Below, in pieces: positions 1 through 47,055 of a stretch of 47,055 nt of DNA. Position numbers and translations under genes: made by a program. How positions within the stretch are numbered: position 1 is the first letter of the stretch; the number at the start of each line of letters is the position of its first letter. Source of the stretch: Patescibacteria group bacterium (GTDB taxonomy: Bacteria > Patescibacteriota > Minisyncoccia > Phycocordibacterales > JACOZG01); contig JAYEGE010000004.1 in the NCBI GenBank assembly GCA_034658935.1, forward strand, positions 1 to 47,055, given 5' to 3'. The notes beneath the pieces are model-generated. The model was given only the letters and a program-made list of their open reading frames with translations. It ran no database searches and had not been told where the DNA came from.

Positions 1-1
1 G

Positions 2-778
2 ACCAATAATACCGAAACCTACGGTGCTGTGGTCAGCTATGTGATACTTAATTTGGAATCTTTTGACTGCCGCCTGGGTCAATGCGCCAAAATAATTGGT
101 CTCATTGCCGGGCGAGCCTGGACCAGTGAGAGCCACCTTAGTGTCTGGGTCGCGGTTAAGTAGTCGCTGGGCATCCCCGACCTCAGGGTGCACCACATTC
201 AGATACAAAACTCTGGTGAAAGTGGGCGAAACAGGCTGCCCAATTGGTGTGTCAGGCTCTCCTGTATCATCCGCGTTATTATCGTCATCATCGTCGTCGT
301 CATCCACGTCATCGTCGTCGTCATCCACGTCATCGTCGTCGTCATCCACGTCATCGTCGCCCCTTGGAGTACCAGTACTGCCAGACGGCCCACTGCTGTT
401 CCCAGGATTACCACTACTACAGGCGGTAGACGAAGGGGTAATCGCATAGGTGCCCGACCCGCTAGGCAAAGTTACGCTACTGGTCTCACAAACAACCTCA
501 TTCCCTCCGAGAGTAACTCTTAAAGAGGCCACGGAAGTGTCACTGGTGGTAACCGTGAAGCGGGAGTTGGCATCGGGATTAGTAACCTGAAGTTGGCCGC
601 TGGTCACCACAGTCTCGGCCCTAGATCCACTAGAAATGGTTAAGTCGGCAGTAACTCCACTGCCAGCAACACTGTCGACAGTAACGTCACCATTGGCAGT
701 AAAGTCAGTGGTAGCAGCCTGAGCAACCAATCCAACCCCCAGGAAAACCAGTCCGAAAATAATTGAATATTTTTTCAT
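2..778 (-). CDS. Secreted peptidoglycan-binding-domain surface protein (3' end runs off the window)
   Basis: Absent from the ORF track because it is truncated. Manual translation from ATG 778: signal peptide MKKYSIIFGLVFLGVGLVAQA, Ser/Thr-rich region, poly-Asp linker, then PG_binding_1-like GPGSPGNETNYFGALTQAAVKRFQ. Confidence 0.85.
   Translation of the reverse strand, partial: MKKYSIIFGLVFLGVGLVAQAATTDFTANGDVTVDSVAGSGVTADLTISSGSRAETVVTSGQLQVTNPDANSRFTVTTSDTSVASLRVTLGGNEVVCETSSVTLPSGSGTYAITPSSTACSSGNPGNSSGPSGSTGTPRGDDDVDDDDDDVDDDDDDVDDDDDDDDNNADDTGEPDTPIGQPVSPTFTRVLYLNVVHPEVGDAQRLLNRDPDTKVALTGPGSPGNETNYFGALTQAAVKRFQIKYHIADHSTVGFGIIG
288..359. repeat. 21-bp tandem repeat, ~3.4 copies, encoding (DVDDDDD)n
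   Basis: TCATCGTCGTCGTCATCCACG at 288-308, 309-329, 330-350, plus a partial copy 351-359. Confidence 0.95.
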
Positions 779-900
779 AAATAATTAAGTCGATAATTTC
801 CTTATATATTAGCACCGACGAGCAAAAGTCGTCTGCGTACATTATACACGGGATCGAGAGGCAAAAAACTCGAAAAGGGAAGAAGCCGTGGATAAGTGGA

Positions 901-3009
901 TTACTGGACAATTGGATTATGACCAGCTCTGATCTCTTTTATAATCACCTCAATCTGGGCGGCGCCGTCAGGGAATCTAGACTTGGCCTCAGCAAGGATG
1001 GCGAGAGCCTCAGCCTTACGTCCCAGCACAAATTCTGAGGCCGCCCAAGAAAGCCAACTATCTGAATTGGTTGGGTCGCTTTCAACCTGCTCTTGCCAAA
1101 GCCTCGGCAGGGGTTCATAACGCTCAGCTTCGACGAGCATATTGACATATAGGCTCCTCGCTACCGGATAACTATCATCCAACTCGTAGGCCAATCGTGC
1201 CAAGTTTAAGGACTCATCAATATCTCCCCTAGCGTTAAGGGCTCGGGCCAAAGCAAAAATCACCTGCTGTTTACGAGGAGCCAGCTCTCTGACCTCCTCT
1301 AATTCGATGACGGCCTCGTCAACCAAACCAACCTGTAAGAGAAAAGAACCTAGAAAAAGATGTGACCTCACATCAGCTGGCGATTTATCAACCTGTTTCC
1401 GTAGCTCATCAATAGTAAGACCTGCTATTTTATCTTTAACTGCAACTGGGGCCCGCTCATCTGCTACTACCTGGGATGCCAAATTAAGTATTTGATCTCT
1501 TATCTCCCTATTAACAAAAGTATTGTGACCCAAGGCCTGCTCGAAAAGGGCAACGCCGCGATCAACGTCTGACTCTGACAATGCATGGATGAGGGTACGC
1601 GCCGCCAAAATGGGCTTAATATTGACTACATAGATAGACGAGGCCGTGGCAACAACTAAAATCAAAGCGAAGACTTGGAGATAAAAACTTCTGCTAGGTA
1701 CTGCCCGAGAGACCACTGTATCTTGCTCGTTAAGTTTTGATCTCGTCCCAAAGGAGCGAAAATGAATGTAGGCCAGTAAAGAGAGAAAGGGTAAATAACT
1801 GGTTAGATTGTCGAAGACAAAAATATTATGGAAAAAATAGGCCGCCAATAGGCCAGTAAAAATGGTCGACTCGATTATCGAGAAGCGGCCAGACCTCCTC
1901 CACAGATAATACAAGGCGGCGATAAAAAGTGACAAGTAGGACAAAAGACCGAGAGCGCCAGCATTGACCATCCAGTCAAGAAAAATATTATGTGACCGGT
2001 CAAACCAAAGCTCCTGGCGCCAAAGCTTAGGCTCATAATATTTATTAAAAACCACAGGGAAATTTCCTGGCCCCCAACCCAAGACCGGCTTCTCAACAAA
2101 ACTTCGTAAAGTCATCTGCCAAATAGTCAAGCGTGACTCAGTGGTTCTCTCAGTCAAAGAAATAGCAGCGAAGCGAGACAGCACCGGGCTTCCTTGGATA
2201 AAGCTACTCTCTTTAACCAAGAAGAAGCTACCCGATAAGACGGCTACGGCAATCAAGCCAATAGCGGCAAACTTTCTAGTTAGCGCCCCCTTCTTGCCAA
2301 AGATGGTCAACAATATTAGAGCAACTAGAATACCACCAATTAGGCCAAGAATGGCTCCCCGGGTAGCGGTGTAGTAAAGAATAATTACTTGAAGTATCAT
2401 AATTAGTCCATAGACATAGCGTCGCCACTTTATGGCCCAATCCTTAATGGCCAACCAAGCAGTAATGAAAAAATGGATCTGCATGAAGATGGCCAAATAA
2501 ACCGCATTGCCGAGGGTTGCATCTAGGCGAACTGTGCCTTGATGAATAGCCAGCTGGCCGGTCAACTGGAGCAAGCCGTAAGCTCCAAGAATAACGCTCA
2601 CTCCGACTGATACTTGGAAAAATCTCCGCCACGATAACTCCGAATTCAAAAAGGAGCCGAGGACCAAGAAAAAGGCGAGGAGATGCAGGTAGCCGATTAA
2701 GCCCTCCATCCGCTCGAAACTAGACCAAAAACTAACGTAAGGATCAACGCCAAAGACAGTGGCCAAGGCAGCAAACAAAACCAACGAACCGAGGCCAACC
2801 AATAAGCCAGACTTTCGTGGCCGACATTCCGGCTTAAGCCAGATCAGAATCAGCCATAGGGCTAGAGCTACTTCTATTACAATCCTGAAAAAGAAAGCCT
2901 TACCGGCGATGAAAGGAAAAAGCAGGGAGTTAGAGACAATCAGGGGCGTAAACAGAAGACTAAAAAGCAAAACGGTAATCGCCCACGACAAGATATAGGT
3001 TAGTCTCAT
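901..3009 (-). CDS. O-antigen ligase / O-oligosaccharyltransferase-like membrane protein with C-terminal TPR-like repeats
   Basis: Many TM helices; motifs ATLGNAVY, TATRGA, SRLTIW, GWGPGNF, DRSHN. Start moved to ATG 3009, 6 nt after the -10-like TACATT. Confidence 0.85.
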   Translation of the reverse strand: MRLTYILSWAITVLLFSLLFTPLIVSNSLLFPFIAGKAFFFRIVIEVALALWLILIWLKPECRPRKSGLLVGLGSLVLFAALATVFGVDPYVSFWSSFERMEGLIGYLHLLAFFLVLGSFLNSELSWRRFFQVSVGVSVILGAYGLLQLTGQLAIHQGTVRLDATLGNAVYLAIFMQIHFFITAWLAIKDWAIKWRRYVYGLIMILQVIILYYTATRGAILGLIGGILVALILLTIFGKKGALTRKFAAIGLIAVAVLSGSFFLVKESSFIQGSPVLSRFAAISLTERTTESRLTIWQMTLRSFVEKPVLGWGPGNFPVVFNKYYEPKLWRQELWFDRSHNIFLDWMVNAGALGLLSYLSLFIAALYYLWRRSGRFSIIESTIFTGLLAAYFFHNIFVFDNLTSYLPFLSLLAYIHFRSFGTRSKLNEQDTVVSRAVPSRSFYLQVFALILVVATASSIYVVNIKPILAARTLIHALSESDVDRGVALFEQALGHNTFVNREIRDQILNLASQVVADERAPVAVKDKIAGLTIDELRKQVDKSPADVRSHLFLGSFLLQVGLVDEAVIELEEVRELAPRKQQVIFALARALNARGDIDESLNLARLAYELDDSYPVARSLYVNMLVEAERYEPLPRLWQEQVESDPTNSDSWLSWAASEFVLGRKAEALAILAEAKSRFPDGAAQIEVIIKEIRAGHNPIVQ

Positions 3010-3107
3010 CAGGTTAATGTAAACCAAGGCCGGCCGTGAGTCAAATTTGTGGAGACAAAGGATGCTCGGGTTGAAATAAAGAGGATCTTTATTTACAATA
3101 CCTACAC

Positions 3108-4154
3108 GTGAAAAAAGCATTAATTACCGGGATCACCGGCCAAGACGGTTCTTATTTGGCAGAATTCTTACTCAAAAAGGGGTACGAGGTGCACGGTATC
3201 TTTAGACGTTCAAGCTCCTTTAACACCGCACGGATTGAACACATTTTACAAGATCCACACACCCCAAATGTTAAACTGAGTGGGCATTATGGCGATCTCG
3301 GCGACTCAAGCTCTTTAAACCGCATCTTAGAACAAGTGCGGCCAAATGAAATATACAATCTTGGTGCCCAAAGTCATGTTCGAGTATCATTTGACGTCCC
3401 CGAATTTACGACGGACGTAGTGGCCATAGGCGCCCTACGCCTATTAGACGCCATCCGCGAGACCGGATTGGAAACACGTTTCTACCAGGCCGCATCATCA
3501 GAGATGTTTGGTAAAGTCCGAGAGACCCCACAAACAGAAGAGACGCCCTTTCATCCACGCTCGCCCTATGGTTGCGCCAAAGTTTATGCCTATTGGATTA
3601 CCCGCAATTATCGCGAAGCTTATAAACTCTTCGCCTGCAACGGCATCCTTTTCAACCATGAGAGCGAGCGGCGCGGCGAGACCTTTGTTACTAGGAAAAT
3701 CACCACTGGCTTCGCCAAAATAAAACTTGGCCTAGTTAAACGTATTTATTTGGGCAATTTAAATGCCAAACGTGACTGGGGACACGCCAAAGATTATGTT
3801 GAGGGCATGTGGCTAATGCTCCAACAGCCTAAGCCAGACGACTATGTCCTAGCAACTGGTAAAACTCATTCGGTGCGCGAATTCGCCGAAGAGGCAGCGC
3901 GTCATTTCGGTTATGATTTAGTCTGGAGAGGCAAAGGACTGCGGGAAAAGGGGCTGGACCGGAAAAGCGGTAAGACCCTGATCGAAATAGACTCTCGCTA
4001 TTACCGCCCAGCCGAAGTTGATCTGCTACTTGGTAACGCCGAAAAAGCGAAGGCTGTTCTGGGCTGGAAACCTAAAATAACTTTCAAGAAATTAGCTAAG
4101 CTAATGGCCGAATCAGATCTCAAGCGACTAAAAAACAACGGGAGTCGGATATAA
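3108..4154 (+). CDS. gmd: GDP-mannose 4,6-dehydratase
   Basis: [58 protein letters not shown]. Confidence 0.97.
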
Positions 4155-4163
4155 GCGACAAGC

Positions 4164-4847
4164 CTATATCTTGGCGAATTTTTTGCCGGCCAAAAATTCC
4201 TTAATGATTACCCACAAGATTTCTAGCCCCGTTTTTATTGGACTCATTTTCCTCTCACCACCAATACGAGCCGGCTCGTCTACTCCAACCTCGGTCACCC
4301 TTAGGCCAGCTTTAGCAAATTGAATTGATTGTTGGGTCGTCCAGGATAGGCCGCGAGTGTTTATGTCTAATTGGTCGTGGGCAGACCGGCGATAGGCCCG
4401 AAAACCAACCAGGGTATCAGTATAATGAGCCCGAAAGAGAACGTTGATTAGAGCGGTAAAGAACCAGTTGCCGAGACGGGTAATAAAGTCATCATCATAA
4501 CTTTTTGCGCCATCACAGTAGCGAGAGGCAATGACTAAATCGTAGCCTTCATTGAGTTTATCGAGAACCTTAGGGATGCCCTCCGGCAAAGAACTACCAT
4601 CGGGCGGGAATTCGATAATTACGTCAGCATCGGTCAAAGCCAAGGCCTCGAGATAGCCGGCCCCATAGCCACGACTCTGTTGGTGATGAATACGATAACC
4701 ATTTTCCTTACAATACTCTATTGTCCCATCAGTAGAGTTTAGGTCAACGATAATGATCTCATCCAGTCCCTTGCCCTTCAATCTAGGAAGAACCGCGCGC
4801 AGCCCTTCAACTTCGTTAATGGTTGGGGCAATTAAAGTAACTTTCAT
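4164..4847 (-). CDS. GT2 glycosyltransferase (DPM1/polyprenol-phosphate glycosyltransferase-like)
   Basis: IAPTINE, VDLNSTDGT, SRGYG, LVIASRY, YTDTLVGFRAY. Confidence 0.85.
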   Translation of the reverse strand: MKVTLIAPTINEVEGLRAVLPRLKGKGLDEIIIVDLNSTDGTIEYCKENGYRIHHQQSRGYGAGYLEALALTDADVIIEFPPDGSSLPEGIPKVLDKLNEGYDLVIASRYCDGAKSYDDDFITRLGNWFFTALINVLFRAHYTDTLVGFRAYRRSAHDQLDINTRGLSWTTQQSIQFAKAGLRVTEVGVDEPARIGGERKMSPIKTGLEILWVIIKEFLAGKKFAKI

Positions 4848-4932
4848 ATTTAAATTATCATATTTTTAAGTTAAGACCATATGCTAACAATTAAAGTAAC
4901 GGCCAGCAAGATTATGGGGCGAAAATGCAATA

Positions 4933-5013
4933 TTGACTTTCTCCCCATGATTAAGTAAGTTGACCAAGTACAGGTAATAGTTCCTTGAAAAACAAACCCT
5001 AATATACGAGGAG
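4933..5013 (+). promoter_or_regulatory. sigma70 promoter, boxA-like motif and SD of the radical SAM gene
   Basis: TTGACT(4933)-17 nt-TAAGTT(4956); GTTCCTTGAAAA 4980-4991; GAGGAG 5008-5013. Confidence 0.65.
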
Positions 5014-5019
5014 ATCGAG

Positions 5020-6975
5020 ATGACGGGTACCAAGCATTCAGTGCTGATGGCCCAAGCGAATTATCGATACGGGAGAAACGTCTTTATCCCCTATTCGATT
5101 GGTTCGCTTCAGGCCTACGCCCAAACCCGTCCAGAAATACAGGAGGGGTTCCAGTTCCAAGAGCCGCTTTTTCTGCGGACCGACCCAAGTGAGGTTGTTA
5201 GAAACGCCGGGAACCCGGCCATCGCCTGCTTATCGTGCTATATCTGGAATTGGGAATACAATAAGGCCCTAGCCAGAGCAATCCGAGCTTCCTTCCCAAG
5301 ATGCCTAATCATCTTCGGAGGGACCCAAGTGCCAGACGCTTCTGAAGGCTTTTTCGCCAGACACCCTTACGTGGATCTCCTGGTCCACCAAGAAGGGGAA
5401 CTCACCTTCGCGGAGATCCTCCGTCAATTCCTTTCGGCCCACCCCGACTACACCCAGGTCTCAGGACTAAGCGTGCGAGTCGAGGGAAACAAAACCCTGA
5501 AAACGAAGCCAGCTGGCAGAATCATGGATCTCTCCCAATTACCGTCGCCGTATTTGTCGGGCATCTTCGATTTTATACTGGGCCGAGGCTTTACGCTCAA
5601 CGTAAGCCAGGAGACAAACAGGGGCTGTCCCTATGGCTGCGCCTTCTGCGACTGGGGTGGGAACACCCACAACAAGCTGTACACCATTGACGAGGCCAGA
5701 ATCCTGGCCGAGTTTGAGTGGTTTGGCAAACACCAGGTGGGGTATCTCTTCAATTGCGACGCCAATTTTGGGATATTGCCACGTGATCATGGTTTACTGA
5801 GGAAAATGCTGGCAATACGTACCGAGCACGGCGGCTTCCCCGAAAAATTCCGAATGTGCACGGCCAAGAACAGCGACAATGGCATCTTCGACATCGCCAT
5901 GACGTTGAACGAAGCTGGAATGAGCAAGGGGGCAACCCTCTCCTTCCAAAGTATGGACCCTAAGACCTTGAGGGCCGTCGGGCGCAGTAATATCAGATTG
6001 GAGATGTTCTCTGCGCTTATGGCCCGCTACAGACAAGCCGATATGCCAACCTACACCGAGCTCATCATGGGCATGCCGGGCGAAACTTACGAGACCACCA
6101 AGCGCGGTGTCGACGAAATAATCGATGGGCAAGATGATGTGGTCAATATCCACGCTTACGTTTGCGGGATGTTGCCCAACTCACGGATGAGCCAGCCAGA
6201 TTACGTCAAGCAACATGGGATCAAAGCTGTCAGAATGCCGATCCTGCTCGCCCACAGCACACCAGAGCCAGGGTCTCTGCCCGAATACCAGGATGTTGTG
6301 GTGGAAACAGCCACCATGCCCCAAGCTGACTGGCAGCGAGCCTACGAGTTCTATTGGGCAGTCCAGACCTTCCATTGTCTGGGCCTGCTACAACATATTG
6401 CCATTGTTTGTCGGCGGCTTGGCGGTATCAATTACAGCGATTTCTATGAGCGGCTAATCGAGTACTTCGCCGGCCGCGAAGAAACCCTGATTGGTGGGCA
6501 AATTGCCCTAATAAGACGCCTGGTGCGCAGCTCACTTACGGGCGGACGACTTGACCTGGTCTCACCTCGGTTCGGCGATATCTATTGGCCATTGGAAGAA
6601 GTCAGCTTTCTCACGCTCATATCTGAGAAGGGGCGATGCTCCCAAGAAATTAGGCCGTTCGTCGCTCAGATGCTCCGGGGACGAGCGGAGGTGGCAGACG
6701 CTGGGTTCCAAGACGACCTGATTCTTTACGGATCATCAATAGTCAAGGGCCCGCATGATTCTGAAGCCACCATAACACTTGCCCATGATCTCCATGAGTA
6801 TTTCGGCCAACCGGAAAGCTGGGAAACCTTTCCCGCAAGAGTCTGCTCATCGGTACACGTCAAGCCAGAGCGCTGCTTCGGTGGCAATCTGGTGGAATAC
6901 GCCAGAGAAATCGTATGGTACGGCAGAAAAGGTGGGAAATTCCACCATTCTGACGTAACCAGCAGGCTCCTCTGA
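5020..6975 (+). CDS. Cobalamin-binding (class B-like) radical SAM protein
   Basis: SCYIWNWEY, IFGGTQV and QEGE in the B12-binding domain; ETNRGCPYGCAFCDW (CxxxCxxC); DANFG; ELIMGMPGET. Confidence 0.9.
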   Translation: MTGTKHSVLMAQANYRYGRNVFIPYSIGSLQAYAQTRPEIQEGFQFQEPLFLRTDPSEVVRNAGNPAIACLSCYIWNWEYNKALARAIRASFPRCLIIFGGTQVPDASEGFFARHPYVDLLVHQEGELTFAEILRQFLSAHPDYTQVSGLSVRVEGNKTLKTKPAGRIMDLSQLPSPYLSGIFDFILGRGFTLNVSQETNRGCPYGCAFCDWGGNTHNKLYTIDEARILAEFEWFGKHQVGYLFNCDANFGILPRDHGLLRKMLAIRTEHGGFPEKFRMCTAKNSDNGIFDIAMTLNEAGMSKGATLSFQSMDPKTLRAVGRSNIRLEMFSALMARYRQADMPTYTELIMGMPGETYETTKRGVDEIIDGQDDVVNIHAYVCGMLPNSRMSQPDYVKQHGIKAVRMPILLAHSTPEPGSLPEYQDVVVETATMPQADWQRAYEFYWAVQTFHCLGLLQHIAIVCRRLGGINYSDFYERLIEYFAGREETLIGGQIALIRRLVRSSLTGGRLDLVSPRFGDIYWPLEEVSFLTLISEKGRCSQEIRPFVAQMLRGRAEVADAGFQDDLILYGSSIVKGPHDSEATITLAHDLHEYFGQPESWETFPARVCSSVHVKPERCFGGNLVEYAREIVWYGRKGGKFHHSDVTSRLL

Positions 6976-6977
6976 GC

Positions 6978-7017
6978 AAGCCCCCCGCCGGCAACAGCCG
7001 GCCGGGGGCTTATTTTT
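6978..7017 (+). terminator. Intrinsic terminator
   Basis: AAGCCCCCCGCCGGC-AACA-GCCGGCCGGGGGCTT followed by ATTTTT, just after the stop codon. Confidence 0.85.
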
Positions 7018-7058
7018 AAATTGCGCATAATCATATGTTTCGGTAATCTATGTGATAC

Positions 7059-7841
7059 ATGGGCATCATAAAAAGGATATTGCTGGATAAGGAATACGAG
7101 GAGAAGAAAGCGGAATATGGGCTAGACGCCCCAGAAATGACTATCTACCACCGCGAGATAATCCTCCGAAAGAGATTCATTAAGAAGCTCTACCTGGACT
7201 GGTATGCAGATATCCTGGCTAAGATTGACACCGCTGGTAAAGTACTAGAACTGGGTTCCGGGGGTGGTTTTCTGAAAGACGTCGCGCCCTCAATTATCAC
7301 TTCCGACATCCTGCCATTACCTAATTGCGATATGACAGTTAACGCCTACCGATTACCATTCGCTGACAAAGAGCTCGCGGCCATAATAATGATCGACACT
7401 CTCCACCACATGGGAGAATGCCACCGTTTTTTCACAGAAGCAGAGCGAGCCCTCCGTCAGGGGGGAAAAATCATAATGATCGAACCCGCCAATACCGCCT
7501 GGAGCCGTTTTGTTTACCACAGTTTCCATCACGAACCATTCAATGAGAATGCCGCCGAATGGAACTTCCCTTCCGCGGGCCCGATGTCAATGGCCAATGG
7601 AGCGCTGCCATGGATAGTTTTCACGCGCGACAAACTAAAATTTGAGGCCGATTATCCTAACTTTAAAATCGCCCCCATACGGCGGCATACTCCGTTCCGC
7701 TACCCATTAAGCGGCGGCTTGTCCTATAAATCGCTCCTGCCTGGCTGGCTCCATGGAGCAGCAAAGCTAACCGAGCGATTATTATCCCCGTTCAACCAGC
7801 AACTTGCCATGTTCCAGACCATTGAAATAACCAAAACTTAA
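7059..7841 (+). CDS. Class I SAM-dependent methyltransferase
   Basis: VLELGSGGG motif I, LPF, DTLHH, RALRQGG. Confidence 0.85.
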   Translation: MGIIKRILLDKEYEEKKAEYGLDAPEMTIYHREIILRKRFIKKLYLDWYADILAKIDTAGKVLELGSGGGFLKDVAPSIITSDILPLPNCDMTVNAYRLPFADKELAAIIMIDTLHHMGECHRFFTEAERALRQGGKIIMIEPANTAWSRFVYHSFHHEPFNENAAEWNFPSAGPMSMANGALPWIVFTRDKLKFEADYPNFKIAPIRRHTPFRYPLSGGLSYKSLLPGWLHGAAKLTERLLSPFNQQLAMFQTIEITKT

Positions 7842-7849
7842 TATAGTCT

Positions 7850-8800
7850 ATGCTTAAAAAATCTAAAATATTCGTCGCTGGACATCACGGGCTAGTTGGC
7901 TCAGCCATAATTAGACTCTTAGAGAAACGAGGCTACGAGAACCTTGTCACAAGAACCAGGCAAGAATTAGATCTGCTAGACCAAAAAGCCGTCGCCAGGT
8001 TTTTTAAACGAGAAAGGCCCGAATACGTCTTCTTGGCTGCAGCTAAGGTTGGTGGTATTGTGGCCAATAATACCTACCCAGCTGATTTTATTTATCAAAA
8101 TTTAGTTATCCAGAACAATATTATCCATAACGCATACGCCAGTGGTGTAAAAAAATTATTGTTTCTGGGCAGCTCCTGCATCTATCCTCGTCTAGCTAAA
8201 CAGCCGATGAAGGAAGAATATCTCATGACTGGCCCCCTAGAGCCCACTAACGCGGCTTACGCAGCAGCCAAAATCGCCGGCATCATTATGTGTCAATCCT
8301 ATAACCGGCAACACGGTACGAATTATATCAGTCTGATGCCCACCAATCTCTACGGCCCCAACGACAATTTCGACTTGGAAAACTCTCATGTATTACCGGC
8401 TTTAATTCGCAAATTCCATGAAGCAAAGACGGGCAAGGCGGACAAAGTAGTACTTTGGGGGAGCGGTAGCCCGAGACGAGAATTCTTACATGTTGATGAT
8501 TTGGCCAGCGCTTGCCTGTTCTTAATGAGGAAATATAGCGGCTCAGACATTGTTAATGTCGGCACCGGCGAGGATCTATCAATTAAAAAGCTGGCAGAAA
8601 TGGTTAAAAAAAATGTGGGTTATCACGGAAAGATTATCTGGGACACGGCCAGGCCCGACGGCACACCCAGAAAATTATTGGACGTCAGCAAACTCACCGC
8701 CCTGGGCTGGCAATCACAAATTAAATTACCAGAAGGGATTAAGTCCGCTCATGATTGGTATACAAAAAATCTCGAGCGGCCTTCCGGCGCCCGAGATTAA
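7850..8800 (+). CDS. fcl: GDP-L-fucose synthase
   Basis: [56 protein letters not shown]. Confidence 0.95.
8764..8798 (-). terminator. Intrinsic terminator of the Nudix gene, lying inside the 3' end of fcl
   Basis: Minus strand AATCTCGGGCGCC-GGAA-GGCCGCTCGAGATT then TTTT; GNRA loop. Confidence 0.75.
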
Positions 8801-8817
8801 AGTCCGAACTGATGGAA

Positions 8818-9435
8818 TCACCGCCGACCAAGCAATAATCTCCTGGCGATAGGAAAGATCGAGCGGCAAACCGAATCTTGGCCATAGCCAAACTCAGACC
8901 ACACCGGCATGTCAGTTTCCGCAAACCAATGAACGCCCACCACTTCTTGGCCACCATGTTCGGTCTCACCGAACACAAAACTATCGTCCAGTAGGGCAAC
9001 AAGAAAGGTTAAGCCGATACAATGATCTCTGCCTGGTTCTGGTAGAAAGCCTTCTCTGGGCTCACGAGAATATTGAGCCACCACAGAAGGGGACTCAATT
9101 GGAGTTAGCAAATCAATCTTTACACCAAGGTCAGACGAGAAATGCCGTCGCAGGGCACCTTCGACTGATTCCCCCATTCCAATAACCCCGCCGACCAAAG
9201 CCAACTTACTAGCGCACGGCCCCGTCCCGCGACGAATCACCATTAGCTCAACCCGGCCCGCGTGAACGCGAGCGGGAACACCATCCACACAACTGATCGG
9301 CCCAAGTTGCTCCCGCAATTTAAACACCGGGTGGACCAATAAGCGCCCGCCACCCAAAAACAAATCTGGCCGGCTGCCCAGCTCACGCGCTAGATCCCCC
9401 GTCGGCACATCCTTTAGCGACTCTTGGTTAGGCAT
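8818..9435 (-). CDS. Nudix-fold protein with a degenerate Nudix box (DUF4916/Gmm-like)
   Basis: GGVIGMGESVEGALRRHFSSDLG. Start set at ATG 9435 behind SD GGGAGG (9441-9446); promoter TTGACT(9487)-18 nt-TATTGT. Confidence 0.75.
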   Translation of the reverse strand: MPNQESLKDVPTGDLARELGSRPDLFLGGGRLLVHPVFKLREQLGPISCVDGVPARVHAGRVELMVIRRGTGPCASKLALVGGVIGMGESVEGALRRHFSSDLGVKIDLLTPIESPSVVAQYSREPREGFLPEPGRDHCIGLTFLVALLDDSFVFGETEHGGQEVVGVHWFAETDMPVWSEFGYGQDSVCRSIFPIARRLLLGRR

Positions 9436-9483
9436 ATTGACCTCCCTTCTACACATCACAATAACACGATGACCTAGTGTAAG

Positions 9484-10557
9484 TCAAATTAGGTAAAGGT
9501 CTCTGAGTTTGGCCGCGAAACTAGACGAAACGAAATGTTCCTTAGCAAAATTCGCCGCCCCCTGCCCCATCGCCTCACTCTCCCCTTTCGGCAATTGGCT
9601 GAACTCTCTTATGGCCTCCGCTAGCATTTCAGCGCTTAGTGGATCAACAACCAAACCACATTGAGCCCCCTTAATCACTCGCGGCTGATCACTGACTGCC
9701 GAAGCGATAACTGGCCGGCCGGCCGCTAAATACTCAGATAATTTATGAGGATATTGCAAATCACTTACCCCCCCTTTAACGCGGGGCGAAACCATCACGC
9801 CGCAACTCTTTATAAAGCCTGGCACTCCTTCCCTTTCCACTCGGCCAAGATACTCTACATTTACTAGGCGAGGAAACTTTTTCCTATCCGCGGCGTCAAA
9901 CCCAGCTAAAACAAATTTAAGGCCAGGCTGCGTTTTTTCTAATATCTGTGCCGCCCCCAAGACAAAAGGGAGTCCTTGCCAAAAATTATCGTTGCCAATA
10001 TAACCAACAATTAAATCCTCTCTGGTGGGCGGGGCCTCGTATTTAACGTCAAAATCCACCGGCCCCCACAATACTTTAATTAATTTCGGCCAGGGCACTC
10101 GCCTTTGCAGAAACTCCTGTTGGCTAAAACTCATGGCAATGATAACGTCGGCTAACCACAGGCCGAGATAATCAAAGATCAGCAAAACGGCCCGCCTGAT
10201 AAACGTCAGTTGACCTGCTGTTTCAAACCAAGTCCAACCATGCATCTCAAAGACGATTTTGGCCCGATGATTACAGAATATTTTATAAAGTAGCGCCGGC
10301 AATATCGAGACGGTGGTAAAGCCATGAACAACATCAGGCCGCGACCGACGTAGATAGCTAAGTGTTTTGGATAAAAAATGCCATAACCGACCGGCGCCGA
10401 TTATCTCCAATCTGAGTAATGGGTTAAACGACAGGCCCGTTGGTGCAATTACTGACACCCCGCCCAGATTAGCTGCCGCGTTCATGGTCGTCTTGGCCCT
10501 AATCGGCGTGCCAGTCAATCGCTCTAAACTAAACGGACAAATAAAGGTAATTCGCAT
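9484..10557 (-). CDS. GT4 glycosyltransferase
   Basis: FEMHG, GYIG...WQG, PHKLSEYLAAGRPVIAS. Confidence 0.9.
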   Translation of the reverse strand: MRITFICPFSLERLTGTPIRAKTTMNAAANLGGVSVIAPTGLSFNPLLRLEIIGAGRLWHFLSKTLSYLRRSRPDVVHGFTTVSILPALLYKIFCNHRAKIVFEMHGWTWFETAGQLTFIRRAVLLIFDYLGLWLADVIIAMSFSQQEFLQRRVPWPKLIKVLWGPVDFDVKYEAPPTREDLIVGYIGNDNFWQGLPFVLGAAQILEKTQPGLKFVLAGFDAADRKKFPRLVNVEYLGRVEREGVPGFIKSCGVMVSPRVKGGVSDLQYPHKLSEYLAAGRPVIASAVSDQPRVIKGAQCGLVVDPLSAEMLAEAIREFSQLPKGESEAMGQGAANFAKEHFVSSSFAAKLRDLYLI

Positions 10558-10560
10558 AAA

Positions 10561-11652
10561 TTATTTATTTTCTTTTAACCACCATTCCATCCCCTCTTCA
10601 ATCGGCGGTAGGTAGCGGGCACAAATGTTTTTCAAGATTCTATCAATATTATATTCCTGCCGCCATTCAGGGTAATGTTTTTCAAACTTAGCCAGATCAG
10701 AAACATACCAGATATGGTCACCGACTCTGTTGGTATCTGAGTACTCTGTCAACGCCTTTTTCCCGGTTAATTTTTCAATTTTTTCGATCGCCTCCAACAT
10801 AGAGATATTGGAGTGACGCCCGCCACCGGCATTATAGGCCTCTCCTGGGTGGGGCCGTTGATGGAAATGCCAAAACATATTAATTAAGTCATGGGCATGA
10901 ATATTGTCTCTTACTTGCTTCCCCTTATAGCCGAAAATAGTGTATTTCTTACCTTCCAAAATACACTTCACCAAATAGGCCAAAAAACCATGGAGTTGAG
11001 TTCCGCTATGCTGAGGGCCCGTTAGACAACCGCCCCGGAAAACACCAGTGTTTAGTTTGAAATACCGACCATACTCTTGAACCATCACATCGGCGGCCAC
11101 CTTGGAAGCGCCGAAAACGCTATGAGTTGTTTGGTCAAGGCTCATAGACTCATCAATACCATTTTTATATTGATGGCTTGGCTCAATCTCGTAACGAGTC
11201 TCGAGTTCAACCAGAGGAAGAGAATTTGGGTTATCGCCATAAACCTTATTGGTCGAGGTAAAGATAAAGGTTGCTTCTGGCGAGAATCGTCGATAATTCT
11301 CCAACATGATGAGGGTCCCCCGAGCATTAACATCAAAATCGGTCAGGGGCTCCTTGGCAGCCCAATCATGGCTGGGCTGCGCCGCGGTATGAATAACAAT
11401 ATCAAAATGATGCTTTCGGAAAACTTTTTCTACTTTAGCCTCGTCTCTGATATCAATATCGTAGTGGACATATTTGTCTTTTAGTTCTGAAGTGAGCCTA
11501 TCTTTATTCCACGCAGTACTAGCCTCTTCCCCAAAAAAATATTTCCGCATATCATTGTCTACCCCAACGATCTGATAGCCCTTAGCAGCAAAAAACCGGG
11601 CCGCTTCAGAGCCCACCAGACCAGCCGAACCAGTAATTAAGGCCGTTTTCAT
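10561..11652 (-). CDS. NAD-dependent nucleotide-sugar epimerase (CDP-paratose 2-epimerase/RfbE-like)
   Basis: [42 protein letters not shown]. Start moved to ATG 11652. Confidence 0.85.
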
Positions 11653-11656
11653 AGAT

Positions 11657-12289
11657 CTAAACCTTATCAGCTTCGACATTAAGACTCAAGAGAATTTGTT
11701 TGTCCCCCACCATCAGCAAGCGCGAAGACCGATCGGTAAAATCATGGTGACTTACTGTTGACGGATCCCATCTCCTGATATTCACAAAACTAAGTTCAGT
11801 AAGCATCTCCTGAAGCCGCCGATAATTCCATAGGGTGTAATGATTATCATAAGGAGGTTCCTGCCCAAGTACTTGGTCACGTATTACGGAAATATCCCGG
11901 CCGGACTCTTGGTAGGCCATGACCAGGTTGTCAAAATCGGGCACAGAAATTCTTAACTTTCCCCCCTTTTTTAAAACTCGTCGCCACTCTTTTAATGTTG
12001 AGTCTAGTTTACTCCTGGGAATATGCTCGAGAACATGACTGGCATACAGAAGATCAACAGTATTGCTGCCCAACATATCCAAGCTAGTAATATCGTGGAT
12101 ATGGTGGATATTGGGGAGCTTTAGCACATCGATATTGACAAACCCCGGCCCCGAGGTACCCCCACAACCAACATTAACCAAAATCTTGCCGTCAGGATTA
12201 GCGGGAAATTTGGGCGCCCTAATATTCCGACGAGTTACCCCCAGCACCCGCCTGCCATATTCATAGACTGAGATCAAAAAGTCTTTCAT
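11657..12289 (-). CDS. SAM-dependent methyltransferase domain protein
   Basis: [32 protein letters not shown]. Confidence 0.85.
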
Positions 12290-13452
12290 ACACTAGGCTT
12301 TAAAACAAAAATTTTATCGTATATATCCTCGAGAGGTAGAGTATAGCGGAAAAGGTTCAGCACCTTTCCGTCATCATACTCTTTGTAAATCGTACGATAC
12401 AGGCCCAATAGGGGCTCGAGGAGATAACTGAAAAACCATACCCCCAGAGAGCCACTCCACCCCCCATCAGGCAAACTTTCATAACCGCCATCGTAAATAA
12501 ATTTGTACATACGACTATTAATCATCGCGATCTTATTAACTCTGGGATGATACGACAAAAAACAATTCTCTTCAAACAGGGCGTTGGCAAAACTGATCAG
12601 ATTATCTCCAGGCTGTAGGGGCAAACGTTTAATAAAGCGGGCGACCCGAACAGTAGCGAGCAATTTTTTGAAACCAACACCATACCAAACCCGCCCACCA
12701 GGCAAAGTGATTATTTCGTCAAAAGACGACTTCATAAACTCACTATCACGCCCGAGATCCCAGCGTCGATGATTGATGATAATTAGTTTGGCCCGCAAGT
12801 TGGGGTTTTCTTTTTTTAAATTAGAAACTAGCACGGCCCCACGGAATCCCGAATAGGGATCACTAGCAATGACCCAAGTGGTCTTATTTAGATCAAGCGC
12901 CTCGCGCACCTTAACGAGACTACCCCTTTCGTCTTCCACATTAATATGTTTTCTGCGAGGCAAGGGATCATCAAAAGATTTAATAAAAAATGAGTCCGGC
13001 AACTCACTGAAATAACTTCGATAGCCAAGAATGGAATCGGCCGACAGGGCGCCCGAGAGTAGATCTAAGAAAATTACTGAATCAAAGCCCATGGCAAAAG
13101 CAGAAATTGAGGCGCCAGATTGGGCGGAAAAAACATAGTCGATGCTATCAGCATTTTCGTGGAGATACATCTCAGCAACAACATGCCGGCCGATTTTGAA
13201 ACCTTCCAGATCAAGATGTTTAGATTCGTCAGTTTCATTTGGATGCGGCTGATAGACAAATTTATGATCGGGTAAATGCCGACGCATATAATCAAAAATC
13301 TGATTTGTCCGCTGGATAAATAAATCACGATCAGAATCTAGAGGTAAATTATAAAAATCAGCGCCAAAAAATACCGCCATCGGTTTGTTGTTTGGAAGCG
13401 GAGCATGTCGCTCGAGCTGATAAGGGAAAAGGATTTTCTGGGTTATACCCAT
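12286..13452 (-). CDS. Hypothetical protein, possible CMP-sugar (sialyl/NulO) transferase
   Basis: Long ORF translationally coupled to the downstream gene; YQPHPNE and FSAQSG resemble the HP and S-S/T motifs of bacterial sialyltransferases. Start uncertain. Confidence 0.55.
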   Translation of the reverse strand: MGITQKILFPYQLERHAPLPNNKPMAVFFGADFYNLPLDSDRDLFIQRTNQIFDYMRRHLPDHKFVYQPHPNETDESKHLDLEGFKIGRHVVAEMYLHENADSIDYVFSAQSGASISAFAMGFDSVIFLDLLSGALSADSILGYRSYFSELPDSFFIKSFDDPLPRRKHINVEDERGSLVKVREALDLNKTTWVIASDPYSGFRGAVLVSNLKKENPNLRAKLIIINHRRWDLGRDSEFMKSSFDEIITLPGGRVWYGVGFKKLLATVRVARFIKRLPLQPGDNLISFANALFEENCFLSYHPRVNKIAMINSRMYKFIYDGGYESLPDGGWSGSLGVWFFSYLLEPLLGLYRTIYKEYDDGKVLNLFRYTLPLEDIYDKIFVLKPSV

Positions 13453-13672
13453 TGATATGTGCTGGCCCACATAAGCGACCAGGAGATCGTTATAGAGTAG
13501 CAAAATTGAGCTTGATTTCCAATTTTACAACATCATATATTGCTAATTTAGTCAATAGTGCAAAAATCTCAAATCTGTGGCAACATGTCCCCCCAGAAGA
13601 GGCAGCAGAGAACATTGTTGTTCAGCGCCAGGAAACACAGCCAATAGGGCATAGCCATAAGGAGTACCTGAC

Positions 13673-14680
13673 ATGAGACAAGAGCAAGGAGCGGCGCCAG
13701 TGCGGATAGGCGATTGCACGGTGGGTCCCGGCCATCCAACATTTTTGGTGGCCGAGATTGGGATCAACCACAACGGCGATATGGATATCGCCAAGAGGTT
13801 GATCGACTTGGCAGCGATAGCTGGAGCCTCGGCCGTCAAATTCCAGACCAGAACAGTGGGGACAGTATACAGCCTGGAAGAGCTGGCAAGGCCGAGACCA
13901 GTACCAAGGAATCTGCTTGAAAACGCGATCAGGCGGGGGACGCTGTCTGCCGAGGCTGTTACGAGACTCAGGAAATCAGACTTCGAGGATTCAACCAACG
14001 GCGACCTTAAATGGCTCCTGGAGCTTACCGACAACGAATTGCGAGAGATTGACGACCATTGCCGAGAACGGGGTATCATCTGGTTCACGGCATGCTGGGA
14101 CACCGCGTCGGTGGATCGAATAGAGGAGCTCTTCCCGGGGACACCGGCACACAAGATCCCCTCACCCTGCAATCAAGACGATGAGCTCCTGCGGCGGTTG
14201 CGCAAGACCGGTAAGCCGCTCATCCTCTCCACGGGGATGACCGACCTAGACGGTATCCGAGCGGCGGTTTATGTCCTTGGGACAGAGAACCTGATCGTCC
14301 TGCATTGCGCTAGCGTCTACCCCACAGGGACAACGTCTGGAGATGAGATGCTTGGGCTTATCAATCTCCGGGGAATCACCACTCTTCAAGAGACCTTTGG
14401 GGTCCCAATCGGCCTATCTAGCCACGACAGTGGCATCCAACCGGCCTACGCAGCGGCGGTGCTTGGCGCCTGCATGGTCGAGAAGCACATTACCCTCGAG
14501 CGGGGAATGTGGGGATCAGACCAAGGTAGCTCAATCGATCCAATCGATCTCCCCCGCCTTGGCAAGATGCTACAAGAACTGCCGCTGATCCTCGGCGACG
14601 GCAAGATCCTTGTCAATGAAGCGGAGAGGGCGATGGAGCAAAAACTCCGTCGAGTTTGGCGAAAAGCTCCAGTATCATAA
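13673..14680 (+). CDS. NeuB-family nonulosonic acid synthase (no C-terminal SAF domain)
   Basis: AEIGINHNGD, AVKFQ, ILSTGM, LHC..YP, SSHD, EKHITL; SD AAGGAG 13659-13664. Confidence 0.9.
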   Translation: MRQEQGAAPVRIGDCTVGPGHPTFLVAEIGINHNGDMDIAKRLIDLAAIAGASAVKFQTRTVGTVYSLEELARPRPVPRNLLENAIRRGTLSAEAVTRLRKSDFEDSTNGDLKWLLELTDNELREIDDHCRERGIIWFTACWDTASVDRIEELFPGTPAHKIPSPCNQDDELLRRLRKTGKPLILSTGMTDLDGIRAAVYVLGTENLIVLHCASVYPTGTTSGDEMLGLINLRGITTLQETFGVPIGLSSHDSGIQPAYAAAVLGACMVEKHITLERGMWGSDQGSSIDPIDLPRLGKMLQELPLILGDGKILVNEAERAMEQKLRRVWRKAPVS

Positions 14681-14702
14681 CCGGCCCGGCCGACGATACG
14701 CC

Positions 14703-14738
14703 GAGCCAGTGGACTATCAGTTCACTGGCTCTTTTTTT
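14703..14738 (+). terminator. Intrinsic terminator
   Basis: GAGCCAGTGGAC-TATCA-GTTCACTGGCTC followed by T7. Confidence 0.9.
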
Positions 14739-14749
14739 ATTATCAAACA

Positions 14750-14837
14750 TTGACAAATTACAATCTCATGTGCTAGAAAACAGCTAGTTGAGGCGGGGCG
14801 GAAGTAGCCCCCCAAGGAACATTCACAAGAAAGGAGG
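14750..14837 (+). promoter_or_regulatory. Promoter, hairpin, boxA-like motif and SD
   Basis: TTGACA(14750)-18 nt-TAGAAA preceded by TG; hairpin GGGGC-GGAAGTA-GCCCC; GAACATTCACAA 14817-14828; AAGGAGG 14831-14837. Confidence 0.6.
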
Positions 14838-14843
14838 CCTGGA

Positions 14844-15893
14844 ATGAAAACCCTGGCAATATTTCGTGACTTGATGCCGACCAAAATGGCCCTACCGATC
14901 CTCAATGAACTGAGAAAGCGGGGCAACACGGTGTTCGCCATTACTGAGGGGCAGGCGGCCGCCCATTGCAAGCAGACTAGGGCCATCGAGTCTGTCCTCC
15001 TCGAGGGCAATAACTCCTTGGCTCCAGTCAAAAGTAGCGAAATAACTCGGATACTTGGGAACGTCGGGCCCGACGTTTTGATTATCGGCTGTTCCTGCCC
15101 CATCAATTGGGAGCTCCAATTCGCCAAGGTGGCGCGGAGACGAGGGATCCCTGTAGTGGCCATCGAGGATATCTGGGGTGATCTATCGAGATTGGGCGAT
15201 TTCATTCCTGATCTAGCCCTCACAATCGACAATTTGGGGCACGGAACCCGGGCAGGAAATTCCCAGGCAATTGGAGACATCGCCTCTGCTGTTAATCCGG
15301 CGGCGTCCAACGACGCACAAGAGCAAGTTAACCGACTGGAAGCTTTGGCCCGAGATAAAACCACAGTATTGATAGTGGCCGACCACACCAGCAATGCCCT
15401 CGAGATCGTCGAGCTAGTGGCCAAAAGCGTCAGGTTGGAGGAGGATCCGGGCCAATTTGTAATTACCCATAGCCTAGTCCATCCAAAATTGACCAAGACA
15501 GAAGCGGCTAGTGAGATATTACGGCCAGCGGAGCAGCTATTGGCCGGCTTAACGGTTGACCAATTTGGTGGACTAAGCACTGACACCAGGGCGGTACATT
15601 GCCATTACACTGTGGCCGCGTTTACCACTCCCCTGCGGATTGCTCTCCATAACGGCCGGCGGGCCGTATCAGTGTCTGGGCCAAAGTCATTAGAGCTATT
15701 GTGGTCCGAGACTGGTTTTAGGCAATACCCCCTGGTCGCCCTGGAAGCAATCCCTGAGATGAATCAGCCGGCCTCACTTAGCAACTATGATTGGGAGAGT
15801 CTCGATCGCACCGGCCGTGCCTGGGCCGAACGAGCCAGATTCCGACCAGAGGCAGGAGCAGCCATTGAGTCTCTGGTGACCTCGTGGCAATAA
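14844..15893 (+). CDS. Hypothetical protein, probable GT-B-like fold
   Basis: Strong SD and own terminator; PDVLIIGCS, ARRRGIPVVAIEDIWG, HPK, FTT resemble GT-B two-Rossmann proteins. Confidence 0.7.
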   Translation: MKTLAIFRDLMPTKMALPILNELRKRGNTVFAITEGQAAAHCKQTRAIESVLLEGNNSLAPVKSSEITRILGNVGPDVLIIGCSCPINWELQFAKVARRRGIPVVAIEDIWGDLSRLGDFIPDLALTIDNLGHGTRAGNSQAIGDIASAVNPAASNDAQEQVNRLEALARDKTTVLIVADHTSNALEIVELVAKSVRLEEDPGQFVITHSLVHPKLTKTEAASEILRPAEQLLAGLTVDQFGGLSTDTRAVHCHYTVAAFTTPLRIALHNGRRAVSVSGPKSLELLWSETGFRQYPLVALEAIPEMNQPASLSNYDWESLDRTGRAWAERARFRPEAGAAIESLVTSWQ

Positions 15894-15915
15894 ACGCAGA
15901 GTAGGCAACCACACC

Positions 15916-15950
15916 AAGCTCAGGTTCGATATTCGAACCTGAGCTTTTTT
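15916..15950 (+). terminator. Intrinsic terminator
   Basis: Perfect 14-bp stem AAGCTCAGGTTCGA-TAT-TCGAACCTGAGCTT followed by TTTT. Confidence 0.92.
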
Positions 15951-15993
15951 GACTTCCAGCCAAGATTAAGTTAATTTATACTCATATTCTTTA

Positions 15994-16989
15994 ATGGCAA
16001 ACCAAATCCCTACTAGGAAATTAGGGCGCACCGATCTGGACGTTTCCAGAATCGCCCTAGGAACAGTTGAGCTCGGTTATACTTACGGCATCGGCCCAAG
16101 ACAATTGCCGAGCAATAACGAAGCACTTGCCCTGCTTCAGCGAGCTGTGGAATTAGGCATCAATTTTTTTGACACCGCCCACTTCTATGGTTGCGCCGAG
16201 GCCCGAATCGCCGCCTCGGGAATTGCCAAGCGGCCCGAAGTAATTATTGCCACCAAATGTGGCCACGATATTGAAAAAAACGCAGACATCAGCCAAACCG
16301 AGTTAGAAAAAGCAATTCGACACGAGGTATCAGAGAGCCGTAAAACTCTAGGCTCAGAAACACTCTCGATCGCCATGGTCCACGGCGGTTCCGCTGAGCA
16401 AATCAAAAATGGCATGATTATCGAGATCATGCAAAAACTCAAAGACGAAGGCCAAATTCAATTCGTCGGCATTTCTACCCGAGGCGAAGACGCGCCGTCA
16501 GCCGCAATCAAGTCTGGCTTCTTTGATTGCTTACAAGTGGGTTACAGCATTTTAGATCAACGACAAAGTAAGGCCAACTTAAGGCTGGCGGTCCAGCACA
16601 AGGTCGGCATTATTGCCCGCTCCGTCTTCCTTAAAGGCGCCCTGACCCCTTCCTACGTACACCTGCCTAACGCCCTATCATTACTCAAAGAGCGGCACCA
16701 AGATGTTCAGGCCATCGCCGATTCGCTAGGAATCACCGTGCCGACACTCGCCCTTCGTTTCGCCTTATCAAATAGATCTGTTGACACAGTTTTAGTTGGA
16801 ACACAATCTATCGGCCATCTAGAGAAAAGCATTGACGCCCTTGAGCAGGGGCCCTTGGCGGCGGAAATAACGGCAAAGCTGGAAGCATTGGCCATTGATG
16901 ACGCCAATTATGTTGACCCCTCCTATTGGCCGGCAGATACTCACAGTGACGATAAATCAAAGATCGTTAGGCATTTTAAGGCAAAATAA
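15994..16989 (+). CDS. Aldo/keto reductase
   Basis: RKLGRTDLDVSRIALGT, GINFFDTAHFYG, IATKCG. Confidence 0.92.
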   Translation: MANQIPTRKLGRTDLDVSRIALGTVELGYTYGIGPRQLPSNNEALALLQRAVELGINFFDTAHFYGCAEARIAASGIAKRPEVIIATKCGHDIEKNADISQTELEKAIRHEVSESRKTLGSETLSIAMVHGGSAEQIKNGMIIEIMQKLKDEGQIQFVGISTRGEDAPSAAIKSGFFDCLQVGYSILDQRQSKANLRLAVQHKVGIIARSVFLKGALTPSYVHLPNALSLLKERHQDVQAIADSLGITVPTLALRFALSNRSVDTVLVGTQSIGHLEKSIDALEQGPLAAEITAKLEALAIDDANYVDPSYWPADTHSDDKSKIVRHFKAK

Positions 16990-17011
16990 ACCCCCCGCTT
17001 GGTACGGGGGG
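16983..17011 (-). terminator. Intrinsic terminator of the KdsC-LOG gene (possibly bidirectional)
   Basis: 7-bp stem CCCCCCG/CGGGGGG; minus strand followed by TTTATTTT. Confidence 0.75.
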
Positions 17012-17034
17012 CATTTGGCCCCAGGGGCCTCACC

Positions 17035-18117
17035 TTACACTTGCAGACCCTCAAGAACGTCCTCTGAGCCATTGGCTATTCGGATGGCCGCCCGGTGCTC
17101 GTCTTTGAGAAAGCGGCCCAATTTGTCCAGCAATGGGTCTTCCGCAGAGGAAGAACCCAAAAAGCTCTGATCGAGGATAATGCGCTTCGGCAAAACGCAC
17201 GAGCCTAGCCCCCTCCTCGTTAGCTGAGCATTGACATGGACTGCCCGATGGAGCAAGGTGAGAAGCTTGGCCATCGTGCCCAAACCCCCCTGGTAAAAAA
17301 CGGCGATGTCGGCGTCGCGGCAGATTGCTCCGTTACGATCTTCATAGGTGGCAAAGCAGCGGATCTCAGTTGCGCCACATTTCTCTGTGGTCAACCCGAG
17401 ATCGAAGACATAGGCGATCAATCGAGCCGAATGACCCTCGTCGATTGCCTGCCTTACGCCCATTGCCGCCGCCCAGGGCACACCATTGGGGCCGCCATTA
17501 GTGAGGACATTATAGCCCAACAAGGCAAGCCGATAAGCCAGCCCCTGCGCCTCCTCACGAACCCTCTCAGTCGCCGCCTGACCAGTGCCGGTAATAAGCA
17601 CGTTCTGAGCTCGAGCCAGCGTATCAGTCGCCGCCTTAGCGTCGAGAAGCAGGTCACATACCTCTCGCACTCCCCCATCGCCGCCGCATCTGGCTGTCAC
17701 GTAAGCGGCCACCTCCTTGATCTCGTCAGTGGCATTCTGAACTGCGACCGGCAAACCGACGATCCGCATCACAGCCAGATCACTTCGATCGTCACCCACG
17801 TAGCAGACCTGATCAAGAGTGACATCTGAGTAATGCTTGGCCAGATACCCCCGAAGGCATACCGGCTTGTCCTTAATCGCCCGGAAAAAATCTATTTTCA
17901 TCTTCCGGCAACGAGGATCAACATAGGGGCTTTTTTGGCCAGAAATCACCACCACGGGAATGCCGGCCTTCCTGACCAATTCAATGCCCTGGCCATCGGC
18001 ATGGCTGCAAACAACCGACTCAACGCCGTCGGTCCCGACCACAACTTTGCCGTCGGTCAGTACGCCATCGAAATCGCAAACCAATAGCCTTATCTCAGGC
18101 CATATTCCCTTATCCAC
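17035..18117 (-). CDS. KdsC-like HAD phosphatase fused to a LOG/SLOG-like domain
   Basis: DFDGVLTDG, ISG, YVGDDRSD, GGDGGVREVCD; then TGTG, TNGGPNGVP, YQGGLGT. GTG start with SD AAGGAG. Confidence 0.85.
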   Translation of the reverse strand: MDKGIWPEIRLLVCDFDGVLTDGKVVVGTDGVESVVCSHADGQGIELVRKAGIPVVVISGQKSPYVDPRCRKMKIDFFRAIKDKPVCLRGYLAKHYSDVTLDQVCYVGDDRSDLAVMRIVGLPVAVQNATDEIKEVAAYVTARCGGDGGVREVCDLLLDAKAATDTLARAQNVLITGTGQAATERVREEAQGLAYRLALLGYNVLTNGGPNGVPWAAAMGVRQAIDEGHSARLIAYVFDLGLTTEKCGATEIRCFATYEDRNGAICRDADIAVFYQGGLGTMAKLLTLLHRAVHVNAQLTRRGLGSCVLPKRIILDQSFLGSSSAEDPLLDKLGRFLKDEHRAAIRIANGSEDVLEGLQV

Positions 18118-18124
18118 GTCTGTT

Positions 18125-18207
18125 CTCCTTATGTTAAGGGCCCCTTAGTAACAAACAAAAAACTCCGGCTCCTCTGCGAAGGTAGCACGCCGCGTAAAAC
18201 TTGTCAA
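18125..18207 (-). promoter_or_regulatory. Promoter, boxA-like motif and SD
   Basis: Minus strand TTGACA(18207)-17 nt-TACCTT preceded by TG; GGCCCTTAACAT 18142-18131; AAGGAG 18130-18125. Confidence 0.65.
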
Positions 18208-18220
18208 ATGTGAATCAACG

Positions 18221-18982
18221 CTACCAAGCACTCCTACCGCCATCCACAATTAAATTATGGGCAGTCATGTAGCTAGAAGCATCAGAGCAGAGAAAAAGAA
18301 GTACCCCATTGTACTCGCCCAGCTCAGCCATCCGGCCAAACATCGTTGTTGCCCCATAGCGCTCTACAAAATCAGCTGGCTGGCCGGGCATATGCATACC
18401 CGATGGAGAAAGAGCATTGACTCGGACATTATGCTCCCCTAGACGGGCAGCCCATTGTCGGGTAAGGCCGAGCACACCAGCCTTAGTGGTCGGATAAGCG
18501 ATTGATTTAAAGCGGCGGCCGGTAGCATCATTATAAACCCGTCGGTCATGGGCAATTACTGAAAGTTCAGAAGCAACATTCACAATCGAACCCCGGCGGG
18601 CCGTTATCATTGTCGGCGATACTGATTTGATACAGATCATCATGCCAGTGAGATTGACTTTGAGCTCTCGGTCCCATAAATCAATGGGGTACTCTTCATA
18701 GGGCACCGAGACTTGAGCTTGGGCCGGGTCATCAACCGCCAAATTCATGGCAGCGTTGTTCACCAGAGCATCAATTTGCCCGAAGTCCTTAACGATTTTT
18801 GCCACCGCCTCTTTAACCGCCGATTCATCGGTAATATCAAGGCCTTGGGCCTTGTCCCAAACTACCACCTTAGCGCCGGCCGAGCTCAGGGCCTCCACGT
18901 ATTGACGGCCCAAGATACCAGCACCACCAGTAATAATGACAACCCTATCTTTGACTGAAAAGAGTTTGTTTGGTTCGGACAT
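18221..18982 (-). CDS. Short-chain dehydrogenase/reductase
   Basis: ITGGAGILG, LVNNAA, YPTTK (YxxxK), VDGG. Confidence 0.92.
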   Translation of the reverse strand: MSEPNKLFSVKDRVVIITGGAGILGRQYVEALSSAGAKVVVWDKAQGLDITDESAVKEAVAKIVKDFGQIDALVNNAAMNLAVDDPAQAQVSVPYEEYPIDLWDRELKVNLTGMMICIKSVSPTMITARRGSIVNVASELSVIAHDRRVYNDATGRRFKSIAYPTTKAGVLGLTRQWAARLGEHNVRVNALSPSGMHMPGQPADFVERYGATTMFGRMAELGEYNGVLLFLCSDASSYMTAHNLIVDGGRSAW

Positions 18983-18986
18983 ACGA

Positions 18987-19772
18987 TTAAATTTTATTTA
19001 ATCCGTTCTTAACAAAAGCGAGCTGCAACTTGGCGTCAGCAAGATAATCATCTCCCCGCCAGGCTTGGAGAGTATACCCACCGCCATAACCAATCTCTTT
19101 AAGCGCAGCAAAGCAATCGGCAAACTTAGCGTCCCCTTCTCCCAACAGAAATGATGCCCCACCCACTTTTCTGTCTTTAATATGGACCTCAAAAATCTTG
19201 GCCCCCAAAAGACGAATCTCTTCTGGGCAATCAAAACCATAAGAAGTGGCGTTACCAATATCGTAGCACACTCCGACATTCCCACACTCCAATTTGTCGA
19301 GGAACCGCTTTAACTTCTCGGCCGGTAATTCAGTTTCTAAAGCCAGACGCAATTGCAATGTCTTAGCTTTGGCAGATAGCCGCTTTAAAATTAGGCCGGC
19401 AGCATCCCAATCACTTTCTGATTTCGGCGCCTTATCTTCAAGGAGAGGAATCGCGGCGATACCGGCGCTCAATCGCGGGGCCAACGCCGGCAAAATATCA
19501 TAGAGGAGATCCAGATCAAGCCACCCGCAATCGATACCCGCAATTGGCAATGTTTTGATTGTTCGGTCGATTATTTCTAGAGTCGTGGGGTCCTGCCAAA
19601 TATCTTTGACTGGATCAAAGTTCGGTCTATCCACATCTAAAAACCAACAAATGCCATCGAAGCCCATATTCTTGGCCAGTTCAAACTCAGCCGGCCAATC
19701 AGTGGGAAAAAACTGAAATCGCCCCTCTTCTGCTGGCGACAAACGCCCCTGCATGATACTTATTGTATTCAT
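18987..19772 (-). CDS. Sugar-phosphate isomerase/epimerase (xylose-isomerase-like TIM barrel)
   Basis: IMQGRLSP, LALET, YDIGN, EVHIKDR. Start moved to ATG 19772, 7 nt after TGtTATTAT. Confidence 0.85.
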   Translation of the reverse strand: MNTISIMQGRLSPAEEGRFQFFPTDWPAEFELAKNMGFDGICWFLDVDRPNFDPVKDIWQDPTTLEIIDRTIKTLPIAGIDCGWLDLDLLYDILPALAPRLSAGIAAIPLLEDKAPKSESDWDAAGLILKRLSAKAKTLQLRLALETELPAEKLKRFLDKLECGNVGVCYDIGNATSYGFDCPEEIRLLGAKIFEVHIKDRKVGGASFLLGEGDAKFADCFAALKEIGYGGGYTLQAWRGDDYLADAKLQLAFVKNGLNKI

Positions 19773-19823
19773 GCGAGTGATAATAACACTCCCCCATGCC
19801 CCGATCAAGATCTTGGCCGCAGC

Positions 19824-19933
19824 TTGATTAAAATCAACAAATAAGGTATACTAAGAAGTGGAATGGCACCTTAATAGTCAAATAAGTTTTTGGCCGAAGC
19901 CCTAAAACCCCCGAAACTTCTAGCAAAGAGGTG
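19824..19933 (+). promoter_or_regulatory. Promoter, boxA-like motif and SD
   Basis: TTGATT(19824)-17 nt-TATACT(19847); GCACCTTAATAG 19866-19877; GAGGTG 19928-19933. Confidence 0.65.
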
Positions 19934-19938
19934 AGAAT

Positions 19939-21660
19939 ATGGTTACATTGCCCACATCAAGTGCTGGGCCGCCACCGAGGAGACACCCCGGTGAGGCAGT
20001 AAAAGTGATGAGGTTTACGGCGCTGAAGAGGCTCCGTGTTCTATTCATCAACATGCCGTTACGGGAATCGGCCACCCCCAACACTCCGCCGCAGGGCCCA
20101 GGAATATTGGCGGCTCGGCTTCGTCAATACGGCGCCGAAGTTAGTTTACTCGACCTAAATGCTTACCGCATCCGGGACGAGACAACCGCAGGCAGATCTC
20201 ATGGTCGTTGGCTTTCCAATTCAGAGGCCACTGGACTAATAGATCGACATCTGAACAAGAACGGCAGTCCTCATATCATCGCCCTCTCGGGCATGATCAC
20301 TACCCTGCGATGGCAACAATTCGTGGCCACGACCGCTCGAAGACTGGTGCCCGGCACCTTCCTGATTTCGGGCGGCGGCTTAGCCACCGAGACCAAAGAA
20401 GGGCTCTTCAGTTGGATACCAGAACTTGATGCCGTAGTTCACTCAGAGGGTGACGACATTCTCTTGGTCTTGGCCGCAGATGTACTTAGATCTAAAACAA
20501 GTGGGAGAAGACACTCCTCAGACCTGGCGAAGAACTTAGGAGAGCTCGATGGACGAACACGCTTCCTCTATGGTGGCGATCGACCTAAGGATCTAGACGC
20601 GCTCCCCTTCGCCGCCTGGGATCTTCTAGAAGAAGACGTGGACGGCAACCCAGTCTTAGAGTGGTACATTGGGATGCCGGTTTGGGGTATGGCCGCTAAT
20701 AATAGCTCGGCCGCCCCCTTCACCATGTCGCGAAGCTTGACTGCTGTCTCTAGCCGCGGCTGCCCTTACGCTTGCGGGTTCTGTTACCGCGGTGCCCAAG
20801 GCGAACGAAATTACGGCATGCGCTCAGAGGCAGATCTAGTGGCCGAGGCCGAGTGGTTGATGGGAACCTATGGTATCGATTTCTTCGGCTTCAACGACGA
20901 CAATTTCGCTGTAGACCCGCGTCGAATCGGTCGTTTACCAGAAGCCTTTAGATCGCTCCGTGAACGAGGTCTGCGTTGGGGCACTCACACGCGCCTCGAT
21001 GAGGCAGCCGATCAACGTGCCGAGCAAATGGCTGAAGCTGGTTGTGTTTATATCGGCTTTGGGGCCGAGAGCGCCAGCGCCGGCGTTCTCGAGCGGATGA
21101 AAAAGGGCGGTTTCATTCTGCGACCACGCGGGGCTGAGTCTAATCAACTTGTTCGGATCAACGGCTTTGACTTCCCGACCACCATGGTTGAGGGTATACG
21201 TCGCTGTCGTGCAGTTGGCATCCACGCCAATTGCACTTGGATCATGGGTTATCCCGGCGAGAGTCTCGCTGATCTCCAGACTAGTGTTGCCTTCATCCTC
21301 TGGCAAGAAGAGCTTGCGACTACGGGTCTAATTGCGGGCAGCCCAGAACATGATCTAGCGAAGTCGGCAGTGAATAGACGAATGTTCACCGCGACCGCCT
21401 ACCCGGGCACTAGCATGTTTAAGGATCCGGCTTGTCGTCAGATTCTGGCTGACAATTTCGGGATCTCTTTCCGCCACGACGGCGAACCAGTCGCGGATGA
21501 GGCACTTTATCGCTACGTCTTAGAGCTCGACGATGCCACCAAGTTGATGCACGGACCAGACGGTCGACCGCTTTATTTCGGCGAGATGCCTACCGACCAG
21601 TTCTTAGAAGCTCGGCAACACGCCGACAACGGGAATATCGAGGAGATTCTCGATATGTAG
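19939..21660 (+). CDS. Cobalamin-binding radical SAM protein
   Basis: LSGMITT, GGGLA, SEGD; SSRGCPYACGFC; DDNF; GFGAES; IMGYPGES. Confidence 0.9.
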   Translation: MVTLPTSSAGPPPRRHPGEAVKVMRFTALKRLRVLFINMPLRESATPNTPPQGPGILAARLRQYGAEVSLLDLNAYRIRDETTAGRSHGRWLSNSEATGLIDRHLNKNGSPHIIALSGMITTLRWQQFVATTARRLVPGTFLISGGGLATETKEGLFSWIPELDAVVHSEGDDILLVLAADVLRSKTSGRRHSSDLAKNLGELDGRTRFLYGGDRPKDLDALPFAAWDLLEEDVDGNPVLEWYIGMPVWGMAANNSSAAPFTMSRSLTAVSSRGCPYACGFCYRGAQGERNYGMRSEADLVAEAEWLMGTYGIDFFGFNDDNFAVDPRRIGRLPEAFRSLRERGLRWGTHTRLDEAADQRAEQMAEAGCVYIGFGAESASAGVLERMKKGGFILRPRGAESNQLVRINGFDFPTTMVEGIRRCRAVGIHANCTWIMGYPGESLADLQTSVAFILWQEELATTGLIAGSPEHDLAKSAVNRRMFTATAYPGTSMFKDPACRQILADNFGISFRHDGEPVADEALYRYVLELDDATKLMHGPDGRPLYFGEMPTDQFLEARQHADNGNIEEILDM

Positions 21661-21667
21661 AAACCCA

Positions 21668-21703
21668 AGCGCCCCTCTGGAAACTCCAGATGGGCGCTCT
21701 TTT
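21668..21703 (+). terminator. Intrinsic terminator
   Basis: AGCGCCC.TCTGGA-AAC-TCCAGA.GGGCGCT followed by CTTTT. Confidence 0.85.
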
Positions 21704-21706
21704 ATA

Positions 21707-22963
21707 TCAATCGAAAAACTTAATTGTTTTTTTGAGAGCACTCATTTGGCCGGTAATTTCTTTCGCCAGGCCTTGATTGGCGGTAAATTGCATTAGTTTG
21801 GGCTGCAGATCCTCTGCCACTGGGCAATCAACACCACGTAAGAAACCCTTGAATTGCCTGGCCTGGCCGGGAACATCTGGGAAATATGCTCCTTTTTTGT
21901 GGATCAATTGCATAATTGGCTCGTTGTAAACTAGGGCCCAGGCGGCGTAAATGCCATCACCACCAAACTCAATGAACTTTTTACGGAAATCGTACCAGCT
22001 AACACCTCTTTTTTCCTGACCCTCATATCGCAAACCAAAAGTGAAATAGGTATTAACATATCCAGCCGGTACTTTTTGTGGCCTAAGCCAATTACAATCG
22101 CCGATCGCCTCTAGATACTTAGCGCCCATATGCTGACGCTTAGCTACCAACTCATCAAACTTTTCTACTTGAGCTAATCCAACGGCCGCTGAAAGTTCCG
22201 GCATTCGGTAATTAAAGCCAAAACTATCGTGACGTAAATACTTCGGATCTTGAAAAATATCTTTATTTTTTCTAAATTGCCCCGTATCAGCTCGGAGGTT
22301 TTTAAAGCCGAGTCCACCAAATTTCCTCATCCGCTCAGCTAGAACCTTATTATTGGTCACAACAACTCCTCCTTCGCCAGTTGAAAGATGCTTAGAATTT
22401 TCAAAACTGAAGCTTCCAGCGTCACCGATAGCCCCACCGTATCGCCCCTTATTATCTGTAGCGAGAAAAGATTGGGCACAATCTTCCACTACTCGTAGCT
22501 TGTGTTTACGGGCGATCTTCATTATGCCCGCCATATCACAGACCTGGCCATAGATATGGACCGGCATAATCGCCTTGGTACGTTTGGTGATTTTCTTTTC
22601 AATATCCTTAGGGTCAAGCAGGAACGTATCAGAATCAACATCAGCAAAAACCGGCCGAGCTCCAGTTTGCAAGACTGCAAAACCACACATTACTACTGTT
22701 AGGGCCGGCACAATAACCTCATCCCCTGGCCCCACCCCAAAGGCCATTAGAGCTTGATGCAGGGTGGAAGTGCCAGAATTAGAAGTAATTGCGTAACGAA
22801 TCCCTAGGCGCTTAACAAAAGCAGACCCGAAACGTTGATTCATATTGCCCAACGAGGAGGAACCGAAGCCCGACTTCAAAACCTCTTGGGCATATTTCAT
22901 TTCATTACCCTGGAAGCGCCAACTATTACTGAACCTAGGTTTATTTGTTTTTGATTTTGACAT
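21707..22963 (-). CDS. DegT/DnrJ/EryC1/StrS PLP-dependent sugar aminotransferase
   Basis: NSGTSTLH, GPGDEVIVP, EDCAQS, SFENSKHLSTGEGG, GFNYRM. Confidence 0.93.
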   Translation of the reverse strand: MSKSKTNKPRFSNSWRFQGNEMKYAQEVLKSGFGSSSLGNMNQRFGSAFVKRLGIRYAITSNSGTSTLHQALMAFGVGPGDEVIVPALTVVMCGFAVLQTGARPVFADVDSDTFLLDPKDIEKKITKRTKAIMPVHIYGQVCDMAGIMKIARKHKLRVVEDCAQSFLATDNKGRYGGAIGDAGSFSFENSKHLSTGEGGVVVTNNKVLAERMRKFGGLGFKNLRADTGQFRKNKDIFQDPKYLRHDSFGFNYRMPELSAAVGLAQVEKFDELVAKRQHMGAKYLEAIGDCNWLRPQKVPAGYVNTYFTFGLRYEGQEKRGVSWYDFRKKFIEFGGDGIYAAWALVYNEPIMQLIHKKGAYFPDVPGQARQFKGFLRGVDCPVAEDLQPKLMQFTANQGLAKEITGQMSALKKTIKFFD

Positions 22964-22980
22964 ATTGTTGATGCTGTAAA

Positions 22981-23748
22981 TTAGATTGATTTGAGTTTCT
23001 TGGTTTGTCGCATTTTTTCCCGTTTAGCCAGATAATCAGCATGTCGATGGATATTAATACTGGTGATTTCTGGCTTGGCCGTCAATAATTCCATAATTTT
23101 CTTTAAGGGCACAGTATTGGTGTCCATTTCTAACCCATCAAAGACTCGTTTGAAGAAATCAAAGTCTTCTTGATAATCGATCGTCAAACGAGCCTGGTCA
23201 TTGAAATAGATGGGATCCTCTACTTTCACGTCTTCTACCACGAATCGACCGGTTTCAAGAAAATAGACCTCGTACATTTCAGTGTCAGTGGTATCTTTAA
23301 TCGCGCAGGCTTCCTTAATGGCCGCCGCCCGGAGACCAAAGGCAAAGGCCCCTGGCACCAACCCAGGAGATGACTTAATAATGTCAGCCGAGCCGGCCCG
23401 CATTTGCTCGATGGCTAACTCATAGATCTCTGGGTCAAAGAAAGGGTCGTCGGCATCAATCAAAAAAACTAATTCGGCGCCGAACCGATCAATCGCCCCA
23501 TTATAACGTTCTAATTTATCCTCTAAGCTACCTCGAAAACAAAGTACTCCCTGCTCCTCGGCGATTTGCTCCAAAACATCATCTTCTGGGGAAATCGAGG
23601 TGCAGACCACCACCCCATCAAGCCCCTTGATCTGTTTGGCCCGTTCAATAACGTGCTCAATGACCCTCTTGCCCCTGATAGACAAAAGAGTCTTGCGGGG
23701 CAAGCGGCTGGAATTAACCCTTACAGTGATAAAGCCTAAGATTTTCAT
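22981..23748 (-). CDS. Cytidylyltransferase (SpsF/CMP-NulO synthetase-like)
   Basis: RVNSSRLPRK, FRGSLED, ADDPF, RLTIDYQED. Confidence 0.88.
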   Translation of the reverse strand: MKILGFITVRVNSSRLPRKTLLSIRGKRVIEHVIERAKQIKGLDGVVVCTSISPEDDVLEQIAEEQGVLCFRGSLEDKLERYNGAIDRFGAELVFLIDADDPFFDPEIYELAIEQMRAGSADIIKSSPGLVPGAFAFGLRAAAIKEACAIKDTTDTEMYEVYFLETGRFVVEDVKVEDPIYFNDQARLTIDYQEDFDFFKRVFDGLEMDTNTVPLKKIMELLTAKPEITSINIHRHADYLAKREKMRQTKKLKSI

Positions 23749-23852
23749 ATACTAATAATTAAAAGTCTCTAGAGAGTAGCAAAACCCTGTTTCTTTGTAA
23801 ACAACACCGGGGGCTTTTAATCAAGGGTAATTTAGGTAATAATGGAAAAAAT

Positions 23853-25091
23853 ATGAATAATTTAGCCCTCAGCTGGACAAATCGATTGAGCCGCTTCTTC
23901 GAGATCGATGTAGCCCATCTCATCAAGGGTGGTTCTTGGATGAACGCCAACTTCATTGCCACCTCATTGCTGGGCCTATTGAGCTCGGTGCTCTTGGCCC
24001 GCTTTGTTTCCAAGGATGCTTACGGGACCTACCAATTCATCTTGGCTGCAGCCAGCGCCATCGCCGTTTTTGCACCAAACACCATGTCGAGTGCAGTGAT
24101 TCGTTCGGTGGCCCAAGGTAACGAGGGAGATCTGGTGCGCGCCACGTCCTTTCAATTACGTTGGGGACTTATTGCCAGCGTAATTGCCCTCGCTGTATCT
24201 GGCTGGTATCTATGGCAATATAATCTAGGCCTCTCAGCTGCTTTTTTATTAGTAGCCCTACTAATGCCCTCAACCCTAGCGCTCAACACTTGGGGCGCTT
24301 ACCTCCAAGGGAAAAAAGAGTATCGGGGGTATTTCTTTTATAATCTTCTGGGCACTGCTATCGCCTATGGCGGAGTCATCGCGGCCATTTTTATTAAGCC
24401 AGAGTTTTTCTGGTTAGCCCTGGGCAATATACTCTTCGCCTTTTTGGCCAACCTCATTCTTTACCGACTAACAATAAAAAAATACAGGCCGAATAAACAA
24501 ACCGCCCCAGACACCTTGGCCTACGGCACCCACTTAAGCGTAATGGGGATCCCCAAGGGGTTAGTTGGCCCGCTCGATGCCCTGCTTATCTTTCATTTTC
24601 TAGGAGCAGCGCCATTGGCAATTTACTCCTTTGCCACCATCTTGCCAGAAAAATTGATTGGGGGGCTAAAGGCCATCCCGACTATGGCCCTGCCCAAGTT
24701 TTCGGAAAAAAACGAAGAGGACGTCAAAACTTTTTTCAAGAAAAAAATTTGGTGGCTACTTTTATTCCTAGGAATAATCGCGGCCCTATACGCACTCGTA
24801 GCGCCTTTTCTCTTCGATTTACTATTCCCGACCTATACTGAGTCTATTCCTTTTACTAGAGTTTACGCCCTCTCTTTCTTCGCCGTTGCCGCTAGTGTAA
24901 TTCACGCTGCCCTCTTGTCGCAAAAGAAAACCAAGGAATTATATTATTCCACCATCGCCAGTCCGCTGGTCAAGGCTGGACTGTTAGTGGGCCTGATGAT
25001 CCCTTTCGGGATCTGGGGAATCATCTGGGCCAAGTTAATTACCATTGCTTTTCAGATCATCCTCCCAACTTACCTCCTCTACCGACGCTAA
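23853..25091 (+). CDS. Wzx-type oligosaccharide flippase
   Basis: About 12 TM helices; LLARFVSKDAYGTY, YGTHLS, LAIYSFA, LPKFS. Confidence 0.85.
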   Translation: MNNLALSWTNRLSRFFEIDVAHLIKGGSWMNANFIATSLLGLLSSVLLARFVSKDAYGTYQFILAAASAIAVFAPNTMSSAVIRSVAQGNEGDLVRATSFQLRWGLIASVIALAVSGWYLWQYNLGLSAAFLLVALLMPSTLALNTWGAYLQGKKEYRGYFFYNLLGTAIAYGGVIAAIFIKPEFFWLALGNILFAFLANLILYRLTIKKYRPNKQTAPDTLAYGTHLSVMGIPKGLVGPLDALLIFHFLGAAPLAIYSFATILPEKLIGGLKAIPTMALPKFSEKNEEDVKTFFKKKIWWLLLFLGIIAALYALVAPFLFDLLFPTYTESIPFTRVYALSFFAVAASVIHAALLSQKKTKELYYSTIASPLVKAGLLVGLMIPFGIWGIIWAKLITIAFQIILPTYLLYRR

Positions 25092-25101
25092 TCATCGAGG
25101 C

Positions 25102-25122
25102 TATCAAGGACTCTCCTTGATA
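25102..25122. repeat. REP-like palindrome copy 1
   Basis: TATCAAGGA-CTC-TCCTTGATA. Confidence 0.9.
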
Positions 25123-25148
25123 TTTTTGGGCCAACCCCGATTTCATAT

Positions 25149-25165
25149 CTATCAAGGACTCTCCT
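25149..25165. repeat. REP-like palindrome, partial copy 2 (contains the transposase stop codon)
   Basis: CTATCAAGGACTCTCCT, identical to 25101-25117. Confidence 0.85.
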
Positions 25166-25823
25166 CGCTGTAATCAATCCAATCGTTAATATAATCGGCA
25201 AACTCACGCCGGCTGGCAAAATACTTAGGAAAAGCAGGGGGGTTAATGATTGCACGTTCCAGGCGCTGATTACCTAAATAATCAACGAAGCTTGAATAGG
25301 GGTAGCGATATAAAAAATCGTAAGCTTGTTTGGGGGCTGTGATAATTTTCTTCTCCCAATCTGCCGAGTTAACGGTTTTGACTGGATTAAGATGGATATA
25401 GGCAAAAAGATATTGGAGATAGCGATCATCAGTAACATGAGTAGCTTTGAAGGGGCCCTCGAATAATTTACCACTCCGGCTATGTTTTTTATTAAAGTAC
25501 ATTGAATAACCAGTCAGTACCTTCTTCATAAAAACGCTGATCCCCCGTTCGGTTTCTTCCTTAACTAACAAGTGGAAATGGTTAGGCATGAGGCAGTAGG
25601 CTCCAACGCCGACCAAACTTCCCCGCTTCTCCATATCAAACAATTCCATCAAGGACTTTCCTTGATAATTACTGAGATGGACTTCGGCCGTATCATTGCA
25701 AGCATAAAGCAGAACTAAAAAACGTAGACGATCACAATCGTCCAGAAAAATTACCCGCTTGTCATTACCACGATTATACAGGTGATAATACTCGCCAACA
25801 GCAAAAGTAAACTTTCTCTGCAT
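25152..25823 (-). mobile_element. Y1/HUH transposase, REP-associated tyrosine transposase (RAYT)-like
   Basis: YYHLYNRG, AYCLMPNHFHLL (HUH), YFNKKH.RSGKLF, YIHLNP, YPYSS; surrounded by short palindromes. Confidence 0.9.
25648..25666. repeat. REP-like palindrome copy 3, in frame inside the transposase
   Basis: ATCAAGGA-CTT-TCCTTGAT, read as YQGKSLM. Confidence 0.9.
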
Positions 25824-25846
25824 TATTTAATAATACCACTTATTCC

Positions 25847-25867
25847 CATCAAGGACTCTCCTTGATG
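25847..25867. repeat. REP-like palindrome copy 4 (contains the GT-C stop codon)
   Basis: CATCAAGGA-CTC-TCCTTGATG. Confidence 0.9.
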
Positions 25868-27549
25868 AGTTTTGTGGCTTGATCACAATTATAGACCCGA
25901 CCACTAATGCGGCCAGACACAGTTTGGTATTGGAGCTGGCAATTGCTGAAAAAATGTTCGTAGAAGCTGCCTTCATACAAATGCGGCATATCAACAACCA
26001 GGTAAGCCCCGTCGAAGTCCGCAAAGCGTTGGCGGTGGCCCTGCTCAAAAGCTGGCGCCGCGTAAAACCGATTGGCATATTTGTGCATCTTCTTGAGCTC
26101 ATAGGCACCGCTATCGTTGTAGGTAATAACCGACGTGATAGCTGGAGATTGGTCGATAAGAGCAATAGACTGACGCAGGGCCCGCGGCGCACTACCGTAC
26201 AAACTCCCAAACAATAGCTCACTGGTCAGTACCCCATTATAAGTAAGACCCAAAACCACCAATAATAGAGCGAGGCCACCTTGCCAATGCCGACGGAACA
26301 AGCCAAGAGCTCCCAAAATTAGAGCACTTAGATAACTGACCGCAACGAATAGGAAGGAGACGTAAAAACCTAGGGGCCCAGAACCTCCAGTTAAAGGCAA
26401 TAGCATGTTCCATTGGAGGTGGAGAGCTCGCGAAAACCACTCTGTCTTGGGGTAAAGTCCTAGAGTGTCGTGAGGCAAGAAATTTAAAGCAACCAAACCC
26501 AAAGACCAAATAATCGCCCCAAATAATACTTTCTTACTTACCCGCCTGAGGTCTGGTAATACATCTGCTAAAACAGCGCCGCCGATAGCCGCCAATGGTA
26601 CGATAGCGAACATCAAATACTTGTCCAAGGCTCCGGCAGAAAAATCAAATAATATGAAATAGAAAATAAATCCCAACACCAGGTGGACAAAAAACACACG
26701 GGTCCTTTGAAAAACTTGGCGAGTCGTAAACAATATCGGAATAATTAAGAGTGGAGAGAGGTAATACACAACCTTAACGCCCTGGATAAAACTCTGGAGA
26801 TAATTCCTATCACTGAGATGAGCATAACCTTTGGCGTGGCTGATCATCAATTCTGGGCGGAAAGCAGGGTAAACCAGGGGAATCAACATTAGGGCGGCAA
26901 AAGCGGCGGCAGCAAAAGCGGCCAGACCTAGAAAAACATAGAGTAAATACTTCTTTGTTATTGCTCGCCAATGCCGCCAAATAAAATCAATCAAGATGGC
27001 TCCGATTACCAATACAAAACTAAGCTTGACTAATAGGCCCAAGAAAAGGGCGCCGAGAAATAGGATCCAGAGATGGGGTCTCCCCACTGTAGTCTGTGAG
27101 CTTATCCGGTCATAAAAATACAAGGCCAGAAGATAGAAAAAAGGCATGATAGCGCCATCGGTATCCAACATCAAAGAGGCAAGAACGCTATAGGTTGAGA
27201 CAGCAAATAAGGCGCCGGCAAATAAGGCGCCGCGAGCGCCCAGACGCCGCCATAAAACCACCAATAACAAGACAAGGCCGAGTACCGCAAATAATAGGAT
27301 GGCTAATCGAAAATTATCAGTCCCAAATAAAGTATTTATTGAGCGATAAACAATTTGCGTCAACGGGGGGTGAGCAAAAGTCTGTCCGGCGACTTGGGCC
27401 CCAGAAGACGAGAGAGCGGCGGTCTTCCATTCATCTTGATGATAGGGCAAGGATAATCCCGGCAGACGGATTATAAGAAAAACAACCAGTAAGATACCGG
27501 CGATCCATTGCCCCCCATTCAACCAATTAGCTTTGCTCATCATCGCCAT
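25849..27549 (-). CDS. GT-C membrane glycosyltransferase (PMT/ArnT-like)
   Basis: Multi-TM protein; HQDE after TM1, HPPL, GLLVK. Start uncertain (27549/27543/27540). Confidence 0.8.
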   Translation of the reverse strand: MAMMSKANWLNGGQWIAGILLVVFLIIRLPGLSLPYHQDEWKTAALSSSGAQVAGQTFAHPPLTQIVYRSINTLFGTDNFRLAILLFAVLGLVLLLVVLWRRLGARGALFAGALFAVSTYSVLASLMLDTDGAIMPFFYLLALYFYDRISSQTTVGRPHLWILFLGALFLGLLVKLSFVLVIGAILIDFIWRHWRAITKKYLLYVFLGLAAFAAAAFAALMLIPLVYPAFRPELMISHAKGYAHLSDRNYLQSFIQGVKVVYYLSPLLIIPILFTTRQVFQRTRVFFVHLVLGFIFYFILFDFSAGALDKYLMFAIVPLAAIGGAVLADVLPDLRRVSKKVLFGAIIWSLGLVALNFLPHDTLGLYPKTEWFSRALHLQWNMLLPLTGGSGPLGFYVSFLFVAVSYLSALILGALGLFRRHWQGGLALLLVVLGLTYNGVLTSELLFGSLYGSAPRALRQSIALIDQSPAITSVITYNDSGAYELKKMHKYANRFYAAPAFEQGHRQRFADFDGAYLVVDMPHLYEGSFYEHFFSNCQLQYQTVSGRISGRVYNCDQATKLIKESP

Positions 27550-28000
27550 TTTTAAATAGAGAACGGACAAAAGCCCCATTGAACACCAACTTGCGATAAA
27601 TCTTATAATTAGTAACAGCGATAATCACCCCACTAACAATCTGGGCCAAGAGATAATGCCAATGCCAATAATGAACCATGCCGTAGACCAATAGGGCGTT
27701 CACTAACATCCCGCCGCCAATGGTTATTAAAAACAAAAATAACTGAAATTTAATATGCTCTTTCGAATGTTCACGAAAAGTCCAGAATTTCTGAAGCACA
27801 AAACTGACAAAAGAGCCTAGGAGGAAAGCTAGGGTAGCCGACAATATATACCATAAATGTAACACTTCATTAAAAAACAGAACGCTCAGCATGTTGAGTA
27901 AGGTGGCAGATCCACCAGACACAACAAAGCGCCCAATTCGTGTCAGCCTAGGATATTCGCTGTCTAGCTGAAAGTATTTATTTTTAGACCAAGTAATCAC
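27527..28000 (-). CDS. GtrA family protein
   Basis: RFVVSGG, SFVLQKFWTF, NY...RKLVF, 4 TM helices. Start uncertain. Confidence 0.85.
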   Translation of the reverse strand: MITWSKNKYFQLDSEYPRLTRIGRFVVSGGSATLLNMLSVLFFNEVLHLWYILSATLAFLLGSFVSFVLQKFWTFREHSKEHIKFQLFLFLITIGGGMLVNALLVYGMVHYWHWHYLLAQIVSGVIIAVTNYKIYRKLVFNGAFVRSLFKNGDDEQS

Positions 28001-28116
28001 AGTATAATCTATGGGAATCAAGAGAAGTAGACGTAATCTTATAAGATTATGCAAGTGGCCGCAACTGGGTTGCTGGCCCGATTTCCATACTAAAATTTTC
28101 TGTTATACTGAAAAAT

Positions 28117-29391
28117 ATGCGAGCCTTGACCAAATACTATTTTGATTACGCGGCAACTGCCCCCCTTGATCCCCGAGTCCTCCGGGCAATGTCTCCTTTT
28201 TTTAGCCACAGTTTTGGAAACCCCTCAAGTTTATACCGATTGGGCCGCGAAGCAAAACTAGCTGCTGATCAAGCTCACCAAATATTCATCGACACTCTGG
28301 GCGGGTCGCCGACTAAATTTATTTTCACTAGTTCGGCCACCGAAGCAAACAATCTTGCGATTTTAGGTGCCGCTCGTTCTCTGCGAGACCTGGGCAACCA
28401 CGTCATTGTCTCTGCGATTGAACATAAGGGGATCCTCTCTGTGGCTTCCGCTCTGGAGGCGGAGGGTTTTCAAATTACTCAGATCGGCGTTGACAGAGAC
28501 GGCATAGTGGATCCACAAGAATTAAGCTCGGCCCTCAATGATAAGACTATCTTAGTTTCCATAACAACGGCCGACAATGAAACTGGCACAATTCAGCCAC
28601 TCAAAAACATCGCCGATGCTATCAAAAAATTTCGCGACACGCATCAGCAATCACACCCATATTTACACACAGATGCTACCCAAGCTGCCGCCCACTTAAA
28701 TTTAGACATCGACCACCTACCAGTTGATATGTTGACGCTCTCCGCCCATAAACTTGGTGGGCCGAAAGGAATAGGCGGCCTCTTGGTGCGTGGAGAAATA
28801 AAATTAGAACCAATCACTTACGGCGGCAGGCAGCAGAACGATCTCCGGCCGGGCACCGAGAACATATCCGCAATTGTCGGCTTCGCCAGAGCATTTGAGC
28901 TGGCCACGCAGGAACGTAGAGAAGAATTTCAACGCATAAAAAAGCTCCGGGATTATCTAGAGAGGACAATCTTAAAGAATATACCGAAGGTTATCTTAAA
29001 CGGCCACCCTATCAAACGACTGCCTAATTTTCTCAATATTTCTATTCTCGACATCGAGGGCGAGGCAATACTCTTACGCCTAGATGATAAAAAGATTTCG
29101 GTGGGGACCGGTTCGGCGTGTAATTCACAAACCCTCGAGCCGTCTCATTCGATTGAGGCCCTCGGCCTTCCCCATGAGTACATTCACGGAAGCCTACGTT
29201 TTACCCTAGGCAGATACACGACAATGTCCTCTGTAAATTACGCCCTCAAACAATTAACAATAATCGTAAAAGACCTCCGCAAGATGTCCCCACTTAATTT
29301 AAAAGTAGTCGGGACCGGGAAACCAACCTCAGTACCACAAGCCTTTGTCAGAGAAGGTGTCCCCCATTTTGTACGCAGAAAAAAGAAATGA
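28117..29391 (+). CDS. iscS: Cysteine desulfurase (IscS/NifS type)
   Basis: YFDYAATAP, ATEANN, SAHKLGGPKG (PLP Lys), RPGTEN, GSAC (catalytic Cys). Confidence 0.93.
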   Translation: MRALTKYYFDYAATAPLDPRVLRAMSPFFSHSFGNPSSLYRLGREAKLAADQAHQIFIDTLGGSPTKFIFTSSATEANNLAILGAARSLRDLGNHVIVSAIEHKGILSVASALEAEGFQITQIGVDRDGIVDPQELSSALNDKTILVSITTADNETGTIQPLKNIADAIKKFRDTHQQSHPYLHTDATQAAAHLNLDIDHLPVDMLTLSAHKLGGPKGIGGLLVRGEIKLEPITYGGRQQNDLRPGTENISAIVGFARAFELATQERREEFQRIKKLRDYLERTILKNIPKVILNGHPIKRLPNFLNISILDIEGEAILLRLDDKKISVGTGSACNSQTLEPSHSIEALGLPHEYIHGSLRFTLGRYTTMSSVNYALKQLTIIVKDLRKMSPLNLKVVGTGKPTSVPQAFVREGVPHFVRRKKK

Positions 29392-30032
29392 ATAAAAAAA
29401 ATGAACAATGGGTGTATAGCCAGATTGTAAAAGATCATTTCTTCAACCCACGCAATCTGCTCATGGAAAACTTGGAAACAGAAGAGTTCGATGCTCAAGG
29501 CGTTGTTGGTTCCCCAGCCTGTGGAGACGTAATGAGAGTCTGGCTCAAAATAGACCCGGCAACTGAACAAATTAAAGAACTCAAATGGCGGACTTTTGGG
29601 TGCGCCAGCGCAATCGCTGCAACTTCGATGCTTTCAGTTATGGCAACTGAACGTGGCGGCCTAAAAGTAGACAAGGCTATGGCAATAAGGCCACAGGACA
29701 TAACCGAAAGGCTGAGCGGCCTCCCCGACCGCAAAATTCATTGCTCGGTACTGGGAGATAAGGCCCTGCGTGCCGCCGTGAATAATTGGTTCAAAACAAC
29801 TGAGCAATACCACCGAGTAGTTATCGAGGGGACTAAAATCATTGACCCAGATACCAAAGTAACTGAAGCTGATATTGAAGAGGCGGTCATTGAAGGCGCC
29901 CGCACAATAGAAGATTTGCAAAAGCGAACCAAAGTCGGCATTGGAAACCCAACCTGCCTTCCAAAGGCAGAGCAATTATTACAATTCTATAATGAAAAAT
30001 ACTCCGGACAACAGTCCAAAAAACAAAATTGA
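29388..30032 (+). CDS. iscU: IscU/NifU-N Fe-S scaffold with a C-terminal BFD-like domain
   Basis: KDHFFNPRN, GSPACGD, TFGCASAIA, KIHCS. Confidence 0.88.
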   Translation: MNKKNEQWVYSQIVKDHFFNPRNLLMENLETEEFDAQGVVGSPACGDVMRVWLKIDPATEQIKELKWRTFGCASAIAATSMLSVMATERGGLKVDKAMAIRPQDITERLSGLPDRKIHCSVLGDKALRAAVNNWFKTTEQYHRVVIEGTKIIDPDTKVTEADIEEAVIEGARTIEDLQKRTKVGIGNPTCLPKAEQLLQFYNEKYSGQQSKKQN

Positions 30033-30249
30033 GCAAACTTTGGACAAGGTTCGTCCTTTTATCCGTTCCCACGGAGGCGACATTACAGTAGCCAAAGTCG
30101 ATGGGACCACCGCGACTTTGGTTATATCGGGGCGATGCGTCGGTTGCGCTTTGGTAGACCTAACTTACGACAGAATGCTAAGAAGCTTAATTAATGAGTC
30201 CGTCCCAGAAATCACCGAGGTAATTTTTAAGCATGGAAAAAAAATATAA
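29992..30249 (+). CDS. Nfu/NifU C-terminal domain protein
   Basis: LDKVRPFIRSHGGDI, GRCVGC (CxxC). Start at ATG 29992. Confidence 0.85.
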   Translation: MKNTPDNSPKNKIEQTLDKVRPFIRSHGGDITVAKVDGTTATLVISGRCVGCALVDLTYDRMLRSLINESVPEITEVIFKHGKKI

Positions 30250-31489
30250 ATACTTAATTATCGGCGGCGGCATTGCCGGCACCTCAGCTGCAGAAACAAT
30301 TCGGCAAAATGACCCCAAGGGGACCCTAGCGATAATTAGCACCGAGCCCCATCTCTTGTACTCACGCGTCATGCTCTCCAAGCCCGGATTCTACACGAGC
30401 AAGAACGCGTCAGGATCAGCTTTTTTAAAACAGCCTAGTTGGTATTCAGCCAATCAAATTGATTTCTTAGGTAGCCGAACTGTTATCGCGCTCGACATTC
30501 TCAAAAAACAAGTTGCCTTAAAAAATGGGGTGGTCCTGGGATACGAGAAACTCCTCCTGGCTACAGGAGTCCAGCCGCGCTCATTACCAAATCTTGAGAG
30601 CGTCGACGCTGAGCGTATTCTTTATTTACACACCCTAGATCAAGCGAGGGAGATCGAACGCCGCCTCATTAGCTCAGAAACAATAGTCGTGGTGGGAGGA
30701 GGTTTTATAGGTTTCGAAATGTGCGGCCTCCTCACCGCCCTCCACAAGAAAGTAATCTCAGTAAATATCGGTCCACGATACTGGCGGTCGGTTTTTGACG
30801 AAACTTCCTCCCAATTTATCAAAAACGCACTTACCGAACACGGAGTCCAAGTATTCGCCGAGTCGGTTATCAAAAAACTTATTGGGGTAAATCACGTCGA
30901 AGGGGCAATTATTAGTAACACCGAGACAGGGGCCGAAACAAAAATCTCTTGCTCCTTGGCCATCGCCGCGATTGGCACCCACCAAACGCTAGATTGGGTG
31001 GGACAGGCCGGAGTAAAAACCAACAAAGGTATCCTGGCAAACGAATACATGGAAACAAGCGCCCGAGACGTGTGGGCGGCAGGTGATTGTGCTGAGTATT
31101 TTGATACCATCTTGGAGGAACCAATTGTTTTGAAGAACTGGGCTAGCGCTAAAACCACCGGCTCTATCGCCGCATTTGGAATGCTCGACAAGCGCGTTGC
31201 GCATCGGAAAACAACATCCTATACCACACGGAAATTAGGAATCACCGTTGGTTTCGTCGGCGATGTCAGACCTCACGGGAAAAATCGTACAACGATTTCC
31301 CGTGGTTCACTTAAGGCCAACGCCTATGCCGAACTCCGGATTGCAAATGAGCGAATCGTTGGCGCCACATTAATCAACATGAACAATAAACTAGGCGCAT
31401 TAACAACGCTGATTGAAAATAAGATCTCTGTCGGCGGCCGACTTAAGGAACTCAGCAACCCCGCCTTTGATCTTAAGAAACTTTTATAA
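30233..31489 (+). CDS. NAD(P)/FAD-dependent oxidoreductase (ferredoxin/rubredoxin-reductase-like)
   Basis: IIGGGIAG, LLLATG, VVGGGFIGFE, WAAGDCAE. Confidence 0.9.
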   Translation: MEKKYKYLIIGGGIAGTSAAETIRQNDPKGTLAIISTEPHLLYSRVMLSKPGFYTSKNASGSAFLKQPSWYSANQIDFLGSRTVIALDILKKQVALKNGVVLGYEKLLLATGVQPRSLPNLESVDAERILYLHTLDQAREIERRLISSETIVVVGGGFIGFEMCGLLTALHKKVISVNIGPRYWRSVFDETSSQFIKNALTEHGVQVFAESVIKKLIGVNHVEGAIISNTETGAETKISCSLAIAAIGTHQTLDWVGQAGVKTNKGILANEYMETSARDVWAAGDCAEYFDTILEEPIVLKNWASAKTTGSIAAFGMLDKRVAHRKTTSYTTRKLGITVGFVGDVRPHGKNRTTISRGSLKANAYAELRIANERIVGATLINMNNKLGALTTLIENKISVGGRLKELSNPAFDLKKLL

Positions 31490-31517
31490 ACTCCACAGAG
31501 ATGATACGATAGCGACT

Positions 31518-31745
31518 ATGGAAAAAAAATTTCTGGTTGCCATCGACGCCGAAGCCTGTATCGCCTGCGGTCTCTGCGCTGAGATAGCCCCAAAAATATT
31601 CGAGCCCAGCGAGCAGATGATAAGTCAGGTTTTGGAAAATGCTGAAATTGATCCTGAAATATTGCTGAAGGCGGCACGTAGTTGTCCGACAAAAGCAATC
31701 ACTGTGACCGACGCCGACACCGGCAACCAACTTTGGCCGGAATAA
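31518..31745 (+). CDS. Single-cluster ferredoxin
   Basis: CIACGLC...CP. Start at ATG 31518, 7 nt after TGaTACGAT. Confidence 0.9.
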   Translation: MEKKFLVAIDAEACIACGLCAEIAPKIFEPSEQMISQVLENAEIDPEILLKAARSCPTKAITVTDADTGNQLWPE

Positions 31746-31749
31746 AGAC

Positions 31750-33252
31750 CTAGGTTGCCCTCTTTTTCAGAAATCTCTTTATCCAGATGATTGCTTCGGC
31801 GTCAATTGGCAATTTCCAAAAATTATACTTGAACCTGAACAAGATCAAGGGGCGGAATAGTTTTACAAACACAAACTTCAAGATATTCTTTAGCGTCTTG
31901 TGAGACAGCCTATTCCAAGTTTTGCTATACCAAGCAAAAGGACTCAGCTCGTGGATTATCTCGTATTCACGGGGATTCTTTAGCCACGGGATATGGGCCT
32001 TGCCCCAAAAATAATTCCCCCACCCCTCCAGAGTAGTCGGTTGCTCAAAACCCAGCTTCACCGCCTGATTAAATAGAGCTGTGCCGGGATATGGAATATA
32101 GACCCAGAGTGGATAAACCGCTGCCTTGGGATGAATCCGCTGTAATTCCAAAACTAAATCTATCGTTTCCTGCCGCTCGGCGATTGTTTCCGTTGGCCAA
32201 CCGATGACAAATGACAGAATCAATTTTAGGTTTAAGTCCCGGGCAACCTTCACCGCCTTGACCGTCTGTTCTTTGGTTATACGTTTTTGGATAATTTCTG
32301 TCAGAATCCTATTAGAACCGCTCTCGCAACCTACTCGAATTTCGCATAGGCCACTATCCTTCATTTTTTGCAAAAAATCGCGATCAAAATAATCAATCCT
32401 GGCATCAATTGAATATTTGATCTTCATTCCCTTCTCTTTGATGAGCTCAGCGATCCTGAGCGCCCTTTTTCGATCAACGACAAAATTATCATCATGGATA
32501 ATGAAATAATTTATCCTATACTTCTCGTAGAGCATCTCCATCTCCGCGACCGCTTTCTCAGCACTCTTAGCTCGCCATTGACGTTTATTGAAATTCAGAT
32601 TGTAGCAAAAACTACAGGGGAACGGGCACCCCTTACTGGTGTACATATTAACTACCCGAGAAAGACGAGGCTCGCCTGGGGCGACCCATTCGTCGAGCCC
32701 ACTTGACAACCGATTAACATATTTCTCAACATCAATTAAATTCCAAGCCGGCCTGGGTAAATCATCCATAGGCAAAAACCTCTCTGTCCACCCATTAATA
32801 TGCAACTTTTTTTTCTTATCTTTCCAACCAAGACCATCAATCTCCGCTAGGCTAGACCCGCTTTTGAGTGCCTCAAGCAGATCGAGCAGAGCTCTCTCCC
32901 CCTCGTTGATAATCACAAAATCGATGTAGGGATTCACTAATGTTTGTTCTGGGAAAAATGTCGGGTGGATACCCCCAACAATTATTTTGATTTTAGGGTT
33001 TCTCCTTTTGATCTCTCTGGCCGCTTCAATGGTCTGCTTAATACAACTACCAGTCAACATACTAAAACCCACCGCCAGCGGTTTCGACGCCCTAATTTGG
33101 TCATACAAGAAATTCAAGGGCTGGAGACGTAGATCAACAATTTTCACACCAAACTTCCCACGAATAAAAGCGGCCAAACTGATTAGGCCTAGGGGAATAT
33201 AGGTTGTTTCATTTAGCTCGTTCTTGGGCTGGACTAAAATTATCTTTGCCAT
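31750..33252 (-). CDS. Cobalamin-binding radical SAM protein
   Basis: PLGLISLAA, GGIHPT, NEGE, TSKGCPFPCSFC, DDNF, GCESGS, IGWPTET. Start moved to ATG 33252. Confidence 0.92.
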   Translation of the reverse strand: MAKIILVQPKNELNETTYIPLGLISLAAFIRGKFGVKIVDLRLQPLNFLYDQIRASKPLAVGFSMLTGSCIKQTIEAAREIKRRNPKIKIIVGGIHPTFFPEQTLVNPYIDFVIINEGERALLDLLEALKSGSSLAEIDGLGWKDKKKKLHINGWTERFLPMDDLPRPAWNLIDVEKYVNRLSSGLDEWVAPGEPRLSRVVNMYTSKGCPFPCSFCYNLNFNKRQWRAKSAEKAVAEMEMLYEKYRINYFIIHDDNFVVDRKRALRIAELIKEKGMKIKYSIDARIDYFDRDFLQKMKDSGLCEIRVGCESGSNRILTEIIQKRITKEQTVKAVKVARDLNLKLILSFVIGWPTETIAERQETIDLVLELQRIHPKAAVYPLWVYIPYPGTALFNQAVKLGFEQPTTLEGWGNYFWGKAHIPWLKNPREYEIIHELSPFAWYSKTWNRLSHKTLKNILKFVFVKLFRPLILFRFKYNFWKLPIDAEAIIWIKRFLKKRAT

Positions 33253-33333
33253 TTCACCGATTTTTAAGTTTAGCCCGATCGAGCTGAAAAGTAAACCGGG
33301 TCGATTGAAAAACAAGAGGCCTCTTCATGACAT

Positions 33334-34365
33334 TTACTGGATATATTTGACTAATTCAGTCAACAGAACTGGTAAACTATGTTTTTTTACCAGGGCAGCT
33401 TCCGCAGATATAACCTGCTCTTTTTTAGCAACCGGCCAGAAAATAACACCCGCCATCTGGCCAGCAATCTCTTGGGCCTGGTAATCATTTATAATCAGCT
33501 GGTCGTCGATTTGCCCCCTTAAGTTATCGTTGGAAGCAAGGGTGAGACAGCCGCAAGCCATAGCCTCAAAGATAGTCTTATCGTACATACCGCTAGAAGA
33601 TAGATTCACGCAGGCCTCATGCCGATTATAGATCAGCGGCGTCTGATCATTGGGGATAGCAGAATAAAAACGAACCCGATCTCTCAAACCCAATCGCTCG
33701 ACTTGCTGCCGTAATCCTAGATAATACTCTCGGTCTCGAGGCAGAGCATCACCGTAAATTGAAGCCTCGAAGGCGCCCCCCCGATCTCTCAACAAGGCCA
33801 GAGCTTCAATAAATAAATGCGGCCTCTTGGAAGGGGCGAGACGGGCAAGAAATAAGATAGACCGCGGGACACGTTTAATATTTGGATCAGGTTTGAAAAG
33901 ATTGAGATCTATCCCCACTGGCATCAAAACCGTTTTTTTGTATTTAGCAGTATAAGAATACTTGGAAGTACAGAACACTCGGTTGCAAAACATAGCGGCA
34001 ATATCAGTCAAGAGAGAGCCGGAGTGATGATTGCGCCACATAGTCACTCTCTTGCCGATCAAACGCCACCACCAGCCAGCCAGCAAGATATATTCTTGGT
34101 TCATGTGGACAAACACAGCATCATAATTGTTCCGTTTTTGCCAGATATGCTTACAGAAACGCCAAATGTATTTCAGACGTGAAGGCTGCGCCTCTTTCCC
34201 TAAAGACAAAACCTCGACATTATCAGGCAAACAATACTCACCGACCCGTAGGCCCACAAAAGTAATCAGATCGCATTGTTCGGCCAACTCTTCAACCCAA
34301 TGATGGAAAAAGCCGAGGACTGGATCCTGCCGATCAACTATTTGAGTAATAATCAATAATTTCAT
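33334..34365 (-). CDS. GT4 glycosyltransferase
   Basis: LFLARLAPSKR, DKTIFEAMACG. Confidence 0.9.
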   Translation of the reverse strand: MKLLIITQIVDRQDPVLGFFHHWVEELAEQCDLITFVGLRVGEYCLPDNVEVLSLGKEAQPSRLKYIWRFCKHIWQKRNNYDAVFVHMNQEYILLAGWWWRLIGKRVTMWRNHHSGSLLTDIAAMFCNRVFCTSKYSYTAKYKKTVLMPVGIDLNLFKPDPNIKRVPRSILFLARLAPSKRPHLFIEALALLRDRGGAFEASIYGDALPRDREYYLGLRQQVERLGLRDRVRFYSAIPNDQTPLIYNRHEACVNLSSSGMYDKTIFEAMACGCLTLASNDNLRGQIDDQLIINDYQAQEIAGQMAGVIFWPVAKKEQVISAEAALVKKHSLPVLLTELVKYIQ

Positions 34366-35354
34366 TGCAATGATTCAATTATGCCCTCCGCCATACTGCC
34401 GACGTTATGTTCAACAAGACGAATATTCATCTCTGGCGCCACCCCAACATCTGTGGAAACAATATCGCACCCAGCCGCCCGCGCCTCCACAAGGGTCATG
34501 CCGTAACCTTCATACAACGAAGTGACAAGGAAAAGATCGGCGGTTTTATAATAGGAAATGAGAGTCTCTCGATTGGCCCACGGCTCAAAAATAACATTTT
34601 TCTTTAACCCAAGTCTCGCACTTCTCTCTTCGAGCTTGCCACGCTCCGGCCCAGACCCAACGATTATTAAGCCCGCCTGGGGTTTTCCCTTTACAACCCC
34701 CCACATTGCCTCAATTGCCAATCTGATGTTTTTTTCCCGCGTTAGACGCGAGGCCATCAAGACAATTTTGCTAAATTGTGGATATTTCTTGTGTAAGTCT
34801 GCGGCAACAGGCATGCCCTTAATTTCTTCGGCCCCGACAACAATCGGCCGCACTTCGATCTTAGAGCTTTCAACTTTTAGCACTTCGACCAAATAAGTTT
34901 TAAGCCTATCAGAAACAACACGAATTTTGTCGGCCTTAGGCAGAGACCAGCGAGCTAGAATTTTTCTCACCTTATTCCCTTTGGTATAGCCAAAATGCGG
35001 GCTACCTATATCGGTGTGAACCTGAATCTCGACAGGGATGTTGAAACGTTTTTTGAGAGATAGCGCTACTACCGCTGTTAGAAATGGATCTTGGCAGGTA
35101 ATCTCGGTGATCTTATTTCCTTTGATTATAGAACGGCCAAGACGAATAGCATCAAATAGATACAGCCACCTCGTACGCGACCGCGTAGGATATACCCGAC
35201 AATTACGAGCGATCTGCTGTTTTGTAAACCGCCGGTCAGCAAAAACAAGAAGATGTGATTCGCCCACCCCCCGGGCATGTTCGGCACACCGCACCCATAC
35301 CGCACTGCCAGCATCAAAAAGTTGTCTATCGGTGCTAATAGATAAAAGTCTCAT
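34362..35354 (-). CDS. GT4 glycosyltransferase
   Basis: SRLTREKN, EGYGMTLVEA, STDVG. Start at ATG 35354. Confidence 0.9.
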   Translation of the reverse strand: MRLLSISTDRQLFDAGSAVWVRCAEHARGVGESHLLVFADRRFTKQQIARNCRVYPTRSRTRWLYLFDAIRLGRSIIKGNKITEITCQDPFLTAVVALSLKKRFNIPVEIQVHTDIGSPHFGYTKGNKVRKILARWSLPKADKIRVVSDRLKTYLVEVLKVESSKIEVRPIVVGAEEIKGMPVAADLHKKYPQFSKIVLMASRLTREKNIRLAIEAMWGVVKGKPQAGLIIVGSGPERGKLEERSARLGLKKNVIFEPWANRETLISYYKTADLFLVTSLYEGYGMTLVEARAAGCDIVSTDVGVAPEMNIRLVEHNVGSMAEGIIESLQ

Positions 35355-35359
35355 AATCG

Positions 35360-36487
35360 TCAACGAATGACTTCTCTGATTAGGGCCGAGTGAAAATCAG
35401 TTACCTTTTCCCAAGTTTGGTTCATCTCTAGAGTATCAACAGTTTTGACGGCCCGACGATAATTTTCCGGGATCAATAGATAACTCAACTTTGCTTCAAG
35501 ACTACCCTGACTTAAAGGATCAAAAAGGAACTCTTCTGGTAAATCGACAGACAAACCATGACCCCTGCTAAGGAGTACTGGTTTACCCAAAGACAGGGCT
35601 TCTAAAATAAAATTGGGGTTAAATTCTGACAAGGCGGGTCCAATACAGATCGCCGACTTCCTTATTTGATCAAAAAGCTCGATCTGAGGAATTGACCCCA
35701 TAAATTGGATACTATCTTGAATGCCCAATTCTTGCGCAAGACTCATGAGAGCAACCTGTTCCGGCCCTTTTCCAATTAAAAGAAGTCGTGGCTGCCCAGC
35801 GACGACGTCAAGAGATTTAAAAGCCTTAAATACTAAAACTAGATTTTTATATTTGACAAAACGGCCAGCAAAAAGAATAACCGGGCTGGCAGGCAAAGCA
35901 GGTAAGGCAGATTCTTTTCTGGAAACTGGATTCTTAATAATTCGGACTCTGTTGGGATCAACCGCAAAATATTTGATGTAAAAATCCTTGAAAGATTGAC
36001 TATACAATACAATCGCATCGGCCCCAGCTAAAACAAATTTTATTAGTCGATAAAGTAGCGGCTTGTCTTTTTTGTACAGTCCTTGGTTATAATAATCCAC
36101 CAAGGGCATGAAGACTTTCCCCAATTCCGCTTGGCGTTCCCAGATAGGATCTCCTCCCACCCGGATAACAAAGGGCTTGTTAAAAAACTTAGCGGCAAAA
36201 CGAGCTGGCAACCCAGCCGCCGTGGGATCGAAGGCATAAATAAGATCAACCCGACGAGCCAGGACTAAAGCCCGCCACAAATAGAAGGCCCATTGTAATA
36301 TTTTGTTCGATTTCCTGGATATCCTGATAACCTCAAAGGGAAAGTCCGCCCCCGCTTGGTCGTCACCATAGCAAAGCACAAGAGGCTGGAGGCCCTCCGC
36401 GGAGAAGCGCTCTGCGATCTTACGCACGTGGATCGCCGGCCCGCCCACGTCAGGAAAAAAAACGCCAGTGGCTAAAAGGATTCTCAT
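35360..36487 (-). CDS. GT4 glycosyltransferase
   Basis: PDVGGPA, FAGRFVKYKN, EFNPNFILEALSLGKP. Start at ATG 36487. Confidence 0.9.
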   Translation of the reverse strand: MRILLATGVFFPDVGGPAIHVRKIAERFSAEGLQPLVLCYGDDQAGADFPFEVIRISRKSNKILQWAFYLWRALVLARRVDLIYAFDPTAAGLPARFAAKFFNKPFVIRVGGDPIWERQAELGKVFMPLVDYYNQGLYKKDKPLLYRLIKFVLAGADAIVLYSQSFKDFYIKYFAVDPNRVRIIKNPVSRKESALPALPASPVILFAGRFVKYKNLVLVFKAFKSLDVVAGQPRLLLIGKGPEQVALMSLAQELGIQDSIQFMGSIPQIELFDQIRKSAICIGPALSEFNPNFILEALSLGKPVLLSRGHGLSVDLPEEFLFDPLSQGSLEAKLSYLLIPENYRRAVKTVDTLEMNQTWEKVTDFHSALIREVIR

Positions 36488-36527
36488 GAGATTGGTTTCG
36501 TGGTATTGTGCACTCGACTCTACAATT

Positions 36528-37424
36528 ATGATGCAAAAAACTAAAATTGCAATAGTCGGCGTTGGGCGTTGGGGCAAGAAACTTCTAGCTGAATTCAACA
36601 AACAAACTGAGGTTATATCCGCCTGCCATCATGGTAATCCGGAAACAGCTAATTTTTTAAGAGATACCTACCCTAATTTACAGATTACTACTTCATTAGA
36701 AGAGATACTAAACAACCCAGAGATAGAGGCGGTGGCCGTAGCGACGCCGACCAAAACCCATTTCGAGATTGCCAGCCAAGTTATTCGAGCCGGTAAACAC
36801 CTTTTCATTGAAAAGCCGGGCAGTGAGACAAGCCGAGAACTTTCTGAACTTTGCCAACTAGCAGAAACCAAAAAACTTTGCCTGGCAGTGGGTTATGAAT
36901 TCCCCCATCACTCGGCCAGTCGGCAAATTAAAAAACTGGTTCCGCCCACTGAAATGCAGGGAATCTTTAGCTGTTGGTCTAAGTGGGGGACCTTTAACGA
37001 TCATGCAGTACCACACTTGCTCTCCCATGAGATTTCTGTTCTCCAAAATTGGGGCATCGACTTACTAAAACCAAGAAACTACCAGCAACAGACAGTCATC
37101 TCATCTTCTGATATCATTGCTGTCGAATGGGAGAACTCTCAAGGACTTTTTATCTCAAACCATATTAACCGCATCAGTCCTATCAAAGGCAAGGCAATAA
37201 CAGTACTCGGTCGTGATAAAGCTTATATATGGCAAGACGATGATTTATTCGAAGTTAACCGAGAAACTAGGACCCGCGATCAAATTACCCCATCCACAGA
37301 TAGTGCAGTTGCAGCCGAGATAATTGATTTCCTAGAAAGCATCACCGAGAAACGACAGCCAATATGCGGCGGACTCTCAGCCCTTCGAGTACTTGAGACA
37401 ATTGAGTCAATAAATTTTTCCTAG
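36528..37424 (+). CDS. Gfo/Idh/MocA oxidoreductase
   Basis: IVGVGRWG, VATPTKTH, GKHLFIEKP. Start 36528 or 36531. Confidence 0.88.
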   Translation: MMQKTKIAIVGVGRWGKKLLAEFNKQTEVISACHHGNPETANFLRDTYPNLQITTSLEEILNNPEIEAVAVATPTKTHFEIASQVIRAGKHLFIEKPGSETSRELSELCQLAETKKLCLAVGYEFPHHSASRQIKKLVPPTEMQGIFSCWSKWGTFNDHAVPHLLSHEISVLQNWGIDLLKPRNYQQQTVISSSDIIAVEWENSQGLFISNHINRISPIKGKAITVLGRDKAYIWQDDDLFEVNRETRTRDQITPSTDSAVAAEIIDFLESITEKRQPICGGLSALRVLETIESINFS

Positions 37425-38479
37425 CCTCGCCCAACTAGCCTTAACACCTCTTCCGCCGCCTGTGCGCTATTGCCAATCTTGCCCGAGAAGACATTGATTA
37501 TTTGGTCATTGATTCGGTAAACTAAAGTGGGCCGCTCATCAGTATGGTCAACATTTGGCAAGACAGTCCGAAAGGTATACATCGAACCAACATGTTCTGT
37601 CCCCTTGGCAATATCTGGCAAGAACTCTGCTGCCGCTGTCAAGAATTTCTTCACGTTAGTGATTGGAGGATTACTGATCACTCCACGATTGAGCAAGGGG
37701 GCAAACTCTTTGGGCAATAGTGGGAAGAGGCCAGTATTAGTGGAATGGATCGCATGGGTAACGTTACCTGCGACATGCCAAGCCGTATCACAATAAGGAT
37801 CAATGCACATAAATGGACCGTCCATCACCACCAGACTGATATCCTTGAACGACTGCGGTAATTTAAGAATCGGTTTTTCACACAATTCAAATTGATAAGT
37901 TCTCTGGGCCTCTGGAAAGCGTTTCAAGATAAAATTGAGATTGGCGTAGGTGCAATTAACCACAATGTCGTAATCATCGAAAATCGACTCGTCGGCCAAA
38001 TAATTTAGACGGACCTTGACTCCGGACTGTTCCAGTTTCCGCTTAATCAAACTTCGAAGAAGTACCGGATCAACTAAAAACTCTTTAGCCTTGATTATCA
38101 AATCGATGGCAGAAGGATCAACGCAGGGCAAGGTTGTTAGCTCATATTCTAGATCGTTGGCGTCACAAAATCTTAGAAAATAGTCACCTGTAACCTTACT
38201 ATCATTCTTAGCAATGCAATAATGATGGTTGAAACGATCAGTCGCTGCCTCACCATACTCGTCGAGAAATGACGGTTCGGCGGCACGCGACGATTGTGCC
38301 GTCTCTGAGCTACGTGGATAATGATAGCCCCGATGGAGCCGATACTGATTAATTCCTGAAGCCGCCTGAAGGATGTCACTATACTGCTCCATCAACGTTA
38401 CGTCATGGTCGGCATGAGCCAGTTTAATCGCCACCGTCGAACCAAAAATTCCACCCCCAATTACTGCAATTTTTGACAT
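37421..38479 (-). CDS. FAD-dependent oxidoreductase (DAO-like)
   Basis: VIGGGIFG, ASGINQYRLHRGYHYPRS, VMDGPF, SGKI. Confidence 0.85.
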   Translation of the reverse strand: MSKIAVIGGGIFGSTVAIKLAHADHDVTLMEQYSDILQAASGINQYRLHRGYHYPRSSETAQSSRAAEPSFLDEYGEAATDRFNHHYCIAKNDSKVTGDYFLRFCDANDLEYELTTLPCVDPSAIDLIIKAKEFLVDPVLLRSLIKRKLEQSGVKVRLNYLADESIFDDYDIVVNCTYANLNFILKRFPEAQRTYQFELCEKPILKLPQSFKDISLVVMDGPFMCIDPYCDTAWHVAGNVTHAIHSTNTGLFPLLPKEFAPLLNRGVISNPPITNVKKFLTAAAEFLPDIAKGTEHVGSMYTFRTVLPNVDHTDERPTLVYRINDQIINVFSGKIGNSAQAAEEVLRLVGRG

Positions 38480-38488
38480 TGACCCATA

Positions 38489-39625
38489 TTAATCTAGTTG
38501 GACTAAAGAATCAATGACCATCCGGAAACGTAAAGCTAGATGATCCCAATTATACTCAGACTTTACAAGTTGCTGGGCCGCAACAATTATTGACCGGATT
38601 TGCGCCGCATTATTAGCATCTAAAATATACCCAGCCTTCTCAGCAATACTCTCAGGGTCATCTACTCGAGCCAGCCAACCTGTCTCTCCATCTCTAAGAA
38701 AATCAGGAATACCCCCCACCGGAGTACCGATCGTCGGCAAGCCCATGGCCATGGCCTCCAGGAAAGAATTGCCCAGGCCCTCACTCCGAGATGGACGGCA
38801 AAAGGCATCAGCGGAGCCCAGGTACCGAGCCAAGCCAGAACTCTCAATTAAGCCCAAAAATGACACTCTGGGGCCCAATCCCAGCTTTGAAACTAAGGCC
38901 TTTAGGGCGGCCTTTTCCGGGCCATCACCTAAAATCTGCAATACCACATCATCTGGTAGAAAAGTTAAAGAGCGGATCAAATCGTCAATGCCATTTTTCT
39001 TAACCAACCGCGAGGTCGTAATTATAATCTTCGCGTCTCGTTTTTCTTCTTTTTTGGATTTTGAACTTTGAACTTTGAACTTACTTAAATCTACTCCATT
39101 GGGAATAACCGTCATTGGGCAAGTCGCGCCCATTGCCTTCGCCCAGGTCACCAAATAATTAGAGATGGCTTGAATACGATCAGGTAATTTAAAAACGTTA
39201 AGCAGTCTTGGTCCCCACAAACGCAGGCGGTAAGCCAGTGAGCCCAAATCGTCCCCTTCTTGAAGGGTGAGCAGAAATGGAACAACCGGGAGACGCTTCT
39301 TGAATATTGCCGCTGCCATCCCCGCTTGGTTTGCCATCATCGCCCAAACTAATTTATAGGGAGTCTCTTGATGACGACGGGCGGCCCAACAGGCGGCTCG
39401 CCAGGGAAATAAATACTTACCCCAAAGACCACCTGGCAAACGGTGGACCAATACATTACCGATACATTCCTGCTCAGTCTGGCTATTATCAAAATTAACC
39501 GTAACTAATTCCCATTTATAATCCGACAAGCGATCAGTCAATTCTTTAAGAGCCACCTCAGCACCACCAACCCAAGGATAATAGGCGGCGCTGAAAATCA
39601 ATACTCTCGGCTTATCAGTAATCAT
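38489..39625 (-). CDS. GT4 glycosyltransferase
   Basis: VGGAE, IPNGVD, SRLVKKNG, EGLGNSFLEAMA, VGGIP. Confidence 0.92.
   Translation of the reverse strand: MITDKPRVLIFSAAYYPWVGGAEVALKELTDRLSDYKWELVTVNFDNSQTEQECIGNVLVHRLPGGLWGKYLFPWRAACWAARRHQETPYKLVWAMMANQAGMAAAIFKKRLPVVPFLLTLQEGDDLGSLAYRLRLWGPRLLNVFKLPDRIQAISNYLVTWAKAMGATCPMTVIPNGVDLSKFKVQSSKSKKEEKRDAKIIITTSRLVKKNGIDDLIRSLTFLPDDVVLQILGDGPEKAALKALVSKLGLGPRVSFLGLIESSGLARYLGSADAFCRPSRSEGLGNSFLEAMAMGLPTIGTPVGGIPDFLRDGETGWLARVDDPESIAEKAGYILDANNAAQIRSIIVAAQQLVKSEYNWDHLALRFRMVIDSLVQLD
39053..39080. repeat. Heptamer tandem repeat in frame in a GT4 gene
   Basis: TTTGAAC x3 at 39060-39080 plus a degenerate TTTGGAT; encodes KFKVQSSKSK. Confidence 0.8.
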
Positions 39626-41436
39626 ATTTTGAGCACCTGGCGCAAATCAGTTTCTGACACTTCATCTTGCTCGCCCGAACGACCAGTGTCGTCTGGTCGG
39701 GCGGGTTTACTCAAACTCTGTATCGGCTGATCCGGTGAACGCGTAGAGGAAGACGGTTTATTGGCGGCAATATTACCCTTTGGCGGCAAGGCCGACTTCA
39801 ATTCTGCTTGGACCGATTGCAGAACCTGCTTTAAGTCGGCGGCATGACGCCCAGTACTCTTGTCTTTATTGGGCTGGTCTTTAAGTGAAGATAGGGGTAA
39901 AGACCCGGCCTTCTGCCGCGGCTTCCCAGGTGGTTTTTTTTCATCAAGTGCTTGAGTAATCGCTTTACCTAGAGGCTGACTAGCCGGGGCTGTGGCTGGG
40001 GTCGCCGCCGGGACAGGTCTGCCCGGACTCGACGTCGACGAGACAGATCTACTTTGCGGGACCCGTGACTGCGGCCTCCTGCCCGACTGACGAGACGCGC
40101 CGCCGGGAAACCGGGACGCGCCACCAGAGAGACGAGAAGATTTAAGATCGCTCTCTTCATGCCATTTGTTAATTTCAGCCTCCACCTCTACTTGTGGTCT
40201 AGAGTAACGCGCTCTGGAAGTAGCGATGATATCGTCACGATTAGAAACGCCATCCTGAGGTATTGGCGGCATGCCACGAGCCGAAAAAGGTTGGGAGCCG
40301 ACGCCATTGATCATCAACGTTAGATACATTTGATAAAGGCCGAGATTGACCATATCTTCTTTCATAAACGTAGGCCCAAATATCTTTTCGAATATCTCAG
40401 CATCGAAGGGGCCGACCCGATAAGAAATTATAGAACCAACATTGCCGAACACAGCCGCCCGAACCTCTTCGGACATCTGTTCGATATATTGGTGAGCGAT
40501 AGTCAAAGACAATTTGTATTTCCTGGCCTCCGACAGGATATTAGCGAAGGATTCATTAGCGAAAGATTGGAACTCATCAACATAGAAATAAAAGGAGGGT
40601 AGAGTCCGCAAAACAGGAGCCGGAATATTGGCCCGAGACATCGCCGCCAAATAGATTTTAGTGATAATCATCGAGCCCAATAAATTAGCATTGGACTCGC
40701 CCATCCGCCCCTTAGAGAGGTTAACGATTAAGATCTTTCTCTCGTCCATCACCTTACGAAAGTCAAAAGAGGATTTTGGTTGGCCGATAATGTTTCTAAT
40801 CAGAGGATTAGCAGTGAATTGACCAATCTTGTTCTGGATCGCCGGTACCGATTCGGCCGCCATCCGCTCAGTGTAGTTTGCAAACTCATCAAGCCAAAAG
40901 GAGCGGGCAGAGGGGTCAGTTGCATTTTCGACTACTTTCTTTCGATACTCTTTGTCGGAGAGAACCCGATTGACGCCAAGCAAGGTCGCCCCAGGATACT
41001 CAAGCAAAATTAAAATAGTGTTCTGTAGAATATATTCCATTCGGGCCGACCAAGCATCAACCCAAATCTTTTTGAAAGCCGACATCAGGCCATTGACCAC
41101 TAAGTGGCGCTGGTCTTTGCCAACATCCTCCATAACGTTAAAAGAGATGGGGTGCTCTAAGTCAAAGGGGGCGAAATAAACTACGTCCTTAATTCGATCA
41201 GCGGGTACATAATCAAGTAATTTCTCGGCCGTCCCACCGTGCGGGTCAATGAAGGCCATTCCCTCCCCCCGCTGAATATCCTGGATGGCCATATTCTCAA
41301 GGGTGGTAGATTTACCCATGCCCGTCTTCCCGATCACATAGACGTGACGGGCCCTATCCTCACTTTTAATACCGAACTTAGTCCGCTTACCGCGGAAATC
41401 GGTTTCGGCAAAATAAGTAATATCTCGATCATCCAT
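39622..41436 (-). CDS. VirD4/TraD/HerA-like ATPase with a disordered C-terminal tail
   Basis: RHVYVIGKTGMGKST (Walker A), IDPHG, YVDEFQ (Walker B), EARKY, AHQY. Confidence 0.88.
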   Translation of the reverse strand: MDDRDITYFAETDFRGKRTKFGIKSEDRARHVYVIGKTGMGKSTTLENMAIQDIQRGEGMAFIDPHGGTAEKLLDYVPADRIKDVVYFAPFDLEHPISFNVMEDVGKDQRHLVVNGLMSAFKKIWVDAWSARMEYILQNTILILLEYPGATLLGVNRVLSDKEYRKKVVENATDPSARSFWLDEFANYTERMAAESVPAIQNKIGQFTANPLIRNIIGQPKSSFDFRKVMDERKILIVNLSKGRMGESNANLLGSMIITKIYLAAMSRANIPAPVLRTLPSFYFYVDEFQSFANESFANILSEARKYKLSLTIAHQYIEQMSEEVRAAVFGNVGSIISYRVGPFDAEIFEKIFGPTFMKEDMVNLGLYQMYLTLMINGVGSQPFSARGMPPIPQDGVSNRDDIIATSRARYSRPQVEVEAEINKWHEESDLKSSRLSGGASRFPGGASRQSGRRPQSRVPQSRSVSSTSSPGRPVPAATPATAPASQPLGKAITQALDEKKPPGKPRQKAGSLPLSSLKDQPNKDKSTGRHAADLKQVLQSVQAELKSALPPKGNIAANKPSSSTRSPDQPIQSLSKPARPDDTGRSGEQDEVSETDLRQVLKI

Positions 41437-41477
41437 TGACCGAGATTATACCACTTTTACACCAGACAATGAATGAA

Positions 41478-42755
41478 TCAATTGGTCTGCAGAGCCTCCT
41501 TAGTATACCGATTAGATGGCGCCCATAACATCCACGAGTTTAGGCCGGAATCGTAAGTGGCTTGGATTTGGGCTCGGACCTCTTCTGGGCCATAATTACC
41601 GCCGTAATCAAAATCTTGGAGCCAGGGACGAATCTTGTGGGGATCATAAACTGGCTTGCGATAGATAGGGGGGGTACTAGTACCGATACGTTGATGAGTG
41701 TTGGCCAGCACTGTAGTAGTTGCCGAAATCGTCCTCCTCACCGCACTATCCATTGATAGCTTGATCACCTCATAAACATGATCATTGGGATTACTCCAAC
41801 CATTAAAGCCAGCCGGGTAATGTGAGGGATAAACCATTGGGGCAATATAATCGAAATAAGGCAGAGCCCGCTCCAATACCTGGCCAATATTTAAGTCATC
41901 AGTATTAGTAGTAGTCATGCCAAAGAGGTCAGCCGAGAGCACTGGCACTTGGTCGGGTGCCGCCACGCCACTGTCTGGTCTCAATTCGCCGTGCAGGTAG
42001 GTGAAGAATTTCTCGAGCACAACTGCCTTGCCTTGATTGCCGCTATGAGGAAAAGCGATGTCTTTCATATTGCCGTCGGAGGGGAAACGAACATAATCAA
42101 AATTCAATTCATCGAAACCAAGAGCGTAAGACTCTTGAGCTAGAGCAATAATATAATCCCAAAAGGGGCGGGCCCCGACATCAATAAAGGATAACTTTTT
42201 CTTGTCCTTCCATACTCCGCCATCACTGGCCCGCTTAACCGCTAATTCTGGATGAGCTGCCGCATAGAGAGGATCCTGGAAAACTGTAATCCGGCCAATA
42301 ACGTAAATCCCTTTATTGTGGAGCATCGCTACAAAATCCTCCATATCGTTGGCCCCACAATGGTCAGAAACGTAATCCACCAAGGCAGGGTGCTCAGTAG
42401 AGAAAGCAATACCGCCAGTGTAATCTTTGATATCTATAACGACACTATTCAATTCAGTTTCCTCTATCAACTCAACTAGATCCGCACGGAAACTTGGTGT
42501 CCCCGCCACACATTGAGTCATGTAGATGGTCTTAACCGCCTCCGGCGTGGCAACGTGTACTGGCCACGGCGGAACTGGCAACACCTCAGACGTCTCGTCA
42601 GTCTCTAGGTTGGAAGCATTAACGTCAGTATTATAAATTCTCGCTGGCAAGAAATCTGGCAAAACAAAGAAAGATAACCACCAGCCAAGAGAGCCCAGCG
42701 CCAGAACTACTATTAGGACCAACCAACTAGACCCGCTTGCCATCCACTGCCGCAT
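41478..42755 (-). CDS. Membrane-anchored putative glycoside hydrolase (DUF4015-like TIM barrel)
   Basis: N-terminal TM; VIDIKD, GRITVFQD, FDYVRFP, PMVYPSHY, RPWLQDF. Start uncertain. Confidence 0.75.
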   Translation of the reverse strand: MRQWMASGSSWLVLIVVLALGSLGWWLSFFVLPDFLPARIYNTDVNASNLETDETSEVLPVPPWPVHVATPEAVKTIYMTQCVAGTPSFRADLVELIEETELNSVVIDIKDYTGGIAFSTEHPALVDYVSDHCGANDMEDFVAMLHNKGIYVIGRITVFQDPLYAAAHPELAVKRASDGGVWKDKKKLSFIDVGARPFWDYIIALAQESYALGFDELNFDYVRFPSDGNMKDIAFPHSGNQGKAVVLEKFFTYLHGELRPDSGVAAPDQVPVLSADLFGMTTTNTDDLNIGQVLERALPYFDYIAPMVYPSHYPAGFNGWSNPNDHVYEVIKLSMDSAVRRTISATTTVLANTHQRIGTSTPPIYRKPVYDPHKIRPWLQDFDYGGNYGPEEVRAQIQATYDSGLNSWMLWAPSNRYTKEALQTN

Positions 42756-43026
42756 GGGTATCTGATGGATTAAGCTCGGCCAATTGTTCCACCTCCTGCC
42801 GATCAACGTCAGTCTGAGAATCGTTATCAGATTCAGATTGGCCGCCCTCATCACGGGGCGCTGACCTCAATCGCCTCAAACGTGCCAGAGAAAAAAGGGC
42901 GATTAATAGGCCGAGGAAGCTAATCAGACCTGCCTTGAGATTTTTAGGCAGGCTTAGCCAGGGTAAAAGTACAATCACCAAACCGAGAAAAAAATTATTC
43001 CAATTCTTGAAACCCTTATTGTGCAT
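42727..43026 (-). CDS. Small 2-TM hypothetical protein
   Basis: MHNKGFKNWNNFFLGLVIVLLPWL...; ATG 43026 directly follows the murC stop. Confidence 0.6.
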   Translation of the reverse strand: MHNKGFKNWNNFFLGLVIVLLPWLSLPKNLKAGLISFLGLLIALFSLARLRRLRSAPRDEGGQSESDNDSQTDVDRQEVEQLAELNPSDTHAAVDGKRV

Positions 43027-43030
43027 TAGC

Positions 43031-44356
43031 CTATGATAACAGATCGTCTGCCAGCTGAGAAATATCACCGGCGCCCAGAAGAATGACCACATCTCCCTCC
43101 CCAGTATCCCGCTCAAGACGGCTAGCGATCTGACCAAAATCAGCTAGATGGCAGATTTGTTTGCCAGTCTGCGATACAGCCTCAGCTAAGCTGGCTCCGC
43201 TAATAGTTGGGTCTGGTTTCTCTCTGGCGGCGTAGATATTGGTCACAATTACTTCATCAGCGTCATTAAAACTGGCAACAAAATCAGCAAAAAGTGATTT
43301 AATCCGACTATAGAGATGGGGCTGAAAAACAGCAATAATTTTTTTATCAGGAAAAGCCTCCCGCGCACCCTGCAAGGCGGCACGCACCTTCTGTGGGTTA
43401 TGGGCGTAATCATCGTAGACCAAGGCGCCACTTTTCATTATCCCCCTAAACTCAAAGCGCCGCCAAGCTCCAGTAAATTTATTCACTGCCTTGAGCGCAA
43501 CCGAGAGGCCGACCCCCAATGCTTCTGCTGCTACTAAGGCCGCCCTGGCATTTTCTAAGTTATGCTTCCCAGGCACCTTAAGCGCCAACTTGGAGTCCGC
43601 CGCGGCGGATCCAAGTGAGGGATAATCGATGATTTTGACTTTGCTGGCGGCAATAATTGGAGCTAAGGTGGGATTATGAGCATCGCAAATTATGAAGCCG
43701 TCAGCTGACACCTTTTGCGCCAACTCCACAAAGGCTGATTGGATATCGGCTAGGTCCTTATAATAATCTAGATGATCAAGATCGATATTGGTGATTATCA
43801 ATAGGGAAGGCGAGAAATTGAGGAAGGCCCGTTGGTATTCATCAGCCTCGAGTAATAAGTACTTGCCTCCGCCAGCTACAAAATTCGTCCGTTTCTCCGA
43901 AGAATCATCAAGTAATAAAGTGCCGACAACCACTGTTGGATCAAGGCCGGCCTCGATCATAATCTTCGCCAACATTGCCGTGGTTGTGGTCTTGCCGTGA
44001 GTCCCCGCCACTGCGATAACCTCATAATCTCGAGAAATAAGTCCGAGTATTTCTGGATAAGATAATAGGGGAGCGCCAAGCGCCTTAATCCCCTCAAGTA
44101 GCCCCGGGTCCGCAACTTTGATTGCATTGGAGTAAACGATCAAGTCAGCGTCCCGAGGGACTAAGCCTAAGTCCTGGCCAATATCTACCTTGACCCCCTC
44201 CTCCACCAAGCTATCTGTAATTTCTGACTGACCCTCATTACAACCCTCAACCTCCTTACCCAAACCCCTAAACATTCGAGCGATGGCCGAGACACCAATG
44301 CCGCCAATGCCCACAAAATAGACCTTTTTTGACTTGTGCCAATCTACTTCCAACAT
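43031..44356 (-). CDS. murC: UDP-N-acetylmuramate--L-alanine ligase
   Basis: FVGIGGIGVSA, VAGTHGKTTTT, EADE, DHLDYY, RRFE, DDYAHNP, FQPH. Confidence 0.95.
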   Translation of the reverse strand: MLEVDWHKSKKVYFVGIGGIGVSAIARMFRGLGKEVEGCNEGQSEITDSLVEEGVKVDIGQDLGLVPRDADLIVYSNAIKVADPGLLEGIKALGAPLLSYPEILGLISRDYEVIAVAGTHGKTTTTAMLAKIMIEAGLDPTVVVGTLLLDDSSEKRTNFVAGGGKYLLLEADEYQRAFLNFSPSLLIITNIDLDHLDYYKDLADIQSAFVELAQKVSADGFIICDAHNPTLAPIIAASKVKIIDYPSLGSAAADSKLALKVPGKHNLENARAALVAAEALGVGLSVALKAVNKFTGAWRRFEFRGIMKSGALVYDDYAHNPQKVRAALQGAREAFPDKKIIAVFQPHLYSRIKSLFADFVASFNDADEVIVTNIYAAREKPDPTISGASLAEAVSQTGKQICHLADFGQIASRLERDTGEGDVVILLGAGDISQLADDLLS

Positions 44357-44500
44357 ATTGGGGCCAGTATAACAGAGATCTAGACGCCGCCAAGACAGTA
44401 TGCTAATAAATAAGAGGACGGATCTTCGTTATACGAGTAGGCCGAGTAAACCAAGCAAGTGGAAAAGCACTACCCCAATAGGGAGAAAGGATGGTGCAAA

Positions 44501-45373
44501 ATGACAAGAACATCAGCGGCCGATCCGAACGCGGCGGATAGGGAAAAACAGACCATAGTCGTCGAAAGACCGTTTGGAGACGAGGCGCCAGTGAAAGTGG
44601 TCCTATTGGGCCGACCAGAGAATTGGCTACCGAGCCAAATGACCGAAGAGCAATTGGAGCGAATTGCAAATCTGGTTGCCACCCACGGTGTGGAATATGT
44701 CTTCGCCCCCGACCCCAGCACTTTCAACGCCGAGATCTGTCACCGATCGGATCTGGCGAAGATCAAGTGCCTACCAGGCACACAAGCGGTCATTAGGGGA
44801 GGACATCAGGCTGACGGCCTAGTCATAGGCCGGAGGGATGCCGTCCTCATACCCAGCGCCGATTGTGCCACCACTCTCCTTTTCCAGGCTGGAACAGGGA
44901 AATTGGTCGTTGCTCACACCGGCCTCAAAAGTCTATTGGATTTGCCGGCGATCATCGGCGAGCGCAAAGAAAAGAAAGTATCAGTCATCGTAAGAATGAT
45001 GCGGGAAATGATCGACGGGAAGAATCCCCTGGCGGCCTGGATAGGGCTATGCATTGGACCCCAGCATTTCACCTTCCCCCTCGACCATCCTCAATTCGGA
45101 GAGGGGAATAGGCGCCTGCTCGATCATCTGCATCGACATTGGCCATGTTACCTGCCGGAACCAAGGGAGTCCGGCCAGGTAGATCTCAGGGAGTTGATAC
45201 GACAGCAACTCTTGCTATGCGGAGTACCCAGACTCAATATCCTCACAGATCAGAACGACACCCATAGCGACACGCGGCTTGATAACGAACCTGCTTGGCA
45301 TAGCCACCGTCGCGGCTACGATCAAGATAGCCCGACTAGCGCCAGAAACGGTGTGCTAGTGATACACGAGTGA
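44501..45373 (+). CDS. YfiH/PgeF (laccase-domain, Cu-oxidase_4) family protein, divergent
   Basis: ADGL, SADC, AHTG, CIGP, VDL, SHRR, RNG; SD-like AAGGA before ATG 44501; promoter-like TAGACG(44381)-17 nt-TAATAA. Confidence 0.8.
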   Translation: MTRTSAADPNAADREKQTIVVERPFGDEAPVKVVLLGRPENWLPSQMTEEQLERIANLVATHGVEYVFAPDPSTFNAEICHRSDLAKIKCLPGTQAVIRGGHQADGLVIGRRDAVLIPSADCATTLLFQAGTGKLVVAHTGLKSLLDLPAIIGERKEKKVSVIVRMMREMIDGKNPLAAWIGLCIGPQHFTFPLDHPQFGEGNRRLLDHLHRHWPCYLPEPRESGQVDLRELIRQQLLLCGVPRLNILTDQNDTHSDTRLDNEPAWHSHRRGYDQDSPTSARNGVLVIHE

Positions 45374-45377
45374 AGAA

Positions 45378-45410
45378 AGGCCCCCGCACGATGCGGGGGC
45401 CTATTTTATT
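45378..45410 (+). terminator. Intrinsic terminator overlapping the murD stop codon
   Basis: 11-bp perfect stem AGGCCCCCGCA-CGA-TGCGGGGGCCT followed by ATTTTATT. Confidence 0.88.
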
Positions 45411-46801
45411 TTCTTAATTAATTTTACAAATTGATCGCCGCGGTCGTACTCATTCTTAAACAAACCGAAGGAGGCAAAGCCGGGGCTGAAGAGAATCGTA
45501 TCGCCACGTCTTGAAGAATCCACAGCCACTCCAACAGCTTCTTGGAGATTCGTAATTTCTTTTAGATTTAGCGCTGAATATTTTGCACTTTTATCTTTTA
45601 ACTTCTCGCTCCCAGATCCCGGCAACAAAATCAACCTCTTGACATATTTAGACAACTCTTTAACTAACCCACCTAATGGCAAACCCTTGTCTGATCCGCC
45701 AGCGATTAAAATCACTTTCTTTTTAGAGCCGAGAGCCTTAAGGGCGGCCAAGGGAGCATCGGGAGTCGTTGAGGTGGTATCGTTATAGACCTTAATTCCC
45801 CTAGCATCTCGGATTAACTCCAAGCGGCCTGGTACGCCTGGGAAAGTCTTGAAAACTTGCTTGCTGATTTTGTCAGGGATATTGGCGGCACGGGCGGCAG
45901 CAAGTGCTAGGGCGGCATTGGACCTATTATGCTCACCAGGCATCTTCACCTTCCAAGCCTTGGGAATTAATTTCTGGTTTACAATCTCCATTTGACCCTT
46001 TGGACTTTGAGCTTTGACCTTCCCCTCCACCTGCTCACCGACAACTAAGTGGCCACCTTTATTTTGGTATCTGAAGATATTGACCTTATCAGCAAAATAC
46101 TTTTTAAGCGAGCCATAATAATTAAGATGGTCAGGCAGTAAATTGGTAAAGACGGCAATCTCTGGGCTAATCTTATTCTCACCAAAGCCCTGCAATTGCC
46201 AGGAATCGAGCTCTAGAACAGCCCAATCCCCCGCTCTCACTTTTTTCAATAAAGGTAGGGTAGAGACACCTCTAATGTTTCCGCCTAAAACAACCTGAAA
46301 GGTTGTTCGGCCGACCGCCCCTTTACGGGGGCGGTTTAGGCCCAAATGCCTTTTCAAAATCTCATAAACCAAATAAGTGACAGTCGTCTTGCCTCGAGTC
46401 CCAGTAACCCCAATCAAATGCACGCCGGCCTCTTTCGCAATTTTCGCAAAGAGAGCCGTACTCATCTCCACTGGGACATTATACTTCCGAGCCTCGGCAA
46501 TATAGGGAGAGTCGAGGGGAACGCCAGCCGCCTTTAAAATAAGATCTGGCGATGCCTGCCCGCCTCGGGCGGAGAAATCTGCCAGACGGTGTCTGCCAAG
46601 AACATATTTGATCTTGGGATATTTTTTTAATTTAAGTAGGGAACTTTGGAGTTGCTCAGCCGTTTTTAAGTCAGTCACTGTCAGCTCAGCGCCTTGCCCA
46701 GCCAAGAACCTAATGTCGCCAAGCCCCCGGCCCAAGAGGCCAAGCCCCATGACGGTGATTTTCTTACCAGAAAAGAGATGTCGATAGGCCGTCGGCTTCA
46801 C
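45401..46801 (-). CDS. murD: UDP-N-acetylmuramoyl-L-alanine--D-glutamate ligase
   Basis: VMGLG, GVTGTRGKTT, GGNI, LELDSWQL, DHLNYY, RLE, YNDT, IAGG.DKG, SPGFASFGLFKNEYDRG. Confidence 0.93.
   Translation of the reverse strand: MKPTAYRHLFSGKKITVMGLGLLGRGLGDIRFLAGQGAELTVTDLKTAEQLQSSLLKLKKYPKIKYVLGRHRLADFSARGGQASPDLILKAAGVPLDSPYIAEARKYNVPVEMSTALFAKIAKEAGVHLIGVTGTRGKTTVTYLVYEILKRHLGLNRPRKGAVGRTTFQVVLGGNIRGVSTLPLLKKVRAGDWAVLELDSWQLQGFGENKISPEIAVFTNLLPDHLNYYGSLKKYFADKVNIFRYQNKGGHLVVGEQVEGKVKAQSPKGQMEIVNQKLIPKAWKVKMPGEHNRSNAALALAAARAANIPDKISKQVFKTFPGVPGRLELIRDARGIKVYNDTTSTTPDAPLAALKALGSKKKVILIAGGSDKGLPLGGLVKELSKYVKRLILLPGSGSEKLKDKSAKYSALNLKEITNLQEAVGVAVDSSRRGDTILFSPGFASFGLFKNEYDRGDQFVKLIKKIK
46283..46341. 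repeat. Composite double-hairpin element in frame in murD
   Basis: AACAACCT-GAA-AGGTTGTT (46289-46307) and ACCGCCCC-TTTACG-GGGGCGGT (46314-46335), enclosed by GCCTAAA/TTTAGGC. Confidence 0.8.
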
Positions 46802-46811
46802 GATCTAATTA

Positions 46812-47048
46812 TTACCACCAAAACCGCCCTAATTCAAGAAAACCAAGGCCGGCAGAGGAGGCACCCGGAGGCAGAGACAGGCTGGGGAATAATCCAGCGC
46901 CAGCACTGCCAACCGAACCCGTGAACAAGCCTAAAACAAAGGAAAGCGAGGCGACTATTAGAACAAAGAAGATGCCGAGAATGGCAGCGCCGATGATAAT
47001 CATTATCACCAACCATTTTCTCTTTGTTTCTTTGCTGGCCACTTCCAC
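46812..47048 (-). CDS. Small hydrophobic hypothetical protein (may extend beyond the window)
   Basis: KRK followed by a long hydrophobic stretch; stop 10 nt before the murD start; frame open to the window edge. Confidence 0.55.
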   Translation of the reverse strand: MEVASKETKRKWLVIMIIIGAAILGIFFVLIVASLSFVLGLFTGSVGSAGAGLFPSLSLPPGASSAGLGFLELGRFWW

Positions 47049-47055
47049 CTCGACG

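Follow-up and report, generated by a model that had tools for sequence, protein, structure and literature searches.

The described system closest to the genes reported here is the phage moron. In the available part of the account by Cumby, Davidson and Maxwell (2012, PMC3594210), a moron is an independent unit with its own promoter and terminator and with a G+C content unlike that of its neighbours; it is spread horizontally and is inserted between genes of conserved order, so that it is present in some relatives and absent from others. A second body of work concerns the host. CCTCCT is found at the 16S 3′ end of only 48% of Parcubacteria, and the portion of that study available to us suggests that SD helices do not form in Parcubacteria lacking it (Tsurumaki et al. 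2022, RNA 28:1041, PMC9297842). Our literature searches found no paper on gene starts in anti-SD-less Parcubacteria, nor on the minority of their genes that bear an SD.

We analysed a 47,055-nt stretch of DNA (the window) from a 659-kb genome of the Patescibacteria, Parcubacteria-type (G000). The original prediction saw in it seven self-contained expression units within a leaderless backbone, and knew of no named system of this kind, for which the moron does provide a named analogue. The backbone consists of 32 genes (901..46801), among them glycan genes, IscS/NifU, murC and murD, with G+C of 0.39-0.51. These genes mostly abut or overlap (of 25 gaps away from the seven units, 11 measure ≤4 nt or are overlaps) and carry TAnnnT boxes a few nucleotides 5′ of the start, an architecture of the leaderless type; a TATAAT-like box (at least 5/6) lies 3-12 nt 5′ of a candidate start in 13 of 33 other window genes. 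Scanning both strands of the window gave no gene-end terminators for backbone genes. Pfam found no phage families in the window, which is a chromosomal glycan, Fe-S and mur region, and none of its 41 proteins matched an integrase family.

The first two units lie near the beginning of the window. Unit 1 (4933..7017, plus strand) joins a putative promoter pair, TTGACT(4933)-17-TAAGTT, to a radical-SAM ORF of 651 aa (5020-6975; G+C 0.538, GC3 0.629), with the SD GAGGAG at 5008-5013, 6 nt from the start, and a hairpin at about 6979-7012 followed by a T run (-31.1 kcal/mol, z -5.9; RNAfold, as for the energies below unless stated). Unit 2 (8760..9487, minus strand) carries a candidate TG-extended pair, TTGACT-18-TATTGT, at 9487-9458, ahead of a Nudix/DUF4916 ORF (9435-8818; G+C 0.545); its SD, GGGAGG at about 9446-9441, lies 5 nt from the start, and its hairpin (about 8798-8768, with a T run; -22.2 kcal/mol, z -3.1) falls within the 3′ end of a convergent fcl-like gene. 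Unit 3 (13512..14738, plus strand) encodes a NeuB-family protein (13673-14680; G+C 0.568, GC3 0.643) behind a putative TTGATT-18-TATATT pair at 13512-13541 and a leader of about 125 nt, with AAGGAG at 13659-13664, 8 nt from the start, and a terminator at 14703-14731 plus T7 (-22.3 kcal/mol, z -6.1). It is followed by unit 4 (14750..15952, plus strand; ORF 14844-15893, G+C 0.548), in which a weak -35 accompanies a TACAAT box some 79 nt upstream; the SD AAGGAGG at 14831-14837 is 6 nt from the start, and a terminator lies at 15916-15946 plus T run (-22.9 kcal/mol, z -7.4). The unit 4 protein belongs to no Pfam family; its GT-B fold resembles that of UDP-GlcNAc 2-epimerase.

Unit 5 (16982..18207, minus strand) shows a putative TTGACA(18207)-17-TACCTT pair at 18207-18179 and an ORF with a GTG start (18117-17035; G+C 0.562) that encodes a KdsC-family phosphatase domain and a SLOG domain. 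Its SD, AAGGAG at about 18130-18125, is 7 nt from the start, and its terminator occupies 17012-16990 plus UUUAUUUU; the 60-nt stretch 3′ of 17035 reaches only z -1.85 and contains a classic 9-bp G/C hairpin (-18.2 kcal/mol in the window scan) followed by that run. Unit 6 (19824..21703, plus strand) has a candidate TTGATT-17-TATACT pair at 19824-19852, a leader of about 80 nt and a B12-binding radical-SAM ORF (19939-21660), with GAGGTGA at 19928-19934, 4 nt from the start, and a terminator at about 21669-21699 plus T run (-23.3 kcal/mol, z -5.9). Unit 7 (44459..45412, plus strand) is a PgeF-like (Cu-oxidase_4) ORF from ATG 44501, or GTG 44459, to 45373. It sits between murC and murD on the strand opposite to both, and its hairpin (45378-45402 plus T run; -24.5 kcal/mol, z -4.3), taken on the other strand, has the form of a terminator for murD as well. 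Its SD is the weakest of the seven (AAGGA/GGGAG at 44481-44491, AAGGA being 9 nt from the start), and no convincing promoter pair precedes 44501.

An SD and a strong terminator had been claimed for every unit, and both are present in 7/7. Promoter-like pairs were matched before five of the seven; one more (14844) has the -10 box only. The promoter of 44501 is weak as foreseen, that of 13673 is not, and the weak one is instead that of 14844. At 9435 and 44501 the signals favour the predicted starts over those of the longest ORFs (9459, 44459), and Pfam and Atlas matches confirm the placement of units beside a matching pathway. Of the several units said to oppose the local strand, 19939 and 44501 oppose both neighbours; the other five lie at strand switches. 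An SD of at least 5 nt occurs in 7/7 flagged genes vs 3/33 other window genes of at least 100 aa, in line with the claim that the latter mostly lack one. The terminators fold at -22 to -31 kcal/mol, and in 6/7 the z values run from -3.1 to -7.4 with 0/200 shuffles folding as well. The scan of both strands returned 41 hairpin-plus-T sites, among which compact gene-end hairpins at or below -18 kcal/mol were limited to the seven and to the last of them read in reverse, behind murD. The G+C of the seven, predicted by eye to be higher, separates completely from that of the other 32 genes (0.538-0.568 vs mean 0.463, max 0.509; Mann-Whitney U 224/224, p 6.5e-8). GC3 separates them nearly as well (U 221/224), with the Nudix gene least distinct at 0.519.

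The key context absent from the original prediction is that the host has no anti-SD. Its single-copy 16S gene, for which the Rfam model match covers positions 1-1533, has the 3′ end ...GGUCGUGGAAUUAUUCAAGG, and neither CCTCC nor CTCCT occurs anywhere in this gene, the mature 3′ end being predicted. Among 15 16S loci of order relatives, the anchor was not found in 3 and the 3′ end was readable in 11; CCUCC is absent in 11/11 of the latter. G000 and its order fit the anti-SD-less subgroup of Parcubacteria described in the available part of PMC9297842. Without an anti-SD in the 16S, the SD of the seven units cannot act in the usual way, and we rejected canonical SD:anti-SD initiation for them: a GGAGG-type motif lies 4-10 nt 5′ of the start in 7/7, but the complementary CCUCC is missing. 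CsrA-type GGA-binding regulation of the leaders would need a CsrA gene, and PF02599 was not found in G000, which is 99.4% complete; nor was bS21 found in this genome.

The ordinary genes of this host appear to start differently. Across 686 ORFs, TAnnnT boxes most often have their 5′ end 12 nt ahead of the start codon, at -12 (90/686 genes vs about 8-41 at other positions), so that the box at the peak sits exactly 6 nt 5′ of the start codon, and -10 boxes with at least a 5/6 match lie near the start in 232/686 genes vs 44/544 controls. Gene calls and starts came from our own crude caller, and the SD score is the best among up to 4 candidate starts, with controls treated alike. Judged by box position, the majority of G000 genes are probably of the leaderless type, with a -10 hexamer ending 6-7 nt before the start and no SD. 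The core genome appears to have become leaderless after anti-SD loss in this large Parcubacteria group; as far as our literature searches show, this is the first gene-level view of the consequences of that loss.

The pattern extends beyond the seven window units to a genome-wide class. SD, terminator, a TTGACA -35 box and high GC3 co-occur in about 43 of 686 G000 genes, and we put the class at about 25-45 genes, or 4-6% of the genome. An SD of at least 6 nt is carried by 44/686 ORFs vs 15/544 internal controls, and 39 gene-end terminators were found among the 686 ORFs vs 8 in internal control stretches. The 90 genes with GC3 of at least 0.57 have an SD of at least 5 nt in 30% vs 9% (p 4.5e-7) and a terminator in 20% vs 3.5% (p 1.7e-7). 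SD and terminator do not occur independently across the genome (odds ratio 6.9, p 2.6e-7). TTGACA lies upstream of 12/35 class genes vs 22/501 others (p 1.7e-7). A genome of the same family, G021, has its own such set (SD by terminator odds ratio 9.5, p 3e-12), with TTGACA upstream of 11/26 class genes vs 10/529 others. The class definition uses features that are later reported as associated with it, whereas the SD, terminator and GC3 association tests in G000 and G021 are independent of it. By the criteria used, ribosomal protein S1 is one class member.

Two explanations can be weighed at this point. Contamination of the bin, a chimeric assembly or a bias in gene calling or motif scoring could be suspected in a metagenome bin of 10 contigs annotated with a crude caller, the only sequencing run with the stretch being its probable source. 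We regard this as barely credible: the units occupy seven separate places inside one 47-kb contig, between backbone genes, contamination is estimated at 0.53%, G+C and terminators are independent of start choice, and the layout recurs in the independent genomes G007, G034, G150, G021 and G001 and in 12 family loci. Alternatively, SD, consensus promoter, terminator and G/C-ending codons might all reflect selection for strong expression, as the near-consensus form of all four signals and the presence of S1 in the class would allow. This reading is very improbable, since the 15 most conserved core genes (at least 75% identity to G021) largely lack these marks (SD of at least 5 nt 7%, no terminators, GC3 z 0.08; terminators 0-2% over the most conserved core genes), most class genes are accessory, with many ORFans among them, and SD pairing cannot raise translation in G000.

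These units constitute the flexible genome. Of the G000 class genes, 6/43 have a reciprocal best hit in G021 vs 335/643 others; conversely, this holds for 1/26 G021 class genes vs half of 611 others. Thirteen class genes lie at 12 sites with syntenic flanks in G021; seven of these sites are empty there, with the flanking orthologues directly adjacent, and five hold other genes. G001, a genome of the same genus, carries another gene, of 97 aa, between murC and murD, itself equipped with a TTGACA-17-TAGCCT pair, an AGGAG motif and a hairpin followed by a T run. Families are also thinly spread, the 5020 radical-SAM being found in 4/300 genomes and the 14844 family in 1/400 genomes of the taxonomic class. 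As to a transfer vehicle, we found no integrase or repeats at the unit borders.

Such patchiness would be expected if the units were plain recent imports from G+C-richer, SD-using bacteria, with signals and G+C persisting as decaying donor relics that have no role in the host. The host's inability to pair with an SD agrees with this, as does the G+C of the class, which exceeds that of other G000 genes at each codon position and by most at the third (0.593/0.439/0.609 vs 0.549/0.389/0.494), and homologues are known from anti-SD-bearing Patescibacteria (61-63% identity) and other phyla (51-58%). The relatives of the B12-binding radical-SAM (B12-rSAM) unit point the other way. In G000, G034 and G150 it holds the same position beside a gene of AP-endonuclease fold, at 62-66% identity (backbone neighbours 57-71%), and in each it keeps SD, terminator and G+C excess; promoter and leader blocks are conserved in relatives too. 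Across 45 Patescibacteria loci, gene G+C follows flank G+C (slope 0.87, r 0.82) with an excess that is positive in 45/45 and averages +0.076, and a constant excess tracking the flanks is unlike a recent import from a G+C-rich donor. In G021 the class has almost no excess (0.492 vs 0.477). The PgeF-like unit argues similarly. It adjoins murC in 10/12 family loci, with an SD in 9/12 and, by eye, a hairpin plus T run in 11/12, and in a six-genome clade of the anti-SD-less family AAGGAG is kept as an island in 6/6 and the -35 and -10 blocks are kept, while the N-terminal coding sequence has diverged. The G000 protein has no relative above 41% identity among 1.84 billion representatives. With architecture kept in orthologues across families at conserved positions, we consider recent import quite unlikely.

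These same observations lend weight to a native, vertically inherited second class, a regulon of monocistronic, leadered, separately regulated and fast-evolving genes whose absences would mostly be missed orthologues. Both units hold position and architecture, their promoter and leader blocks have been retained, the G+C excess stays the same from host to host, 8/13 family PgeF copies form one clade, and 14/20 class genes outside the window lack a Pfam family, as expected if the proteins evolve fast. PgeF-like proteins of the family share a median identity of only about 31%, and such low identity at a kept site fits fast in-place evolution equally well as replacement. We nonetheless hold this explanation to be unlikely. 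Missed orthologues do not account for the 7/12 sites truly empty in G021 or for the unrelated gene at the PgeF site in G001, and B12-rSAM, conserved at 58-72% and easily detectable, is found in only 6/200 order genomes. Its tree mixes phyla and host types: one Patescibacteria clade has as its sister a clade that holds Planctomycetota, Polyangiaceae, Roseibium and others (starred branch, 99), and a copy from an anti-SD-bearing host is nested (starred, 97) in a clade whose hosts, this one apart, are without the anti-SD wherever tested. In the PgeF tree, the starred branches require the family label to change four times or more, and besides the promoter no common leader motif is strongly enriched (GTTCTT, p 0.002-0.007, uncorrected). 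The original prediction had offered import or in-situ replacement, or else a second native class, and each is true in part: distribution is patchy, with empty and exchanged sites in G021 and G001, and yet some of the genes retain SD, terminator and G+C excess at an unchanged position across families, and gene G+C follows that of the host.

We favour, as the probable explanation, portable single-gene, moron-like units exchanged in an anti-SD-less, largely leaderless Parcubacteria-type host. Each would be a one-gene transcription unit in which a sigma-70-type promoter, its -35 TTGACA-like, drives a single ORF through a 15-130 nt leader bearing a canonical GGAG-type SD, and which a strong intrinsic terminator closes; the host genes around it would either be leaderless, with the -10 box 6 nt ahead of the ATG, or be tied into tight operons. 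Transfer would then underlie the distribution, and the signals would be used as we read them from the DNA: units would be gained, lost and exchanged singly at fixed sites between conserved backbone genes and would circulate among Patescibacteria with or without an anti-SD, some families reaching other phyla. The unit's own promoter would make it expressible whatever the orientation or operon at the insertion site, and its terminator would prevent read-through into the neighbours. Against this reading stand the long residence of some units, whose architecture is old, the tracking of flank G+C with a constant excess, and unit borders at which no transfer vehicle was found. More tentatively, and with some doubt, the GGAG-type element may be a working signal on ribosomes without an anti-SD, reserved for this portable leadered class. 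We entertain this because the island is kept in anti-SD-less hosts, in 6/6 of the PgeF clade and with an SD of at least 5 nt in 5/8 confirmed anti-SD-less B12-rSAM hosts (2 of the remaining 3 have uncertain starts). The element might be read by a protein or another RNA contact rather than the 16S 3′ tail, or might act on mRNA stability; translation would then begin in two ways side by side, the leaderless one serving the core genes and an "SD-like without anti-SD" one serving the flexible genome.

The -35 box, SD and terminator alone can make the flexible genome of these ultra-small bacteria recognisable, and this signal set offers an inexpensive way to follow gene flow and the variation of surface glycans in lineages without cultures. 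For the translation field the question is why a canonical SD is conserved where ribosomes cannot pair with it. If the GGAG motif works in anti-SD-less hosts, SD function does not depend on the 16S tail; if it is idle, these genomes gauge for how long signals without a function persist while genes keep being exchanged.

Several known arrangements resemble parts of this one. In Actinobacteria and Deinococcus-Thermus, leaderless genes have a -10 box 6-7 nt before the start and are transcribed from the A of the ATG, and these bacteria keep the anti-SD and use an SD for leadered genes. The G000 backbone shares this -10-to-start spacing, but in G000 the anti-SD is gone. Bacteroidota initiate independently of the SD, have few SD-bearing genes, ribosomal or regulatory ones such as rpsU, and keep an anti-SD that is sequestered on the ribosome. 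G000 is alike in that the SD is generally unused and a small gene set still carries one; it differs in lacking the anti-SD and in that its SD-bearing genes are accessory. Integron cassettes are promoterless, end in an attC site and need an integrase, and in replacement-type flexible genomic islands, for which glycan loci are usual hot spots, genes are swapped at fixed sites. The likeness to both is that one gene or a small set is exchanged at a fixed place; unlike cassettes, the units differ in that they have their own promoter-like pairs and 3′ hairpins that are mutually unrelated in sequence and carry T runs. Examples of leaderless gene expression are reportedly those of Cortes et al. 2013 and Shell et al. 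2015. As far as the available description of morons goes, the units share with them an own putative promoter, an own factor-independent terminator (7/7), a deviating G+C and the position of an added gene whose neighbours stand side by side in relatives. They differ in start mode from their host, SD vs leaderless, and their place is a bacterial chromosome, at glycan and cell-wall loci, and not a phage or prophage; they are therefore moron-like in their working rather than members of the moron class.

A GGAG-type SD motif stands 4-9 nt 5' of the start in each of the seven flagged genes, as the original prediction held; of the remaining window genes of 100 aa or more, 3/33 have such a motif, all weak 5-mers at chance level. 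The seven are an rSAM gene at 5020(+), a Nudix/DUF4916 gene at 9435(-), NeuB at 13673(+), the gene at 14844(+), a KdsC-family gene at 18117(-), a B12-rSAM gene at 19939(+) and a PgeF-like gene at 44501(+). Downstream of each gene stands a compact G/C hairpin that leads into a T run (-22 to -31 kcal/mol); for six of the seven units, folding z-scores are -3.1 to -7.4 and none of 200 shuffles folds equally well. These had been called the only clear terminators in 47 kb, and a hairpin scan of both strands of the entire window bears this out, since the seven are the sole gene-end hairpins at or below -18 kcal/mol besides the last of them read in reverse. The -35/-10 pair proposed for every unit at 17-18 nt spacing could be recognized for five of the seven; 14844 has a -10 only, and 44501 has no convincing promoter. 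What had seemed by eye to be a richer base composition is a complete separation, with the seven at G+C 0.538-0.568 and the other 32 genes reaching 0.509 at most (U 224/224, p 6.5e-8). A permissive Rfam scan of the whole window found no known RNA family above threshold in the unit leaders; its single hit, ctRNA_pGA1 on the terminator at 6966-7022, reached 32 bits where the cut-off is 45 and was put down to chance.

The host genome, G000, comprises 658,963 bp in 10 contigs (completeness est. 99.4%, contamination est. 0.5%), one of which, C4 (47,055 bp), makes up the window in full. Its proteins have their named relatives in Parcubacteria-type Patescibacteria (Vogel-, Zambryski-, Taylor-, Ryan- and Lloydbacteria). 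The window stretch is present in one sequencing run, of DNA labelled brine metagenome, from which it probably derives; no RNA runs are listed. By Pfam, the window holds a surface-glycan locus with Wzy_C, GDP-mannose dehydratase, an fcl-like epimerase, several glycosyltransferases, NeuB, a DegT aminotransferase, a CMP-type cytidylyltransferase, a flippase, GtrA and PMT_2, followed downstream by IscS/NifU, further glycosyltransferases, a DUF4015 gene, murC and murD. The units sit beside their own pathways, as claimed: the Nudix/DUF4916 gene adjoins the fcl-like and gmd genes; NeuB, a GT-B protein resembling UDP-GlcNAc 2-epimerase and the KdsC-family phosphatase domain (Atlas structural matches with hit-side TM 0.84-0.95) lie among the nonulosonate genes; and the PgeF-like gene is flanked by murD and murC. 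Elsewhere in the window, the longest ORFs of a glycosyltransferase, 35360-36601 (-), and a GFO/IDH/MocA oxidoreductase, 36468-37424 (+), overlap head to head by 134 nt, and the true start of one of them probably lies further in. An IS200-like Y1 transposase (RAYT-type) gene at 25152-25823 is adjoined at ~25095-25125 by an A/T-rich hairpin, ATCAAGGA...TCCTTGAT, whose pattern has eight matches in the G000 genome. This hairpin is dissimilar to the seven unit terminators, which argues against their being REP elements.

The units stand in a genome whose ribosomes appear unable to read their SD motifs in the usual way. The single 16S rRNA gene, outside the window at G000:C7:1810-3324, matches the Rfam model from end to end and finishes in ...GGUCGUGGAAUUAUUCAAGG, with AAUUAUUCAAGG at the place where other bacteria have GAUCACCUCCUUA. 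CCTCC and CTCCT are absent throughout the gene and for 600 nt past helix 45, save one unrelated far-downstream site. Among 15 16S loci of order relatives, the 3' end was readable in 11, and CCUCC is missing in 11/11. The tails (L014-L030) are A/U-rich and differ between genomes (AUUAUUCAAGG, AUUCUUCCGAAGG, UCAAUUCCAAAC and others), which suggests that the 16S tail is little constrained in this order. This loss in G000 and its order relatives matches Tsurumaki et al. 2022 (PMC9297842), who detected the anti-SD motif in only 48% of Parcubacteria. The ordinary genes of G000 look to be of the leaderless type, as judged from two upstream signals: across 686 ORFs, which are our own crude gene calls, the position of the TAnnnT 5' end relative to the start has a sharp maximum at -12 (90 genes; other positions have about 8-41), and TATAAT-like boxes (at least 5/6 match) lie 3-12 nt 5' of a candidate start in 232 genes, compared with 44/544 in internal control sets.

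Against this backbone, about 43 of the 686 G000 genes form a class with SD, terminator, TTGACA -35 and high GC3. An SD of at least 6 nt occurs in 44 genes versus 15/544 controls, and gene-end terminators number 39 versus 8 in internal stretches. The codon-usage and genome-wide comparisons proposed with the original prediction favour it: genes with GC3 of at least 0.57 have an SD of at least 5 nt in 30% of cases versus 9% and a terminator in 20% versus 3.5% (p ~1e-7 for each), and SD and terminator are linked to each other (odds ratio 6.9, p ~1e-7). TTGACA is the top enriched hexamer upstream of class genes (12/35 versus 22/501). The entire 716-kb genome of G021, from the same family, was analysed identically and has a class of its own (SD versus terminator odds ratio 9.5, p 3e-12; TTGACA upstream of 11/26 class genes and 10/529 others), with a small G+C excess (0.492 versus 0.477). 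Strong expression might leave such a signature, but SD and terminators are missing from the most conserved core genes, whose GC3 is average, so the class is not a strong-expression mark. Outside the window, 14/20 class genes have no Pfam family.

Class genes are poorly shared between these two genomes. Reciprocal best hits in G021 exist for 6/43 G000 class genes versus 335/643 others, and in the reverse direction for 1/26 class genes versus half of 611 others. Syntenic flanks in G021 allowed a site test for 13 class genes at 12 sites (the remaining 30 comprise 20 without usable flanks and 10 with non-syntenic flanks). The empty sites anticipated for imported modules were found at 7/12, where the flanking orthologues are adjacent in G021; the other 5/12 hold different genes, three of these with an SD or terminator. 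Replacement in place, also anticipated, is seen in G001, of the same genus, whose murC-murD site is occupied not by the PgeF-like gene but by an unrelated gene of 97 aa in the same orientation; it carries TTGACA-17-TAGCCT and AGGAG, and has a hairpin followed by a T run. The individual families are rare as well: B12-rSAM occurs in 6/200 order genomes, the 5020 rSAM in 4/300 genomes with close copies (61-63%) confined to one genus, and the 14844 family in 1/400 class genomes. Metagenome scans for the last returned no relatives at first and two loci with a 2-row alignment query. The class is flexible genome.

The PgeF-like unit (window 44459-45373) combines a steady position with strong divergence. 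The gene is present in 19/30 family genomes at only 25-36% identity to that of G000, and it adjoins murC on the opposite strand in 10/12 loci where called (L196-L208). Median pairwise identity across the family is 30.7%, compared with 44-50% to the G000 protein for murC. No relatives above 41% identity were found for the G000 protein among 1.84 billion representatives, and none whatever in a word-indexed search of 5.8 billion proteins. Its tree is poorly resolved; one clade takes in 8/13 of the family copies, and the starred branches require four changes or more. By eye, the family units have an SD in 9/12 and a hairpin plus T run in 11/12. In a six-genome clade the -35 (CTGGACAAA), the -10 (TAGAGT), a GATCTTTAAC block and AAGGAG 5-7 nt 5' of the start are conserved, and the N-terminal coding sequence has diverged; two of its members, G017 and G020, were confirmed to have no anti-SD. 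A neutral 6-nt motif should not outlast such divergence. The GATCTTTAAC block lies shortly 3' of the -10 in the PgeF leaders (L197-L208).

The layout is likewise stable across families. Orthologues of B12-rSAM, 5020 rSAM, 14844 and NeuB lie in a syntenic glycan locus in G007, of the same family, and in G034 and G150, of another. They have SD-like motifs and hairpin-T terminators, exceed their neighbours in G+C, and are 43-66% identical to those of G000, compared with 38-72% for the surrounding backbone genes. The unit architecture is NEVERTHELESS old. There is no signal of in-situ allele replacement of B12-rSAM within genus g24, the neighbours being 57-66% identical and the gene 66%. Many terminators of unrelated class genes in G000, G007, G034 and G150 have a loose common form, a G/C-rich outer stem round CGC-YAYRG-GCG (for example, GGTTCGCCATAGCGAACC and GATCCGCCACGGCGGATC), a hint of shared ancestry or of a terminator module that is mobile.

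For B12-rSAM, 79 relative loci were found and 66 analysed (the 13 omitted are further Roseibium or truncated records), with two short ORFs (L116, L147) excluded from the counts. In Patescibacteria, where the gene is located in nonulosonate-type glycan loci, an SD of at least 5 nt is present in 32/45 and a terminator in 29/44; G+C exceeds that of the flanks in 45/45 loci (mean +0.076) and tracks it (slope 0.87, r 0.82). For 19 loci in other phyla, the excess amounts to +0.013 and terminators number only three. Close relatives (51-58% identity; L098-L121, L144, L156) occur in Roseibium, Polyangiaceae, Planctomycetota, Nitrospirae and Acidobacteriota, with G+C like their flanks and few terminators. 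A quick-method tree, in which the wrong-strand ORFs L158 and L163 were disregarded, has two Patescibacteria clades. The first is sister (99*) to the Planctomycetota, Polyangiaceae, Nitrospirae, Acidobacteriota and Roseibium clade; in the second, which contains G000, all 8 hosts with a known 16S tail of the anti-SD-less kind are joined by one anti-SD-bearing host nested at 97*. The tree and the locus signals together indicate that the family crossed phyla and host types, yet kept its layout. Incomplete amelioration of imported DNA does not fit as the source of the constant G+C excess, because gene G+C tracks host G+C; biased gene conversion in often-recombining genes is a possibility. A start-aligned consensus structure revealed no shared fold in the B12-rSAM leaders. 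Directly 3' of the -10 they have a conserved short block, GTTCTTTGAGAAC, a GTTC-N5-GAAC inverted repeat (window 19858-19938; L078, L079, L090, L131, L151 and others), and upstream of class genes GTTCTT shows a mild enrichment (5/35 versus 15/501; 5/26 versus 17/529). The block after the -10 in the B12-rSAM and PgeF leaders could serve as an operator or as a 5'-end element.

The conservation of an SD without an anti-SD is the question of real interest that the units raise. Either selection acts on the SD in hosts unable to pair with it, or SD-using lineages renew the units often enough to preserve the motif; translation of leadered mRNA must use means other than SD:anti-SD pairing. CsrA, as a reader of GGA motifs, is disfavoured by the absence of its gene from G000, in which bS21 was not found either. 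An S1 with four domains is present. Its gene (G000:C8:55109-56368) is itself among the few conserved genes that fall in the class; it has a terminator, its GC3 z-score is 1.2, and it is 66% identical to the G021 copy. Pairing with altered 16S tails is rejected in its present form after a comparison of tails and leaders by eye in 8 hosts: CUUCC in two of them is able to pair with GGAAG or GGAGG, but no consistent covariation emerged. CCUUGAA in the 5020 leader matches UUCAAGG of the G000 16S tail, a single 7-mer within chance.

The observation of self-contained units is real, statistically strong and general. Of the two readings offered originally, import or replacement in situ and a second native gene class, each is partly right: empty and swapped sites speak for the former and the stable cross-family layout for the latter. 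We propose that a promoter with a -35, a leader, GGAG, the ORF and an intrinsic terminator, in this order, would make up a complete insulated transcription unit, insertable between or against the host's leaderless operons, which would be independent of those operons and would not read through into them. The setting, anti-SD loss in Parcubacteria, is known but little studied. The nearest known concept for the units is the moron: phage morons follow the same insulated-unit logic (PMC3594210), and the units share the moron-defining features except residence in a phage.
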